NCBI RefSeq assembly: GCF_009914755.1
Contig: NC_060933.1
DNA from: the human T2T-CHM13v2.0 reference genome, Homo sapiens
DNA: 64,000 nucleotides
Strand: one strand, 5' to 3'
Shown: in pieces, positions 1 to 64,000 of the stretch
Position numbering within the stretch: position 1 is the stretch's first letter
How the letters are laid out: every line of letters begins with the position of its first letter
Translations under genes and position numbers: made by a program
The notes under the pieces: generated by a model
Told to the model about the DNA's origin: nothing
Seen by the model: only the letters and a program-made list of their open reading frames with translations
Databases searched by the model: none

Positions 1-2010
1 CTATTCGGTTTAATTCCATTCCATTCCATTCCATTCCATTCCATTCTATTCCATTCCATTGCAATCGAGTTGAATCCATTGCATTCCATTCCATTCCATT
101 CCATTCCATTGCATTCCGGAAGATTCCATTCCATTGCATTCCATTCCATTCCATTCCATTCCATTCCATTCCATTCCATTCCATTCCATTGTACTCGGGT
201 TGATTCCATTCCATTGCATTGCATTCCATTCCATTCCATTCCATTCCATTCCGTTCCATTCCATTCCATTACATTCGGATTGATTCTTTTCAACTCCCTT
301 ACTCTCCATTACATTGCATTCCATTCGGGTAGTTTCCATTCCATTCCATTCCATTCCTCTCCATTCCATTGCATCGGGTTGATTCCATTCCATTCCATTC
401 CATTCCATTCCATTCCATTCCATTCCATTCCGGATGATTCCATTCCATTGCATTCCGTTCCATTACATTCCCCTGCACTCGCGTTGATTCCATTCCATTC
501 CATTCCATTCCATTCAATTCCATTCCATTACAATTCGTTCCATTCCATTCTATTCCGTACCATTCGATTCCATTCCATACCATTCCATTCCATTCCATTC
601 CGTTCCATTCCGTTCCATTCTGTTCCATTCCATTCCATTCCATTCTATTCGGGTTAATTCCATTCCATTCCATTCCATTCCATTCCATTCTGTTCCATTC
701 CATTGCATTCGAGTTGAATCCATTGCATTTCATTCCATTCCATTCCATTCCGGAAGATTCCATTCCATTGCATTCCATTCCATTCCATTCCCCTGCACTC
801 GCGTTGATTCCATTCCATTCCATTCCATTCCATTCCATCCATTCCGTTCCGTTCCGTTCCATTCCATTCCATTCCATTCCATTCCATTCCGTTCCGTTCC
901 ATTCCATTCCATTCCATTCTATTCGGGTTAATTCCATTCCATTCCATTCGATTGCAATCAAGTTGATTCCATTCCATTCCATTCCATTCCATTCCATTCC
1001 ATTCCATTCCATTCCTTTCCATTCCCTTCCGGATGTTCCCATTCCATTGCATTCCATTCCATTCCATTCCCCTCTACTCGGGTTGATTCCATTGCATTCC
1101 ATTCCAATCCATGCCATTCCACTCGTGTTGATTCCATTCTTTCCATTCCATTCAAGTTGAATCCATTCCATTGCATTCCATTCCATTCGATTCCATTCGA
1201 TTGCACTCGGGTTGATTCCATTCCATTGCATTCCATTCCATTCCATTCCATTCCATTCCATTCCATTCCGTTCCATTCCATTGCATTACATTCGGATTGA
1301 TTCTATTCAATTCCCTTACAATCCATTACATTCCATTCCATTCGGGTAGTTTCCATTCCATTCCATTCCATTCCTCTCCATTCCATTGCACTCGGGTTGA
1401 TTCCATTCCATTGCATTCCATTCCATTCCATTCAATTCCATTCCGTTCCATTCCATTCCATTACATTCGGATTGATTCTATTCAACTCCCTTACTCTCCA
1501 TTACATTCCATTCCATTCGGGTTGTTCCATTCCATTCCATTCCATTCCACTCCATTCCATTGCACTCGGGTTTATTCCATTCCATTCCATTCCATTCCAT
1601 TCCATTCCATTCCATTCCATTCCTTTCCGTTCCATTCCATTCCATTCCATTCCATTCCAATCCATTCCATTCCGTTCCGTTCCGTTCCATTCCATTCCAT
1701 TCCATTCTATTCGGGTTAATTCCATTCCATTCCATTCGATTGCAATCGAGTTGATTCCATTCCATTCCATTCCATTCCATTCCATTCCATTCCATTCCAT
1801 TCCTTTCCATTCCATTACGGATGATTCCATTCCATTGCATTCCATTCCATTCCATTCCCCTGTACTCGGTTTGATTCCATTCCATTGCATTCCAATCCAT
1901 GCCCTTCCACTCATGTTGATTCCATTCTTTCCATTCCATTCAAGTTGAATCCATTCCATTGCATTCCATTCCATTCCATTCCCCTGCAGTCGGGTTGATT
2001 CCATTCCATT
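1..2010 (+). repeat. Family-B subarray segment in CATTC orientation
   Basis: Reverse complements of family-B words: CAACTCCCTTACTCTCC (~291, ~1483), CGGGTAGTTTCC (~326, ~1344), TTCAAGTTGAATCC (~1151, ~1939), TTACAATTCGTTC (~528). Confidence 0.8.
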
Positions 2011-5000
2011 CCATTCCATTCCATTCCATTCCATGCCATTCCACTCGTGTTGATTCCATTCCTTTCCATTCCATTCGAGTTGAACCCATTCCATTCCATT
2101 CCATTCCATTCCATTCCAATCCATTGCACACGGGTTCATTCCATTCCATTCCATTCCATTCCGTTCCAATCCATTCCGTTCCATTCAATTCCATTCCATT
2201 CTGTTCAGGTTAATTCCATTCTATTCCTTTCCCTTCCATTCCATTCCATTCCATCCCATTGCAATCGAGTTGATTCCATTGCATTCCATTCCATTACATT
2301 CCATTGCATTCCATTCCATTCCATTCCCCTGCACTCAGGTTGATTCCATTCGATTCCATTCCATTCCATTCCATTCCATTCCGTTCCATTCCATTCCATT
2401 CCATTCTATTCGCGTTAATTGCATTCCATTCCATTCCATTACATTCCATTGCAATCGAGTTGATTCCATTCCATTCCGTTCCATTCCATTCCATTCCATT
2501 CCATTTCGTTCCATTCCATTCTATTCCGTACCATTCCATTCCATTCCATTCCATTCCATTCCATTCCATTCCATGCCATTCCACTCGGGTTGATTCCATT
2601 GCTTTCCATTCCATTTGGGTTGAATCCATTCCATTCCATTCCATTCCATTCCATTCCATTCCATTGCACTAGGTTTGATTCCATTCCACTGCATTCCATT
2701 CCATTCCATTCCATTCCGTTCCATTCCATTCCATTACATTCGGATTGATTGTATTCAATTCCCTTACACTCCATTTCATTCCATTCCATTCGGGTTGTTT
2801 CCATGTCATTCCATTCCATTCCACTCCATTCCATTGCACTCGGGTTGATTCCATTCCATTCCATTCCATTCTATTCCATTTCGTTCCATTCCATTCTATT
2901 CGGTACCATTCCATTCCATTCCATTCCCTTCCATTCCATTCCATTCCATTCCATGCCATTCCACTTGGGATAATTCCCTTCCTTTCCATTCCATTCGGGT
3001 TGAATCCATTCCATTCCATTCCATTCCAATCCATTCCATTCCTTTCCATTCCATTGCACACGGGTTGATTCCATTCCATTCCTTTCTGTTCCATTCCGGA
3101 TGACTCCATTCCATTGCATTCCATTCCATTCCCCTGCACTCGGGTTCATTCCATTCCATTCCATTTACTTCCATTCCATTCCATTCCATTCCATTCCATT
3201 CTATTCGGGTTAATTCCATTCCATTCCATTCCATTCCATTCCATTCCGTTCCATTCAATTCCATTACATTCGGATTGATTCTTTTTAATTCCCTTACACT
3301 CCATTACATTCTATTCCATTCGGGTAGTTTCCATACCATTCCATTCCATTCCACTGCATTCTATTGCACTCGGGTTGATTGATTCCATTCCATTGCATTC
3401 CATTCCATTCCATTCCATTCCGGATGATTCCATTCCAATGCATTCCATTGCATTCCATTCCCCTGTACTCGGGTTGATCCCATTCCATTGCATTCCATTC
3501 CATTCCATTCCATTCCATTCCATTCCATTCCGTTCCGTTCCATTCCATTCCCTTCCATTCTGTTCAGGTTAATTCCATTCCATTCCATAACCTTCCATTC
3601 CATTCCATTCCATTCCATTCCATTCCATGCCATTCCACTCGGGTTAATTCCATTCCTTTCCATTCCATTCGAGTTGAACCCATTCCATTCCATTCCATTC
3701 CATTCCATTCCACTCGGGTTGATTCCATTCCTTTCCATTCCATTCGGGTTGAAACCATTCCATTCCATTCCATTCCTTTCGATTCCATTCCATTTCACTC
3801 GGGTTGATCCCATTCCATTCCATTCCATTCCATTCCATTCCATTCTATTCGGGTTAATTCCATTCCATTCCATTCCATTCCATTCCCTTCCATTCCATTC
3901 TATTCCATTCCATTCCATTCCATTCCATTCTAGTAGGGTTAATTCCATTCCATTCCATTCCATTCCATTCCATTCCATTCCATTCCATTCCATTCCATTC
4001 TAGTAGGGTTAATTCCATTCCATTCCATTCCATTCCATTCCATTCCATTCCATTACATTGCAATCGAGTTGATTCCATTCCATTCCATTCCATTCCATTC
4101 CATTCCATTCCATTGAACTCGGGTTGATTCCATTCCATTCCATGCCATTCCATTTAATTCCATTCCATTCCATTCCATTCCATTCCATTCCATTCCATTC
4201 CTTTCCGTTCCATTCAATTACATTCGGATTGATTCTATTCAATTCCCTTACACTCCAATACATTCTATTCCATTCGTGTTGTTTCCATTCTATTCCATTC
4301 CATGCCACTCCATTCCATTGCACTCTGGTTGATTCCATTCCATTCCCTTCCATTTCGTATGACTCCATTCCATTTCATTCCATTGCATTGCTTTCCCCTG
4401 CACTCGAGTTGATTACATTCCATTCCATTCCCTTCCTTTCCGTTCCATTCCATTCTATTCGGGTTAATTCCATTCCATTCCATTGCATTCCATTCCCTTC
4501 CATTCCATTCCATTCCATTACATTCCATTCCCTTCGATTCTATTCGGGTTAATTCCATTCCATTCCATTCCATTCCATTCCATTCCATTCCATTCCATTG
4601 CAATCGAGTTGATTCCATTCCATTCCATTCCATTCCATTCCGGATGATTCCATTCCATTGCCTTTCATTCCATTCCATTACCATGCACTCGGGTTGTTTC
4701 CATTCCATTCCATTCCATTCCATTCCATTCCATTTCATTCCATTCGATTCTAATCCGCACCATTCAATTCCATTCCATTCCATTCCATTCCATTCCATTC
4801 CAGTCCATGCCATTCCACTCGGGTTGATTTCATTCCTTTCCATTCCATTCGAGTTGTATCCTTTCCATTCCATTCCATTCCATTCGATTCCATTCCATTG
4901 CACACGGGTTCATTCCATTCCATTCCATTCCATTCCATTCCATTCCATTCCATTCCATTTCGTTCCATTCCATTCTATTCCGTACCATTCCATTCCATTC

Positions 5001-7289
5001 CAGTCCATTCCATGCCATTCCACTCAGGTTGATTCCATTCCTTTCAATTCCAGTTGGGTTGAATCCATTCCATTCCATTCCATTCCATTCGATTCCATTA
5101 CATTACACTCGGGTTGATTCCAATCCATTCCATTCCATTCCATTCCATTCCATTCCATTCCATTCCATTCCATACCATTCCATTCCATTCCATTCCATGC
5201 CATTCCACTCGGGTTGATTCCATTCCTTTCCATTCCTTTCGAGTTGAACCCATTCCATTCCATTGCATTCCATTCCATTCCATTCCATTGCACACGGGTT
5301 CATTCCATTCCATTCCATTCCATTCCATTCCATTCCATTTCGTTCTTTTCCATTCTATTCCGTACCATTCCATTCCATTCCATTCCATTCCATTCCATGC
5401 CATTCCACTCGGGTTTATTCCATTCCTTTCCATTGCATTCGGGTTCAATCCATTCCATTCCCTTCCATTCCATTCAATTCCATTCCATTGCACTCGGGTT
5501 GATTCCATTCCATTCCATGCCATTCCATTTCATTCCATTCCATTCCATTCCATTCCATTCTATTCCGTTCCATTCCATTCAATTACATTCGTATTGATTC
5601 TTTTTAATTCCCTTACACTCCATTACATTCCATTCCATTCGGGTACTTTCCATTCCATTCCATTCCATTCCACTGCATTCTATTGCACTCGGGTTGATTG
5701 ATTCCATTCCATTGCATTCCATTCCATTCCATTCCCCTGAACTCGGGTGGATTCCATTCCATTCCATTCCATTCCATTCCGTTCCATTCCATTCCATTCC
5801 ATTCTGTTCAGGTTAATTCCATTCCATTCCATTCCCTTCCATTCCATTCCATTCTATTCCATTCCATTCCATTCCATTCCTCTGCACTCAGTTTGATTCC
5901 ATTCCATTCCATTCCATTCCATTCCGTTCCATTCCATTCCAATCCACTTTATTCGCATTAATTCCATTCAATTCCATTCCATTACATTCCATTGCAATCG
6001 AGTTGATTCCATTCCATTCCATTCCATTCCATTCAAGTCCTTTCCATTCCATTCCACTCGTGTTGATTCCATTTTATTAGTTTCCATTCCATTCCATTCC
6101 CTTCCATTCCACTCTGGTTGATTCCATTCCTTTCCATTCTACTCGATTGCATTCCCTTCTAATCCACTTGGATTGATTCCATTCCATTCCGTTCCATTCC
6201 ATTCCATTTCGTTCCATTCCATTCTATTCCATTCCATTCCATTCCATTCCTTTCCATTCCATTCCGTTCCATTCCATTCCATTCCATTCCATTTCTTTCC
6301 ATTCCATTCTATTCCATACCATTCCATTCCATTCCGTTGCATGCCATTCCACTCGGGTTGATTCCATTGCTTTCCATTCCATTTGGGTTGAATCCATTCC
6401 ATTCCATTCCATTCCATTCCATTCCATTCCATTCCATTCCGTTCCATTCCATTCCATTACATTCGTATTGATTGTATTCAATTCCCTTACACTCCATTCC
6501 ATTCCATTCCATTCGGGTTGTTTCCATTCCATTCAATTCCTTTCCACTCCATTCCATTGCAGTCGGGTTGATTCCATTCCATTCCATTCCATTCCTTTCC
6601 ATTCCATTTCGTTCCATTCCATTCTATTCCATACCATTCCATTCCATTCCATTCCATTCCATTCCATTCCATTCCATGCCATTCCACTCGGGTTGATTCC
6701 TTTCCATTCCATTCCATTCGGGTTGAAACCATTCCATTCCATTCTATTCCATTGCATTCCGGATGATTGCATTCCATTGCCTTGCATTCAATTGCATTCC
6801 CCTGCACCCGGGTTGATTCCATTCCATTCCATTCCATTCCATTCCGTTCCCTTCCATTCCATACCATTCCATTCCATTCCAATCCATTCTATTCGGGTTA
6901 ATTCCATTCCATTCCATTCCATTCCATTCAATTTCATTGTAATCGGGTTGATTCCATTCCGTTCCATTCCATTGCATTCCATTCCATTCCATTCCATTCC
7001 ATTCCATTCCACTCGGGTTGATTCCATTCCTTTCCATTCCATTCGGGGTGAAGCCTTTCCATTCCATTCCATTCCTTTCGATTCCATTCCATTGCACTCG
7101 GGTTGATCCCATTCCTTTGCATTCCATTCCATTCCATTCCATTCCATTCCATTACATTCCATTCCGTTCCATTCAATTCCATTACATTCGGATTGATTCT
7201 ATTCAATTCCCTTACAATCCATCACATTCCATTCCATTCGGTTTGTTTCCATTCCATTCCATTCCATTAAATTCCATTCCATTCCATTC

Positions 7290-10200
7290 CATTCCGTATG
7301 ATTCCATTCCATTGCATTCTATTCCATTCCATTCCCCTGCACTCAGGTGGATTCCATTCTATTCCATTCCATTCCATTCCATTCCATTCCATTCCATTGA
7401 AATCGAGTTGATTCCATTCCATTCTATTCCATTCAATTCCATTCCATTCCATTCTATTCTGGTTAATTCCATTGCATTCCATTCCATTCCCTTCCATTCC
7501 ATTCCATTCTATTCCATTCCATTCCATTCTATTAGGGTTAATTCCATTCCATTCCATTCCATTCCATTCCATTCCATTCCATTGCAATCGAGTTGATTCC
7601 ATTCCATTCTATTCCATTCCATTCCATTCAATTCCATTGAACTCGGGTTGATTCCATTCCATTCCATGCCATTCCATTTCATTCCAATCCATTGCCTTCC
7701 ATTCCATTCCATTCCTCTGCACTCGGGTTGATTCCATTCCTTTCCATTCCATTCCATTCCATTCCATGCCATTCCACACGGGTTGATTCCATTACTTTCC
7801 ATTCCATTCGAGTAGAATCCATTCCATTCGATTCCATTCCATTCCATTCCATTCCATTGCTCACGGATTCATTGCATTCCATTCCATTCCATTCCATTCT
7901 ATTCCATTTCATTCCATTTCTTTCCATTCCATTCTCTTCCGTACCATTCCATTCCATTCCATTCCACTTCATTCCATGCCATTCCACTCGGGTTTATTCC
8001 ATTCCTTTCCATTCCATTCGGGTTGAATTCATTCCATTCCATTCCATTCCATTCCATTCCATTGCACTCGGGTTGATTCCATTCCATTCCATTCCATTTC
8101 ATTCCATTCCCTTCCATTCCATTCCCTTCCATTCCATTCCATTCCATGCCATTCCACTCGGGTTGATTCCATTCCTTTCCATTCCATTCCAGTTGAACCC
8201 ATTCCATTCTATTCCATTCCATTCCATTCCATTCCATTCCATTGCACACGGGTTCATTCCATTCCAATCCATTCCATTCCATTCCATTCCATTCCATTTC
8301 GTTCCATTCCATTCTATTCCTTACCATTCCATTCCATTCCATTCCCTTCCATGTCATTTCACTCGGGTTTATTCCATTCCTTTCCATTCCATTCCGGTTG
8401 AATCCATTCCATTCCATTCCATTCCATTCCATTGAACTCGGGTTGATTCCATTCCATTCCATGCCATTCCATTTCATTCCATTCCATTCCATTCCGTTCC
8501 ATTCCATTCCATTCCTTTCCGTTCAATTCCATTACATTCGGATTGATTCTTTTTAATTCCCTTACACTCAATTACATTCCATTCCATTCGGGTACTTTCC
8601 ATTCCATTCCATTCCATTCCTCTGCATTCTATTGCACTCGGGTTGATTGATTCCATTCCATTGCATTCCATTCCATTCAGGATGATTCCATTCCATTGTA
8701 TTCCCTTCCATTCCATTCCCCTGCACTCGTGTTGATTCCATTCCTTTCCATTCCATTCCATTCCGTTCCATTCCATTCCATTACATTCGTACTGATTGTA
8801 CTCAATTCCCTTACACTCCATTACATTCCATTCCATTCGGGCTGTTTCCATTCCATTACATTCCATTCCACTCCATTCCATTGCAGTCAGGTTGATTCCA
8901 TTCCATTCCATTCCATTTCATTCCATTCCATTCCATTTCGTTCCATTCTTTCTATTCCTTAACATTCCATTCCGTTCCATTCCATTCCATTCCATGCCAT
9001 TCCACTCGGGTTGATTCCATTCCTTTCCATTCCATTCGGGTTGAATCCATTCCATTCCATTCCATTCCATTCCTTTCCGTATGATTCCATTCCATTGCAT
9101 TCCATTCCATTCCATTCACCTGCACTCGGGTGGATTCCATTCTATTCCATTCCATTCCATTCCATTCCATTCCATTCCATTCCATTCCATTCCATGCCAT
9201 TCCATTCCATTCTATTCGGGTTAATTTCATTCCATTCCATTCCATTCCATTTCATTCCATTCCATTCCCTTTCATTCCATTCCATTCCTTTCCATTCCAT
9301 TCCATTGAAATCGAGTTGATTCCATTCCATTCCATTCCATTCCATTCCATTCCATTCCATTCCATTCCATTCCGTTCCAATGCATTCCATTCTATTCAGG
9401 TTAATTCCATTCCATTCCATTCCATTCCATTCCATTCCATTCCATTCCATTCCATTCTATTAGGGTTAATTCCATTCCATTCCATTCCATTCCATTCCAT
9501 TCCATTCCATTCCATTTCAATCGAGTTCATTCCATTCCATTCCATTCCATTCCGTTCCATTCCATTCAATTCCTGATGATTCCCTTCCATTTCCTTCCAT
9601 TCCATTCCATTCCCCTGCACTCGGGTTGATTCCGTTCCATTCCATTCCATTCCATTCCATTCCATTCCATTCCATTCCATTCCATTTCGTTCCATTCCAT
9701 TCTATTCCGTACCATTCCATTCCATTCCATTCCATTCCATTCCATTCCATTCCATTCCATGCCATTCCACTCGGGTTGATTCCATTCCTTTCCATTCCAT
9801 TCGAGTTGAACCCATTCCATTCCATTCCATTCCATTCCATTCCTTTCCATTCCATTCCATTTCGTTCCATTCCATTCTCTTCCGTAGTATTCCATTCCAT
9901 TCCATTCCACTCCATTCCATGCCATTCCACTCGGGTTTATTCCATTCCTTTCCATTCCATTCGGGTTGAATTCATTCCATTCCATTCCATTCCATTCCAT
10001 TCAATTCCATTACATTGCACTCGGGTTGATTCCATTCCATTCCATTCCATTTCAATCCATTCCCTTCCATTCCGTTTCATTCCATTCCATTCCATTCCAT
10101 TCCATGCCATTCCACTCGGGTTGATTCCATTCCTTTCCATTCCATTCTGGTTGAACCCATTCCATTCCATTCCATTCCATTCCATTCCATTGCACACGGG

Positions 10201-10620
10201 TTCATTCCATTCCATTCCATTCCATTCCATTCCATTCCATTCCATTCCATTTCGTTCCATTCCATTCTATTCCTTACCATTCCATTCCATTCCTTTCCCT
10301 TCCATGCCATTTCACTCGGGTTTATTCCATTCCTTTCCATTCCATTCGGGTTGAATCCATTCCATTCCATTCCATTCCATTTGATTCCAATCCATTGAAC
10401 TCGGGTTGATTCCATTCCATTCCAAGCCATTCCATTTCATTCCATTCCATTCCATTCCATTCCATTCCATTCCGTTCCATTCCATTCCATTACATTCGGA
10501 TTGATTCTTTTTAATTCCCTTACACTCCATTACATTCCTTTCCATTCGGGTAATTTCCATTCCATTCCATTCCATTCCACTGCATTCTATTGCACTCGGG
10601 TTGATTGATTCCATTCCATT
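7290..10620 (+). repeat. ~1.9-kb-offset direct duplication in the left arm
   Basis: ATTCTCTTCCGTA 7931/9874, GGTTGAATTCATT 8021/9964, ATTGAACTCGGG 8431/10394, GGGTTGATTGATT 8640/10598, CTATTAGGGTTAA 7528/9457. Confidence 0.75.
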
Positions 10621-10759
10621 GCATTCCATTCCATTCCATTCCCCTGCTCTCGGGTTGATCCCATTGCATTGCATTCCATTCCATTCCATTCCATTCCATT
10701 CCATTCCGTTCCATTCCATTCCATTCCATTCTGTTCAGGTTAATTCCATTCCATTCCAT

Positions 10760-13700
10760 TCCATCCCATTGCAATCTAGTTGATTCCATTGCATTCCATT
10801 CCATTCCATTCCATTCCATTCCATTGCATTCCATTCCATTCCATTCTCCTGCACTCAGATTGATTCCATTCCATCCCATTCCATTCCATTCCGTTCCATT
10901 ACATTCCATTCCATTCTATTCGCGTTAATTCCATTCCATTCCATTCCATTACATTCCACTGCAATCGAGTTGATTCCATTCCATTCCGTTCCATTCCATT
11001 CCATTCCATTCCATTTCGTTCCATTCCATTTTATTCTGTACCATTCCATTCCATTCCATTCCATTCCATTCCATTCCATTCCATGCCATTCCACTCGGGT
11101 TGATTCCATTGCTTTCCATTCCATTTGGGTTGAATCCAATCCATTCCATTCCATTCCATTCCATTCCATTCCATTCCATTCCATTGCACTAGGTTTGATT
11201 CCATTCCACTGCATTCCATTCCATTCCATTCCGTTCCATTCCATTCCATTACATTCGGATTGATTGTATTCAATTCCCTTACACTCCATTACATTCCATT
11301 CCATTCGGGTTGTTTCCATTCCATTACATTCCATTCCACTCCATTCCATTGCACTCAGGTTGATTCCATTCCTTTCCATTCCATTTCGTTCCATTCCATT
11401 CTATTCCGTACCATTCCATTCCATTCCATTCCATTACATGCCATTCCACTCAGGTTTATTACATTCCTTTCCATTCCATTCGGGTTGAATCCATTCCATT
11501 CCATTCCATTCCATTCCATTCCATTCCATTCCTTTGCACTCGGGTTGATTCCATTCCATTCCCTGCCATTCCATTTCATTCCATTCCATTCCATTCCATT
11601 CCATTCCATTCCATTCCATTCCGTTCCATTCCATTCCATTACATTCGGATTGATTGTATTCAATTCCCTTACACTCCATTACATTCCATTCCATTCGGGT
11701 TGTTTCCGTTCCATTACATTCCATTCCACTCCATTCCATTGCATTCAGGTTGATTCCATTCCATTCCATTCCATTCCATTCCATTCCATTCCATTCCATT
11801 CCATTCCATTTCGTTCCATTCCATTCTATTCCGTACCATTCCATTCCATTCCATTCCATTCCATGCCATTCCACTCGGGTTGATTCCATTCCTTTCCATT
11901 CCATTCGGGTTGAATCCATTCCATTCCATTCCATTGCATTCCGTTCCATTCCATTCCCCTGCAATCGGGTGGATTCCATTCTATTCCATTCCATTCCATT
12001 CATTCCATTCCATTCCATTCCATTTCGTTCCATTCCATTCTATTCCATACCTTTCCATTCCATTCCATTCCATTCCATTCCATGCCATGCCATTCCACTC
12101 GGGTTGATTCCATTCCTTTCCATTCCATTCTAGTTGAATCCATTTCATTGCATTCCATTCCATTCGATTCCATTCAATTGCACACGGGTTCATTCCATTC
12201 CATTCCATTCCATTCCATTCCATTCCATTCCATTCCATTTCGTTCCATTCCATTCTATTCCATACCATTCCCTTCCATTCCATTCCATTCCACTCCATTC
12301 CATGCCATTCCACTCGGGTTTATTCCGTTCCTTTCCATTCCATTCGGGTTGAATCCATTCCATTCGGGTTGAATCCATTCCATTCCATTCAATTCCATTC
12401 CATTCCATTCCATTCCATGCCATTCCACTCGGGTTGATTCCATTCCTTTCCATTCCATTCGAGTTGAACCCATTCCATTCCATTCCATTGCATTCGATTC
12501 CATTCCATTCCATTGCTCACGGGTTCATTCCATCCAATTCCATGCCATTCCATTGCATTCCATTCCATTTCGTTCCATTCCATTCTACTCCTTACCATTG
12601 CATTCCATTCCATTCCCTTCCATGCCATTTCACTCGGGTTTATTCCTTTCCTTTCCATTCCATTCGGGTTGAATCCATTCCATTCCATTCCATTGCATTC
12701 CATTCCATTCCATTCCCCTGTAATCGGGTGGATTCCATTCTATTCCATTCCATTCCATTCCATTCCATTCCATCCCATTCCATTCCATTTCGTTCCATTC
12801 CATTCTATTCCGTACCTTTCCATTCCATTCCATTCCATTCCATTCCATGCCATGCCATTCCACTCGGGTTGATTCCATTGCTTTCCATTCCATTTGGGTT
12901 AAATCTAATCCATTCCATTCCATTCCATTCCATTCCATTCCATTGCACTAGGTTTGATTCCATTTCACTGCATTCCATTCCATTCCATTCCATTAAATTC
13001 CATTCCACTCGGGTTGATTCCATTCCTTTCCATTCCATTCGTGTTGAATCCATTCCATTCCATTCCATTACTTTCGATTCCATTCCATTGCACTCGGGTT
13101 GAACCCATTCCATTGGATTCCATTCCATTCCATTGCATTCCATTCCGTTCCATTCCATTCCATTACATTCGTATTGATTCTATTCACTTCCCTTACACTC
13201 CATTCCATTCCATTACATTCGTATTGATTCTATTCAATTCCCTTACACTCCATTCCATTCCATTCCATTCGGGTTGTTTCCATTCCATTCCATTCCATTC
13301 CACTCCATTCCATTGCAATCGGGTTGATTCCATTCCATTCCATTCCCTTCCATTCCATTCCATTCCATTACATCCCATCCAATTGCAATCGAGTTGATTC
13401 CATTGCATTCCATTCCATTCCATTCCATTCCATTGCATTCCATTCCATTCCATTCCCCTGCACTCAGATTGATTCCATTCCATCCCATTCCATTCAATTC
13501 CGTTCCATTCCATTCCATTCCATTCTATTCGCGTTAATTCCATTCCATTCCATTACATTCCATTGCAATCGAGTTGATTCCATTCCATTCCGTTCCATTC
13601 CATTCCATTCCATTCCATTTCGTTCCATTCCATTCTATTCCGTACCATTCCATTCCATTCCATTCCATTCCATTCCATTCCATTCCATGCCATTCCACTC

Positions 13701-15030
13701 GGGTTGATTCTATTGCTTTCCATTCCATTTGGGTTGAATCCAATCCATTCCATTCCATTCCATTCCATTCCATTCCATTGCACTAGGTTTGATTCCATTC
13801 CACTGCATTCCATTCCATTCCATTCCGTTCCATTCCATTCCATTACATTCGGATTGATTGTATTCAATTCCTTACACTCCATTACATTCCATTCCATTCG
13901 GATTGATTGTATTCAATTCCTTACACTCCATTACATTCCATTCCATTCGGGTTGTTTCCATTCCATTCCATTCCATTCCATTCCATTCCATTCCATTCCA
14001 TTGCACTCAGGTTGATTCCATTCCATTCCATTCCATTCCATTCCATTCCATTTCGTTCCATTCCATTCTATTCCGTACCATTCTATTCCATTCCATTCCA
14101 TTCCATGCCATTCCACTCGGGTTTATTCCATTCCTTTCCATTCCATTCGGGTTGAATCCATTCCATTCCATTCCATTCCATTCCATTCCATTCCATTCCA
14201 TTGCACTCGGGTTGATTCCATTCCATTCCCTGCCATTCCATTTTATTCCATTCCATTCCATTCCATTCCATTCCATTCCATTGCATTCCATTCCATTCCA
14301 TTCCAGTCCATTCCATTACATTCGGATTGATTGTATTCAATTCCCTTACACTCCATTACATTCCATTACATTCGTGTTGTTTCCGTTCCATTACATTCCC
14401 TTCCACTCCATTCCATTGCACTCAGGTTGATTCCATTCCATTCCATTCCATTCCATTCCATTCCATTCCATTCCATTTCGTTCCATTCCATTCTATTCCC
14501 TACCATTCCATTCCATTCCATTCCATTCCATGCCAATCCACTCGGGTTGATTCCATTCCTTTCCATTCCATTCGGGTTGAATCCATTCCATTCCATTCCA
14601 TTCCATTCCATTCCATTCCATTCCATTCCATTCCCCTGCAATCGGGTGGATTCCATTCTATTCCATTCCATTCTATTCCATTCCTTTCCATTCCATTCCA
14701 TTCCATTCCATTTCGTTCCATTCCATTCTATTCCGTACCATTCCTTTCCATTCCATTCCATTCCATTCCATGCCATGCCATTCCACTCGGGTTGATTCCA
14801 TTCCTTTCCATTCCATTCTAGTTGAATCCATTCCATTGCATTCCATTCCATTCGATTCCATTCAATTGCACACGGGTTCATTCCATTCCATTCCATTCCA
14901 TTCCATTCCATTTCGTTCCATTCCATTCTATTCCGTACCATTCCCTTCCATTCAATTCCATTCCACTCCATTCCATGCCATTCCACTCGGGTTTATTCCA
15001 TTCCCTTCCATTCCATTCGGGTTGAATCCA
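10760..15030 (+). repeat. ~2.6-2.7-kb-offset direct duplication in the left arm
   Basis: CTATTCGCGTTAA 10916/13525, CCCTGCCATT 11561/14228, CTAGTTGAATCC 12130/14818, CAATTGCACACGGG 12175/14863. Confidence 0.8.
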
Positions 15031-16750
15031 TTCCATTCCATTCCATTCCATTCCATTCCATTCCATGCCATTCCACTCGGGTTGATTCCATTCTTTTCCA
15101 TTCCATTCGAGTTGAACCCATTCCATTCCATTCCATTCCATTCCATTCCACTCCATTCCGTTCCACTCGGGTTGATTCCATTCCTTTCCATTCCATTCTG
15201 GTTGAAACCATTCCATTCCATTCCATTCCTTTCGATTCCATTCCATTTCACTCGGGTTGATCCCATTCCATTGCATTCCATTCCATTCCATGGCATTCCA
15301 TTCCGTTCCATTCCATTCCATTACATTCGTATTGATTCTATTCAATTCCCTTACTCTCCATTACATTCCATTCCATTCGGGTTGTTTCCATTCCATTCCA
15401 TTCCATTCCACTCCATTCCATTGCAATCGGGTTGATTCCATTCCATTCCATTGCATTCCATTCCATTTCATTCCATTCCATTCCATTCCATTCCGTATGA
15501 TTCCATTCCATTGCATTCCATTCCATTCCATTCCACTGCACTCGGTTGGATTCCATTCTATTCCATTCCATTCCATTCCATTCCATTCCATTCCATTCCA
15601 TTCCATTCCATTCCATTCTATTCGGGTTAATTTCATTCCATTCCCTTCCATTCCATTCCATTCCATTCCATTCCATTCCATTCCAATGAAATCGTGTTGA
15701 TTCCATTCCATTCCATTCCATTCCATTCCATTCCATTCTATTCGTGTTAATTCCATTCCATTCCATTCCATTCCATTCCCTTCCATTCCATTCCATTCCA
15801 TTCCATTCCATTCCATTCCATTCTATTAGGGTTAATTCCATTCCATTCCATTCCATTCCATTCCATTCCATTCCATTCCACTCCATTCCATGCCATTCCA
15901 CTCGGGTTTATTCCATTCCTTTCCATTCCATTCGGGTTGAATCCATTCCATTCCATTCCATTCCATTCCATTCCATGCCATTGCACTCGGGTTGATTCCA
16001 TTCCTTTCCATTCCATTCGAATTGAACCCATTCCATTCCCTTCCATTCCATTCCATTCCATTGCATTCCATTCCATTGCTCACGGGTTCATTCCATTCCA
16101 TTCCATTCCATTCCATTCCATTCCATTCCGTTCCATTCCATTCCATTCCATTCTGTTCAGGTTAATTCCTTTCCATTCCATTGCCTTCCATTCCATTCCA
16201 TTCCATTCCATCCCATTGCAATCTAGTTGATTCCATTGCATTCCATTCCATTGCATTCCATTCCATTGCATTCCATTCCATTCCATTCCCCTGCACTCAG
16301 ATTGATTCCATTCCATCCCATTCCATTCCATTCCGTTCCATTACATTCCATTCCATTCTATTCGCGTTAATTCCATTCCATTCCATTACATTACATTCCA
16401 TTGCAATCGAGTTGATTCCATTCCATTCCGTTCCATTCCATTCCATTCCATTCCATTTCGTTCCATTCCATTCTATTCTGTACCATTCCATTCCATTCCA
16501 TTCCATTCCATTCCATTCCGTGCCATTCCACTCAGGTTGATTCCATTGCTTTCCATTCCATTTGGTTTGAATCCAATCCCTTCCATTCCATTCCATTCCA
16601 TTCCATTCCATTGCACTAGGTTTGATTCCATTCCACTGCATTCCATTCCATTCCATTCCGTTCCATTCCATTCCATTACATTCGGATTGATTGTATTCAA
16701 TTCCCTTACACTCCATTGCATTCCATTCCATTCGGGTTGTTTCCATTCCA

Positions 16751-16770
16751 TTCCATTCCGTGTGCAATGG
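16751..16770. other. Satellite strand-inversion breakpoint
   Basis: ...ttccattccattCCGtgtgcaatggaatgg...: CATTC repeats switch to GGAAT repeats within about 10 bp and no foreign sequence is inserted. ORFs 16537..17025(+) and 16473..17231(-) switch from IPFHS to MEWNG here. Confidence 0.97.
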
Positions 16771-18305
16771 AATGGAATGGAATGGAATGGAATGGGTTCA
16801 ACTAGAATGGAATGGAAAGGAATGGAATCAACCCGAGTGGAATGGCATGGAATGGAATGGAATGGAATGGAATGGAATGGAAAGAAATGGAATGGAAGGG
16901 AATGGATTGAAATGGAATGGAATGGAATGGAATCAACCCGAGTGCAATGTAATGGAATTGAATGGAATGGAATGGAATGGAATGGAATGAATTCAACCCG
17001 AATGGAATGGAAAGGAATGGAATAAACCCGAGTGAAATGGCATGGAATGGCGTGGAATGGAATGGAATGGAATACTACGGAATAGAATGGAATGGAACGA
17101 AATGGAATGGAATGGAATGGAATGGAATGGAATGGAATGGAATGAACACGTGAGCAATGGAATGGAATCGAATGGAATAGAATGGAATGGAATGGATTCA
17201 ACTCGAATGGAATGGAAAGGAATGGAATCAACCCGAGTGGAATGGCATGGAATGGAATGGAATGGAATGGAATGGAATGGAATGGAATGGAACGGAATGG
17301 AATGGAATCAACTCGATTGCAAAGGAATGTAATGGAATGGAATGGAACGGAATTAACGCAAATAGAATGGAATGGAAAGGAATGGAACGGAATGGAATGG
17401 AAAGGAATGGAATGGAATAAATCTGAGTGCAGGGGAATGCAATGGAATGGAATGCAATGGAATGGAATGGAATGGAATGCAATGGAATCACCTCGATTGC
17501 AATGGGATGGAATGGAATGGAATGGAATGGAAGGGAATGGAATGGAATGGAATTAACCTGAACAGAATGGAATGGAATCGAATGGAATGGAATGGAATGC
17601 AATGGAATGGAATCAATCAACCCGAGTGCAATAGAATGCAGAGGAATGGAATGGAATGGAATGGAATGGAATGGAATGGAATGGAATGAAATGGAATGGC
17701 AGGGAATGGAATGGAATCAACCCGAGTGCAAAGGAATGGAATGGAATGGAATGGAATGGAATGGAATGGAATGGATTCAACCCGAATGGAATGGAAAGGA
17801 ATGGAATAAACCTGAGTGGAATCGCATGGAATGGAATGGAATGGAATGGAATGGAATGGTACGGAATAGAATGGAATGGAACGAAATGGAATGGAATGGA
17901 ATGGAATGGAATGGAATCAACCTGAGTGCAATGGAATGGAGTGGAATGGAATGTAATGGAATGGAAACAACCCGAATGGAATGGAATGTAATGGAGTGTA
18001 AGGGAATTGAATACAATCAATCCGAATGTAATGGAATGGAATGGAACGGAAGGGAATGGAATGGAATGCAGTGGAATGGAATCAAACCTAGTGCAATAGA
18101 ATGGAATGGAATGGAATGGAATGGAATGGAATGGAATGGAATGGAATGGATTGGATTCAACTCAAATGGAATGGAAAGCAATGGAATCAACCCGAGTGGA
18201 ATGGCATGGAATGGAATGGAATGGAATGGAATGGAATGGTACAGAATAGAATGGAATGGAATGAAATGGAATGGAATGGAATGGAATGGAACGGAATGGA
18301 ATGGA

Positions 18306-21300
18306 ATCAACACGAGTGCAGTGTAATGGAATCGAATGGAATGGAATGGAATGGAATGGATTCAACACGAATGGAATGGAAAGGAATGGAATAAACCCGC
18401 GTGGAATGGCATGGAATGGAGTGGAATGGAATGGAATGGAATGGAATGGAATCAACCCGAGTGCAAAGTAATGGAATCGAATGGAATGGAATGGAATGGA
18501 AAGGATTCAACACGAATGGAATGGAAAGGAATGGAATAAACCCGAGTGGAATGGCATGAAGTGGAGTGGAATGGAATGGAATGGAATGGAATGGAATGGT
18601 ACGGAATAGAATGGAATGGAACGAAATGGAATGGAATGGAATGGAATGGAATAGAATGGAATGAACCCGTGTGCAATGGAATGGAATCGAATGGAATGGA
18701 ATGGATTGGAATGGATTCAACTCGAATGGAATGGAAAGGAATGGAATCAACCCGAGTGGATTGGCATGGAATGGAATGGAATGGAATGGAATGGAATGGA
18801 ATGGAATGGTACGGAATAGAATGGAAAGGAACGAAATGGAATGGAATGAAATGGAATGGAATGGAATGGAATGGAATGGAATGGAATGGAATGGAATCAA
18901 CCCGAGTGCAGGGGAATGGAATGGAATTGAAGGCAATGGAATGGAATCATCCGGAATTGAATGGAATGGAATGGAATCAACTCGATTGCAATGGAATGGA
19001 ATGGAATGGAATGGAATGGAATGGAATGGAATGGAATGGAATGGAATGGAATTAACCCGAATAGAATGGAATGGAATGGAATGGAAGTAAATGGAATGGA
19101 AGGTAATGAACCCGAGTGCAGGGGAATGGAATGGAATGGAATGCAATGAAATGGAGTCATCCGGAATGGAACGGAAAGGAATGGAATGGAACCAACCCGT
19201 GTGTAATGGAATTGAAAGGAATGGAATGGAATGGAATGGAATGGAATGGAATGGAATGGATTCAACCCGAATGGAATGGAAAGGAAGGGAATCAACCCAA
19301 GTGGAATGGCATGGAATGGAATGGATTGGAATGGAATGGAATGGTACCGAATGGAATGGAATGGAATGGTACCGAATAGAATGGAATGGAACGAAATGGA
19401 ATGGAATGGAATGGAATGGAATGGAATGGAATGGAATGGAAACAACACGAGTGCAATGTAATGGAATCGAATGGAATGGAATGCAATGGATTCAACCCGA
19501 ATGGAATGGAAACGAATGGAATAAAACCGAGTGGAATGGCATGGAATGGAGTCTAATGGAATGGAATGGAATGGAATGGTATGGAATAGAATGGAATGGA
19601 ACGAAATGGAATGGAATGGAATGGAATGAAATGAACCCGTGTGCAATGGAATGGAATGGAATGGAATGGAATGGAATGGATTCAACTCGAATGGAATGGA
19701 AAGGAATGGAATCAACCCGAGGGGAATGGCATGGAATGGAATGGAATGGAATGGAATTAACCCTAATAGAATGGAATGGAATGGAATGGAATGGAATGGA
19801 ATGGAATGGAATGGAAGGAAATGGAATGGAATGGAAGGGAATGGAATGGAATGGAATGGAATGGTACGGAATAGAATGGAATGGAACGAAATGGAATGGA
19901 ATGGAATGGAATGGAACGGGATGGAATGGAATGGAATGGAATGGAATGGGATGGAATGGAATGGAATGGAATCAACCCGAGTGCAGGGGAATGGAATGGA
20001 ATGGAAGGCAATGGAATGACATCATTCGGAATTGAATGGAATGGAATGGAATGGAATGGAATCAACTCGATTGAAATGGAATGGAATGGAATGGAATGGA
20101 ATGGAATGGAATGGAATGGAATGGAAGTGAATGGAATGGAATGTAATGAAACCGAGTGCAGGGGAATGGAATGGAATGGAATGCAATGGAATGGAGTCAT
20201 CCGGAATGGAACGGAATGGAATGGAATGGAATCAACCCGAGTGCAATGGAATGGAATGGAATGGAAAGGAATGGAATGGAATGGACTCAACCCGAATGGA
20301 ATGGAAAGGAATGGAATCAACCCGAGAGGAATGGCATGGAATGGAATGGAATGGAATGGAGTGGAATGGTACAGAATAGAATGTAATAGAACGAAATGGA
20401 ATGGAATGGAATGGAATTGAATGGAATCATTCCGAGTGGAATAGAAGGGAATGTTTTCGAGTGGAATGAAAAGGAATGGAATCAACCAGAGTGGAATGGA
20501 ATGGAATCGAGTGGAATGGAATGCAATCGAATGTAATGGAAAGGAATAGAATGGAATCAACCCGAGTGGAATGGAATGGAAAGGACTGGAATGGAATGGA
20601 ATGGAATGCAATGGAATCAACTCGATTGCAATGAAATGGAATGGAATGGAATGGAATGGAATGGAATGGAATTAACCGGAATAGAATGGAATTGAATGGA
20701 ATGGAAAGGAATGGAATGGAATAGAATGGAATGGAATATAATGGAATGGAATGGATTCAACTCGAATGGAATGGAAAGGAATGGAATCAACCCGAGTGGA
20801 ATGGCATGGAACGGAATGGAATGGAATGGAATGGAAGGAAATGGAATGGAATGGAATGGAATGGAATGGAATGGAATGGAATGGAATCAACCCGAGTGCA
20901 ATGGAATGGAATGGAATGGAAAGGAATGGAATGGAATGGATTCAACCCGAATGGAATGGAAAGGAATGGAATCAACCCGAGAGGAATGGCATGTAATGGA
21001 ATGGAATGGAATGGAGTGGAATGGTACGGAATAGAATGTAATGGAACGAAACGGAATGGAATGGAATGGAATGGAATGGAATGGAATGGAATGGAATCAT
21101 TCCGAGTGGAATAGAAGGGAATGTTTTCGAGTGGAATGAAGAGGAATGGTATCAACCAGAGTGGAATGGAATGGAATTGAATGGAATGGAAAGGAATAGA
21201 ATGGAATCAACCCGAGTGGAATGGAATGGAAAGGACTGGAATGGAATGGAATGGAATGCAATGGAATCAACTCGATTGCAATGAAATGGAATGGAATGGA

Positions 21301-22980
21301 ATGGAATGGAATGGAATGGAATAGAATGGAAAGGAATCACTCCAAGTGCAGGGGAATTTAATGGAATGGAATGCAGTGGAATGGAATCATCCGGAATGGA
21401 ATGGAATGGAATGGAACGGAATGGAATGGAATCAACTCGAATTCAATGGAATGGAAAGGAATGGAATGGAATGGAATGCAATGGAATCGTACGGAATAGA
21501 ATGGAATGGAACGAAATGGAATGTAATGGAATGGAATGGAATGGAATGGAATGTAATGGAACGGAATGGAATGGAATGAACCCGCGTGCAATGGAATGGA
21601 ACGGAATGGAATGGAATGGAATGGAATGGAATGGAATGGAATGGGTTCAACTCGAATGGAATGGAAAGGAATGGAATCAACACGAGTGGAATGGCATGGA
21701 ATGGAATGGAATTGAATGAAATGGAATGGAATGGAATGGAATGAAATGTAATGGAATGGAAAGGAATGGAATCAACACGAGTGGAATGGCATGGAATGGA
21801 ATGGAATTGAATGAAATGGAATGGAATGGAATGGAATGAAATGTAATGGAATGGAATGGAATGGAATCAACCCGAGTGCAATGTAATGGAACCGAATGGA
21901 ATGGAATGGAATGGATTCAACCCGAATGGAATTAAAAGGAATGGAATATACCCGAGTGGAATGGCATGGAATGGAGTGGAATGGAATGGAATGGAATGGA
22001 ATGGAATGGTACGGAATAGAATGGAATGTAACGAAATGGAATGTAAGGGAATGGAATAGAATGGAATGGAATGAACCCGTGTGCAATGGAATATAATGGA
22101 ATGGAATGGAATGGAATGGATTCAACTCTAATGGAATGGAAGGGAATGGAATCAACGCGAGTGGAATGGCATGGAATGGAATGGAATGGAATGGAATGGA
22201 ATGGAAGTAAATGGAATGGAATGGAATGAACCCGAGTGCAGGGGAATGGAATGGAATGGAATGGAATGGAATGGAATGGAATGGAATGGAATGGAATGCA
22301 GTGGAATGGAATCAAACCTAGTGCAATTGAATGGAATGGAATGGAATGGAATGGAATGGAATGGAATGGAATGGATTCAACCCAAATGGAATGGAAAGCA
22401 ATGGAATCAACCCGAGTGGAATGGCATGGAATGGAATGGAATGGAATGTAATGGAATGGAATGGAATGGAATGGAATGGTACGGAATAAAATGGAATGGA
22501 ACGAAATGGAATGGAATGGAACGGAATACAATGGAATCATTCTGAGTGGAATAGAAGGGAATGAATTCGAGTGGAATGGAAAGGAATGGAATCAACCAGA
22601 GTGGAATGGAAGGGAATGGAATGGAATGGAAACTAATAAAATGGAATCAACACGAGTGGAATGGAATGGAAAGGACTTGAATGGAATGGAATGGAATGGA
22701 ATGGAATCAAGTCGATTGCAATGGAATGTAATGGAATGGAGTGGAATGGAATTAACGCGAATAGAATGGAATGGAATGGAATGGAATGGAATGGAATGGA
22801 ATGGAATGGAATCAACCTGAGTGCAGGGGAATGGAATGCAATGGAATGCAATGGAATGGAATGGAATGGAATGGAATCAACGCGAGTGCAGGGGAATGGA
22901 ATGTAATGGAATGCAATGGAATGGAATCTTCCGGAATGGAATGGAATGGAATGGAATGGAATGAAATGCAATAGATTCAA
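18306..22980 (-). repeat. Detached, shorter relative of the HOR (copy 0)
   Basis: Same ordered markers: ATCAACACGAGTGCAGTG 18306, ATAAACCCGCGTGG 18391, GAGTCTAATGG 19549, GACATCATTCGG 20018, TCACTCCAAG 21337, CAAGTCGATTGC ~22707. Several HOR segments are missing. Confidence 0.85.
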
Positions 22981-24199
22981 CTCGATTGCAATGGAATTGA
23001 ATGGAATGGAATGGAATGAAATGCAATGGATTCAACTCGATTGCAATGGAATGGAATAGATTGGAATGGAATGGAATGCAATGGAATGGAATGGAATGGA
23101 ATGGAATTAACCCGAATAGAATGGAATGGAATGGAATGGAACGGAATGGAACGAAATGGAATAGAATGGAATGGAATGGAATGGAATGGTATGGAATGGA
23201 ATGGAATGGTACGGAATAGAATGGAATGGAACGAATTGTAATGGAATGGAATTGAATGGAATGGAATGGAATGGAATGGAATGGAATCAACGCGAGTGCA
23301 GGGGAATGTAATGGAACGGAATGCAATGGAATGGAAACATCCGGAATGGAATGGAATGGAATGGAAAGGAATGGAATCAACCCGAGTGCAATGGAATGGA
23401 GTGGAATGGAATGGAATGGAATGGAACAACCCGAATGGAATGGAATGTAATGGAGAGTAAGGGAGTTGAATAGAATCAATCCGAATGTAATGGAATGGAA
23501 TGCAACAGATTGGAATGGAATGGAATGGGATGGAATGCAATGGAATGGAATCAACCCGAGTACAATGGAATGGAATGGAATGGAATGGAATGGAATGGAA
23601 TGGAATGGAATGGAATGGAATGCCTTCAAACCGAATGGAATGGAAAGGAATGGAATCAACACGAGTGGAATGGAATGGAATGGAATGGAATCTTCCGGAA
23701 TGGAATGGAATGGAATGGAATGGAATGGAATGGAATGAAATGCAATGGATACAACTCGATTGCAATGGAATGGAATAGAATGGAATGGAATGGAATGGAA
23801 TGGAATGGAATGGAATGGAATTAATCCGAATAGAATGGAATGGAATGGAAAGGAACAGAACGGAACGGAATGGAATGGAATGGAATGGAATGGTATGGAA
23901 TGGAATGCAATGGTACGGAATAGAATGGAATGGAACGAATTGCAATGGAATGGAATTGAATGGAATGGAATGGAATGGAATGGAATGGAATGGAATCAAC
24001 GCGAGTGCAGGGGAATGTAATGGAACGGAATGCAATGGAATGGAATCATCCGGAATGGAATGGAATGGAATGGAATGGAATGGAATGGAATCAACCCGAG
24101 TGCAATGGAATGGAGTGGAATGGAATGGAATGGAATGGAACAACCTGAATGGAATGGAATGTAATGGAGAGTAAGGGAGTTGAATAGAATCAATCCGAA

Positions 24200-27100
24200 T
24201 GTAATGGAATGGAATGCAACGGAATGGAATGGAATGGAATGGAATGGAATGCAATGGAATGGAATCAACTCGAGTACAATGGAATGGAATGGAATGGAAT
24301 GGAATGGAATGGAATGAAATGGAATGGAATTGAATGGAATGGAATGCCTTCAAACCGAATGGAATGGAAAGGAATGGAATCACCACGAGTGGAATGGAAT
24401 GGAATGGAAAGGAATGGAATGGAATAGAATGGTACGGAATAGAATGGAATGGAACGAACTGGAATGGAATGGAATGGAATGGAATGGAATAGAATGGAAT
24501 GGAATGGAATCGTTCTGAGTGGAATAGGAGGGAATGTATTCGAGTGGAATGGAAAGGAATGGAATCAACCAGATTGGAATGGAAGGGAATGGAATGGAAT
24601 GGAAACTAATAGAATGGAATCAACCCGAGTGGAATGGAAAGGAAAGGAATGGAATGGAATGGAATGGAATGGAATTGAATGGAATCAACTACATTGTAAT
24701 GGAATGGAATGGAATGGAATGGAATGGAATGGAATTAACCCGAATACAATGGAATGGACTAGAATGGAACGGAATGGAGTGGAATGGAATGGAATCAACC
24801 CGAGTGCAGGGGAATGGAATGGAATGGAATGCAATGGAATGGAATCATCCGTAATGGAATGGAATGGAATGGAATGCAAAGCAATGGAATCAACTCGATT
24901 GCAATGGAATGGAATGGAATGGAAAGGAATAGAACGGAATCAACCCGAGTGTAATGGAATGGAAAGGACTGGAATGGAGTGGAATGGAATGGAATGGAAT
25001 GGAATGGAATCAACTCGATTGGAATGGAATGGAATGGAATGGAAAGGAATGGAATGGAATTTACCCGAATAGAATGGAATGGAATGGAATGGAACGGAAT
25101 GGAATGCAATGGAATGGAATGGAATCAACCCGACTGCAGGGGAATGGAATGGAATGGAATGCAATAGAATGGAATCATCCGGAACGGAATGGAATGGAAT
25201 GGAATGGAATCAACTCGATTGCAATCGAATGGAATGGAATGGAATTAACCCGAATAGAATGGAATGGAATGGAATGGAACGGAACGGAATGGAATGGAAT
25301 GGAATGGAATGAAATGGAACGGAACGGAACGGAATGCAATGGAATGGAATGGAATCAACGCGAGTGCAGGGGAATGGAATGGAATGGAATGCAATGGAAT
25401 GGAATCTTCCTGAATGGAATGGAATGGAATGAAATGCAATGGATTCAACTCGATTGCAATGGAATGGAATGGAATGGAATGGAATGGAACGGAATGGAAC
25501 GGAACGGAATGGAATGGAATGGAATGGAATGGAATGGTATGGAATGGAATGGAATGGTACGGAATAGAATGGAATGGAACGAATTGTAATGGAATGGAAT
25601 TGAATGGAATGGAATGGAATGGAATGAAATGGAATCAACGCGAGTGGAGGGGAATGTAATGGAACGGAATGCAATGGAACGGAATCATCCGGAATGGAAT
25701 GGAATGGAATGGAATAGAATGGAATCAACCCGAGTGCAATGGAATGGAGTGGAATGGAATGGAATGGAATGGAACAACACGAATGGAATGGAATGTAATG
25801 GAGAGTAAGGGAGTTGAATAGAATCAATCCGAATGTAATGGAATGGAATGCAACGGATTGGAATGGAATGGAATGCAATGGAATAGAATCAACCCGAGTA
25901 CAATGGAATGGAATGGAATGGAATGGAATGGAATGGAATGGAATGGAATGCCTTCAAACCGAATGGAATGGAAAGGAATGGAATCAACACGAGTGGAATG
26001 TAATGGAATGGAATGGAAGGGAATGGAATGGAATGGAATGGAATGATACGGAACAGAATGGAATGGAACGAAATGGAATGGAATGGAATGGAATGGAATG
26101 GAATGGAACGGAATGGAATGGAATGGAATGGAATGGAATCTTTCCGAGTAGAATAGGAGGGAATGTATTCGAGTGGAATGGAAAGGAATGGAATCACCCA
26201 GAGTGGAATGGAAGAGAATGGAATGGAATGGAAACTAATAGAATGGAATCAACCCCAGTGGAATGGAATGGAAAGGACTGGAATGGAATGGAATGGAATG
26301 AAATGGAATGAAATGGAATGGAATCAACTCGATTGGAATGGAATGGAATGGAATGGAATGGAATGAAATGGAATGGAATCAACACGATTGCAATGGAATG
26401 GAATGGAATGGAATGGAATGGAATGGAATGGAATTAACCCGAATACAATGGAATGGAATGGAATGGAATGGTACGGAATGGAGTGGAATGGAATGGAAAC
26501 AACCCGAGTGCAGGGGAATGGAATGGAATGGAATGCAATGGAATGGAATCATCCGGAATGGAATGGAATGGAATGGAATGCAAAGCAATGGAATCAACTC
26601 GATTGCAATGGAATGGAATGGAATGGAAAGGAATACATTGGAATCACCCTGAGTGGAATGGAATGGAAAGGACTGGAATGGAGTGGAATGGAATGGAATG
26701 GAATGGAATGGAATCAACTCGATTGGAATGGAATGGAATGGAATGGTACGGAATAGAATGGAATGGAACGAATTGTAATGGAATGGAATTGAATGGAATG
26801 GAATGGAATGGAATGGAATCAACGTGAGTGCAGGGGAATGTAATGGAACGGAATGCAATGGAATGGAATGGAATGGAAAGGAATACATTGGAATCAACCC
26901 GAGTGGAATGGAATGGAAAGGACTGGAATGGAGTGGAATGGAATGGAATGGAATGGAATGGAATCAACTCGATTGGAATGGAATGGAATGGAATGGTACG
27001 GCATAGAATGGAATGGAACGAATTGTAATGGAATGAAATTGAATGGAATGGAATGGAAAGGAATGGAATCAACGCGAGTGCAGGGGAATGTAATGGAACG

Positions 27101-30100
27101 GAATGCAATGGAATGGAATCATCCGGAATGGAATGGAATGGAATGGAATGGAATGGAATGGAATCAACCCGAGTGCAATGGAATGGAGTGTAATGGAATG
27201 CAATGGAAGGGAACAACCCGAATGGAATGGAATGTAATGGAGAGTAAGGGAGTTGAATAGAATCAATCCGAATGTAATGGAATGGAATGCAACGGAATGG
27301 AATGGAATGGAATGGAATGGAATGCAATGGAATGGAATCAACCGGAGTACAATGGAATGGAATGGAATGGAATGGAATGGAAAGGAATGGAATGATAAGG
27401 AATAGAATGGAATGGAACGAAATGGAATGGAATGGAATGGAATGGAATGGAATGGAATGGAATGGAATGGTTCCGAGTGGAATAGGAGGGAAAGTATTCG
27501 AGTGTAATGGAAAGGAATGGAATCAACCAGAGTGGAATGGAAGGGAATGGAATGGAATGGAAACTAATAGAATGGAATCAACCCGAGTGGAATGGAATGG
27601 AAAGGACTGGAATGGAATGGAATGGAATGGAATCAACTCGATTGCAATCGAATGGAATGGAATGGAATTAACCCGAATAGAATGGAATGGAATGGAATGG
27701 AACGGAACGGAATGGAATGGAATGGAATGGAATGGAATGGAATTGAACGGAACGGAATGGAATGGAATGGAATGGAATGGAATGGAATCAACGCGAGTAC
27801 AGGGGAATGGAATGGAATGGAATGCAATGGAATGGAATCTTCCGGAATGGAATGGAATGGAATGGAATGGAATGGAATGAAATGCAATGGATTCAACTCG
27901 ATTGCAATGGAATGGAATAGAATGGAATGGAATGGAATGGAATGGAATGGAATTAATCCGAATAGAATGGAATGGAATGGAAAGGAACAGAACGGATCGG
28001 AATGGAATGGAATGGAATGGAATGGTATGGAATGGAATGGAATGGTACGGAATAGAATGCAGTGGAACGAATTGCAATGGAATGGAATTGAATGGAATGG
28101 AATGGAATGCAATGGAATGGAATCAACGCGAGTGCAGGGGAATGTAATGGAACGGAATGCAATGGAATAGAATCATCCGCAATGGAATGGAATGGAATGG
28201 AATGGAATGGAATCAACCCGAGTGCAATGGAATGGAGTGGAATGGAATGGAATGGAATGGAACAACCCGAATGGAATGTAATGTAATGGAGAGTAAGGGA
28301 GTTGAATAGAATCAATCCGAATGTAAAGGAATGGAATGCAACGGAATGAAATGGAATGGAATGGAATGGAATGCAATGGAATGGAATGGAATGAAATGGA
28401 ATGGTATGGAATGGAATGGTACGGAATAGAATGGAATGGAACGAATTGTAATGGAATGGAATTGAATGGAATGGAATGGAATTGAATGGAATCAACGCGA
28501 GTGCAGGGGAATGTAATGGAACGGAATGCAATGGAATGGAATCATCCGGAATGGAATGGAATGGAATGGAATGGAATGGAATCAACCCGAGTGCAATGGA
28601 ATGGAGTGGAATGGAATGGAATGGAATGGAATGGAATGGAATGGAATGGAATGGAATCAACGCGAGTGCAGGGAAATGGAATGGAATGGAATGCAATGGA
28701 ATGGAATATTCCGGAATGGAATGGAATGGAATGGAATGGAATGGAATGGAATGGAATGGAATCAACCCGAGTGCAATGGAATGGAGTGGAATGGAATGGA
28801 ATGGAATGGAACAGCCCGAATGGAATGTAATGTAATGGAGAGTAAGGGAGTTGAATAGAATCAATCCGAATGTAAAGGAATGGAATGCACGGAATGAAAT
28901 GGAATGGAATGGAATGGAATGCAATGGAATGGAATCAACTCGAGTACAATGGAATGGAATGGAATGGAATTGAATGCAATGGAATGGAATCAACTCGAGT
29001 ACAATGGAATGGAATGGAATGGAATGGAATGGAATGGAATGGAATGGAATGGAATGGAATGGAATGGAATGGAATGGAATGGAATGGAATGCCTTCAAAC
29101 CGAATGGAATGGAAAGGAATGGAATCACCACGAGTGGAATGGAATGGAATGGAAAGGAATGGAATGGAATAGAATGGTACGGAATAGAATGGAATGGAAC
29201 GAACTGGAATGGAATGGAATGGAATGGAATGGAATGGAATGGAATGGAATGGAATAGTTCTGAGTGGAATAGGAGGGAATGTATTCGAGTGGAATGGAAA
29301 GGAATGGAATCAACCAGATTGGAATGGAAGGGAACGGAATGGAATGGAAACTAATAGAATGGAATCAACACGAGTGGAATGGAATGGAAAGGACTGGAAT
29401 GGAATGGAATGGAATGGAATTGAATGGAATCAACTACATTGTAAGGGAATGGAATGGAATGGAATGGAATGGAATTAACCCGAATACAATGGAATGGACT
29501 AGAATGGAACGGAATGGAGTGGAATGGAATGCAATCAACCCGAGTGCAGGGGAATGGAATGGAATGGAATGCAATGGAATGGAATCATCCGGAATGGAAT
29601 GGAATGGAATGGAATGCAAAGCAATGGAATCAACTCGATTGCAATGGAATGGAATGGAATGGAAAGGAATAGAACGGAATCAACCCGAGTGTAATGGAAT
29701 GGAAAGGACTGGAATGGAGTGGAATGGAATGGAATGGAATGGAATGGAATCAACTCGATTGGAATGGAATGGAATGGAATGGAAAGGAATGGAATGGAAT
29801 TAACACGAATAGAATGGAATGGAATGGAATGGAACGGAATGGAATGGAATGGAATGGAATGGAATCAACCCGACTGCAGGGGAATGGAATGGAATGGAAT
29901 GCAATAGAATGGAATCATCCGGAACGGAATAGAATGGAATGGAATGGAATCAACTCGATTGCAATCGAATGGAATGGAATGGAATTAACCCGAATAGAAT
30001 GGAATGGAATGGAATGGAAGGGAACGGAATGGAATGCAATGGAATGGAATGAAATGGAACGGAACGGAACGGAATGCAATGGAATGGAATGGAATGGAAT

Positions 30101-31450
30101 GGAATCAACGCGAGTGCAGGGGAATGGAATGGAATGGAATGCAATGGAATGGAATCTTCCGGAATGGAATGGAATGGAATGGAATGGAATGAAATGCAAT
30201 GGATTCAACTCGATTGCAATGGAATGGAATGGAATGGAATGGAATGGAACGGAATGGAACTGAACGGAATGGAATGGAATGGAATGGAATGGAATGGAAT
30301 GGTATGGAATGGAATGGAATGGTACGGAATAGAATGGAATGGAACGAATTGTAATGGAATGGAATTGAATGGAATGGAATGGAATGGAATGGAGTGGAAT
30401 CAACGCGAGTGCAGGGGAATGTAATGGAACGGAATGCAATGGAACGGAATCATCCGGAATGGAATGGAATGGAATGGAATGGAATGGAATCAACCCGAGT
30501 GCAATGGAATGGAGTGGAATGGAATGGAATGGAATGGAACAACCCGAATGGAATGGAATGTAATGGAGAGTAAGGGAGTTGAATAGAATCAATCCGAATG
30601 TAATGGAATGGAATGCAACGGATTGGAATGGAATGGAATGCAATGGAATAGAATCAACCCGAGTACAATGGAATGGAATCGAATGGAATGGAATGGAATG
30701 CCTTCAAACCGAATGGAATGGAAAGGAATGGAATCAACACGAGTGGAATGTAATGGAATGGAATGGAAGGGAATGGAATGGAATGGAATGGAATGATAAG
30801 GAACAGAATGGAATGGAACGAAATGGAATGGAATGGAATGGAATGGAATGGAATGGAATGGAATGGAATGGAATGGAATGGAATGGAATCGTTCCGAGTA
30901 GAATAGGAGGGAATGCATTCGAGTGGAATGGAAAGGAATGGAATCACCCAGAGTGGAATGGAAGAGAATGGAATGGAATGGAAACTAATAGAATGGAATC
31001 AACCCGAGTGGAATGGAATGGAAAGGACTGGAATGGAATGGAATGGAATGGAATGCAATGAAATCGAATGGAATCAACTCGATTGGAATGGAATGTAATG
31101 GAATGGAATGGAATGAAATGGAATGGAATCAACTCGATTGCAATGGAATGGAATGGAATGGAATGGAATGGAATGGAATGGAATGGAATGGAAACAACTC
31201 GATTGTAATGGAATGGAATGGAATGGAATGGAATGGAATGGAATGGAATGGAATTAACCCGAATAAAATGGAATGGAATGGAATGGAATGGAATGGAGTG
31301 GAATGGAATGGAATCAACCCGAGTGCAGGGGAATGGAATGGAATGGAATGCAGTGGAATGGAATCATCCGGAATGGAATGGAATGGAATGGAATGCAAAG
31401 CAATGGAATCAACTCGATTGCAATGGAATGGAATGGAATAGAAAGGAATA
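24200..31450 (-). repeat. ~4.75-kb-offset direct duplication (~24.2-26.6 kb copied at ~28.9-31.4 kb)
   Basis: CACCACGAG 24381/29126, CAACTACATTGTAA 24686/29431, GCCTTCAAACC 25950/30700 and GAAGAGAATG 26211/30961, all offset 4745-4750. Confidence 0.85.
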
Positions 31451-34400
31451 GAATGGAATCAACCCGAGTGTAATGGAATGGAAAGGACTGGAATGGAGTG
31501 GAATGGAATGGAATGGAATGGAATGGAATCAACTCGATTGGAATGGAATGGAATGGAATGGAATGGAATGGAATGCAATTAACCCGAATAGAATGGAATG
31601 GAATGGAATGGAACGGAATGGAATGGAATAGAATGGAATAGAATGGAATGGAATGGAATCAACCCGACTGCACGGGAATGGAATGGAATGGAATGGAATG
31701 GAATGGAATCATCCGGAACGGAATGGAATGGAATCGAATGGAATCAACTCGATTGCAATGGAATGGAATGGAATGGAATAGAATGGAATGGAATGGAATG
31801 GAATGGAATGGAATGGAATTCACCCGAATAGAATGGAATGGAATGGAATGGAAAGGAATGGAAGGGAAGGAAATGGAATGTAATCAACCCGAGTGCAGGG
31901 GAATGGAATGGAATGGAATGCAATGGAATGGAATCATCCGGAATGGAATCGAATGGAATGGAATTGAATGGAATGGAATGGAATGGTATCAACCCGAGTG
32001 CAGGGGAATGTAATGGAACGGAATGCAATGCAATGGAATCATCCGGAATGGAATGGAATTGAATGGAATGGAATGGAATCAACCCGAGTGCAATGGAATG
32101 GAGTGGAATGGAATGGAATGGAATGGAATCAATCATTCCGAGTGGAATGGAAGGGAATGTAATGGAGTGGAAAGAAGGGAATGGAATCAACCCGAGTGGA
32201 ATGCAAGGCAATGGAATGGAATGGAAAGGAATGGAATGGAATCAACTCGATTGCAATGGAATGGAATGGAATGGAATGGAATGGAATGGAATGGAATGGA
32301 ATGGAATGGAATGGAATTAACCGGAATAGAATGGAATGGAATGGAATGGAACGGAATGGAATGGAATGGAAGGGAATGGAATCAACACGAGAGCAGGGGA
32401 ATGGAATGGAATGGAATGCAATGGAATGGAATCATCCGGAATGGAATGGAATGGAATGGAATAAACTCCATTGCAATGGAATGGAATGGAATGGAATGGA
32501 ATAAAATGGAAAGGAATTAACCCGAATAGAATGGAATGCAATAGAATGGAATGCAACGGAACCGAATGGAGTGGAATGGAATGGAATGGAATCAACCCGA
32601 GTAAAGGGGAATGGAAAGGAATGGAAAGCAATGGAATGGAGTCATCCGTAATGGAATGGAAAGGAATGGAATGGAATGGAATGGAATGGAATGGAATGGA
32701 ATGGAATCAACTCGATGGCAATCGAATGGAATGGAATGGAATTAACCCGAATAGAATGGAATGCAATGGAATGGAACGGAACGGAATGGAATGGAATGGA
32801 ATGGAATTGAACGGAACGGAATGGAATGGAATGGAATAGAATTTAATCAACGCGAGTGCAGGGGAATGGAATGGAATGGAATGTAATGGAATGGAATCTT
32901 CCGGAATGGAATGGAATGGAATGGAATGGAATGAAAGGCAATGGATTCAACTCGATTGCAATGGAATGGAATAGAATGGAATGGAATTGAATGGAATGGA
33001 GTGGAATTGAATGGAATGGAATGCCTTCAAACCGAATGGAATGGAAAGGAATGGAATCAACACGAGTGGAAAGGAATGGAATGGAAAGGAATGGAATGGA
33101 ATGGAATGGTACAGAATAGAATGGAATGGAACGAACTGGAATCGAATGGAATGGAATGGAATGGAATGGAATGGAATCGTTCCGAGTGGAATAGGAGGGA
33201 ATGTATTCGAGTGGAATGGAAAAGAATGGAATCAACCAGAGTGGAATGGAAGGGAATGGAATGGAATGGAAACTAATAGAATGGAATCAACCCGAGTGGA
33301 ATGGAATGGAAAGGACTGGAATGGAATGGAATGGAATGGAATGGAATGGAATGGAATGGAATCAACTCGAGTAATGGAATGGAATGGAATGGAATGGAAT
33401 GGAATTAACCCGAATACAATGGAACGGAATGGAATGGAACAGAATGGAGTGGAATGGAATGGAATCAACCCGAGTGCAGGGGAATGGAATGGAATGGAAT
33501 GCAATGGAATGGAATCATCCGGAATGGAATGGAATGGAATGGAATGCAAAGCAATGGAATCAACTCGATTGCAATGGAATGGAATGGAATGGAAAGGAAT
33601 AGAATGGAATCAACCCGAGTGTAATGGAATGGAAAGGACTGGAATGGAGTGGAATGGAATGGAAAGGAATGGAATGGAATCAACTCGATTGGAATGGAAT
33701 GGAATGGAATGGAATGGAATGGAATGGAATAGAATTAACCCAAATAGAATGGAATGGAATGGAATGGAACGGAATGGAATGGAATGGAATGGAATGGAAT
33801 GGAATCAACCCGACTGCAGGGGAATGGAATGGAATGGAATGGAATGGAATGGAATGGAATCATCCGGAATGGAATGGAATGGAATGCAATGGAATGGAAT
33901 GGAATGGAATCAACCCGAGTGCAATGGAATGGAATCGAATGGAATGGAATGGAATGGAATTAACCCGAATAGAATGGAATGGAATGGAATGGAACGGAAC
34001 GGAATGGAATGGAATGGAATGGAATGGAATGGAACGGAACGGAATGGAATGGAATGGAATGGAATGGAATGGAATCAACGCGAGTGCAGGGGAATGGAAT
34101 GGAATGGAATGCAATGGAATGGAATCTTCCGGAATGGAATGGAATGGACTGGAATGGAATGAAATGCAATGGATTCAACTCGATTGCAATGGAATGGAAT
34201 AGAATGGAATGGAATGGAATTGAATGGAATTAATTCGAATAGAATGGAATGGAATGGAATGGAACGGAATGGAACGGAATGGAATGGAATGGAATGCAAT
34301 GGAATGGTATGGAATGGAATGCAATGGTACAGAATAGAATGGAATGGAACGAATTGTAATGGAATGGAGTTGAATGGAATGGAATGGAATGGAATGGAAT

Positions 34401-37339
34401 CAACGCGAGTGCAGGGGAATGTAATGGAACGGAATGCAATGGAATGGAATCATCCGGAATGGAATGGAATGGAATGGAATATAATGGAATGGAATGGAAT
34501 CAACCCGAGTGCAATGGAATGGAGTGGAATGGAATGGAATGGAATGGAACAACCCGAATGGAATGGAATGGAATGGAGAGTAAGGGAGTTGAATAGAATC
34601 AATCCGAATGTAATGGAATGGAATGCAACGGAGTGGAATGGAATGGAATGGAATGGAATGGAGTGCAATGGAATTGAATCAACCCGAGTACAATGGAATG
34701 GAATGGAATGGAATGGAATGGAATGGAATGATGCGGAATAGAATGGAATGGAACGAAATGGAATGGAATGGAATGGAATGGAATGGAATCGTTCTGAGTG
34801 GAATAGGAGGGAATGTATTCGAGTGGAATGGAAAGGAATGGAAAAAACCTGAGAGGAATGGAAGGGAATGGAATGGAATGGAAACTAATAGAATGGAATC
34901 AACCCGAGAGGAATGAAATGGAAAGGACTGGAATGGAATGGAATGGAATGGAATCAACTCGACTGTAATGGAATGGAATGGAATGGAATGGAATGGAATG
35001 GAATGGAATGGAATTAACCCGAATACAATGCAATGGAATGGAATGGAACGGAATGGAGTGGAATCGAATGGAATCAACCCGAGTGCAGGGGAATGGAATG
35101 GAATGGAATGCAATGAAATGGAATCATCCGGAATGGAATGGAATGGAATGGAATGCAAAGCAATGGAATCAACTCGATTGCAATGGAATGGAATGGAATG
35201 GAAAGGAATACATTGGAATCAACCCGAGTGGAATGGAATGGAAAGGACTGGAATGGAGTGGAATGGAATGGAATGGAATGGAATGGAATCAACTCGATTG
35301 GAATGGAATGGAATGGAATGGAATGGAATGGAATGGAATGGAATTAATCCGAATAGAATGGAATGGAATGGAATGGAACGGAACGGAATGGAATGGAATG
35401 GAATGGAATGGAATGGAATGGAATGGAAACAACCCGACTGCAGGGGAATGGAATGGAATGGAATGCAATGGAATGGATTCAACTTGAATGGAATGGAAAG
35501 AATGGAATCAACACGAGTGGAATGGCATGGATTGGAATGGAATGGAATGGAATCAACCCGAGTACAGGGGAATGGAATGGAATGGAATGCAACGGAATTT
35601 AATCATCCGTAATGGAATGGAAAGGAATGGAATGGAATGGAATGGAATGGAATGGAATGGAATCAACTCGATTGCAATCGAATGGAATGGAATGGAATTA
35701 ACCCGAATAGAATGGAATGGAATGGAACGGAACGGAACGGAACGGAACGGAATGGATTGGAATGGAATGGAATGGAATGGAACGGAACGGAACGGAATGG
35801 AATGGAATGGAATGGAATGGAATGGAATGGAATGGAATGGAATGGAATGGAATCAACACGAGTGCAGGGGAATGGAATGGAATGGAATGGAATGGAATGG
35901 AATCTTCCGGAATGGAATGGAATGGAATGGAATGGAATAAACCCGAGTGAAATGGAATGGAGTGGAATGGAATGGAATGGAATGGAACAACCCGAATGGA
36001 ATGGAATGTAATGGAGAGTAAGGGAGTTGAATAGAATAAATCCGAATGTAATGGAATGGAATGGAACGGAATGGAATTGAATGGAATGGAATGGAATGCA
36101 ATGGAATGGAATCAACCCGAGTTCAATGGAATGGAGAGGAATGGAATGGAATGGAATGGAAACTACCCGAATGGAATGGAATGGAATGGAGTGTAAGGGA
36201 ATTGAATAGAATCAATCCGAATGTAATGGAATGGAATGGAACGGAATGGAATGGAATGGAATGGAATGGAACGGAATGGAATGGAATGCAATGGAATGGA
36301 ATCAACCCGAGTGCAATCGAATGGAATCGAATGGAATGGAATGTAATGGAATGGATTCAACTTGAATGGAATGGAAAGAATGGAATCAACACGAGTGGAA
36401 TGGCATGGATTGGAATAGAATGTAATGGAATCAACCCGAGTACAGGGGAATGGAATGGAATGGAATGCAATGGAATGGAATCATCCGTAATGGAATGGAA
36501 AGGAATGGAATGGAATGGAATGGAATGGAATGGAATCAACTCGATTGCAATCGAATGAAATGGAATGGAATTAACCCGAATAGAATGGAATGGAATGGAA
36601 TGGAACGGAACGGAATGGAATGGAATGGAATGGAATGGAATGGAATGGAATGGAACGGAACGGAATGGAATGAAATGGAATGGAATGGAATGGAATGGAA
36701 CGGAAAGGAAGGGAATGGAATGGAATAGAATGGAATGGAATGGAATCAACGCGAGTGCAGGGGAATGGAATGGAATGGAATGCAATGGAATGGAATCTTC
36801 CGGAATGGTATGGAATGGAATGGAATGGAATGGAATGGAATGGAATGGAATCAACTCGATTGCAATGGAATGGAATAGAATGGAATGGAATGGAATTAAT
36901 CCGAATAGAATGGAATGGAATGGAATGGAACGGAATGGAACGGAATGGAATGGAATGGAATGGAATGGAATGGAATGGTATGGAATGGAGTGGAATGGTA
37001 CGGAATAGAATGGAATGGAACGAATTGTAATGGAATGGAATGGAATGGAATGGAATTGAATGGAATGGAATAAACGCGAGTGCAGGGAAATGTAATGGAA
37101 CGGAATGCAATGGAATGGAATCATCCGGAATGGAATGGAATGGAATGGAATGGAATGGAATGGAATGGAATGGAATCAACCCGAGTGCAATGGAATGGAG
37201 TGGAATGGAATGGAATGGAATGGAACAACCCTAATGGAATGGAATGTAATGGAGAGTAAGGGAGTTGAATAGAATCAATCCGAATGTAATGGAATGGAAT
37301 GCAACGGAATGGAATGGAATGGAATGGAATGGAATGGAA

Positions 37340-39430
37340 TGGAATGCAATGGAATTGAATCAACCCGAGTACAATGGAATGGAATGGAATGGAATGGAAT
37401 GGAATGGAATGATACGGAATAGAATGGAATGGAACGAAATGGAATGGAATGGAATGGAATGGAATGGAATGGAATGGAATGGAATGGAATGGAATCGTTC
37501 CGAGTGGAATAGGAGGGAATGTATTCGAGTGGAATGGAAAGGAATGGTATCAACCAGAGTGGAATGGAAGGGAATGGAATGGAATGGAAACTAATAGAAT
37601 GGAATCAACCCGAGTGGAATGGAATGGAAAGGACTGGAATGGAATGGAATGGAATGGAATCAACTCGATTGTAATGGAATGGAATGGAATGGAATGGAAT
37701 GGAATGGAATGGAATGGAATTAACCCGAGTACAATGGAATGGAATGGAACGGAACGGAATGGAGTGGAATGGAATGGAATCAACCCGAGTGCAGGGGAAT
37801 GGAATGGAATGGAATGCAATGGAATGGAATCATCCGGAATGGAATGGAATGGAATGGAATGCAAAGCAATGGAATCAACTCGATTACAATGGAATGGAAT
37901 GGAATGGAAGGGAATACATTGGAATCAACCCGAGTGGAATGGAATTGAAAGGACTGGAATGGAGTGGAATGGAATGGAATGGAATGGAATGGAATCAACT
38001 CGATTGGAATGGAATGGAATGGAATGGAATGGAATGGAATTAACCCGAATAGAATGGAATGGAATGGAATGGAACGGAACGGAACGGAATGGAATGGAAT
38101 GGAATGGAATGGAATGGAATCAACCCGAATGCAGGGGAATGGAATGGAATGGAATGCAATGGAATGGATTCAACTTGAATGGAATGGAAAGAATGGAATC
38201 AACACGAGTGGAATGGCATGGATTGGAATGGAATGGAATGGAATCAACCCGAGTACAGGGGAATGGAATGGAATGGAATGCAATGGAATGGAATCATCCG
38301 TAATGGAATGGAACGGAATGGAATGGAATGGAATGGAATGGAATAGAATGGAATGGAATCAACTCGATTGCAATGGAATGGAATGGAATGGAATGCAATG
38401 GAATTGAATCAACCTGAGTACAATGGAATGGAATGGAATGGAATGGAATGGAATGGAATGGAATGGAATGGAATGATACGGAATAGAATGGAATGGAACG
38501 AAATGGAATGGAATGGAATGGAATGGAATGGAATGGAATGGAATCGTTCCGAGTGGAATAGGAGGGAATGTATTCGAGTGGAATGGAAAGGAATGGTATC
38601 AACCAGAGTGGAATGGAAGGGAATGGAATGGAATGGAAACTAATAGAATGGAATCAACCCGAGTGGAATGGAATGGAAAGGACTGGAATGGAATGGAATG
38701 GAATGGAATCAACTCGATTGTAATGGAATGGAATGGAATGGAATGGAATGGAATTAACCCGAATAAAATGGAATGGAATGGAATGGAACGGAATGGAGTG
38801 AAATGGAATGGAATCAACCCGAGTGCAGGGGAATGGAATGGAATGGAATGCAATGGAATGGAATCATCCGAAATGGAATGGAATGGAATGGAATGCAAAG
38901 CAATGGAATCAACTCGATTGCAATGGAATGGAATGGAATGGAAAGGAATACATTGGAATCAACCCGAGTGGAATGGAATGGAAAGGACTGGAATGGAGTG
39001 GAATGGAATGGAATGGAATGGAATGGAATGGAATCAACTCGATTGGAAAGGAATGGAATGGAATGGAATGGAATTAACCCGAATAGAATGGAATGGAATG
39101 GAATGGAACGGAACGGAATGGAATGGAATGGAATGGAATGGAATGGAATGGAATGGAATGGAATCAACCCGACTGCAGGGGAATGGAATGGAATGGAATG
39201 CAATGGAATGGATTCAACTTGAATGGAATGGAAAGAATGGAATCAACACGAGTGGAATGGCATGGATTGGAATGGAATGCAATGGAATCAACCCGAGTAC
39301 AGGGGAATGGAATTGAATGGAATGCAATGGAATGGAATCATCCGTAATGGAATGGAATGGAAAGGAATGGAATGGAATGGAATGGAATGGAATAGAATGG
39401 AATGGAATCAACTCGATTGCAATCGAATGG
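37340..39430 (-). repeat. ~1.05-kb tandem duplication
   Basis: ATAGGAGGGAATGTATTCG 37509/38558 and TGGTATCAACCAGAG 37545/38594, both offset 1049. Confidence 0.8.
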
Positions 39431-42400
39431 AATGGAATGGAATTAACCCGAATAGAATGGAATGGAATGGAATGGAACGGAACGGAACGGAATGGAATGG
39501 ATTGGAATGCAATGGAATGGAATGGAATGGAACGGAAAGGAATGGAATGGAATGGAATGGAATGGAATGGAATGGAACGGAATGGAATCAACGCGAGTGC
39601 AGGGGAATGGAATGGAATGGAATGCAATGGAATGGAATCCTCCGGAATGGAATGGAATTGAATGGAACGGAATGGAATAAACCCGAGTGCAATGGAATGG
39701 AGTGGAATGGAATGGAATGGAATGGAACAACCCGAATGGAATGGAATGTAACGGAGAGTAAGGGAGTTGAATAGAATCAATCCAAATGTAATGGAATGGA
39801 ATGGAACGGAATGGAATTGAATGGAATGGAATGGAATGCAATGGAATGGAATCAACCCGAGTGCAATGGAATGGAGAGGAATGGAATGGAATGGAATGGA
39901 AACTACCCTAATGGAATGGAATGTAATGGAGTGTAAGGGAATTGAATAGAATCAATCCGAATGTAATGGAATGGAATGGAAGGGAATGGAATGGAATGGA
40001 ATGGAATGGAATGGAATGGAATGGAATGCAATGGAATGGAATCATCCGGAATGGAATGGAATGGAATGGAATGCAAAGCAATGGAATCAACTCGATTGCA
40101 ATGGAATGGAATGGAATGGAAAGGAATACATTGGAATCAACCCGAGTGGAATGGAATGGAAAGGACTGGAATGGAGTGGAATGGAATGGAATGGAATGGA
40201 ATGGAATCAACTCGACTGGAATGGAATGCAATGGAATGGAATGGAATTAACCCGAATAGAATGGAATGGAATGGAATGGAACGGAACGGAACGGAACGGA
40301 ATGGAATGGAATGGAATGGAATGGAATGGAATGGAATCAACCCGACTGCAGGGGAATGGAATGGAATGGAATGCAATGGAATGGATTCAACTTGAATGGA
40401 ATGGAAAGAATGGAATCAACACGAGTGGAATGGCATGGAATGGACTGGAATGGAATGGAATGGAATGGAATGGTACGGAATAGAATGGAAAGGAACGAAA
40501 TGGAATGGAATGAAATGGAATGGAATGGAATGGAATGGAATGGAATGGAATGGAATCAACCCGAGTGCAGGGGAATGGAATGGAATTGAAGGCAATGGAA
40601 TGGAATCATCCGGAATTGAATGGAATGGAATGGAATCAACTCGATTGCAATGGAATGGAATGGAATGGAATGGAATGGAATGGAATGGAATGGAATGGAA
40701 TGGAATTAACCCGAATAGAATGGAATGGAATGGAATCAACTCGATTGCAATGGAATGGAATGGAATGGAATGGAATGGAATGGAATGGAATGGAATTAAC
40801 CCGAATAGAATGGAATGGAATGGAATGGAATGGAAGTAAAAGGAATGGAAGGTAATGAACCCGAGTGCAGGGGAATGGAATGGAATGGAATGCAATGAAA
40901 TGGAGTCATCCGGAATGGAATGGAAAGGAATGGAATGGAACCAACCCGTGTGCAATGGAATTGAAAGGAATGGAATGGAATGGAATGGAATGGAATGGAA
41001 TGGAATGGAATGGATTCAACCCGAATGGAATGGAAAGGAAGGGAATCAACCCAAGTGGAATGGCATGGAATGGAATGGATTGGAATGGAATGGAATGGTA
41101 CCGAATGGAATGGAATGGAATGGTACCGAATAGAATGGAATGGAACGAAATGGAATGGAATGGAATGGAATGGAATGGAATGGAATGGAGTGAACACGTG
41201 TGCAATGGATTGGAATGGAATGGAATGGAATGGAATGGAATGGAATGGAATGGGTTCGACTCGAATGGAACGGAATGTAATGAAATCAACCCGAGTGGAA
41301 TGGCATGGAATGGAATGGAATGGAATGGAATGGAATGGAATGGAAACAACACGAGTGCAATGTAATGGAATCGAATGGAATGGAATGCAATGGATTCAAC
41401 CCGAATGGAATGGAAACGAATGGAATAAAACCGAGTGGAATGGCATGGAATGGAGTCTAATGGAATGGAATGGAATGGAATGGTATGGAATAGAATGGAA
41501 TGGAAAGAAATGGAATGGAATGGAATGGAATGAAATGAACCCGTGTGCAATGGAATGGAATGGAATGGAATGGATTCAACTCGAATGGAATGGAAAGGAA
41601 TGGAATCAACCCGAGTGGAATGGCATGGAATGGAATGGAATGGAATGGAATTAACCCTAATAGAATGGAATGGAATGGAATGGAATGGAATGGAATGGAA
41701 TGGAAGGAAATGGAATGGAATGGAATGGAATGGAATGGAATGGAATGGAAAGGAATGGTACGGAATAGAATGGAATGGAACGAAATGGAGTGGAATGGAA
41801 TGGAATGGGATGGAATGGAATGGAATGGAATCAACCCGAGTGCAGGGGAATGGAATGGAATGGAAGGCAATGGAATGACATCATTCGGAATTGAATGGAA
41901 TGGAATGGAATGGAATGGAATCAACTCGATTGGAATGGAATGGAATGGAATGGAATGGAATAGAATGGAATGGAATGGAAGTGAATGGAATGGAATGTAA
42001 TGAAACCGAGTGCAGGGGAATGGAATGGAATGGAATGCAATGGAATGGAGTCATCCGGAATGGAACGGAATGGAATGGAATGGAATCAACCCGAGTGCAA
42101 TGGAATGGAATGGAATGGAAAGGAATGGAATGGAATGGACTCAACCCGAATGGAATTGAAAGGAATGGAATCAACCCGAGAGGAATGGCATGGAATGGAA
42201 TGGAATGGAATGGAGTGGAATGGTACAGAATAGAATGTAATGGAACGAAATGGAATGGAATGGAATGGAATGGAATGGAATCATTCCGAGTGGAATAGAA
42301 GGGAATGTTTTCGAGTGGAATGAAAAGGAATGGAATCAACCAGAGTGGAATGGAATGGAATCGAGTGGAATGGAATGCAATCGAATGGAATGGAAAGGAA

Positions 42401-45116
42401 TAGAATGGAATCAACCGGAGTGGAATGGAATGGAAAGGACTGGAATGGAATGGAATGGAATGCAATGGAATCAACTCGATTGCAATGAAATGGAATGGAA
42501 TGGAATGGAATGGAATGGAATTAACCGGAATAGAATGGAATTGAATGGAATGGAAAGGAATGGAATGGAATAGAATGGAATGGAATGGATTCAACTCGAA
42601 TGGAATGGAAAGGAATGGAATCAACCCGAGTGGAATGGCATGGAACGGAATGGAATGGAATGGAATGGAATGGAATTAACCCTAATAGAATGGAATGGAA
42701 TGGAATGGAATGGAATGGAATGGAAGGAAATGGAATGGAATGGAATGGAATGGAATGGAATGGAATGGAATGGAAGGAAATGGAATGGAATGGAATGGAA
42801 TGGAATGGAATGGAATGGAATGGAATGGAAGGAAATGGAATGGAATGGAATGGAATGGAATGGAATGGAATGGAATGGTACGGAATAGAATGGAATGGAA
42901 CGAAATGGAATGGAATGGAATGGAATGGAATGGAATGGAATGGAATGGAAGTGAATGGAATGGAATGTAATGAAACCGAGTGCAGGGGAATGGAATGGAA
43001 TGGAATGCAATGGAATGGAGTCATCCGGAATGGAACGGAATGGAATGGAATGGAATCAACCCGAGTGCAATGGAATGGAATGGAATGGAAAGGAATGGAA
43101 TGGAATGGATTCAACCCGAATGGAATGGAAAGGAATGGAATCAACCCGAGAGGAATGGCATGGAATGGAATGGAATGGAATGGAGTGGAATGGTACGGAA
43201 TAGAATGTAATGGAACGAAACGGAATGGAATGGAATGGAATGGAATGGAATGGAATGGAATCATTCCGAGTGGAATAGAAGGGAATGTTTTCGAGTGGAA
43301 TGAAAAGGAATGGTATCAACCAGAGTGGAATGGAATGGAATCGAATGGAATGGAAAGGAATAGAATGGAATCAACCCGAGTGGAATGGAATGGAAAGGAC
43401 TGGAATGGAATGGAATGGAATGCAATGGAATCAACTCGATTGCAATGAAATGGAATGGAATGGAATGGAATGGAATGGAATGGAATGGAATGGAATAGAA
43501 TGGAAAGGAATCACTCCAAGTGCAGGGGAATTTAATGGAATGGAATGCAGTGGAATGGAATCATCCGGAATGGAATGGAATGGAATGGAATGGAACGGAA
43601 TGGAATGGAATCAACTCGAATTCAATGGAATGGAAAGGAATGGAATGGAATGGAATGCAATGGAATCGTACGGAATAGAATGGAATGGAACGAAATGGAA
43701 TGTAATGGAATGGACTGGAATGGAATGGAATGGAATGGAACGGAATGGAATGGAATGAACCCGCGTGCAATGGAATGGAACGGAATGGAATGGAATGGAA
43801 TGGAATGGAATGGAATGGGTTCAACTCGAATGGAATGGAAAGGAATGGAATCAACACGAGTGGAATGGCATGGAATGGAATGGAATTGAATGAAATGGAA
43901 TGGAATGGAATGGAATGAAATGTAATGGAATGGAAAGGAATGGAATCAACACGAGTGGAATGGCATGGAATGGAATGGAATTGAATGAAATGGAATGGAA
44001 TGGAATGGAATGAAATGTAATGGAATGGAATGGATTGGAATCAACCCGAGTGCAATGTAATGGAATCGAATGGAATGGAATGGAATGGATTCAACCCGAA
44101 TGGAATTAAAAGGAATGGAATATACCCGAGTGGAATGGCATGGAATGGAGTGGAATGGAATGGAATGGAATGGAATGGAATGGAATGGAATGGTACGGAA
44201 TAGAATGGAATGTAACGAAATGGAATGTAAGGGAATGGAATGGAATGGAATGGAATGAACCCGTGTGCAATGGAATGGAATGGAATGGAATGGAATGGAA
44301 TGGAATGGATTCAACTCTAATGGAATGGAAGGGAATGGAATCAACGCGAGTGGAATGGCATGGAATGGAATGGAATGGAATGGAATGGAAGTAAATGGAA
44401 TGGAATGGAATGAACCCGAGTGCAGGGGAATGGAATGGAATGGAATGGAATGGAATGGAATGGAATGGAATTGAATGGAATGGAATGGAATGCAGTGGAA
44501 TGGAATCAAACCTAGTGCAATTGAATGGAATGGAATGGAATGGAATGGAATGGAATGGATTCAACCCAAATGGAATGGAAAGCAATGGAATCAACCCGAG
44601 TGGAATGGCATGGAATGGAATGGAATGGAATGTAATGGAATGGAATGGAATGGAATGGAATGGAATGGAATGGTACGGAATAAAATGGAATGGAACGAAA
44701 TGGAATGGAATGGAACGGATTAGAATGGAATCATTCCGAGTGGAATAGAAGGGAATGAATTCGAGTGGAATGGAAAGGAATGGAATCAACCAGAGTGGAA
44801 TGGAAGGGAATGGAATGGAATGGAAACTAATAAAATGGAATCAACACGAGTGGAATGGAATGGAAAAGACTGGAATGGAAAGGAATGGAATGGAATCAAG
44901 TCGATTGCAATGGAATGTAATGGAATGGAGTGGAATGGAATTAACGCGAATAGAATGGAATGGAATGGAATGGAATGGAATGGAATGGAATGGAATGGAA
45001 TGGAATCAACCTGAGTGCAGGGGAATAGAATGCAATGGAATGCAATGGAATGGAATGGAATGGAATGGAATCAACGCGAGTGCAGGGGAATGGAATGTAA
45101 TGGAATGCAATGGAAT

Positions 45117-45131
45117 GGAATCTTCCGGAAT
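45117..45131. promoter_or_regulatory. Perfect three-unit heat-shock element (nGAAnnTTCnnGAAn), representative of about 21 copies
   Basis: gGAAtcTTCcgGAAt matches the canonical HSF1 HSE. Other copies lie near 114, 748, 22927, 23691, 25405, 27838, 28707, 30155, 32897, 34125, 35903, 36796, 45979, 46852, 52182, 53045, 58505, 59358, 61468 and 61833. The match is seen in the sequence; binding is not shown. Confidence 0.5.
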
Positions 45132-46851
45132 GGAATGGAATGGAATGGAATCAACCCGAGTGCAATGGAATGGAGTGGAATGGAATGGAATGGAATTGAA
45201 CAACCCGAATGCAATCGAATGTAATGGAGAGTAAGGGAGTTGAATAGAATCAATCCGAATGTAATGGAATGGAATGGAACGGAATGGAATTGAATGGTAT
45301 GGAATGGAATGCAATGGAATGGAATCAACCCGAGTGCAATGGAATGGAGAGGAATGGAATGGAAACTACCCGAATGGAATGGAATGTAATGGAGTGTAAG
45401 GGAATTGAATAGAATCAATCTGAATGTAATGAAATGGAATGGAACGGAAAGGAATGGAATGGAATGGAATGGAATGGAATGGAATGCAATGGAATGGAAT
45501 CAACCCGAGTGCAATCGAATGGAATCGAATGTAATGGAATGCAATGGAATGGATTCAACTTGAATGGAATGGAAAGAATGGAATCAATACGAGAGGAATG
45601 GCATGGATTGGAATGGAATGGAATGGAATCAACCCGAGTACAGGGGAATGGAATGGAATGGAATGCAATGGAATGGAATCATCCGTAATGTAATGGAAAG
45701 GAATGGAATGGAATGGAATGGAATGGAATGGAATGGAATGGAATGGAATCAACTCGATTGCAATCGAATGGAATGGAATGGAATTAACCCAAATAGAATG
45801 GAATGGAATGGAATGGAATGGAACGGAAAGGAATGGAATGGAATGGAATGGAATAGAATGGAATGGAACGGAACGGAATGGAACGGAATGGAATGGAATG
45901 GAATGGAATGGAATGGAATGGAATGGAATCAACGCGAGTGCAGGGGAATGTAATGTAATGGAATGCAATGGAATGGAATCTTCCGGAATGGAATGGAATG
46001 GAATGGAATCAACCCGAGTGCAATGGAATGGAGTGGAATGGAATGGAATGGAATTGAACAACCCGAATGCAATCGAATGTAATGGAGAGTAAGGGAGTTG
46101 AATAGAATCAATCCGAATGTAATGGAATGGAATGGAACGGAATGGAATTGAATGGTATGGAATGGAATGCAATGGAATGGAATCAACCCGAGTGCAATGG
46201 AATGGAGAGGAATGGAATGGAAACTACCCGAATGGAATGGAATGTAATGGAGTGTAAGGGAATTGAATAGAATCAATCCGAATGTAATGGAATGGAATGG
46301 AACGGAATGGAATGGAATGGAATGGAATGGAATGGAATGGAATGGAATGGAATGGAATACAATGGAATGGAATCAACCCGAGTGCAATCGAATGGAATCG
46401 AAAGTAATGGAATGCAATGGAATGGATTCAACTTGAATGGAATGGAAAGAATGGAATCAATACGAGTGGAATGGCATGGATTGGAATGGAATGGAATGGA
46501 ATCAACCCGAGTACAGGGGAATGGAATGGAATGGAATGCAATGGAATGGAATCATCCGTAATGTAATGGAAAGGAATGGAATGGAATGGAATGGAATGGA
46601 ATGGAATGGAATGGAATCAACTCGATTGCAGTCGAATGGAATGGAATGGAATTAACCCAAATAGAATGGAATGGAATGGAATGGAATGGAACGGAAAGGA
46701 ATGGAATGGAATGGAATGGAATAGAATGGAATGGAACGGAACGGAACGGAACGGAATGGAATGGAATGGAATGGAATGGAATGGAATGGAATGGAATGGA
46801 ATCAACGCGAGTGCAGGGGAATGGAATGGAATGGAATGCAATGGAATGGAA
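45121..46851 (-). repeat. Tandem duplication of a ~860-bp module (858 + 873 bp)
   Basis: TCTTCCGG anchors at 45121, 45979 and 46852. CAACCCGAATGCAATCG at 45201 and 46059 (858 apart). The ORF translations 45071..45418 and 45929..46276 are nearly identical. Confidence 0.9.
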
Positions 46852-47085
46852 TCTTCCGGAATGGAATGGAATGGAATGGAATGGCATGAAATGCAATGGA
46901 TTCAACTCGATTGCAATGGAATGGAATAGAATGGAATGGAATGGAATGGAATGGAATTAACCCGAATAGAATGGAATGGAATGGAATGGAACGGAATGGA
47001 ACGGAACGGAATGGAACGGAATGGAATGGAATGGAATGGAATGGAATGGAATGGAATGGAATGGTATGGAGTGGAATGGAATGGA

Positions 47086-50000
47086 ATCAACACGAGTGCA
47101 GTGTAATGGAATCGAATGGAATGGAATGGAATGGAATGGATTCAACACGAATGGAATGGAAAGGAATGGAATAAACCCGCGTGGAATGGCATGGAATGGA
47201 GTGGAATGGAATGGAATGGAATGGAATGGAATCAACCCGAGTGCAATGTAATGGAATGGAATGGAATGGAATGGAATGGAATGGATTCAACCCGAATGGA
47301 ATGGAAAGGAATGGAATAATCCCGAGTGGAATGGCATGAAGTGGAGTGGAATGGAATGGAATGGAATGGAATGGTACGGAATAGAATGGAATGGAACGAA
47401 ATGGAATGGAATGGAATGGAATGGAATGAACCCGTGTGCAATGGAATGGAATCGAATGGAATGGAATGGATTGGAATGGATTCAACTCGAATGGAATGGA
47501 AAGGAATGGAATCAACCCGAGTGGAATGGCATGGAATGGAATGGAATGGAATGGAATGGAATGGAATGGAATGGTACGGAATAGAATGGAAAGGAACGAA
47601 ATGGAATGGAATGAAATGGAATGGAATGGAATGGAATGGAATGGAATGGAATGGAATGGAATCAACCCGAGTGCAGGGGAATGGAATGGAATTGAAGGCA
47701 ATGGAATGGAATCATCCGGAATTGAATGGAATGGAATGGAATCAACTCGATTGCAATGGAATGGAATGGAATGGAATGGAATGGAATGGAATGGAATGGA
47801 ATTAACCAGAATAGAATGGAATGGAATGGAATGGAAGTAAATGGAATGGAAGGTAATGAACCCGAGTGCAGGGGAATGGAATGGAATGGAATGCAATGAA
47901 ATGGAGTCATCCGGAATGGAACGGAAAGGAATGGAATGGAACCAACCCGTGTGCAATGGAATTGAAAGGAATGGAATTGAATGGAATGGAATGGAATGGA
48001 ATGGAATGGAATGGAATGGAATGGAATGGAATGGATTCAACCCGAATGGAATGGAAAGGAAGGGAATCAACCCAAGTGGAATGGCATGGAATGGAATGGA
48101 TTGGAATGGAATGGAATGGTACCGAATGGAATGGAATGGAATGGTACCGAATAGAATGGAATGGAACGAAATGGAACGGAATGGAATGGAATGGAATGGA
48201 ATGGAGTGAACACGTGTGCAATGGATTGGAATGGAATGGAATGGAATGGAATGGAATGGAATGGGTTCGACTCGAATGGAACGGAATGTAATGAAATCAA
48301 CCCGAGTGGAATGGCATGGAATGGAATGGAATGGAATGGAATGGAATGGAATGGAAACAACACGAGTGCAATGTAATGGAATCGAATGGAATGGAATGCA
48401 ATGGATTCAACCCGAATGGAATGGAAACGAATGGAATAAAACCGAGTGGAATGGCATGGAATGGAGTCTAATGGAATGGAATGGAATGGAATGGTATGGA
48501 ATAGAATGGAATGGAACGAAATGGAATGGAATGGAATGGAATGAAATGAACCCGTGTGCAATGGAATGGAATGGAATGGAATGGAATGGAATGGATTCAA
48601 CTCGAATGGAATGGAAAGGAATGGAATCAACCCGAGTGGAATGGCATGGAATGGAATGGAATGGAATGGAATTAACCCTAATAGAATGGAATGGAATGGA
48701 ATGGAATGGAATGGAATGGAATGGAAGGAAATGGAATGGAATGGAATGGAATGGAATGGAATGGAATGGAATGGTACGGAATAGAATGGAATGGAACGAA
48801 ATGGAATGGAATGGAATGGAATGGGATGGAATGGAATGGAATGGAATCAACCCGAGTGCAGGGGAATGGAATGGAATGGAAGGCAATGGAATGACATCAT
48901 TCGGAATTGAATGGAATGGAATGGAATGGAATGGAATCAACTCGATTGGAATGGAATGGAATGGAATGGAATGGAATGGAATGGAATGGAATGGAATGGA
49001 AGTGAATGGAATGGAATGTAATGAAACCGAGTGCAGGGGAATGGAATGGAATGGAATGCAATGGAATGGAGTCATCCGGAATGGAACGGAATGGAATGGA
49101 ATGGAATCAACCCGAGTGCAATGGAATGGAATGGAATGGAAAGGAATGGAATGGAATGGACTCAACCCGAATGGAATGGAAAGGAATGGAATCAACCCGA
49201 GAGGAATGGCATGGAATGGAATGGAATGGAATGGAGTGGAATGGTACAGAATAGAATGTAATGGAACGAAATGGAATGGAATGGAATGGAATGGAATGGA
49301 ATCATTCCGAGTGGAATAGAAGGGAATGTTTTCGAGTGGAATGAAAAGGAATGGAATCAACCAGAGTGGAATGGAATGGAATCGAGTGGAATGGAATGCA
49401 ATCGAATGGAATGGAAAGGAATAGAATGGAATCAACCCGAGTGGAATGGAATGGAAAGGACTGGAATGGAATGGAATGGAATGCAATGGAATCAACTCGA
49501 TTGCAATGAAATGGAATGGAATGGAATGGAATGGAATGGAATTAACCGGAATAGAATGGAATTGAATGGAATGGAAAGGAATGGAATGGAATAGAATGGA
49601 ATGGAATGGATTCAACTCGAATGGAATGGAAAGGAATGGAATCAACCCGAGTGGAATGGCATGGAACGGAATGGAATGGAATGGAATGGAATGGAATTAA
49701 CCCTAATAGAATGGAATGGAATGGAATGGAATGGAATGGAATGGAATGGAATGGAAGGAAATGGAATGGAATGGAATGGAATGGAATGGAATGGAATGGA
49801 AGGAAATGGAATGGAATGGAATGGAATGGAATGGAATGGAATGGAAGGAAATGGAATGGAATGGAATGGAATGGAAAGGAATGGAATGGAATGGAATGGA
49901 AGGAAATGGAATGGAATGGAATGGAATGGAATGGAATGGAATGGAATGGTACGGAATAGAATGGAATGGAACGAAATGGAATGGAATGGAATGGAATGGA

Positions 50001-53000
50001 ATGGAATGGAATGGAATGGAAGTGAATGGAATGGAATGTAATGAAACCGAGTGCAGGGGAATGGAATGGAATGGAATGCAATGGAATGGAGTCATCCGGA
50101 ATGGAACGGAATGGAATGGAATGGAATCAACCCGAGTGCAATGGAATGGAATGGAATGGAAAGGAATGGAATGGAATGGATTCAACCCGAATGGAATGGA
50201 AAGGAATGGAATCAACCCGAGAGGAATGGCATGGAATGGAATGGAATGGAATGGAGTGGAATGGTACGGAATAGAATGTAATGGAACGAAACGGAATGGA
50301 ATGGAATGGAATGGAATGGAATGGAATGGAATCATTCCGAGTGGAATAGAAGGGAATGTTTTCGAGTGGAATGAAAAGGAATGGTATCAACCAGAGTGGA
50401 ATGGAATGGAATCGAATGGAATGGAAAGGAATAGAATGGAATCAACCCGAGTGGAATGGAATGGAAAGGACTGGAATGGAATGGAATGGAATGCAATGGA
50501 ATCAACACGATTGCAATGAAATGGAATGGAATGGAATGGAATGGAATGGAATGGAATGGAATAGAATGGAAAGGAATCACTCCAAGTGCAGGGGAATTTA
50601 ATGGAATGGAATGCAGTGGAATGGAATCATCCGGAATGGAATGGAATGGAATGGAATGGAACGGAATGGAATGGAATCAACTCGAATTCAATGGAATGGA
50701 AAGGAATGGAATGGAATGGAATGCAATGGAATCGTACGGAATAGAATGGAATGGAACGAAATGGAATGTAATGGAATGGAATGGAATGGAATGGAATGGA
50801 ACGGAATGGAATGGAATGAACCCGCGTGCAATGGAATGGAACGGAATGGAATGGAATGGAATGGAATGGAATGGAATGGGTTCAACTCGAATGGAATGGA
50901 AAGGAATGGAATCAACACGAGTGGAATGGCATGGAATGGAATGGAATTGAATGAAATGGAATGGAATGGAATGGAATGAAATGTAATGGAATGGAAAGGA
51001 ATGGAATCAACACGAGTGGAATGGCATGGAATGGAATGGAATTGAATGAAATGGAATGGAATGGAATGGAATGAAATGTAATGGAATGGAATGGAATGGA
51101 ATCAACCCGAGTGCAATGTAATGGAATCGAATGGAATGGAATGGAATGGATTCAACCCGAATGGAATTAAAAGGAATGGAATATACCCGAGTGGAATGGC
51201 ATGGAATGGAGTGGAATGGAATGGAATGGAATGGAATGGAATGGTACGGAATAGAATGGAATGTAACGAAATGGAATGTAAGGGAATGGAATGGAATGGA
51301 ATGGAATGAACCCGTGTGCAATGGAATGGAATGGAATGGAATGGAATGGAATGGAATGGATTCAACTCTAATGGAATGGAAGGGAATGGAATCAACGCGA
51401 GTGGAATGGCATGGAATGGAATGGAATGGAATGGAATGGAAGTAAATGGAATGGAATGGAATGAACCCGAGTGCAGGGGAATGGAATGGAATGGAATGGA
51501 ATGGAATGGAATGGAATTGAATGGAATGGAATGGAATGCAGTGGAATGGAATCAAACCTAGTGCAATTGAATGGAATGGAATGGAATGGAATGGAATGGA
51601 ATGGAATGGAATGGAATGGATTCAACCCAAATGGAATGGAAAGCAATGGAATCAACCCGAGTGGAATGGCATGGAATGGAATGGAATGGAATGTAATGGA
51701 ATGGAATGGAATGGAATGGAATGGTACGGAATAAAATGGAATGGAACGAAATGGAATGGAATGGAACGGAATAGAATGGAATGATTCCGAGTGGAATAGA
51801 AGGGAATGAATTCGAGTGGAATGGAAAGGAATGGAATCAACCAGAGTGGAATGGAAGGGAATGGAATGGAATGGAAACTAATAAAATGGAATCAACACGA
51901 GTGGAATGGAATGGAAAGGACTTGAATGGAATGGAATGGAATGGAATGGAATCAAGTCGATTGCAATGGAATGTAATGGAATGGAGTGGAATGGAATTAA
52001 CGCGAATAGAATGGAATGGAATGGAATGGAATGGAATGGAATGGAATGGAATGGAATGGAATGGAATCAACCTGAGTGCAGGGGAATGGAATGCAATGGA
52101 ATGCAATGGAATGGAATGGAATGGAATGGAATCAACGCGAGTGCAGGGGAATGGAATGTAATGGAATGCAATGGAATGGAATCTTCCGGAATGGAATGGA
52201 ATGGAATGGAATCAACCCGAGTGCAATGGAATGGAGTGGAATGGAATGGAATGGAATTGAACAACACGAATGCAATCGAATGTAATGGAGAGTAAGGGAG
52301 TTGAATAGAATCAATCCGAATGTAATGGAATGGAATGGAACGGAATGGAATTGAATGGTATGGAATGGAATGCAATGGAATGGAATCAACCCGAGTGCAA
52401 TGGAATGGAGAGGAATGGAGTGGAAACTACCCGAATGGAATGGAATGTAATGGAGTGTAAGGGAATTGAATAGAATCAATCCGAATGTAATGGAATGGAA
52501 TGGAACGGAATGGAATGGAATGGAATGGAATGGAATGGAATGGAATGGAATACAATGGAATGGAATCAACCCGAGTGCAATCGAATGGAATCGAATGTAA
52601 TGGAATGCAATGGAATGGATTCAACTTGAATGGAATGGAAAGAATGGAATCAATACGAGTGGAATGGCATGGATTGGAATGGAATGGAATGGAATCAACC
52701 CGAGTACAGGGGAATGGAATGGAATGGAATGCAATGGAATGGAATCATCCGTAATGTAATGGAAAGGAATGGAATGGAATGGAATGGAATGGAATGGAAT
52801 GGAATGGAATGGAATCAACTCGATTGCAGTCGAATGGAATGGAATGGAATTAACCCAAATAGAATGGAATGGAATGGAATGGAATGGAACGGAAAGGAAT
52901 GGAATGGAATGGAATGGAATAGAATGGAATGGAACGGAACGGAATGGAACGGAATGGAATGGAATGGAATGGAATGGAATGGAATGGAATGGAATCAACG

Positions 53001-53248
53001 CGAGTGCAGGGGAATGGAATGGAATGGAATGCAATGGAATGGAATCTTCCGGAATGGAATGGAATGGAATGGAATGGCATGAAATGCAATGGATTCAACT
53101 CGATTGCAATGGAATGGAATGGAATGGAATGGAATGGAATGGAATGGAATTAACCCGAATAGAATGGAATGGAATGGAATGGAACGGAATGGAACGGAAT
53201 GGAATGGAATGGAATGGAATGGAATGGTATGGAGTGGAATGGAATGGA
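47086..53248 (-). repeat. ~6.15-kb HOR, copy B (6163 bp)
   Basis: Unit start ATCAACACGAGTGCAGTGTAAT at 47086 recurs at 53249. Internal markers at 48263, 48464, 48893 and 50577 are in the same order as in the other copies. Confidence 0.9.
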
Positions 53249-56200
53249 ATCAACACGAGTGCAGTGTAATGGAATCGAATGGAATGGAATGGAATGGAAT
53301 GGATTCAACACGAATGGAATGGAAAGGAATGGAATAAACCCGCGTGGAATGGCATGGAATGGAGTGGAATGGAATGGAATGGAATGGAATGGAATCAACC
53401 CGAGTGCAATGTAATGGAATCGAATGGAATGGAATGGAATGGAATGGATTCAACCCGAATGGAATGGAAAGGAATGGAATAATCCCGAGTGGAATGGCAT
53501 GAAGTGGAGTGGAATGGAATGGAATGGAATGGAATGGAATGGTACGGAATAGAATGGAATGGAACGAAATGGAATGGAATGGAATGGAATGGAATGGAAT
53601 GGAATGGAATGAACCCGTGTGCAATGGAATGGAATCGAATGGAATGGAATGGATTGGAATGGATTCAACTCGAATGGAATGGAAAGGAATGGAATGAACA
53701 CGAGTGGAATGGCATGGAATGGAATGGAATGGAATGGAATGGAATGGAATGGTACGGAATAGAATGGAAAGGAACGAAATGGAATGGAATGAAATGGAAT
53801 GGAATGGAATGGAATGGAATGGAATGGAATCAACCCGAGTGCAGGGGAATGGAATGGAATTGAAGGCAATGGAATGGAATCATCCGGAATTGAATGGAAT
53901 GGAATGGAATCAACTCGATTGCAATGGAATGGAATGGAATGGAATGGAATGGAATGGAATGGAATGGAATGGAATGGAATGGAATTAACCCGAATAGAAT
54001 GGAATGGAATGGAATGGAAGTAAATGGAATGGAAGGTAATGAACCCGAGTGCAGGGGAATGGAATGGAATGGAATGCAATGAAATGGAGTCATCCGGAAT
54101 GGAACGGAAAGGAATGGAATGGAACCAACCCGTGTGCAATGGAATTGAAAGGAATGGAATGGAATGGAATGGAATGGAATGGAATGGAATGGAATGGATT
54201 CAACCCGAATGGAATGGAAAGGAAGGGAATCAACCCAAGTGGAATGGCATGGAATGGAATGGATTGGAATGGAATGGAATGGTACCGAATGGAATGGAAT
54301 GGAATGGTACCGAATAGAATGGAATGGAACGAAATGGAACGGAATGGAATGGAATGGAATGGAATGGAGTGAACACGTGTGCAATGGATTGGAATGGAAT
54401 GGAATGGAATGGAATGGAATGGAATGGGTTCGACTCGAATGGAACGGAATGTAATGAAATCAACCCGAGTGGAATGGCATGGAATGGAATGGAATGGAAT
54501 GGAATGGAATGGAAACAACACGAGTGCAATGTAATGGAATCGAATGGAATGGAATGCAATGGATTCAACCCGAATGGAATGGAAACGAATGGAATAAAAC
54601 CGAGTGGAATGGCATGGAATGGAGTCTAATGGAATGGAATGGAATGGAATGGTATGGAATAGAATGGAATGGAACGAAATGGAATGGAATGGAATGGAAT
54701 GAAATGAACCCGTGTGCAATGGAATGGAATGGAATGGAATGGAATGGAATGGATTCAACTCGAATGGAATGGAAAGGAATGGAATCAACCCGAGTGGAAT
54801 GGCATGGAATGGAATGGAATGGAATGGAATTAACCCTAATAGAATGGAATGGAATGGAATGGAATGGAATGGAATGGAAGGAAATGGAATGGAATGGAAT
54901 GGAATGGAATGGAATGGAATGGAATGGTACGGAATAGAATGGAATGGAACGAAATGGAATGGAATGGAATGGAATGGGATGGAATGGAATGGAATGGAAT
55001 CAACCCGAGTGCAGGGGAATGGAATGGAATGGAAGGCAATGGAATGACATCATTCGGAATTGAATGGAATGGAATGGAATGGAACGAAATGGAATGGAAT
55101 GGAATGGAATGGGATGGAATGGAATGGAATGGAATCAACCCGAGTGCAGGGGAATGGAATGGAATGGAAGGCAATGGAATGACATCATTCGGAATTGAAT
55201 GGAATGGAATGGAATGGAATGGAATCAACACGATTGGAATGGAATGGAATGGAATGGAATGGAATGGAATGGAATGGAATGGAAGTGAATGGAATGGAAT
55301 GGAATGAAACCGAGTGCAGGGGAATGGAATGGAATGGAATGCAATGGAATGGAGTCATCCGGAATGGAACGGAATGGAATGGAATGGAATCAACCCGAGT
55401 GCAATGGAATGGAATGGAATGGAAAGGAATGGAATGGAATGGACTCAACCCGAATGGAATGGAAAGGAATGGAATCAACCCGAGAGGAATGGCATGGAAT
55501 GGAATGGAATGGAATGGAGTGGAATGGTACAGAATAGAATGTAATGGAACGAAATGGAATGGAATGGAATGGAATGGAATGGAATCATTCCGAGTGGAAT
55601 AGAAGGGAATGTTTTCGAGTGGAATGAAAAGGAATGGAATCAACCAGAGTGGAATGGAATGGAATCGAGTGGAATGGAATGCAATCGAATGGAATGGAAA
55701 GGAATAGAATGGAATCAACCCGAGTGGAATGGAATGGAAAGGACTGGAATGGAATGGAATGGAATGCAATGGAATCAACTCGATTGCAATGAAATGGAAT
55801 GGAATGGAATGGAATGGAATGGAATTAACCGGAATAGAATGGAATTGAATGGAATGGAAAGGAATGGAATGGAATAGAATGGAATGGAATGGATTCAACT
55901 CGAATGGAATGGAAAGGAATGGAATCAACCCGAGTGGAATGGCATGGAACGGAATGGAATGGAATGGAATGGAATGGAATTAACCCTAATAGAATGGAAT
56001 GGAATGGAATGGAATGGAATGGAATGGAATGGAATGGAAGGAAATGGAATGGAATGGAACGGAATGGAATGGAATGGAATGGAATGGAATGGAAGGAAAT
56101 GGAATGGAATGGAATGGAATGGAATGGAATGGAATGGAATGGAAGGAAATGGAATGGAATGGAATGGAATGGAATGGAATGGAATGGAATGGAATGGAAG

Positions 56201-59200
56201 GAAATGGAATGTAATGGAATGGAATGGAATGGAATGGAATGGAATGGAATGGTACGGAATAGAATGGAATGGAACGAAATGGAATGGAATGGAATGGAAT
56301 GGAATGGAATGGAATGGAATGGAAGTGAATGGAATGGAATGTAATGAAACCGAGTGCAGGGGAATGGAATGGAATGGAATGCAATGGAATGGAGTCATCC
56401 GGAATGGAACGGAATGGAATGGAATGGAATCAACCCGAGTGCAATGGAATGGAATGGAATGGAAAGGAATGGAATGGAATGGATTCAACCCGAATGGAAT
56501 GGAAAGGAATGGAATCAACCCGAGAGGAATGGCATGGAATGGAATGGAATGGAATGGAGTGGAATGGTACGGAATAGAATGTAATGGAACGAAACGGAAT
56601 GGAATGGAATGGAATGGAATGGAATGGAATGGAATCATTCCGAGTGGAATAGAAGGGAATGTTTTCGAGTGGAATGAAAAGGAATGGTATCAACCAGAGT
56701 GGAATGGAATGGAATCGAATGGAATGGAAAGGAATAGAATGGAATCAACCCGAGTGGAATGGAATGGAAAGGACTGGAATGGAATGGAATGGAATGCAAT
56801 GGAATCAACTCGATTGCAATGAAATGGAATGGAATGGAAGGGAATGGAATGGAATGGAATGGAATGGAATAGAATGGAAAGGAATCACTCCAAGTGCAGG
56901 GGAATTTAATGGAATGGAATGCAGTGGAATGGAATCATCCGGAATGGAATGGAATGGAATGGAATGGAACGGAATGGAATGGAATCAACTCGAATTCAAT
57001 GGAATGGAAAGGAATGGAATGGAATAGAATGCAATGGAATCGTACGGAATAGAATGGAATGGAACGAAATGGAATGTAATGGAATGGAATGGAATGGAAT
57101 GGAATGGAATGGAACGGAATGGAATGGAATGAACCCGCGTGCAATGGAATGGAACGGAATGGAATGGAATGGAATGGAATGGAATGGAATGGGTTCAACT
57201 CGAATGGAATGGAAAGGAATGGAATCAACACGAGTGGAATGGCATGGAATGGAATGGAATTGAATGAAATGGAATGGAATGGAATGGAATGAAATGTAAT
57301 GGAATGGAAAGGAATGGAATCAACACGAGTGGAATGGCATGGAATGGAATGGAATTGAATGAAATGGAATGGAATGGAATGGAATGAAATGTAATGGAAT
57401 GGAATGGAATGGAATCAACCCGAGTGCAATGTAATGGAATCGAATGGAATGGAATGGAATGGATTCAACCCGAATGGAATTAAAAGGAATGGAATATACC
57501 CGAGTGGAATGGCATGGAATGGAGTGGAATGGAATGGAATGGAATGGAATGGAATGGTACGGAATAGAATGGAATGTAACGAAATGGAATGTAAGGGAAT
57601 GGAATGGAATGGAATGGAATGAACCCGTGTGCAATGGAATGGAATGGAATGGAATGGAATGGAATGGAATGGAATGGATTCAACTCTAATGGAATGGAAG
57701 GGAATGGAATCAACGCGAGTGGAATGGCATGGAATGGAATGGAATGGAATGGAATGGAAGTAAATGGAATGGAATGGAATGAACCCGAGTGCAGGGGAAT
57801 GGAATGGAATGGAATGGAATGGAATGGAATGGAATTGAATGGAATGGAATGGAATGCAGTGGAATGGAATCAAACCTAGTGCAATTGAATGGAATGGAAT
57901 GGAATGGAATGGAATGGAATGGAATGGAATGGAATGGATTCAACCCAAATGGAATGGAAAGCAATGGAATCAACCCGAGTGGAATGGCATGGAATGGAAT
58001 GGAATGGAATGTAATGGAATGGAATGGAATGGAATGGAATGGTACGGAATAAAATGGAATGGAACGAAATGGAATGGAATGGAACGGAATAGAATGGAAT
58101 CATTCCGAGTGGAATAGAAGGGAATGAATTCGAGTGGAATGGAAAGGAATGGAATCAACCAGAGTGGAATGGAAGGGAATGGAATGGAATGGAAACTAAT
58201 AAAATGGAATCAACACGAGTGGAATGGAATGGAAAGGACTTGAATGGAATGGAATGGAATGGAATGGAATCAAGTCGATTGCAATGGAATGTAATGGAAT
58301 GGAGTGGAATGGAATTAACGCGAATAGAATGGAATGGAATGGAATGGAATGGAATGGAATGGAATGGAATGGAATGGAATGGAATGGAATCAACCTGAGT
58401 GCAGGGGAATGGAATGCAATGGAATGCAATGGAATGGAATGGAATGGAATGGAATCAACGCGAGTGCAGGGGAATGGAATGTAATGGAATGCAATGGAAT
58501 GGAATCTTCCGGAATGGAATGGAATGGAATGGAATCAACCCGAGTGCAATGGAATGGAGTGGAATGGAATGGAATGGAATTGAACAACACGAATGCAATC
58601 GAATGTAATGGAGAGTAAGGGAGTTGAATAGAATCAATCCGAATGTAATGGAATGGAATGGAACGGAATGGAATTGAATGGTATGGAATGGAATGCAATG
58701 GAATGGAATCAACCCGAGTGCAATGGAATGGAGAGGAATGGAGTGGAAACTACCCGAATGGAATGGAATGTAATGGAGTGTAAGGGAATTGAATAGAATC
58801 AATCCGAATGTAATGGAATGGAATGGAACGGAATGGAATGGAATGGAATGGAATGGAATGGAATACAATGGAATGGAATCAACCCGAGTGCAATCGAATG
58901 GAATCGAATGTAATGGAATGCAATGGAATGGATTCAACTTGAATGGAATGGAAAGAATGGAATCAATACGAGTGGAATGGCATGGATTGGAATGGAATGG
59001 AATGGAATCAACCCGAGTACAGGGGAATGGAATGGAATGGAATGCAATGGAATGGAATCATCCGTAATGTAATGGAAAGGAATGGAATGGAATGGAATGG
59101 AATGGAATGGAATGGAATGGAATGGAATCAACTCGATTGCAGTCGAATGGAATGGAATGGAATTAACCCAAATAGAATGGAATGGAATGGAATGGAATGG

Positions 59201-59561
59201 AACGGAAAGGAATGGAATGGAATGGAATGGAATAGAATGGAATGGAACGGAACGGAATGGAACGGAATGGAATGGAATGGAATGGAATGGAATGGAATGG
59301 AATGGAATCAACGCGAGTGCAGGGGAATGGAATGGAATGGAATGCAATGGAATGGAATCTTCCGGAATGGAATGGAATGGAATGGAATGGCATGAAATGC
59401 AATGGATTCAACTCGATTGCAATGGAATGGAATGGAATGGAATGGAATGGAATGGAATGGAATTAACCCGAATAGAATGGAATGGAATGGAATGGAACGG
59501 AATGGAACGGAATGGAATGGAATGGAATGGAATGGAATGGTATGGAGTGGAATGGAATGGA
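53249..59561 (-). repeat. ~6.15-kb HOR, copy C (6313 bp, includes a 135-bp internal duplication)
   Basis: The start marker at 53249 recurs at 59562. Markers at 54426, 54622, 55046+55181 and 56885. Confidence 0.9.
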
Positions 59562-62500
59562 ATCAACACGAGTGCAGTGTAATGGAATCGAATGGAATGG
59601 AATGGAATGTAATGGATTCAACACGAATGGAATGGAAAGGAATGGAATAAACCCGCGTGGAATGGCATGGAATGGAGTGGAATGGAATGGAATGGAATGG
59701 AATGGAATCAACCCGAGTGCAATGTAATGGAATCGAATGGAATGGAATGGAATGGAATGGATTCAACCCGAATGGAATGGAAAGGAATGGAATAATCCCG
59801 AGTGGAATGGCATGAAGTGGAGTGGAATGGAATGGAATGGAATGGAATGGAATGGTACGGAATAGAATGGAATGGAACGAAATGGAATGGAATGGAATGG
59901 AATGGAATGGAATGGAATGGAATGGAATGAACCCGTGTGCAATGGAATGGAATCGAATGGAATGGAATGGATTGGAATGGATTCAACTCGAATAGAATGG
60001 AAAGGAATGGAATGAACACGAGTGGAATGGCATGGAATGGAATGGAATGGAATGGAATGGAATGGAATGGTACGGAATAGAATGGAAAGGAACGAAATGG
60101 AATGGAATGAAATGGAATGGAATGGAATGGAATGGAATGGAATGGAATCAACCCGAGTGCAGGGGAATGGAATGGAATTGAAGGCAATGGAATGGAATCA
60201 TCCGGAATTGAATGGAATGGAATGGAATCAACTCGATTGCAATGGAATGGAATGGAATGGAATGGAATGGAATGGAATGGAATGGAATGGAATGGAATGG
60301 AATTAACCCGAATAGAATGGAATGGAATGGAATGGAAGTAAATGGAATGGAAGGTAATGAACCCGAGTGCAGGGGAATGGAATGGAATGGAATGCAATGA
60401 AATGGAGTCATCCGGAATGGAACGGAAAGGAATGGAATGGAACCAACCCGTGTGCAATGGAATTGAAAGGAATGGAATGGAATGGAATGGAATGGAATGG
60501 AATGGAATGGAATGGAATGGAATGGATTCAACCCGAATGGAATGGAAAGGAAGGGAATCAACCCAAGTGGAATGGCATGGAATGGAATGGATTGGAATGG
60601 AATGGAATGGTACCGAATGGAATGGAATGGAATGGTACCGAATAGAATGGAATGGAACGAAATGGAACGGAATGGAATGGAATGGAATGGAATGGAGTGA
60701 ACACGTGTGCAATGGATTGGAATGGAATGGAATGGAATGGAATGGAATGGAATGGGTTCGACTCGAATGGAACGGAATGTAATGAAATCAACCCGAGTGG
60801 AATGGCATGGAATGGAATGGAATGGAATGGAATGGAATGGAAACAACACGAGTGCAATGTAATGGAATCGAATGGAATGGAATGCAATGGATTCAACCCG
60901 AATGGAATGGAAACGAATGGAATAAAACCGAGTGGAATGGCATGGAATGGAGTCTAATGGAATGGAATGGAATGGAATGGTATGGAATAGAATGGAATGG
61001 AACGAAATGGAATGGAATGGAATGGAATGAAATGAACCCGTGTGCAATGGAATGGAATGGAATGGAATGGAATGGAATGGATTCAACTCGAATGGAATGG
61101 AAAGGAATGGAATCAACCCGAGTGGAATGGCATGGAATGGAATGGAATGGAATGGAATTAACCCTAATAGAATGGAATGGAATGGAATGGAATGGAATGG
61201 AATGGAAGGAAATGGAATGAAATGGAATGGAATGGAATGGAATGGAATGGAATGGTACGGAATAGAATGGAATGGAACGAAATGGAATGGAATGGAATGG
61301 AATGGGATGGAATGGAATGGAATGGAATCAACCCGAGTGCAGGGGAATGGAATGGAATGGAAGGCAATGGAATGACATCATTCGGAATTGAATGGAATGG
61401 AATGGAATGGAATGGAATCAACGCGAGTGCAGGGGAATGAAATGGAATGGAATGCAATGGAATGGAATCTTCCGGAATGGAATGGAATGGAATGGAATAG
61501 AATGGAATGGAATGGAATGGAATGGAATCAACCCGAGTACAGGGGAATGGAATGGAATGTAATGTAATGGAATGGAATCATCCGTAATGGAATGGAAAGC
61601 AATGGAATGGAATGGAATGGAATGGAATGGAATGGAATCAACTGGATTGCAATCGAATGGAATGGAATGGAATTAACCCGAATAGAATGGAATGGAATGG
61701 AACGGAACGGAACGGAATGGAATGGAATGGAATGGAACGGAACGGAATAGAATGGAATGGAATGGAATGGAATGGAATGGAATCAACGCGAGTGCAGGGG
61801 AATGGAATGGAATGGAATGCAGTGGAATGGAATCTTCCGGAATGGAATGGAATGGAATGCAATGGATTCAACTCGATTGCAATGGAATGGAATAGAATGG
61901 AATGGAATGGAATGGAATGGAATTAACCCGAATAAAATGGAATGGAATGGAATGGAACGGAACGGAACGGAACGGAACGGAATGGAATGGAATGGAATGG
62001 AATGGAATGGTATGGAATGGAATGGAATGGTACGGAATAGAATGGAATGGAAAGAATTGGAATGGAATGGAATCGAATGGAATGGAATGGAATGGAATGG
62101 AATCAACCCGAGTGCAGGGGAATGTAATGGAACGCAATGTAATGGAATGGAATCATCCGGAATGGAATGGAATGGAATGGAATGGAATGGAATGGAATGG
62201 AACCAACTCGATTGTGATGGAATGGAATGGAATGGAATGGAATGGAATGGAATGGAATTAACCCGAATACAACGGAATGGAATGGAATGGAACGGAATGG
62301 AGTGGAATGGAATGGAATCAACCCGAGTGCAGGGGAATGGAATGGAATGGAATGCAATGGAACGGAATCATCCGGAATGGAATGGAATGGAATGGAATGC
62401 AAAGCAATGGAATCAACTCGATTGCAATGGAATGGAATGGAATGGAAAGGAATACATTGGAATCAACCCGAGTGGAATGGAATGGAAAGGACTGGAATGG

Positions 62501-64000
62501 AGTGGAATGGAATGGAATGGAATGGAATGGAATCAACTCGATTGGAATGGAATGGAATGGAATGGAATGGAATGGAATGGAATGGAATTAACCCGAATAG
62601 AATGGAATGGAATGGAATGGAATGGAACGGAATGGAATGGAATGGAATGGAATGGAATGGAATGGAAACAACCCGACTGCAGGGGAATGGATTCAACCCA
62701 AATGGAATGGAAAGCAATGGAATCAACCCGAGTGGAATGGCATGGAATGGAATGGAATGGAATGGAATGGAATGGAATGGAATGGAATGGTACGGAATAG
62801 AATGGAATGGAACGAAATGGAATGGAATGGAATGGAATGGAATGGAATGGAAGTGAATGGAATGGAATGTAATGAAACCGAGTGCAGGGGAATGGAATGG
62901 AATGGAATGCAATGGAATGGAGTCATCCGGAATGGAACGGAATGGAATGGAATGGAATCAACCCGAGTGCAATGGAATGGAATGGAATGGAAAGGAATGG
63001 AATGGAATGGATTCAACCCGAATGGAATGGAAAGGAATGGAATCAACCCGAGAGGAATGGCATGGAATGGAATGGAATGGAATGGAGTGGAATGGTACGG
63101 AATAGAATGTAATGGAACGAAACGGAATGGAATGGAATGGAATGGAATGGAATCATTCCGAGTGGAATAGAAGGGAATGTTTTCGAGTGGAATGAAAAGG
63201 AATGGTATCAACCAGAGTGGAATGGAATGGAATCGAATGGAATGGAAAGGAATAGAATGGAATCAACCCGAGTGGAATGGAATGGAAAGGACTGGAATGG
63301 AATGGAATGGAATGCAATGGAATCAACTCGATTGCAATGAAATGGAATGGAATGGAATGGAATGGAATGGAATGGAATGGAATGGAATAGAATGGAAAGG
63401 AATCACTCCAAGTGCAGGGGAATTTAATGGAATGGAATGCAGTGGAATGGAATCATCCGGAATGGAATGGAATAGAATGGAATGGAACGGAATGGAATGG
63501 AATCAACTCGAATTCAATGGAATGGAAAGGAATGGAATGGAATGGAATGCAATGGAATCGTACGGAATAGAATGGAATGGAACGAAATGGAATGTAATGG
63601 AATGGACTGGAATGGAATGGAATGGAATGGAACGGAATGGAATGGAATGAACCCGCGTGCAATGGAATGGAACGGAATGGAATGGAATGGAATGGAATGG
63701 AATGGAATGGGTTCAACTCGAATGGAATGGAAAGGAATGGAATCAACACGAGTGGAATGGCATGGAATGGAATGGAATTGAATGAAATGGAATGGAATGG
63801 AATGGAATGAAATGTAATGGAATGGAAAGGAATGGAATCAACACGAGTGGAATGGCATGGAATGGAATGGAATTGAATGAAATGGAATGGAATGGAATGG
63901 AATGAAATGTAATGGAATGGAATGGAATGGAATCAACCCGAGTGCAATGTAATGGAATCGAATGGAATGGAATGGAATGGATTCAACCCGAATGGAATTA
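59562..64000 (-). repeat. ~6.15-kb HOR, copy D (interrupted at ~61.4-62.8 kb, cut by the window edge)
   Basis: Markers at 60754, 60950 and 61374, then foreign wording, then HOR markers resume (GTGAATGG..TGAAACCGAG ~62852, TCACTCCAAG 63403). Confidence 0.85.

What the first reader, a model, noticed from the sequence alone, without database searches (positions are those of the whole stretch)
114..61845. Perfect heat-shock elements are confined to one subarray lineage
Seen: pure GGAAT gives only direct nGAAn repeats, but the word GGAATCTTCCGGAAT forms a perfect GAAnnTTCnnGAA element. I count about 21 copies: 2 within 1-760, 10 in 22.9-36.8 kb, 2-3 per complete HOR unit and 2 in the 61.4-kb patch. 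I saw none between ~760 and ~22900, where only the one-mismatch TCATCCGG form occurs. Two variants change only spacer bases (GAAtcTTCctGAA 25405; GAAtaTTCcgGAA 28707), while one at ~39638 breaks the core. Established: HSF1 binds HSat3 to nucleate nuclear stress bodies and drive SatIII RNA. Inference: these words may be the HSF1 landing pads, making the array regulatory-heterogeneous.
Basis: partly seen in the sequence, partly recalled or inferred. Interest (0 to 1): 0.7.

Follow-up and report, generated by a model that had tools for sequence, protein, structure and literature searches.

The report
Chromosome 9 satellite's heat-shock word
A one-letter variant of the chromosome 9 satellite repeat spells a textbook heat-shock-factor binding site about 13,000 times in the genome, apparently almost all in this one array and missing from blocks around one much-copied inversion junction; it is likely a main docking site for the factor that seeds nuclear stress bodies, which sharpens an already published picture.

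Summary
Observation confirmed: 21 perfect three-unit HSEs, none from 761 to 22,923. All 21 lie in context closer to one HSat3 lineage (A), defined with the sites masked. The framing needs reversing. Lineage A is most of the chr9 array (82 of 100 sampled bins, 0.63 HSE/kb), and the HSE-free lineage B is the minority (14 bins, 0.04/kb). B flanks an inversion junction found as 78 identical copies on chr9. The word occurs 12,968 times genome-wide, and sampling puts nearly all on chr9. Yq12 carries three unrelated perfect-HSE words (about 14,100 copies). 29 kb from other HSat3 arrays held none. Chr9 and Y are the two known primary stress-body sites. Uneven HSF1 motif density tracked by ChIP-seq is already reported (Franklin et al.). 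Binding to this word was not tested here.

The parts
114..126 (-). perfect 3-unit HSE, main word, in the inverted (C-rich) arm
748..760 (-). perfect HSE, main word
1..2000 (-). lineage A block, inverted relative to 22.8-40.4 kb
2001..22800 (.). mostly lineage B block with no perfect HSE (CpG 20.3/kb versus about 26 in A); small A-like patch at 4,001-4,800; undetermined at 20,001-21,600
16746..16775 (+). inversion junction (C-rich to G-rich switch); this 30-mer has 78 exact copies, all on chr9 at 52.3-76.4 Mb
22801..40400 (+). lineage A block: 10 perfect HSEs interleaved with 22 GAAnnATCnnGAA one-mismatch sites
22924..22936 (+). perfect HSE, main word
23688..23700 (+). perfect HSE, main word
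25402..25414 (+). perfect HSE, second-spacer variant
27835..27847 (+). perfect HSE, main word
28704..28716 (+). perfect HSE, first-spacer variant; GGAATATTCC is shared with the HSP70 HSE probe of Jolly 2002
30152..30164 (+). perfect HSE, main word
32894..32906 (+). perfect HSE, main word
34122..34134 (+). perfect HSE, main word
35900..35912 (+). perfect HSE, main word
36793..36805 (+). perfect HSE, main word
39635..39647 (+). core-broken copy (C at the diagnostic A/T position)
40588..47693 (+). higher-order unit 1 (7,106 bp), mosaic of B and A, homologous to the segment at about 17.5-23.4 kb; HSEs at 45,118, 45,976 and 46,849
47694..53861 (+). higher-order unit 2 (6,168 bp); HSEs at 52,179 and 53,042
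53862..60179 (+). higher-order unit 3 (6,318 bp); HSEs at 58,502 and 59,355
60180..64000 (+). partial unit 4 with an A-type patch; HSEs at 61,465 and 61,830

Best explanation
The word GAATCTTCCGGAA is a perfect three-unit heat-shock element carried by the dominant lineage of the chromosome 9 HSat3 array; it likely arose by an A-to-T change in a CATCC pentamer, likely spread passively by tandem duplication, and is likely a preferred HSF1 docking site that helps make 9q12 a primary stress-body site. Shown: the match to the HSE pattern; 12,968 copies; its tie to lineage A; its near absence from lineage B; B around most sampled copies of one inversion junction; unrelated perfect HSE words in the Yq12 repeat; none in 29 kb of other HSat3. 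Inferred: HSF1 trimers would bind one site per about 1.6 kb of lineage A, with the more numerous one-mismatch CATCC sites adding weaker binding. The HSE-free stretches (22 kb in this window) would be an older lineage copied along with the junction rather than a regulated domain, and would show dips in HSF1 occupancy.
For: Pattern and positions. Lineage test with HSE sites masked and external references: 19 of 21 in A bins; 104 HSEs in 82 A bins versus 1 in 14 B bins. Array-wide: 107 perfect HSEs in 20 x 10 kb, 19 of 20 samples positive. The word extrapolates to 11,868 on chr9 (bootstrap 8,970-14,628) against 12,968 genome-wide. A fully listed rare-variant subset has 90 of 92 matches in the chr9 array, and the other 2 are different words. 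Only 13 copies of the word were listed on chr1-8. Yq12 has about 4,790 + 9,314 copies of three other perfect words. Nine samples (29 kb) of chr10, 14, 15, 17, 20 and 22 HSat3 have 0, against 15.5 expected at the chr9 rate. Chr9 and Y are the primary HSF1 targets. HSF1 ChIP-seq follows motif density in HSat3. Heat-induced transcripts map across the whole chr9 array. Derived state: T-form flanks are less diverged than A-form flanks (0.010 versus 0.025), and the T form shares one of the two main upstream contexts of the A form.
Against: No binding data were analysed here. The core is not more conserved than flanks (p=0.72). The one-mismatch word is commoner genome-wide (21,931) and sits in the same lineage, so the two are hard to separate. 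In Drosophila PB-seq, 33% of sites have a relaxed middle pentamer with only modest preference at the position that differs here. HSF1 binds pHuR98, whose nGAAn arrangement the authors call non-canonical, at about 4-fold more protein than an HSE probe. One-mismatch sites are also denser on Y (2.3-2.5/kb) and chr9 (1.2/kb) than in other HSat3 (0-0.75/kb), so they predict the chr9 and Y ranking too. Sites are isolated three-unit elements with no four-unit arrays. HT1080 cells form stress bodies on Y and not chr9, so sequence alone does not decide. About 44,000 control-level matches and tens of thousands of real perfect matches lie elsewhere.
Confidence: 0.62

Rival explanations
1. HSF1 is recruited about equally by perfect and one-mismatch sites, so the T allele is a lineage marker with little extra effect and total near-HSE density is what matters.
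For: A relaxed middle pentamer is common in HSF sites (Drosophila). The CATCC word has 21,931 copies at 0.84/kb in A versus 0.36/kb in B. One-mismatch density also ranks Y and chr9 above other HSat3.
Against: The chr1 HSat2-like sample has 2.0 one-mismatch sites per kb and no perfect site (one 3-kb sample), yet chr1 is not named as a primary site; satellite II of 16qh gave no EMSA shift. Perfect sites separate chr9 and Y from the other arrays cleanly in my samples.
Confidence: 0.25
2. HSF1 loads on the array through plain nGAAn repeats, unusual DNA structure, chromatin state or condensate formation, and these words are incidental.
For: Jolly 2002 found binding only to slower-migrating pHuR98 forms and proposed secondary structure. 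No sign of selection on the core. Cell-line dependence of chr9 versus Y.
Against: GGAATG density is the same in A and B (96-99/kb) and pentamers are abundant in all HSat3 samples, yet ChIP-seq is reported to follow motif density. Neither the T nor the A context folds better than shuffles as RNA or DNA (z 0.2-1.4; one context each).
Confidence: 0.1
3. The T allele was amplified by selection for HSF1 recruitment, and the HSE-free blocks are functional spacers or boundaries at inversion junctions.
For: Chr9 and Y hold unrelated perfect words at similar totals. Together they account for about 38% of the 76,189 perfect matches. The first spacer varies more than the core (20/272 versus 9/1088).
Against: Core and flank vary equally (p=0.72). 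The same spacer is just as variable in the CATCC family (41/506), so this is not HSE-specific. The 78 junctions are identical copies, so their shared lineage-B flanks count as one event. B also occurs away from listed junctions, for example at 49.2 Mb.
Confidence: 0.1

Closest known systems
HSF1 motif-dense sub-regions of HSat3 (Franklin et al., bioRxiv 10.1101/2024.10.22.616524; section 5 and passages read, figures not held, supplements closed)
   Same: Reports HSF1 motifs enriched in sub-regions of HSat3, and heat-shock HSF1 ChIP-seq enriched where motif density is high.
   Different: The text read does not name the word, count it, tie it to a lineage or to inversion junctions, or say which region Fig. 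2b shows. Here the HSE-bearing state is the majority of chr9.
Perfect HSEs in the Yq12 3,564-bp SatIII unit (Penin et al. 2021, PMC7889540; passages read, supplements unreadable)
   Same: Perfect HSEs interspersed in a SatIII array that is a primary HSF1 target.
   Different: The Y words are unrelated to the chr9 word. I found three per unit under the strict pattern; they report four. They leave HSE number at 9q12 versus Yq12 open; my estimates are about 14,800 versus at least 14,100.
Putative HSEs at 9q12 (review PMC9032817, passages; called an unpublished observation) and HSF1 binding to pHuR98 (Jolly 2002, PMC2173303; section 8 and passages)
   Same: Same locus, same factor.
   Different: The review says the number of sites is unknown. 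Jolly et al. judged the nGAAn arrangement in their 158-bp clone non-canonical. A canonical element is in fact present about every 1.9 kb on average.
The more than 200 inversion breakpoints reported for the chr9 HSat3B5 and beta-satellite arrays (Altemose et al., bioRxiv 10.1101/2021.07.12.452052; passages)
   Same: The window's strand switch is one such breakpoint.
   Different: The passages read do not mention that 78 share one exact junction or lie in an HSE-poor lineage; supplements were not seen and may say so.

Membership tests
Canonical heat-shock element | three contiguous alternating nGAAn pentamers | tested here: met
   21 exact matches; consensus layout as given
Canonical heat-shock element | A at the first position of each pentamer (AGAAN consensus) | tested here: not met
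   All three pentamers of the main word begin with G. The consensus has A, but the HSP70 probe also has G at its first unit, and only 5 of 1,309 Drosophila sites match the consensus exactly.
Canonical heat-shock element | extended arrays of four or more units for cooperative binding | tested here: not met
   0 four-unit matches in the window; a feature of strong promoters, not required for a minimal HSE (recalled)
Canonical heat-shock element | bound by HSF1 trimer in vitro and after heat shock in cells | not testable with these tools
   No ChIP or EMSA data available; indirect support
Canonical heat-shock element | drives heat-inducible transcription | not testable with these tools
   Array-wide induction reported, not assigned to this word
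Element under purifying selection | core varies less than neighbouring non-core bases | tested here: not met
   9/1088 versus 32/3128, p=0.72; distinct alleles 7/24 versus 26/69, p=0.62; 136 sites, not independent, so modest power
chr9 HSat3 (HSat3B5) array | GGAAT pentamer satellite within the 27.6-Mb chr9 array, with strand inversions | tested here: met
   composition, strand switch, location given with the finding and, array description; the B5 label comes, not from my own k-mer classification

The most novel reading that the evidence does not exclude
Primary nuclear stress bodies form on chr9 and Y because these two arrays independently evolved canonical HSE words, together about 38% of all perfect three-unit matches in the genome. 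On chr9 a single derived letter supplies them. The array is punctuated by HSF1-poor deserts riding on one inversion junction copied at least 78 times, so the T:A allele ratio and lineage-B content of a person's 9q12 would set stress-body strength.
Probability: 0.3. Interest if true: 0.75.

Novelty: new member of a known kind. Interest (0 to 1): 0.48.

Why it matters
What HSF1 reads in satellite III has stayed vague since 2002 ('HSE-like sequences', number unknown). A named 13-base word, its one-letter sister allele and naturally HSE-free blocks with the same pentamer density give a built-in controlled test on existing ChIP-seq reads. They also offer a sequence reason why chr9 and Y, and not the other large HSat3 array on chr15, are the primary stress-body sites. 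The general point, that HSF1 motifs are unevenly spread in HSat3 and binding follows them, is already reported.

Tried and rejected
The family-resolved test shows no excess conservation; it left out the diagnostic A/T column, one polymorphic flank column and 10 ambiguous sites, 2 of which have C at the diagnostic position. Hairpin or RNA-structure explanation for the T allele: no signal (a script attempt timed out). Gapped HSEs made by plain repeats: only 2, both overlapping perfect sites. Two rare-variant searches gave the same 4 matches, all chr9, too few to use. A third gave 182, of which the 100 listed are all chr9. Rows dropped from the 'other HSat3' count: L022, L028 and L029 (not GGAAT satellite), L040 (52 pentamers in 3 kb) and L030 (HSat2-like, reported apart); all five had 0 perfect HSEs. 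The bin tally sums to 106 of the 107 HSEs. The six extra junctions (6 of 78, about every 13th in the list) are not independent events. No HSF1 weight matrix was available, so no FIMO-type scan was run. Papers not held. A search on CpG methylation and HSF1 binding listed nothing relevant by title. PMC13705371, PMC12771815 and PMC10813801 (passages) add nothing on the word.

Full report
Observation. The window is GGAAT satellite, C-rich on + up to about 16,750 and G-rich after. It holds 21 perfect three-unit HSEs: 17 exact GAATCTTCCGGAA on +, 2 on - (114, 748) and 2 spacer variants (25,402; 28,704). None lies between 761 and 22,923, and there is no four-unit element. Order 1-3 Markov models give 0.4-0.6 sites, and a pentamer shuffle gives 10.9, so the element amounts to one variant pentamer, CTTCC, between GGAAT units. 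The 22-kb gap has P=0.003 under uniform placement.

Anatomy. A 40-mer dot plot and HSE-masked 20-mer sets split the window into two lineages. With references taken only from loci outside the window, A covers 1-2,000 and 22,801-40,400. B covers most of 2,001-22,800. The region after 40.4 kb is a mosaic: three full units of 7,106, 6,168 and 6,318 bp and a partial one, copied from the B/A boundary segment at about 17.5-23.4 kb. Of 160 bins, 69 are A, 75 B and 16 undetermined. 19 of 21 HSEs fall in A bins, 1 in an undetermined bin and 1 in a B bin; all 21 have more A than B k-mers within 300 bp. The one-mismatch TCATCCGG form occurs 51 times, only 8 of them in the empty stretch. It is therefore interleaved with the perfect form, not its replacement.

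The array as a whole. The word occurs 12,968 times in the genome (control 117), with 13 listed on chr1-8. The CATCC sister word occurs 21,931 times. Twenty 10-kb samples from 49.2 to 76.0 Mb of chr9 hold 107 perfect HSEs, and 19 of 20 are positive. Scaled to 27.6 Mb (size), that is 14,766 HSEs (bootstrap 11,592-17,802) and 11,868 copies of the word (8,970-14,628). A rare-variant subset listed in full has 90 of 92 matches in the chr9 array; the two others are different words. A satellite-context pattern gave 12,930 matches, with 6 related words listed on chr5. In 100 two-kb bins, A has 82 bins and 104 HSEs, B has 14 bins and 1, and 4 other bins have 1. So HSE-bearing sequence is the rule on chr9, and this window (3.3 per 10 kb) is below average because it contains a B block.

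The empty stretch. The window's junction 30-mer has 78 exact copies, all on chr9 at 52.3-76.4 Mb. The one HSE-free 10-kb sample (L013) contains such a junction and is lineage B. At 6 of the 78 junctions, taken at about every 13th row, 11 of 12 two-kb arms are lineage B with no HSE. One arm is mixed, with 2 HSEs. In total that is 2 against 12.8 expected. Because the junctions are identical, this most likely reflects one inversion in lineage B copied with its flanks (inference), not 78 independent events. B also occurs at 49.2 Mb, far from any listed junction. It has fewer CpGs (20.6 versus 26.4 per kb), which fits an older lineage (inference).

Other arrays. Contig C24 (chrY by length, recalled) has a repeat of about 3.55 kb with three unrelated perfect words: about 4,790 copies of one (4,836 less 46 listed elsewhere) and 9,314 of the other two (9,321 less 7). 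Nine GGAAT-rich samples from chr10, 14, 15, 17, 20 and 22 (29 kb) have none, against 15.5 expected at the chr9 rate. One HSat2-like chr1 sample has none. Four samples that were not, or mostly not, satellite were dropped. The genome has 76,189 perfect matches against 43,994 for the reversed-pattern control, so chr9 plus Y would hold about 38% (the chr9 part is extrapolated). These are the two arrays described as primary HSF1 targets.

Origin and selection. Among 136 T-family sites in the window and 20 loci, eight core positions vary in 9 of 1,088 cells and flanks in 32 of 3,128 (p=0.72). The first spacer varies more (20 of 272), but equally so in the A family (41 of 506). There is no sign of purifying selection, though copies are not independent and power is modest. 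T-family flanks are less diverged than A-family flanks (0.010 versus 0.025), and T shares one of A's two main upstream contexts. That suggests T is derived (inference).

Mechanism. Most likely (0.62), heat-activated HSF1 trimers dock preferentially on the perfect word, one per about 1.6 kb in lineage A, with weaker help from the CATCC sites. This density helps nucleate stress bodies and SatIII transcription across the array, with dips over B blocks. The sequence facts are shown; binding and function are inferred. In favour: HSF1 ChIP-seq follows motif density in HSat3, transcripts map across the whole chr9 array, and one variant shares ten bases with the HSP70 HSE probe. Against: a relaxed middle pentamer makes up 33% of Drosophila HSF sites, with only modest preference at the base that differs here. 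One-mismatch density also ranks Y and chr9 first among HSat3 samples. HSF1 binds pHuR98, which its authors call non-canonical. HT1080 cells ignore 9q12. Folding gives no structural difference between the alleles.

What is known. Franklin et al. (section 5 and passages) already report HSF1 motifs in sub-regions of HSat3, with ChIP-seq following them; their figures and supplements could not be seen and may show more. Penin et al. (passages; supplements unreadable) report four perfect HSEs per Y unit. A review (passages) cites putative 9q12 HSEs as unpublished and the site number as unknown; another speaks of HSE-like sequences (passages). Altemose et al. (passages) report over 200 inversion breakpoints. 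In ten searches and the passages read, I did not see the word, its count, the link between HSE-free blocks and the copied junction, or the chr9/Y convergence stated. I did not search the literal word, and most subscription papers are not held.

Verdict. The feature is real and correctly described. It is a minimal canonical HSE by pattern, and binding is untested. The concept is known; the word-level map and the junction link appear to be added detail that makes an old question cheap to test. New member of a known kind, interest 0.48.

Noticed in passing
window 16,746-16,775: The inversion junction is one of 78 exact copies on chr9 (31 forward, 47 reverse), so many of the array's breakpoints look like duplicates of one event.
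   Followed up: partly
window 40,588-64,000: The 6-7 kb higher-order repeat is a tandem amplification of the segment spanning the B/A boundary on the G-rich side of the junction (about 17.5-23.4 kb).
   Followed up: partly
L021:1234, 1514, 2535; L023:2813, 3083: The Yq12 repeat unit has three perfect HSE words unrelated to the chr9 word. They are mostly on one strand and account for most of the genome's strand excess of perfect HSEs (13,119 of 14,055).
   Followed up: yes
all main-word sites, e.g. window 22,924-22,936: The second spacer is a CpG. Deamination there leaves the HSE core intact (182 copies of one such variant). Whether methylation affects HSF1 binding is open.
   Followed up: partly
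main word, e.g. window 22,929-22,936: The T allele creates the 8-bp palindrome TTCCGGAA and, on the other strand, CCGGAAG. From recall only, these resemble short-spaced STAT and ETS-type sites, so other factors could read the same allele.
   Followed up: no
G000:C9 about 54.3-55.8 Mb versus 63.1-66.4 Mb (listing): Runs of the same rare variants recur with similar spacing, suggesting megabase-scale duplications inside the array.
   Followed up: no
G000:C5:49.72-49.91 Mb: Six related perfect words in satellite context on chr5: a sparse set, different from the chr9 main word.
   Followed up: no

What the first reader, a model, noticed from the sequence alone, without database searches (positions are those of the whole stretch)
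9860..18290. The first 1.5 kb after the junction is a shuffled inverted patchwork of left-arm modules, not a simple mirror
Seen: 16758-17100 is the reverse complement of ~9860-10198 (GGAATACTACGG 17069 vs CCGTAGTATTCC 9882; GGAAGGGAATGGATTGAA 16894 vs TTCAATCCATTCCCTTCC 10051). 17300-17570 inverts the module at 16150-16415, also found at 10730-10975. 17690-18290 inverts ~10975-11580 (GGCAGGGAA vs CCCTGCC 11561; GAGTGCAAAGG vs CCTTTGCACTC 11531; CAAACCTAGTGC vs GCACTAGGTTTG 11186). The order is not colinear and the copies carry substitutions. Inference: a real, older inversion within one subarray rather than a perfect fold-back artefact.
Basis: seen in the sequence. Interest (0 to 1): 0.7.

Follow-up and report, generated by a model that had tools for sequence, protein, structure and literature searches.

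The report
One satellite flip, copied 83 times
This is a point in the giant satellite block of human chromosome 9 where the repeat flips direction; the apparent shuffling beside it is an ordinary 2.4-kb repeat unit read from a different starting point, and the same flip junction occurs 83 times in the block, likely copied from one old event.

Summary
The window is chr9q12 HSat3 with one strand switch, at 16759/16760 (2-bp microhomology). The three inverted pairs are real (98.5, 94.8 and 98.6% identity without gaps, better than nulls), and there is no palindrome (mirror identity 74-79%). But all of 16760-18290 aligns colinearly, with zero jumps and 98.2% identity, to a junction-free tandem run of 2.42-kb units at chr9:68.94 Mb. 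The unit order is A-B-C1-D-C2. The inverted arm crosses the unit boundary (D-C2-A), and the 94.8% pair is a paralogue match (C2 vs C1). The junction 25-mer occurs 83 times on chr9 (52.3-76.4 Mb), in both orientations. Four junction families (83, 52, 30 and 20 copies) give 185 of at least 221 switches, in line with the published 'over 200'. No reciprocal junction was found, so a one-ended fold-back origin is about as likely as a two-break inversion whose partner was lost. The switches are known. I did not find their descent from a few junction sequences in print, but I could not see the supplements.

The parts
1..16759 (+). HSat3 left arm, C-rich (CATTC) strand on +
   Evidence: the 24-mer listed for HSat3B5 in PMC4022460 is read at 11284
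16751..16775 (.). Head-to-head strand-switch junction 'A1' (break 16759/16760, CC microhomology at 16758-16759); 83 copies on chr9
16760..18290 (-). 1.53 kb of a 2.42-kb nested tandem unit, colinear with an intact unit (reads D, C2, A towards the junction)
   Evidence: 0 jumps, 26 substitutions in 1481 vs L029
16760..17292 (-). Module A, cut at its end by the junction; unbroken homologue at 9715-10200
17293..17650 (-). Module C2, the unit's internal paralogue of C1
   Evidence: 17300-17570 is 98.5% to L029 C2 and 94.8% to L029 C1
17667..18290 (-). Module D, holding an unbroken homologue of the left-arm break site
9700..11650 (+). Direct copy A-B-C1-D of the same 2.42-kb unit in the left arm
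   Evidence: colinear with L029, 45 substitutions in 1909
13351..14300 (+). Further C1-D copy of the unit
   Evidence: 0 jumps vs L029
16051..16759 (+). C1 and first half of D, ending at the left-arm break
   Evidence: 0 jumps vs L029
16011..16034 (+). Rare variant marker 'U' (125 copies genome-wide), found at set distances on both arms of A1 copies
18293..64000 (-). G-rich-on-+ HSat3 of another lineage, with recent 6.2-7.1 kb direct units; 17640-22900 also lies on the opposite arm of the A1 copy at chr9:68.26 Mb
   Evidence: 99.5% over 4972 bp

Best explanation
The switch at 16759/16760 is one of 83 chr9 copies of the same head-to-head HSat3 junction, likely formed once, and the 1.5 kb after it is a colinear piece of an ordinary 2.42-kb nested tandem unit that only looks shuffled because it crosses the unit boundary. 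Shown: the unit is A-B-C1-D-C2 with C duplicated inside it; the left arm breaks in D and the right arm at the end of A, joined at a 2-bp CC microhomology; the junction is repeated in both orientations; one 5-kb flank sits on the right arm here and on the left arm of another copy. Inferred, about 0.9: one founding join inside a small 2.42-kb-unit subarray was spread by the unequal exchanges and large duplications that grew the array. Inferred, about 0.7: crossovers between the oppositely oriented arms swapped flanks and flipped copies without making new junction sequence. Inferred, about 0.5: the founding event was a one-ended, off-centre fold-back (an inverted duplication with a spacer of a kilobase or more) rather than a two-break inversion. 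No function is implied; this is structural history of heterochromatin.
For: Zero-jump alignment to junction-free L029, cost 96 vs at least 270 for 29 of 29 other right-arm windows. L029 period 2408-2423 bp, with adjacent units 99.7% alike. Two patch-specific markers recur more than 12 kb from any A1: 24 of 90 and 24 of the first 100 of 128 hits. Junction 25-mer 36+ and 47-, control 0, all at chr9:52.3-76.4 Mb. One of the two markers lies within 3.5 kb on the right arm in 55 of 64 A1 copies covered by both lists. Flank swap: 24 substitutions in 4972 bp. For a one-ended origin: no reciprocal; 110 of at least 111 tail-to-tail switches are placed, and the four junction types whose arms I read (B1, B2, B3, one more) do not carry the missing halves; marker U lies within 1.5 kb on the left arm in 44 of 65 copies, within 4.2 kb on the right arm in 25 of 65, and on both in 12.
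Against: A1 is 83 of at least 110 head-to-head switches (75%), not nearly all as first suggested; at least 25 others are uncharacterised. The patch is not universal. Of 11 other copies whose right arm I read, 6 keep it (L004, L006, L008, L030 whole or nearly so; L005 and L007 with an internal deletion), 2 leave it at about +900, and 3 diverge or carry deletions within 500 bp. Marker U also recurs every 5-10 kb in junction-free runs, so its presence on both arms does not prove an inverted duplication. A reciprocal junction could have been deleted or processed by more than 30 bp; seven minor tail-to-tail junctions were seen only as matched text. Many of the 83 copies are not independent of CHM13's recent multi-megabase duplication (the window's copy equals L004 with 0 substitutions in 3296). 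No reads and no second genome were examined.
Confidence: 0.85

Rival explanations
1. The same facts, but the founding event was a classical two-break inversion inside the 2.42-kb subarray. Its tail-to-tail partner was later lost or overwritten by deletions across it, which gave the present tail-to-tail families. The confidence given is for this origin step only.
For: Both breaks lie in one unit family and each arm holds the other's unbroken site. Deletion across a junction seems able to make a new one: junction A2 (2 copies) has 1500 bp of left arm nearly identical to window 7521-9020, and a B1-derived junction is seen at 75.37 Mb. Marker U recurs in tandem runs.
Against: No reciprocal with up to 1 mismatch (the 20 hits are another family) or with a 0-30 nt gap. 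The arms of B1, B2 and B3 are not the missing halves.
Confidence: 0.4
2. One reading: the 1.5 kb was stitched from scattered left-arm modules by serial template switching when the junction formed (FoSTeS/MMBIR-like; names recalled).
For: Against the window's left arm alone the patch needs 2-3 jumps, and its residual cost is the lowest or nearly so of the windows tested.
Against: It needs 0 jumps against L029, which has no switch and runs intact through the break site. Direct controls jump as often. The junction-free run could in principle descend from a right arm, but it holds the unbroken A-to-B join and the full unit several times.
Confidence: 0.04
3. Fold-back or chimeric-read assembly artefact.
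For: Four copies are 100% identical over 301 bp, and CHM13's chr9 duplication needed two traversals of a graph loop (PMC9186530).
Against: No palindrome. The copies carry their own substitutions and different flanks. Other haplotypes show about 129 switches each (10.64898/2026.09.03.749043), and 1,738 older reads matched both HSat2,3 strands (PMC4022460). At most the copy number in the duplicated part could be off.
Confidence: 0.02

Closest known systems
Inversion breakpoints (strand switches) of the chr9 HSat3B5 array (Altemose et al., bioRxiv 10.1101/2021.07.12.452052; passages and section 8 read)
   Same: This switch is one of the 'over 200'; my minimum census is 221.
   Different: The passages seen count breakpoints but do not group them by junction sequence. 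Here 185 of at least 221 fall into four sequence families. Tables S6 and S7 could not be seen.
Nested tandem repeats (NTRs) of HSat2,3 (same paper, section 8)
   Same: A multi-kilobase unit built from diverged CATTC, with a period that varies locally: 2.42 kb near A1, 6.2-7.1 kb further right.
   Different: I saw no description of this 2.42-kb unit with its internal C1/C2 duplication; Fig. S10 was not visible.
Strand switches as by-products of array expansion (bioRxiv 10.64898/2026.07.22.740206; passages read)
   Same: Switch number scales with array length (r = 0.90), as expected if junctions are copied with the array.
   Different: That paper calls them randomly placed, stochastic by-products; the sequence data here point to a few founding junctions copied many times.
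ODIRA inverted amplification (PMC4689423; abstract and outline read) and fold-back inversions (recalled)
   Same: Inverted junctions without a reciprocal; B3 and A2 sit on short interrupted inverted repeats (7-bp arms with a 4-nt loop; 16-bp arms with a 7-nt loop).
   Different: A1 shows only a 2-bp microhomology and an offset of a kilobase or more. No inverted triplication with a dedicated partner junction was shown.

Membership tests
HSat3, subfamily B5 (chr9q12) | Diverged (CATTC)n repeat | tested here: met
   TRF period 5 at 75% matches on L029
HSat3, subfamily B5 (chr9q12) | Subfamily 24-mer and chr9 location | tested here: met
   The 24-mer listed beside HSat3B5 in PMC4022460 is read at 11284 (+) and 17973 (-); all junction copies are on chr9. 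No full k-mer classification was run.
chr9 HSat3 inversion breakpoint (strand switch) | Switch of CATTC polarity inside the array | tested here: met
chr9 HSat3 inversion breakpoint (strand switch) | Listed in the published breakpoint table | not testable with these tools
   bioRxiv supplements are closed; the journal version and the review were not held
Nested tandem repeat | Multi-kb unit repeated head to tail | tested here: met
   period 2408-2423 bp, 7 substitutions in 2404 between neighbours
Two-break reciprocal inversion | Reciprocal junction joining the two missing halves | tested here: not met
   processing beyond 30 nt or later loss is not excluded
Perfect fold-back artefact | Colinear near-100% palindrome centred on the switch | tested here: not met
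   mirror identity 74-79%, perfect arm at most 2 bp
Complex templated junction (FoSTeS/MMBIR; features recalled) | Several novel template switches next to the breakpoint | tested here: not met
   0 jumps against L029
Off-centre fold-back / inverted duplication | Both arms derive from one locus, offset by a spacer | tested here: inconclusive
   U marker on both arms in 12 of 65 copies, but U also recurs in tandem runs
ODIRA-type amplicon | Short interrupted inverted repeat at the junction and inverted triplication | tested here: inconclusive
   A1 has a 2-bp microhomology only; any opposed HSat3 arms can pair; triplication was not tested

The most novel reading that the evidence does not exclude
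The 200-plus 'inversions' of the largest human satellite array are not 200 events. Four founding junctions account for about 84% of the switches. The dominant head-to-head one arose once as an off-centre fold-back in a 2.42-kb-unit subarray with no reciprocal, and it was then spread and re-oriented by recombination between the inverted arms, so that junction 25-30-mers date and trace the growth of 9q12.
Probability: 0.4. Interest if true: 0.55.

Novelty: new member of a known kind. Interest (0 to 1): 0.35.

Why it matters
The flagged patchwork itself is ordinary. The census behind it changes how the chr9 strand mosaic is read: breakpoint counts measure amplification, not inversion rate. Four 21-30-nt junction words are absent elsewhere in the genome (all hits on chr9, controls 0). 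They could count switches from short reads, anchor alignments in an array that inversion callers skip, and order its expansion. Inference: opposed arms give a standing substrate for recombination that flips blocks without new junctions, and any transcript reading through a switch would be self-complementary.

Tried and rejected
Megablast of two junction copies timed out on the low-complexity DNA; I replaced it with edit-distance and jumping alignments. Counting best-hit jumps in sliding windows was noisy, but the patch was no different from controls (8.7 per kb vs 7.3-13.3 in 10 left-arm windows). TRF cannot see the 2.42-kb period (longest period 500). B2 as the reciprocal was rejected on its flanks. 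B1 as a staggered reciprocal was rejected: its left arm leaves the D path after about 80 bp and its right arm is not B. B3 and the 64.84 Mb junction were rejected likewise. 'A1 is nearly all head-to-head switches' was overturned once B3 was added: 25 B-B adjacencies. The hairpin at the junction (z -10.65) is not evidence of anything special, since any two opposed arms pair and no control junction was folded. An offset histogram of A1 positions did not resolve the large duplications cleanly. Long flanks of 60 further A1 copies were not obtained, so arm comparisons rest on 11 other copies plus marker positions. Earlier scan notes were not available. Nine literature searches found no junction-family analysis. 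Most hits were seen as listings only; the Science version and the 2022 review were not held, and bioRxiv supplements, where such an analysis could stand, were closed.

Full report
Setting. The window is HSat3 throughout, with CATTC on + up to 16759 and GAATG on + from 16760. It lies at chr9:68,076,001-68,140,000. The 24-mer listed for subfamily HSat3B5 in PMC4022460 (passages read) is present on both arms. This array is published as holding over 200 inversion breakpoints (bioRxiv 10.1101/2021.07.12.452052; passages and section 8 read) and about 129 switches per haplotype in a pangenome set (10.64898/2026.09.03.749043; passages read).

Check of the observation. The three inverted pairs align at 98.5% (5 substitutions in 331), 94.8% (14 in 271) and 98.6% (8 in 576), with only whole-pentamer gaps. 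Same-length right-arm windows did as well against 9001-16759 in 0 of 151, 2 of 152 and 0 of 150 cases. There is no palindrome: the perfect arm is at most 2 bp, mirror identity is 74-79%, and the longest exact inverted match is 161 bp. From 16760 to about 18250 most 250-bp windows match the left arm best; from 18260 most match the rest of the right arm. But 11 left-arm windows aligned directly to the rest of the left arm jump 1-7 times (0-4 at the higher penalty), so non-colinearity is not special to the junction.

What the patch is. Two variants private to the patch occur 128 and 90 times on chr9. Of these, 24 of the first 100 listed and 24 of 90 lie over 12 kb from any copy of the junction, several at 2.4-kb spacing. 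One such run (L029, chr9:68,943,001-68,948,600) is single-stranded in polarity, has a period of 2408-2423 bp with neighbours 99.7% alike, and passes intact through the site where our right arm is cut. All of 16760-18290 aligns to it with zero jumps (26 substitutions in 1481); 29 of 29 other right-arm windows cost at least 270 against 96. The unit order is A-B-C1-D-C2. Window 9700-11650 is a colinear A-B-C1-D copy (97.6%). The inverted arm reads D-C2-A across the unit boundary. The 'shuffle' is therefore a phase shift in a nested tandem repeat.

The junction. The left arm breaks in D and the right arm at the end of A; comparison with the unbroken sites shows two shared bases, CC. A 301-bp query across it gave 40 full or near-full matches among the 40 candidates scored of 1518, the window's own included, at 89-100%. 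The 25-mer occurs 83 times with up to 1 mismatch (36+, 47-; control 0), all between 52.3 and 76.4 Mb. Eleven other copies differ from ours by 0-6 substitutions in the 150 bp left of the break. One of the two patch markers lies within 3.5 kb on the right arm in 55 of 64 copies covered by both lists. Of the 11 other copies read, 6 keep the patch (2 of them with an internal deletion), 2 leave it at about +900 and 3 diverge within 500 bp. The copy at 57.47 Mb equals ours over 3296 bp, consistent with CHM13's recent multi-megabase HSat3 duplication (PMC9186530; passages read), so copy number is inflated in this genome. Window 17640-22900, on our right arm, matches the left arm of the copy at 68.26 Mb at 99.5% over 4972 bp. 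I infer an exchange between oppositely oriented arms.

Census of switches. Reading 140 kb beyond the window showed two copies of a tail-to-tail junction B1 and a head-to-head junction A2; these have 30 and 2 copies. A search for the predicted reciprocal found 0 exact and 20 one-mismatch hits, and the 6 whose flanks I read form another family, B2. A gapped search found none. A generic search gave 7 more chr9 sites and 3 on other chromosomes. Bisection of three intervals found family B3 (52 copies, including the partner upstream of this window at 67.845 Mb) and one further junction. Ordering all 195 sites leaves 1 A-A and 25 B-B adjacencies, so there are at least 221 switches (110 head-to-head, 111 tail-to-tail). 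A1 is 83 of 110, and the four families are 185 of 221. My earlier reading that A1 was nearly all head-to-head switches was wrong. Family membership of most sites rests on the pattern alone.

Mechanism. Shown: the unit structure, the break positions, the microhomology, the copy number and the shared flank on opposite arms. Inferred: one founding join, spread by array expansion (about 0.9), and flank swaps by recombination between the arms (about 0.7). The founding geometry is open. For a one-ended off-centre fold-back (about 0.5): no reciprocal was found although 110 of at least 111 tail-to-tail switches are placed; the arms read for B1, B2, B3 and one more are not the missing halves; and a rare marker sits within 1.5 kb on the left arm in 44 of 65 copies, within 4.2 kb on the right arm in 25 of 65, and on both in 12 (first 100 of 125 hits). 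For a two-break inversion with a lost partner (about 0.4): that marker also recurs in junction-free runs, and A2, whose last 1500 bp of left arm match window 7521-9020 (identity falls off further out), suggests that deletions across a junction can make new ones. B3 and A2 sit on short interrupted inverted repeats, reminiscent of ODIRA (PMC4689423; abstract read); A1 does not.

Novelty. The switches, NTRs and the duplication are in print, and a 2026 preprint calls the switches by-products of expansion (10.64898/2026.07.22.740206; passages read). Nine searches showed no grouping of the breakpoints by junction sequence. The journal version, the review and the bioRxiv supplements were not visible and may contain it. 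Verdict: the flagged patchwork is ordinary; the junction-family census is a modest, testable addition. Interest 0.35.

Noticed in passing
L074:693-710 and L075 near 2883 (chr9:61,043,392 and 67,844,944): Tail-to-tail junction family B3, 52 copies, sits on an 18-nt quasi-palindrome (7-bp arms, 4-nt loop) formed from the commonest HSat3 module.
   Followed up: partly
chr9:68,236,269 (L018) and 57,614,462: Head-to-head junction A2 with 16-bp arms and a 7-nt loop; its last 1.5 kb of left arm matches window 7521-9020, so it may be a deletion derivative of an A1 copy.
   Followed up: partly
chr9:68,212,652 and 68,245,641 (L016, L019): Two near-identical B1 junctions 33 kb apart, either side of A2; strand blocks of 23.6, 9.4 and 14 kb.
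   Followed up: partly
window 40900-64000: Recent direct units of 6.2-7.1 kb with exact matches up to 780 bp, much younger than the repeats of the left arm.
   Followed up: no
chr9 about 55-59 Mb vs 65.5-69.6 Mb, and 52.3-54.1 Mb vs 61.0-62.9 Mb: Junction copies pair at offsets of about 10.6 Mb and 8.7 Mb, tracing large duplications in the array.
   Followed up: partly
chr9:49.2-49.3 Mb and 51.3-51.4 Mb: Clusters of the C-module motif with no A1 junction nearby; a possible home of the 2.42-kb lineage.
   Followed up: no
chr7:58,746,830 and 59,010,650; chr17:21,960,997: Tail-to-tail CATTC switches on other chromosomes; the two chr7 sites are reverse complements of each other.
   Followed up: no
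L054 near 2600 (chr9:64,836,672): A further tail-to-tail junction type whose copy number was not counted.
   Followed up: no

What the first reader, a model, noticed from the sequence alone, without database searches (positions are those of the whole stretch)
16741..16800. Clean strand-inversion junction with CCG microhomology and no inserted DNA
Seen: 16.7 kb of CATTC abuts 47 kb of GGAAT at ttccattCCGtgtgcaatgg. The left side ends in ...CATTCC(G). The right side begins inside the common word aacCCGTGTGCAATGG (intact at 18664, 19634 and 41538). The two sides therefore share CC/CCG at 16758-16760. Inference: a microhomology-mediated end-joining or template-switch inversion with no transposon or spacer. 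Established: strand switches occur in T2T HSat arrays but are uncommon, so this is a near-unique landmark.
Basis: partly seen in the sequence, partly recalled or inferred. Interest (0 to 1): 0.8.

Follow-up and report, generated by a model that had tools for sequence, protein, structure and literature searches.

The report
Multi-copy strand switch in chr9 HSat3
The clean head-to-head flip in this chromosome 9 satellite array is real, but the same junction occurs about 80 times in the array, so it is an inherited, amplified junction rather than a near-unique landmark.

Summary
At window 16758-16760 an ATTCC-rich block (1-16757) meets a GGAAT-rich block (16761-64000). There is no foreign DNA between them, and both arms are HSat3B5.

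The interpretation mostly fails. All copies lie on chr9 at 52.3-76.4 Mb, in both orientations.

Homology between copies extends hundreds of bases to kilobases beyond the junction, at 93-100% against an array background of about 80%. The copies are therefore identical by descent: one founder junction was carried along as the array amplified.

This copy has a twin 10.62 Mb away with no mismatches in 3.2 kb. The twin lies inside the published multi-megabase 9qh+ tandem duplication of CHM13.

More than 200 inversion breakpoints are already published for this array.

The overlap is 2 nt (CC) when judged against the nearest paralogues. Random joins of the two arms give 2 nt or more 13.5% of the time, so MMEJ cannot be inferred.

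The arms are not palindromic, so this is not a fold-back.

Low interest; the phenomenon is already known.

The parts
1..16757 (-). Left arm. HSat3B5 with the GGAAT strand on the minus strand, so it reads ATTCC-rich on plus.
   Evidence: GC skew about -0.63. Only ATTCC pentamers are present. The HSat3B5 24-mer from Altemose 2014 Table 1 occurs 8 times on the plus strand, all in this arm.
16758..16759 (.). CC, the 2-nt overlap that either parental sequence could have supplied.
   Evidence: Right-parent paralogues read ...GAAC|CCGTGTGC. Left-parent paralogues read ...CCATTCC|ATTCCACTCC. Chance of an overlap of 2 nt or more is 0.135.
16749..16775 (+). Junction 27-mer 'J1', which marks a multi-copy junction family.
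   Evidence: 80 exact copies and 85 with up to 2 mismatches, all on chr9 at 52.34-76.36 Mb. The reversed-pattern control gives 0.
16760..64000 (+). Right arm. HSat3B5 with the GGAAT strand on plus.
   Evidence: GC skew about +0.64. Only GGAAT pentamers are present. The HSat3B5 24-mer occurs 10 times on the minus strand, all in this arm.
14000..17600 (.). About 3.6-kb junction-bearing module. It is shared at 94-100% per 200 bp, in inverted orientation, with chr9:68,258,788-68,262,518, and its ends are sharp.
   Evidence: Global alignment profile and k-mer dot plots.
16721..16817 (.). Local hairpin- or cruciform-capable inverted repeat. A stem of about 20 bp of (CCATT)n/(AATGG)n surrounds the loop at CGTGTGCAA.
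   Evidence: The DNA fold gives -35.5 kcal/mol against -14.9 +/- 2.9 for shuffles, z = -7.1. Any head-to-head join of a pentamer satellite would be expected to do this.
17601..23300 (+). Right flank that recurs in direct orientation beside the inverted module copy, matching chr9:68,263,281 onward.
   Evidence: Mostly 97-100% per 200 bp. The k-mer diagonal lies at +169.5 kb.
26000..40000 (+). Segment duplicated in direct orientation about 166.9 kb downstream.
   Evidence: k-mer dot plots.

Best explanation
This is one copy of a multi-copy, identical-by-descent strand-switch junction, here called J1, inside the 9q12 HSat3B5 array.

Inferred: a single ancestral rearrangement joined a CATTC-strand stretch (...GGGTTGTTTCCATTCCATTCCATTCC) head-to-head to a GGAAT-strand stretch, at the common word (AAC)CCGTGTGCAATGG. 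The join had a 2-nt overlap and no insert. The repair pathway cannot be told from one 2-nt junction.

Shown: the junction, together with at least about 0.6 kb on its left and about 1 kb on its right, was then carried along by duplication, inversion and unequal exchange as the array expanded. That produced at least 80 copies in both orientations.

Shown plus published: the copy in this window is one of a pair created by the recent multi-megabase 9qh+ tandem duplication of CHM13.

The junction has no known function. It is a by-product of array dynamics, and it marks where the GGAAT-rich strand switches.
For: 1. The exact 27-mer occurs 80 times, all on chr9 at 52.34-76.36 Mb, with a reversed-control count of 0. 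With up to 2 mismatches it occurs 85 times.

2. A 201-bp probe across the junction matched full-length at 93-100% in 40 of the 40 candidates scored, on both strands; 1289 candidates were found in the first look.

3. Ten copies were read as sequence (L001-L008, which includes this window's own, plus L029 and L030). Identity to this copy stays at about 93-100% for 0.5 to at least 1.5 kb on the left and 0.9 to at least 1.5 kb on the right. It then drops to the array background of about 75-80%.

4. A marker word 1.04 kb right of the junction sits at +0.57 to +1.21 kb, in the same relative orientation, in 41 of 80 copies: 23 of the 33 plus-strand copies and 18 of the 47 minus-strand copies.

5. The twin at 57,470,966 shows 0 mismatches and 10 gap columns in 3206 aligned columns. 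203 marker positions form collinear, same-strand chains at offsets of 8.72-8.83 Mb and 10.575-10.656 Mb. [quoted passage not shown]

6. Other junctions in the neighbouring 200 kb are also families. The convergent junction K has 27 exact copies and 30 with up to 3 mismatches; J2 has 2 copies.

7. Published counts agree: over 200 inversion breakpoints in this array, and switch number correlating with array length at r = 0.90 across assemblies.
Against: 2. 37 of 80 copies lack the exact +1 kb marker. This could be divergence or a different right flank.

3. The flanks are mosaic. Left-side homology ends at about -0.5 kb in some copies and beyond -2.7 kb in others. The amplified unit is therefore not one fixed block, and the history includes recombination that I could not resolve.

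4. Both halves of the 27-mer are common words of this array. Recurrent formation is made unlikely by the flank identity but is not formally excluded.

5. No read-level check of this assembly position was possible.
Confidence: 0.85

Rival explanations
1. One reading: a single local microhomology-mediated end-joining or template-switch inversion happened at this locus, making it a near-unique landmark.
For: The join is clean with no insert. A CC overlap is present.
Against: There are 80 exact copies of the junction 27-mer. A twin copy has identical flanks. A 2-nt overlap is expected in 13.5% of random joins. Over 200 breakpoints are already published for the array.
Confidence: 0.03
2. Recurrent hotspot: the same join forms repeatedly. 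The common word CCGTGTGCAATGG and (CATTC)n would be preferred partners, for example through hairpin-prone GGAAT DNA and repeated template switching.
For: Both half-sites are abundant, with 24 CCGTGTGCAATGG words in 64 kb. The junction region folds strongly, z = -7.1. Three further junction classes exist, so inversions do form more than once.
Against: Identity of 93-100% extends hundreds of bases to kilobases beyond the join and includes non-consensus variants, against a background of about 80%. The join is at exactly the same phase in all 80 copies.
Confidence: 0.05
3. Fold-back inverted duplication or an assembly fold-back chimera: the right arm is a reverse-complement copy of the left arm.
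For: The arrangement is head-to-head with a short hairpin-capable centre.
Against: The reverse complement of the left arm matches the right arm at only 61-92% per 200 bp, no better than unrelated array segments. The same holds in L029 and L030. The junction recurs in 80 places with diverged and differing flanks, which an artefact at one locus would not produce.
Confidence: 0.04
4. Flip-flop variant of the main explanation: once a head-to-head junction exists, its two arms are inverted repeats. Recombination between them repeatedly inverts the central module in place, without creating a new visible strand switch. This would account for the mix of plus and minus copies.
For: At chr9:68,259,625 the 3.6-kb module is inverted relative to this window. 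The right flank (window 17601-23300 and 26000-40000) is nevertheless in direct orientation at the matching offset. Groups of copies identical or near-identical over 201 bp contain both plus and minus members.
Against: Only one independent example exists, because that copy and its twin count as one. In that example the left flanks are unrelated at about 75%, and about 760 bp of extra sequence sits between the module and the direct flank. In 41 of 80 copies the +1 kb marker keeps its side and orientation relative to the junction, which fits inversion of larger segments.
Confidence: 0.25

Closest known systems
Inversion breakpoints (strand switches) annotated in the T2T-CHM13 chr9 HSat3B5 array (Altemose et al., 10.1101/2021.07.12.452052)
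   Same: It is the same array and the same kind of feature: adjacent blocks of one satellite in opposite polarity. The paper states that this array holds over 200 such breakpoints (section 7 read in full).
   Different: The passages I read give counts, not junction sequences. Here the junction is shown to belong to a family of 80-85 copies. Tables S6 and S7 of that paper, which may list this breakpoint, could not be opened.
CEN09 HSat3 strand switches across 320 East Asian assemblies (10.64898/2026.07.22.740206)
   Same: Hundreds of switches are reported, and their number scales with array length at r = 0.90 (passages). Co-amplification predicts exactly this.
   Different: The authors describe the switches as randomly distributed 'stochastic byproducts' of expansion. 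The data here indicate that many are copies of a few founder junctions rather than independent events.
Recent multi-megabase 9qh+ tandem HSat3 duplication of CHM13 (Nurk et al., 10.1101/2021.05.26.445798)
   Same: It explains the identical twin of this junction 10.62 Mb away and the collinear marker chains.
   Different: It accounts for only one doubling. The other roughly 40 independent positions need older rounds of amplification.
Mosaic inversion structure of beta-satellite arrays on the acrocentric short arms
   Same: Nurk et al. say the same mosaic inversion pattern seen in BSat arrays was also found in some HSat arrays (passage).
   Different: It is a different satellite family. No sequence comparison was made here.

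Membership tests
HSat3 subfamily B5 (9q12) | Derived from (CATTC)n and carrying the subfamily-specific 24-mer listed for HSat3B5 in Altemose 2014 Table 1 | tested here: met
   The 24-mer, taken from the paper text, occurs 18 times in the window and 0 times in shuffles. Eight copies are on plus in the left arm and 10 are on minus in the right arm.
HSat3 subfamily B5 (9q12) | Located in the large chr9 pericentromeric array | tested here: met
   The window is contig 9 at 68,076,001-68,140,000 (hub note).
Satellite strand-switch (inversion breakpoint) | Two adjoining blocks of the same satellite in opposite polarity with no other sequence between them | tested here: met
Unique or near-unique genomic landmark | The junction k-mer occurs once, or only a few times, in the assembly | tested here: not met
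   80 exact copies and 85 with up to 2 mismatches.
Microhomology-mediated end joining (MMEJ) junction | Overlap between the two parental ends longer than chance allows. The usual threshold of 2-20 nt is recalled, not from a call. | tested here: inconclusive
   The overlap is 2 nt (CC) against the nearest paralogues, which are 94-95% identical. For random joins, P(2 nt or more) = 0.135 and P(3 nt or more) = 0.024. The true parental sequences are unknown.
Fold-back inversion or palindromic inverted duplication | The arms are reverse complements of each other outward from the junction | tested here: not met
   Identity between the arms is 61-92% per 200 bp over 4 kb, which equals the array background. 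The same holds in two other copies.
Transposon- or insertion-mediated rearrangement | Non-satellite or mobile-element sequence at the join | tested here: not met
   The sequence was read directly. Pentamer content is continuous up to the join.

The most novel reading that the evidence does not exclude
Most of the hundreds of strand switches in the 9q12 HSat3 array are copies of a handful of founder junctions, not independent inversions. Here J1 has about 85 copies and K about 30, with small classes J2 and J3. Inversion formation would then be rare and amplification frequent. Junction k-mers would serve as lineage and copy-number markers for reconstructing how the 9qh heteromorphism grows. Head-to-head modules may also flip in place by recombination between their own inverted arms.
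Probability: 0.5. Interest if true: 0.4.

Novelty: already known. Interest (0 to 1): 0.22.

Why it matters
As submitted, the finding does not matter much. Strand switches in this array are published in the hundreds, and this junction cannot anchor anything because its k-mer is present 80 times.

One modest point may be of value. The junction sequences fall into a few identical-by-descent families. This turns 'over 200 inversions' into a few inversion events plus amplification. It also gives simple k-mer markers for tracing expansion of the 9q12 block across assemblies.

I found no paper stating this. The supplements of the two key preprints could not be seen.

Tried and rejected
1. A whole 264-kb self-BLAST timed out, and a smaller megablast printed nothing. 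I replaced both with exact k-mer dot plots and global alignments.

I used exact marker-word searches instead, plus one 6-kb fetch.

3. A 5.6-kb DNA query against the genome was uninformative. Only 5 of 13,389 candidates were scored, and none was a J1 copy.

5. Fold-back or palindrome origin is rejected because the arms match only at background identity. Two copies with the +1 kb marker word on both sides looked like palindromes. On reading them (L029, L030) they are not.

6. A generic census of ATTCC-to-GGAAT switches returned 371 overlapping matches per strand, and the listing was cut at chr9:53.96 Mb. In the listed chr9 part, 10 of 13 distinct sites are J1 and 3 are a further class, CATTCCGTAATGG. 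This is a partial count only.

7. A 3-nt (CCG) or longer overlap was considered. It is not favoured because the closest left-arm paralogues shown continue with A rather than G.

8. Heat-shock-element-like spacing of TTC and GAA at the junctions was checked by eye and is not canonical. I did not pursue it.

Full report
**What is there.** The window is HSat3 throughout. From 1 to about 16757 the plus strand is ATTCC-rich, with GC skew -0.60 to -0.69 in every 1-kb bin. From 16761 to 64000 it is GGAAT-rich, with skew +0.59 to +0.71. In 100-bp bins the pentamer content changes from ATTCC only to GGAAT only within the single bin 16701-16800. No 200-bp bin elsewhere carries the minority strand. The sequence reads ...GGGTTGTTTCCATTCCATTCCATTCC|GTGTGCAATGGAATGG... 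with nothing non-satellite at the join.

The HSat3B5-specific 24-mer from Table 1 of Altemose 2014 (PMC4022460, passages seen) occurs 18 times. Eight copies are on the plus strand, all in the left arm. Ten are on the minus strand, all in the right arm. Both arms therefore belong to the same subfamily in opposite polarity.

**The junction is not unique.** The 27-mer CATTCCATTCCGTGTGCAATGGAATGG has 80 exact matches in the assembly (33 forward, 47 reverse). All lie on contig 9 between 52,339,068 and 76,360,091, and the reversed-pattern control gives 0. With up to 2 mismatches there are 85. Spacing between neighbouring copies ranges from 9.5 kb to 1.34 Mb.

A 201-bp probe across the junction matched full-length at 93-100% in all 40 candidates that the tool scored, out of 1289 candidates in its first look, on both strands.

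**The copies are identical by descent.** In the ten copies I could read as sequence (L001-L008, which includes this window's own, plus L029 and L030), identity to this window stays at about 93-100% for 0.5 to at least 1.5 kb leftward and 0.9 to at least 1.5 kb rightward. It then falls to the array background of about 75-80%. Unrelated parts of the array match the flanks at only 80-83%.

A marker word 1.04 kb right of the junction lies at +0.57 to +1.21 kb, in the same relative orientation, in 41 of 80 copies. Thirty-seven copies lack an exact match, and 2 have it on the other side. Markers 2.7-2.9 kb to the left are shared by only 8 and 5 copies respectively. The conserved core is therefore roughly -0.6 to +1 kb, and the flanks beyond it are mosaic.

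**This copy in particular.** The copy at 57,470,966 (plus strand) is a twin, with 0 mismatches and 10 gap columns in 3206 aligned columns. The 203 positions of five markers form long collinear, same-strand chains. One runs from 52.34-54.47 to 61.08-63.29 Mb at offsets of 8.72-8.83 Mb. The other runs from 54.93-60.70 to 65.50-71.35 Mb at offsets of 10.575-10.656 Mb. [quoted passage not shown] (10.1101/2021.05.26.445798, passages). The junction in the window was thus inherited by duplication, not made here.

**Neighbourhood.** I fetched the next 200 kb and found four more switches:
- A convergent junction K at chr9:68,212,666 and again at 68,245,655, inside a 33-kb tandem duplication.
- A second divergent junction J2 at 68,236,282.
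- J1 in reverse orientation at 68,259,625.

K has 27 exact copies and 30 with up to 3 mismatches, all on chr9. J2 has 2 copies, the second being the 9qh+ twin.

A generic search for ATTCC-to-GGAAT switches was truncated. In the listed chr9 stretch (52.34-53.96 Mb), 10 of 13 distinct sites are J1 and 3 are another class, CATTCCGTAATGG. One 25-mer form of that class has 2 copies.

**Relation of the plus and minus copies.** Between this window and the reverse copy 167 kb away, a module spanning window about 14000-17600 is inverted at 94-100% per 200 bp and has sharp ends. Window 17601-23300 and 26000-40000 recur beside the reverse copy in direct orientation. The left flanks are unrelated at about 75%, and about 760 bp of extra sequence lies between the module and the direct flank.

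This looks like an in-place flip of a head-to-head module, which would leave the strand pattern unchanged. It is, however, a single independent example with only one matching flank. I rank it as a possibility, not a result.

**Mechanism of the founder join.** The closest paralogue of the right arm (95% identity, window 10186 on the minus strand) reads ...GGAATGAAC|CCGTGTGCAATGG. The closest paralogues of the left arm (95% and 94%, window 2817 and 11332) read, in the CATTC orientation...CCATTCC|ATTCCACTCC. Against these proxies the overlap is CC (2 nt), and the G belongs to the right parent.

In 200,000 random joins of a left-arm position to a right-arm position, an overlap of 2 nt or more arose in 13.5% and of 3 nt or more in 2.4%. 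One 2-nt junction cannot separate classical end-joining, MMEJ and template switching.

The arms are not reverse complements of each other. Identity is 61-92% per 200 bp over 4 kb, which is the array background, and the same holds in L029 and L030. A fold-back duplication or a fold-back chimera is therefore not supported.

The 120 bases around the join fold into a hairpin of -35.5 kcal/mol, z = -7.1. Any head-to-head join of this pentamer repeat would be expected to do so.

**Artefact question.** I could not look at reads. A mis-join at one locus would not, however, recur 80 times with diverged and differing flanks. Independent assemblies also show hundreds of CEN09 HSat3 strand switches, whose number tracks array length at r = 0.90 (10.64898/2026.07.22.740206, passages).

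**Comparison with what is known.** Altemose et al. (10.1101/2021.07.12.452052, section 7 read in full) state that the chr9 HSat3B5 array contains over 200 inversion breakpoints. [quoted passage not shown] The phenomenon, and very probably this breakpoint in the strand annotation, is therefore already known.

What I did not find in print is that the junction sequences form a few large identical-by-descent families. The searches were: HSat3 + inversion + chr9 + strand, HSat3B5, satellite + inversion breakpoints + HSat3 + microhomology, and strand switches + HSat3. The 2026 preprint calls the switches random, stochastic by-products. The supplementary tables of both preprints were not available to me and may bear on this.

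**Verdict.** An MMEJ or template-switch origin is neither supported nor excluded. The feature is an ordinary, already-described property of this array, with a modest added detail about junction families.

Noticed in passing
outside the window: chr9:68,212,666 and 68,245,655 (loci L016 and L019): A convergent (GGAAT-to-ATTCC) junction K, ...GAATGCAATGGAAT|GCACTCGGGTTGATTCC..., has 27 exact and 30 near-exact copies on chr9. A 14-bp perfect inverted repeat flanks a 17-nt centre. Its arms are 89-90% reverse-complementary for 200-1000 bp, slightly above background, so an old fold-back origin is possible.
   Followed up: partly
outside the window: chr9:68,236,282 (locus L018): A second divergent junction J2, CACTCGGGTTGATTCC-ATGGAAT-GGAATCAACCCGAGTG, has 16-nt perfect inverted arms around a 7-nt centre. 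It has only 2 copies, this one and its 9qh+ twin at 57,614,460.
   Followed up: partly
outside the window: chr9:~68,204,000-68,259,000: A roughly 33-kb tandem duplication carries K, giving the local pattern G-K-C-J2-G-K-C-J1(reverse).
   Followed up: partly
window 40900-61100: The word CCGTGTGCAATGG recurs in sets spaced about 6.2-7.0 kb apart (for example 47432, 53615, 59933 and 44261, 51312, 57625). This suggests a nested repeat unit of about 6-7 kb in this part of the right arm. Near the junction no such regular period is visible.
   Followed up: no
chr9:52.34-71.35 Mb (marker positions only): Two collinear marker chains, at offsets of about 8.7 and about 10.6 Mb, outline the published 9qh+ tandem duplication. 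The second traversal carries about 2 Mb of extra sequence between 63.3 and 65.5 Mb.
   Followed up: partly
chr9:52,748,5xx, 53,795,4xx and 53,839,7xx (match lines): A further divergent junction class, CATTCCGTAATGGAATGG, resembles J1 with four bases fewer at the join but has a different right flank.
   Followed up: partly

What the first reader, a model, noticed from the sequence alone, without database searches (positions are those of the whole stretch)
40420..64000. Hidden ~6.15-kb higher-order repeat in an apparently simple pentamer satellite
Seen: rare words recur in fixed order. GAGTCTAATGG at 41453, 48464, 54622, 60950. GGGTTCGACTCG at 41252, 48263, 54426, 60754. TCACTCCAAG at 43511, 50577, 56885, 63403. 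ATAAACCCGCG at 47171, 53334, 59647. Spacings are about 6.16 kb, about 6.31-6.33 kb (with the 135-bp duplication) and about 7.01 kb (with the extra 858-bp module). Established: HSat3 periodicities include ~3.6 kb (DYZ1) and ~1.8 kb (D15Z1). I do not recognise this unit, but cannot say it is undescribed. Near-identical copies imply a recent local expansion.
Basis: partly seen in the sequence, partly recalled or inferred. Interest (0 to 1): 0.75.

Follow-up and report, generated by a model that had tools for sequence, protein, structure and literature searches.

The report
Local 6.2-kb repeat in chr9 satellite
Inside the giant five-letter satellite of human chromosome 9, a 6.2-kb block is repeated twelve times in a row and recurs in seven other clusters on the same chromosome; it is an ordinary example of a known kind of satellite sub-repeat, likely made by unequal recombination, and shows no sign of a special function.

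Summary
7,961 of 23,551 31-mers recur at 6.0-7.1 kb, against at most 1,207 in shuffles.

The array is larger than reported: window 40,842 to chr9:68,186,943, about 70 kb and 12 core copies, plus a solo partial copy at 18,293-22,933. The unit is built of irregular 30-520-bp modules, so it is a nested tandem repeat (NTR) of HSat3B5, not a true higher-order repeat.

It is not only local. A unit-specific 25-mer has 54 exact hits, all on chr9, in 8 clusters: four versions of one module (3, 4, 4 or 12 tandem copies plus a solo), each present twice. The twin 10.62 Mb upstream differs by 2 SNVs and 3 five-base indels in 25 kb, matching the published 9qh+ duplication of CHM13.

Likely order: four-copy module, dispersal in both orientations, expansion here to 12, megabase duplication. 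Unequal exchange is inferred. HSF1 and TEAD motifs are not enriched.

Hyper-local HSat NTRs are published. I found this unit in no paper read, but the key supplementary figure was unavailable. New member of a known kind; low interest.

The parts
40842..47842 (+). NTR unit 1 (7,001 bp), with an ~858-bp internal tandem duplication (extra block about 45,885-46,757)
47843..54025 (+). NTR unit 2 (6,183 bp), plain form
54026..60343 (+). NTR unit 3 (6,318 bp), with a 135-bp internal duplication near 55,000-55,220; used as the reference unit
60344..64000 (+). NTR unit 4 (6,513 bp, ends at window-equivalent 66,856). The array goes on to window-equivalent 110,943 (chr9:68,186,943), 12 core copies in all
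61400..62680 (+). Variant segment of unit 4 (boundaries approximate): other HSat3 sequence replaces part of the unit's left half. The same segment marks the second unit of the 62.8-Mb and 68.3-Mb clusters
40420..40841 (+). Lead-in: partial match to the end of the unit (40,462-40,664); the same lead-in precedes the other two clusters read
18293..22933 (+). Solo partial copy of the unit (about 4.6 kb); every cluster has one 21.6-28.6 kb upstream of its array
22934..40419 (+). Spacer of other HSat3 sequence between solo and array; part of the duplicated module (largely collinear with the module 170 kb downstream)
16754..16769 (.). Strand switch (CATTC to GGAAT) upstream of the module. The same junction recurs reverse-complemented at chr9:68,259,620 (300 of 300 bases exact)

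Best explanation
This is a local nested tandem repeat of the chr9 HSat3B5 satellite: a ~6.2-kb mosaic of irregular pentamer modules, repeated 12 times over 70 kb, likely amplified neutrally by unequal (out-of-register) homologous exchange. Shown: the unit, its copy numbers, eight chr9 clusters, and nested duplications at 135 bp, 858 bp, ~1.03 kb, 6.2 kb, 16.8 kb, a module of about 50 kb or more plus its array, and 8.8-10.6 Mb. Inferred order: (1) older HSat3B5 pieces were joined into one unit; (2) a short array, likely four copies with a variant second unit, formed ~22 kb behind a solo copy; (3) that module was copied to four places, two inverted; (4) this copy grew to 12, partly by doubling a three-unit 16.8-kb block, while another shrank to 3; (5) the region was doubled by the recent CHM13 9qh+ megabase duplication. 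Five-base slippage continues throughout.
For: Census: 54 of 54 exact hits of a 25-mer are on chr9, in 8 clusters that pair at offsets of 8.76 and 10.62-10.63 Mb. The clusters read at 62.8 Mb (minus) and 68.3 Mb (plus) have the same four-unit layout (intervals 6567/6182/6058 and 6548/6180/6027), the variant segment in the same interval, and the same ends as this array. One SNV is shared only by the three last units, one by two second units, one by two first units, and five only by the two solos read. Divergence falls in the inferred order: module vs module 78 SNVs in 18,569 bp; units 2-3, 8 in 6,138; doubled trimer, 2 SNVs plus 15 simple indels and 2 complex events in ~17 kb; megabase twin, 2 SNVs plus 3 indels in 25,000. 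846 of 902 pairwise indels are multiples of 5 (not independent events). The same nested pattern in chrY HSat3 is attributed to unequal exchange.
Against: No recombination event was observed; one haploid assembly cannot separate unequal exchange from replication-based duplication. Plain units do not sort cleanly by position. Interval A2-3 is as close to C3-4 (21 SNVs) as to C2-3 (25), and C3-4 is closer to B6-7 (7) than to B11-12 (18), so conversion or crossover blurs the history. Four of eight clusters were read as sequence (one for 25 kb only); the other four, including both three-copy clusters, rest on marker spacings. Step (1) was not resolved to breakpoints.
Confidence: 0.8

Rival explanations
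1. Same anatomy, but the copies were added by replication-based repair (break-induced replication or template switching) rather than by crossover.
For: Dispersed and inverted module copies, a flipped ~3.7-kb junction segment and a swapped segment in unit 4 need more than simple in-register slippage. That template switching can produce these is from my own knowledge.
Against: Changes are whole units or whole modules in pentamer phase (632 of 656 module lengths are multiples of 5), as expected from homology-guided exchange. This does not exclude homology-guided replication.
Confidence: 0.12
2. The array, or its 10.6-Mb twin, is an assembly artefact from traversing a repeat graph too often.
For: The published assembly traverses this loop twice and shares nodes between the traversals, so twin identity could be overstated.
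Against: Neighbouring units differ by SNVs and many indels. The twin carries its own 5 differences in 25 kb. The duplication fits the CHM13 9qh+ karyotype and doubled coverage. CHM13's chr9 centromeric region is 40.25 Mb against means of 25.4 and 28.1 Mb in two population sets.
Confidence: 0.03
3. The unit was selected as a functional element, for example a denser HSF1 or TEAD platform or a SatIII transcription unit.
For: Chr9 HSat3 binds HSF1 and TEAD1 as a whole (passages). Each unit has about two perfect three-part heat-shock-element matches (0.36 per kb).
Against: Motif density is not higher than in flanks. HSE-like matches are 0.36 per kb against 0.12-0.81 in five flanking regions (four higher); TEAD-like matches are 4.8 against 5.7-8.1 (all five higher); CpG is similar. 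Copy number ranges from 3 to 12. No gene is annotated (hub table). The family is about 1.2% of the array. Motif patterns were recalled, not taken from a database.
Confidence: 0.03
4. It is a true higher-order repeat of a discrete intermediate monomer, like alpha-satellite HORs.
For: A recurring landmark motif opens 59 modules per unit, and module lengths of 30 and 55 bp are each seen 7 times.
Against: Module lengths run 30-520 bp, mean 107, SD 73. TRF finds no period between 5 and 500 at score 300.
Confidence: 0.02

Closest known systems
HSat2/3 nested tandem repeats, including hyper-local NTRs (Altemose et al., bioRxiv 10.1101/2021.07.12.452052; passages read)
   Same: Multi-kb unit built on a diverged (CATTC)n; period varies along one array; found by k-mer spacing.
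   Different: This 6.2-kb period is not named in the main-text passages read. Fig. S10, which shows windowed periods, could not be seen.
DYZ1/HSat3A6 3.6-kb NTR on chrY (Rhie et al., bioRxiv 10.1101/2022.12.01.518724; passages read)
   Same: HSat3 NTR overlaid by iterative megabase tandem duplications attributed to unequal exchange.
   Different: DYZ1 is the dominant unit of its array. This unit is about 0.3 Mb (1.2%) of the chr9 array, in 8 small clusters on both strands, with unit lengths of 4.2-7.1 kb.
HSat3B5 array of 9q12 and the CHM13 9qh+ duplication (PMC4022460; PMC9186530; passages read)
   Same: Same locus and subfamily. The 10.62-Mb twin fits the published recent multi-megabase tandem duplication; many strand switches.
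   Different: The passages read give no unit, module or order of events at this scale.
Alpha-satellite HORs
   Same: Copies of the long unit are far more alike than the parts within it; gains and losses are in whole units (passages).
   Different: No discrete monomer of fixed length; no evidence of a centromere role.

Membership tests
HSat3, subfamily B5 | Diverged (CATTC/GGAAT)n backbone | tested here: met
   TRF period 5, 74% matches; about 115 GGAAT per kb
HSat3, subfamily B5 | Representative B5 24-mer of PMC4022460 Table 1 | tested here: met
   18 hits in the window, 1 in unit 3, 108 in 264 kb; B4, A5 and A6 24-mers 0. 4 of the 10 HSat3 24-mers shown were tested
HSat3, subfamily B5 | Full k-mer classifier of the cenSat pipeline | not testable with these tools
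   classifier and annotation track not available
Nested tandem repeat (NTR) | Multi-kb tandem period above chance in k-mer spacings | tested here: met
Nested tandem repeat (NTR) | Unit not made of discrete monomers of similar length | tested here: met
   modules 30-520 bp
Higher-order repeat (strict) | Discrete number of monomers of similar length | tested here: not met
Array-wide HSat period (DYZ1-like) | Unit dominates the array | tested here: not met
   54 marker hits, about 0.32 Mb of 27.6 Mb. Exact-match census, so diverged copies could be missed
CHM13 9qh+ multi-megabase duplication | Near-identical twin several Mb away in the chr9 HSat3 array | tested here: met
   2 SNVs and 3 indels in 25 kb at 10.62 Mb; marker clusters pair over megabases
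CHM13 9qh+ multi-megabase duplication | Coordinates match the published duplication | not testable with these tools
   coordinates are not in the passages read; supplements not consulted

The most novel reading that the evidence does not exclude
The chr9 HSat3 array, usually treated as lacking a consistent unit, is a datable patchwork of dispersing, inverting modules of tens of kb, each carrying its own small NTR. This unit is an unmapped VNTR-like locus (3/4/4/12 copies) with a chr9-specific marker that could genotype 9qh size, and many of the array's >200 strand switches are copies of a few junctions rather than separate inversions.
Probability: 0.45. Interest if true: 0.45.

Novelty: new member of a known kind. 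Interest (0 to 1): 0.25.

Why it matters
It matters modestly. The chr9 HSat3 block is the largest satellite array in the human genome, and its inner structure is thinly described in the papers I could read. This unit gives a worked case in which five rounds of duplication can be put in order. It also gives a chr9-specific marker for measuring copy-number change and the 9qh+ duplication across haplotypes. It suggests no new function or mechanism.

Tried and rejected
Chance or low complexity: rejected by the module shuffle and the adjacent control.

True HOR: rejected.

Array-wide period: rejected by the census. A second, 32-base marker has 74 hits, all on chr9, of which 32 lie outside the 8 clusters with other spacings. 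The unit's parts are shared with other local repeats.

Function by motif enrichment: not supported. The longest stop-free frames in unit 3 were 139-319 codons with no null computed, so I draw nothing from them; no protein searches were made.

The first twin comparison was anchored on the wrong seed match and was discarded; one search repeats it.

Absolute dating is uninformative. With the rates in PMC12240836 (1.17e-8 to 3.86e-7; passages) the twin is about 3-100 thousand years old and the module split about 0.16-5 million years (29-year generation assumed; 4 SNVs assumed for the trimer).

Literature: 8 searches gave no paper naming this unit. Passages were read in 12 papers; none was read whole. 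The Science version of the centromere paper and the 2022 HSat review are not held, bioRxiv supplements are closed, and no PMC supplements were opened. Prior annotation is therefore not excluded.

Full report
Observation. The window is HSat3, on the CATTC strand up to about 16,750 and on the GGAAT strand after it. In 40,420-64,000, 7,961 of 23,551 31-mers recur 6.0-7.1 kb back. Fifty module shuffles give at most 1,207, and the adjacent 23.6 kb gives 169. TRF reports only the pentamer, so the period is hidden from routine annotation.

Anatomy. Taking 54,026-60,343 as reference, the window holds units of 7,001, 6,183, 6,318 and 6,513 bp. Units 2 and 3 differ by 8 SNVs in 6,138 aligned bases; units 1 and 2 by 27 in 6,033. 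Unit 4 differs from unit 3 at 105 sites, 88 of them in one ~1.3-kb stretch replaced by other HSat3. The unit is a string of 59 landmark-led modules. Over the array the 656 modules run 30-520 bp and 96% are multiples of five. That is a nested tandem repeat as defined in the T2T centromere preprint, not a higher-order repeat. The HSat3B5 24-mer occurs 18 times in the window; three other subfamily 24-mers tested occur 0 times.

Extent. With 200 kb of downstream DNA, the array ends at chr9:68,186,943. It has 12 core copies in 70 kb, including two 4.19-kb short forms. A three-unit block of 16.8 kb is doubled, with 19 differences in ~17 kb, only 2 of them single SNVs. A solo partial copy lies at 18,293-22,933, 22 kb upstream. 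About 170 kb downstream the arrangement repeats: solo, spacer, then only four units.

Genome census. A 25-mer from the unit core has 54 exact hits, all on chr9, in eight clusters. These are 54.04 and 62.81 Mb (minus strand, 4 tandem + 1 solo), 57.48 and 68.10 Mb (plus, 12 + 1), 57.65 and 68.27 Mb (plus, 4 + 1), and 58.93 and 69.57 Mb (minus, 3 + 1). The family is roughly 0.32 Mb, 1.2% of the 27.6-Mb array. A second marker also hits 32 places outside these clusters, so the unit is a mosaic of parts used elsewhere in the array.

The twin. The cluster 10.62 Mb upstream has the same 11 spacings but for one 5-base change. Over 25 kb it differs by 2 SNVs and three 5-base indels. [quoted passage not shown] In line with this, CHM13's chr9 centromeric region is much longer than population means. 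It has over 200 strand switches, against about 129 per haplotype in a pangenome set.

History (inferred). The two four-copy clusters read have the same intervals (6567/6182/6058 and 6548/6180/6027), the variant segment in the first interval, and the same ends as the 12-copy array. Last units share a private SNV across all three clusters, and the two solos read share five. So a four-copy module likely came first, was copied to four places in both orientations, grew here to 12, and was then doubled with the megabase block. Divergence is ordered accordingly: 0.42% between modules, 0.13% between inner units, about 0.01-0.02% for the doubled trimer, 0.008% for the twin. Against a clean tree, plain inner units do not sort by position, and C3-4 is only 7 SNVs from B6-7, which points to conversion or a younger split of those two modules. 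Four clusters were not read as sequence. Absolute ages span thirty-fold with the rate chosen.

Mechanism. Unequal homologous exchange between misaligned copies, with pentamer slippage on top, is the most likely cause (0.8). It is inferred from whole-unit, in-phase changes (846 of 902 pairwise indels are multiples of 5) and by analogy with chrY HSat3. Replication-based duplication cannot be excluded (0.12). An assembly artefact is unlikely (0.03). Nothing suggests function: HSE-like and TEAD-like motifs are no denser than in flanking HSat3 (patterns recalled).

Novelty. NTRs in HSat2/3, including periods that change along one array, are published. The 264 kb examined hold other local periods (8.3, 4.7, 2.9, 1.3 and 33 kb), so this unit is one of many. 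Eight searches and passages of 12 papers did not name it. The Science paper, its Fig. S10 and the 2022 review were not available, so it may already be plotted there. Verdict: real, a new member of a known kind, interest 0.25.

Noticed in passing
window 13,934-17,657 vs chr9:68,258,732-68,262,585 (L012-L013): A ~3.7-kb segment holding the strand switch at 16,754 recurs reverse-complemented in the downstream module (junction 300 of 300 bases exact), while the DNA after it is in direct orientation. One junction, flipped between two module copies.
   Followed up: partly
chr9:68,204,041-68,225,744 vs 68,236,456-68,258,684 (L007-L012): A ~33-kb-offset direct duplication includes a strand switch; the two junctions are identical over 600 of 600 bases. 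Of 5 switches in 264 kb, 4 form two pairs of copies.
   Followed up: partly
chr9:52.5-54.1 vs 61.2-62.85 Mb, and 54.7 Mb onward vs 65.3 Mb onward (marker hits only): The offset between duplicated halves steps from about 8.75 to about 10.6 Mb. Marker hits at 64.4-65.1 Mb have no partner, suggesting about 1.85 Mb present in only one copy.
   Followed up: no
chr9:68,276,900-68,292,700 (L014-L016): An 8.3-kb tandem duplication in the spacer of the downstream module, absent from the window's spacer.
   Followed up: partly
window 24,052-31,005 and 37,323-39,423: Older local duplications in the spacer at offsets of about 4.74 kb and 1,049 bp, 97-99% identical.
   Followed up: no
twin and doubled-trimer comparisons: Five-base indels outnumber SNVs in the youngest duplicates (3 vs 2 in 25 kb; 15 vs 2 in 17 kb), so pentamer slippage may be the faster clock here. 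Assembly error in pentamer runs was not excluded.
   Followed up: no
chr9:53.32, 57.09, 62.04, 67.71 and 74.07 Mb (marker hits only): Other small clusters share the left part of the unit with different spacings (2.4-8.3 kb), likely sister NTRs.
   Followed up: no
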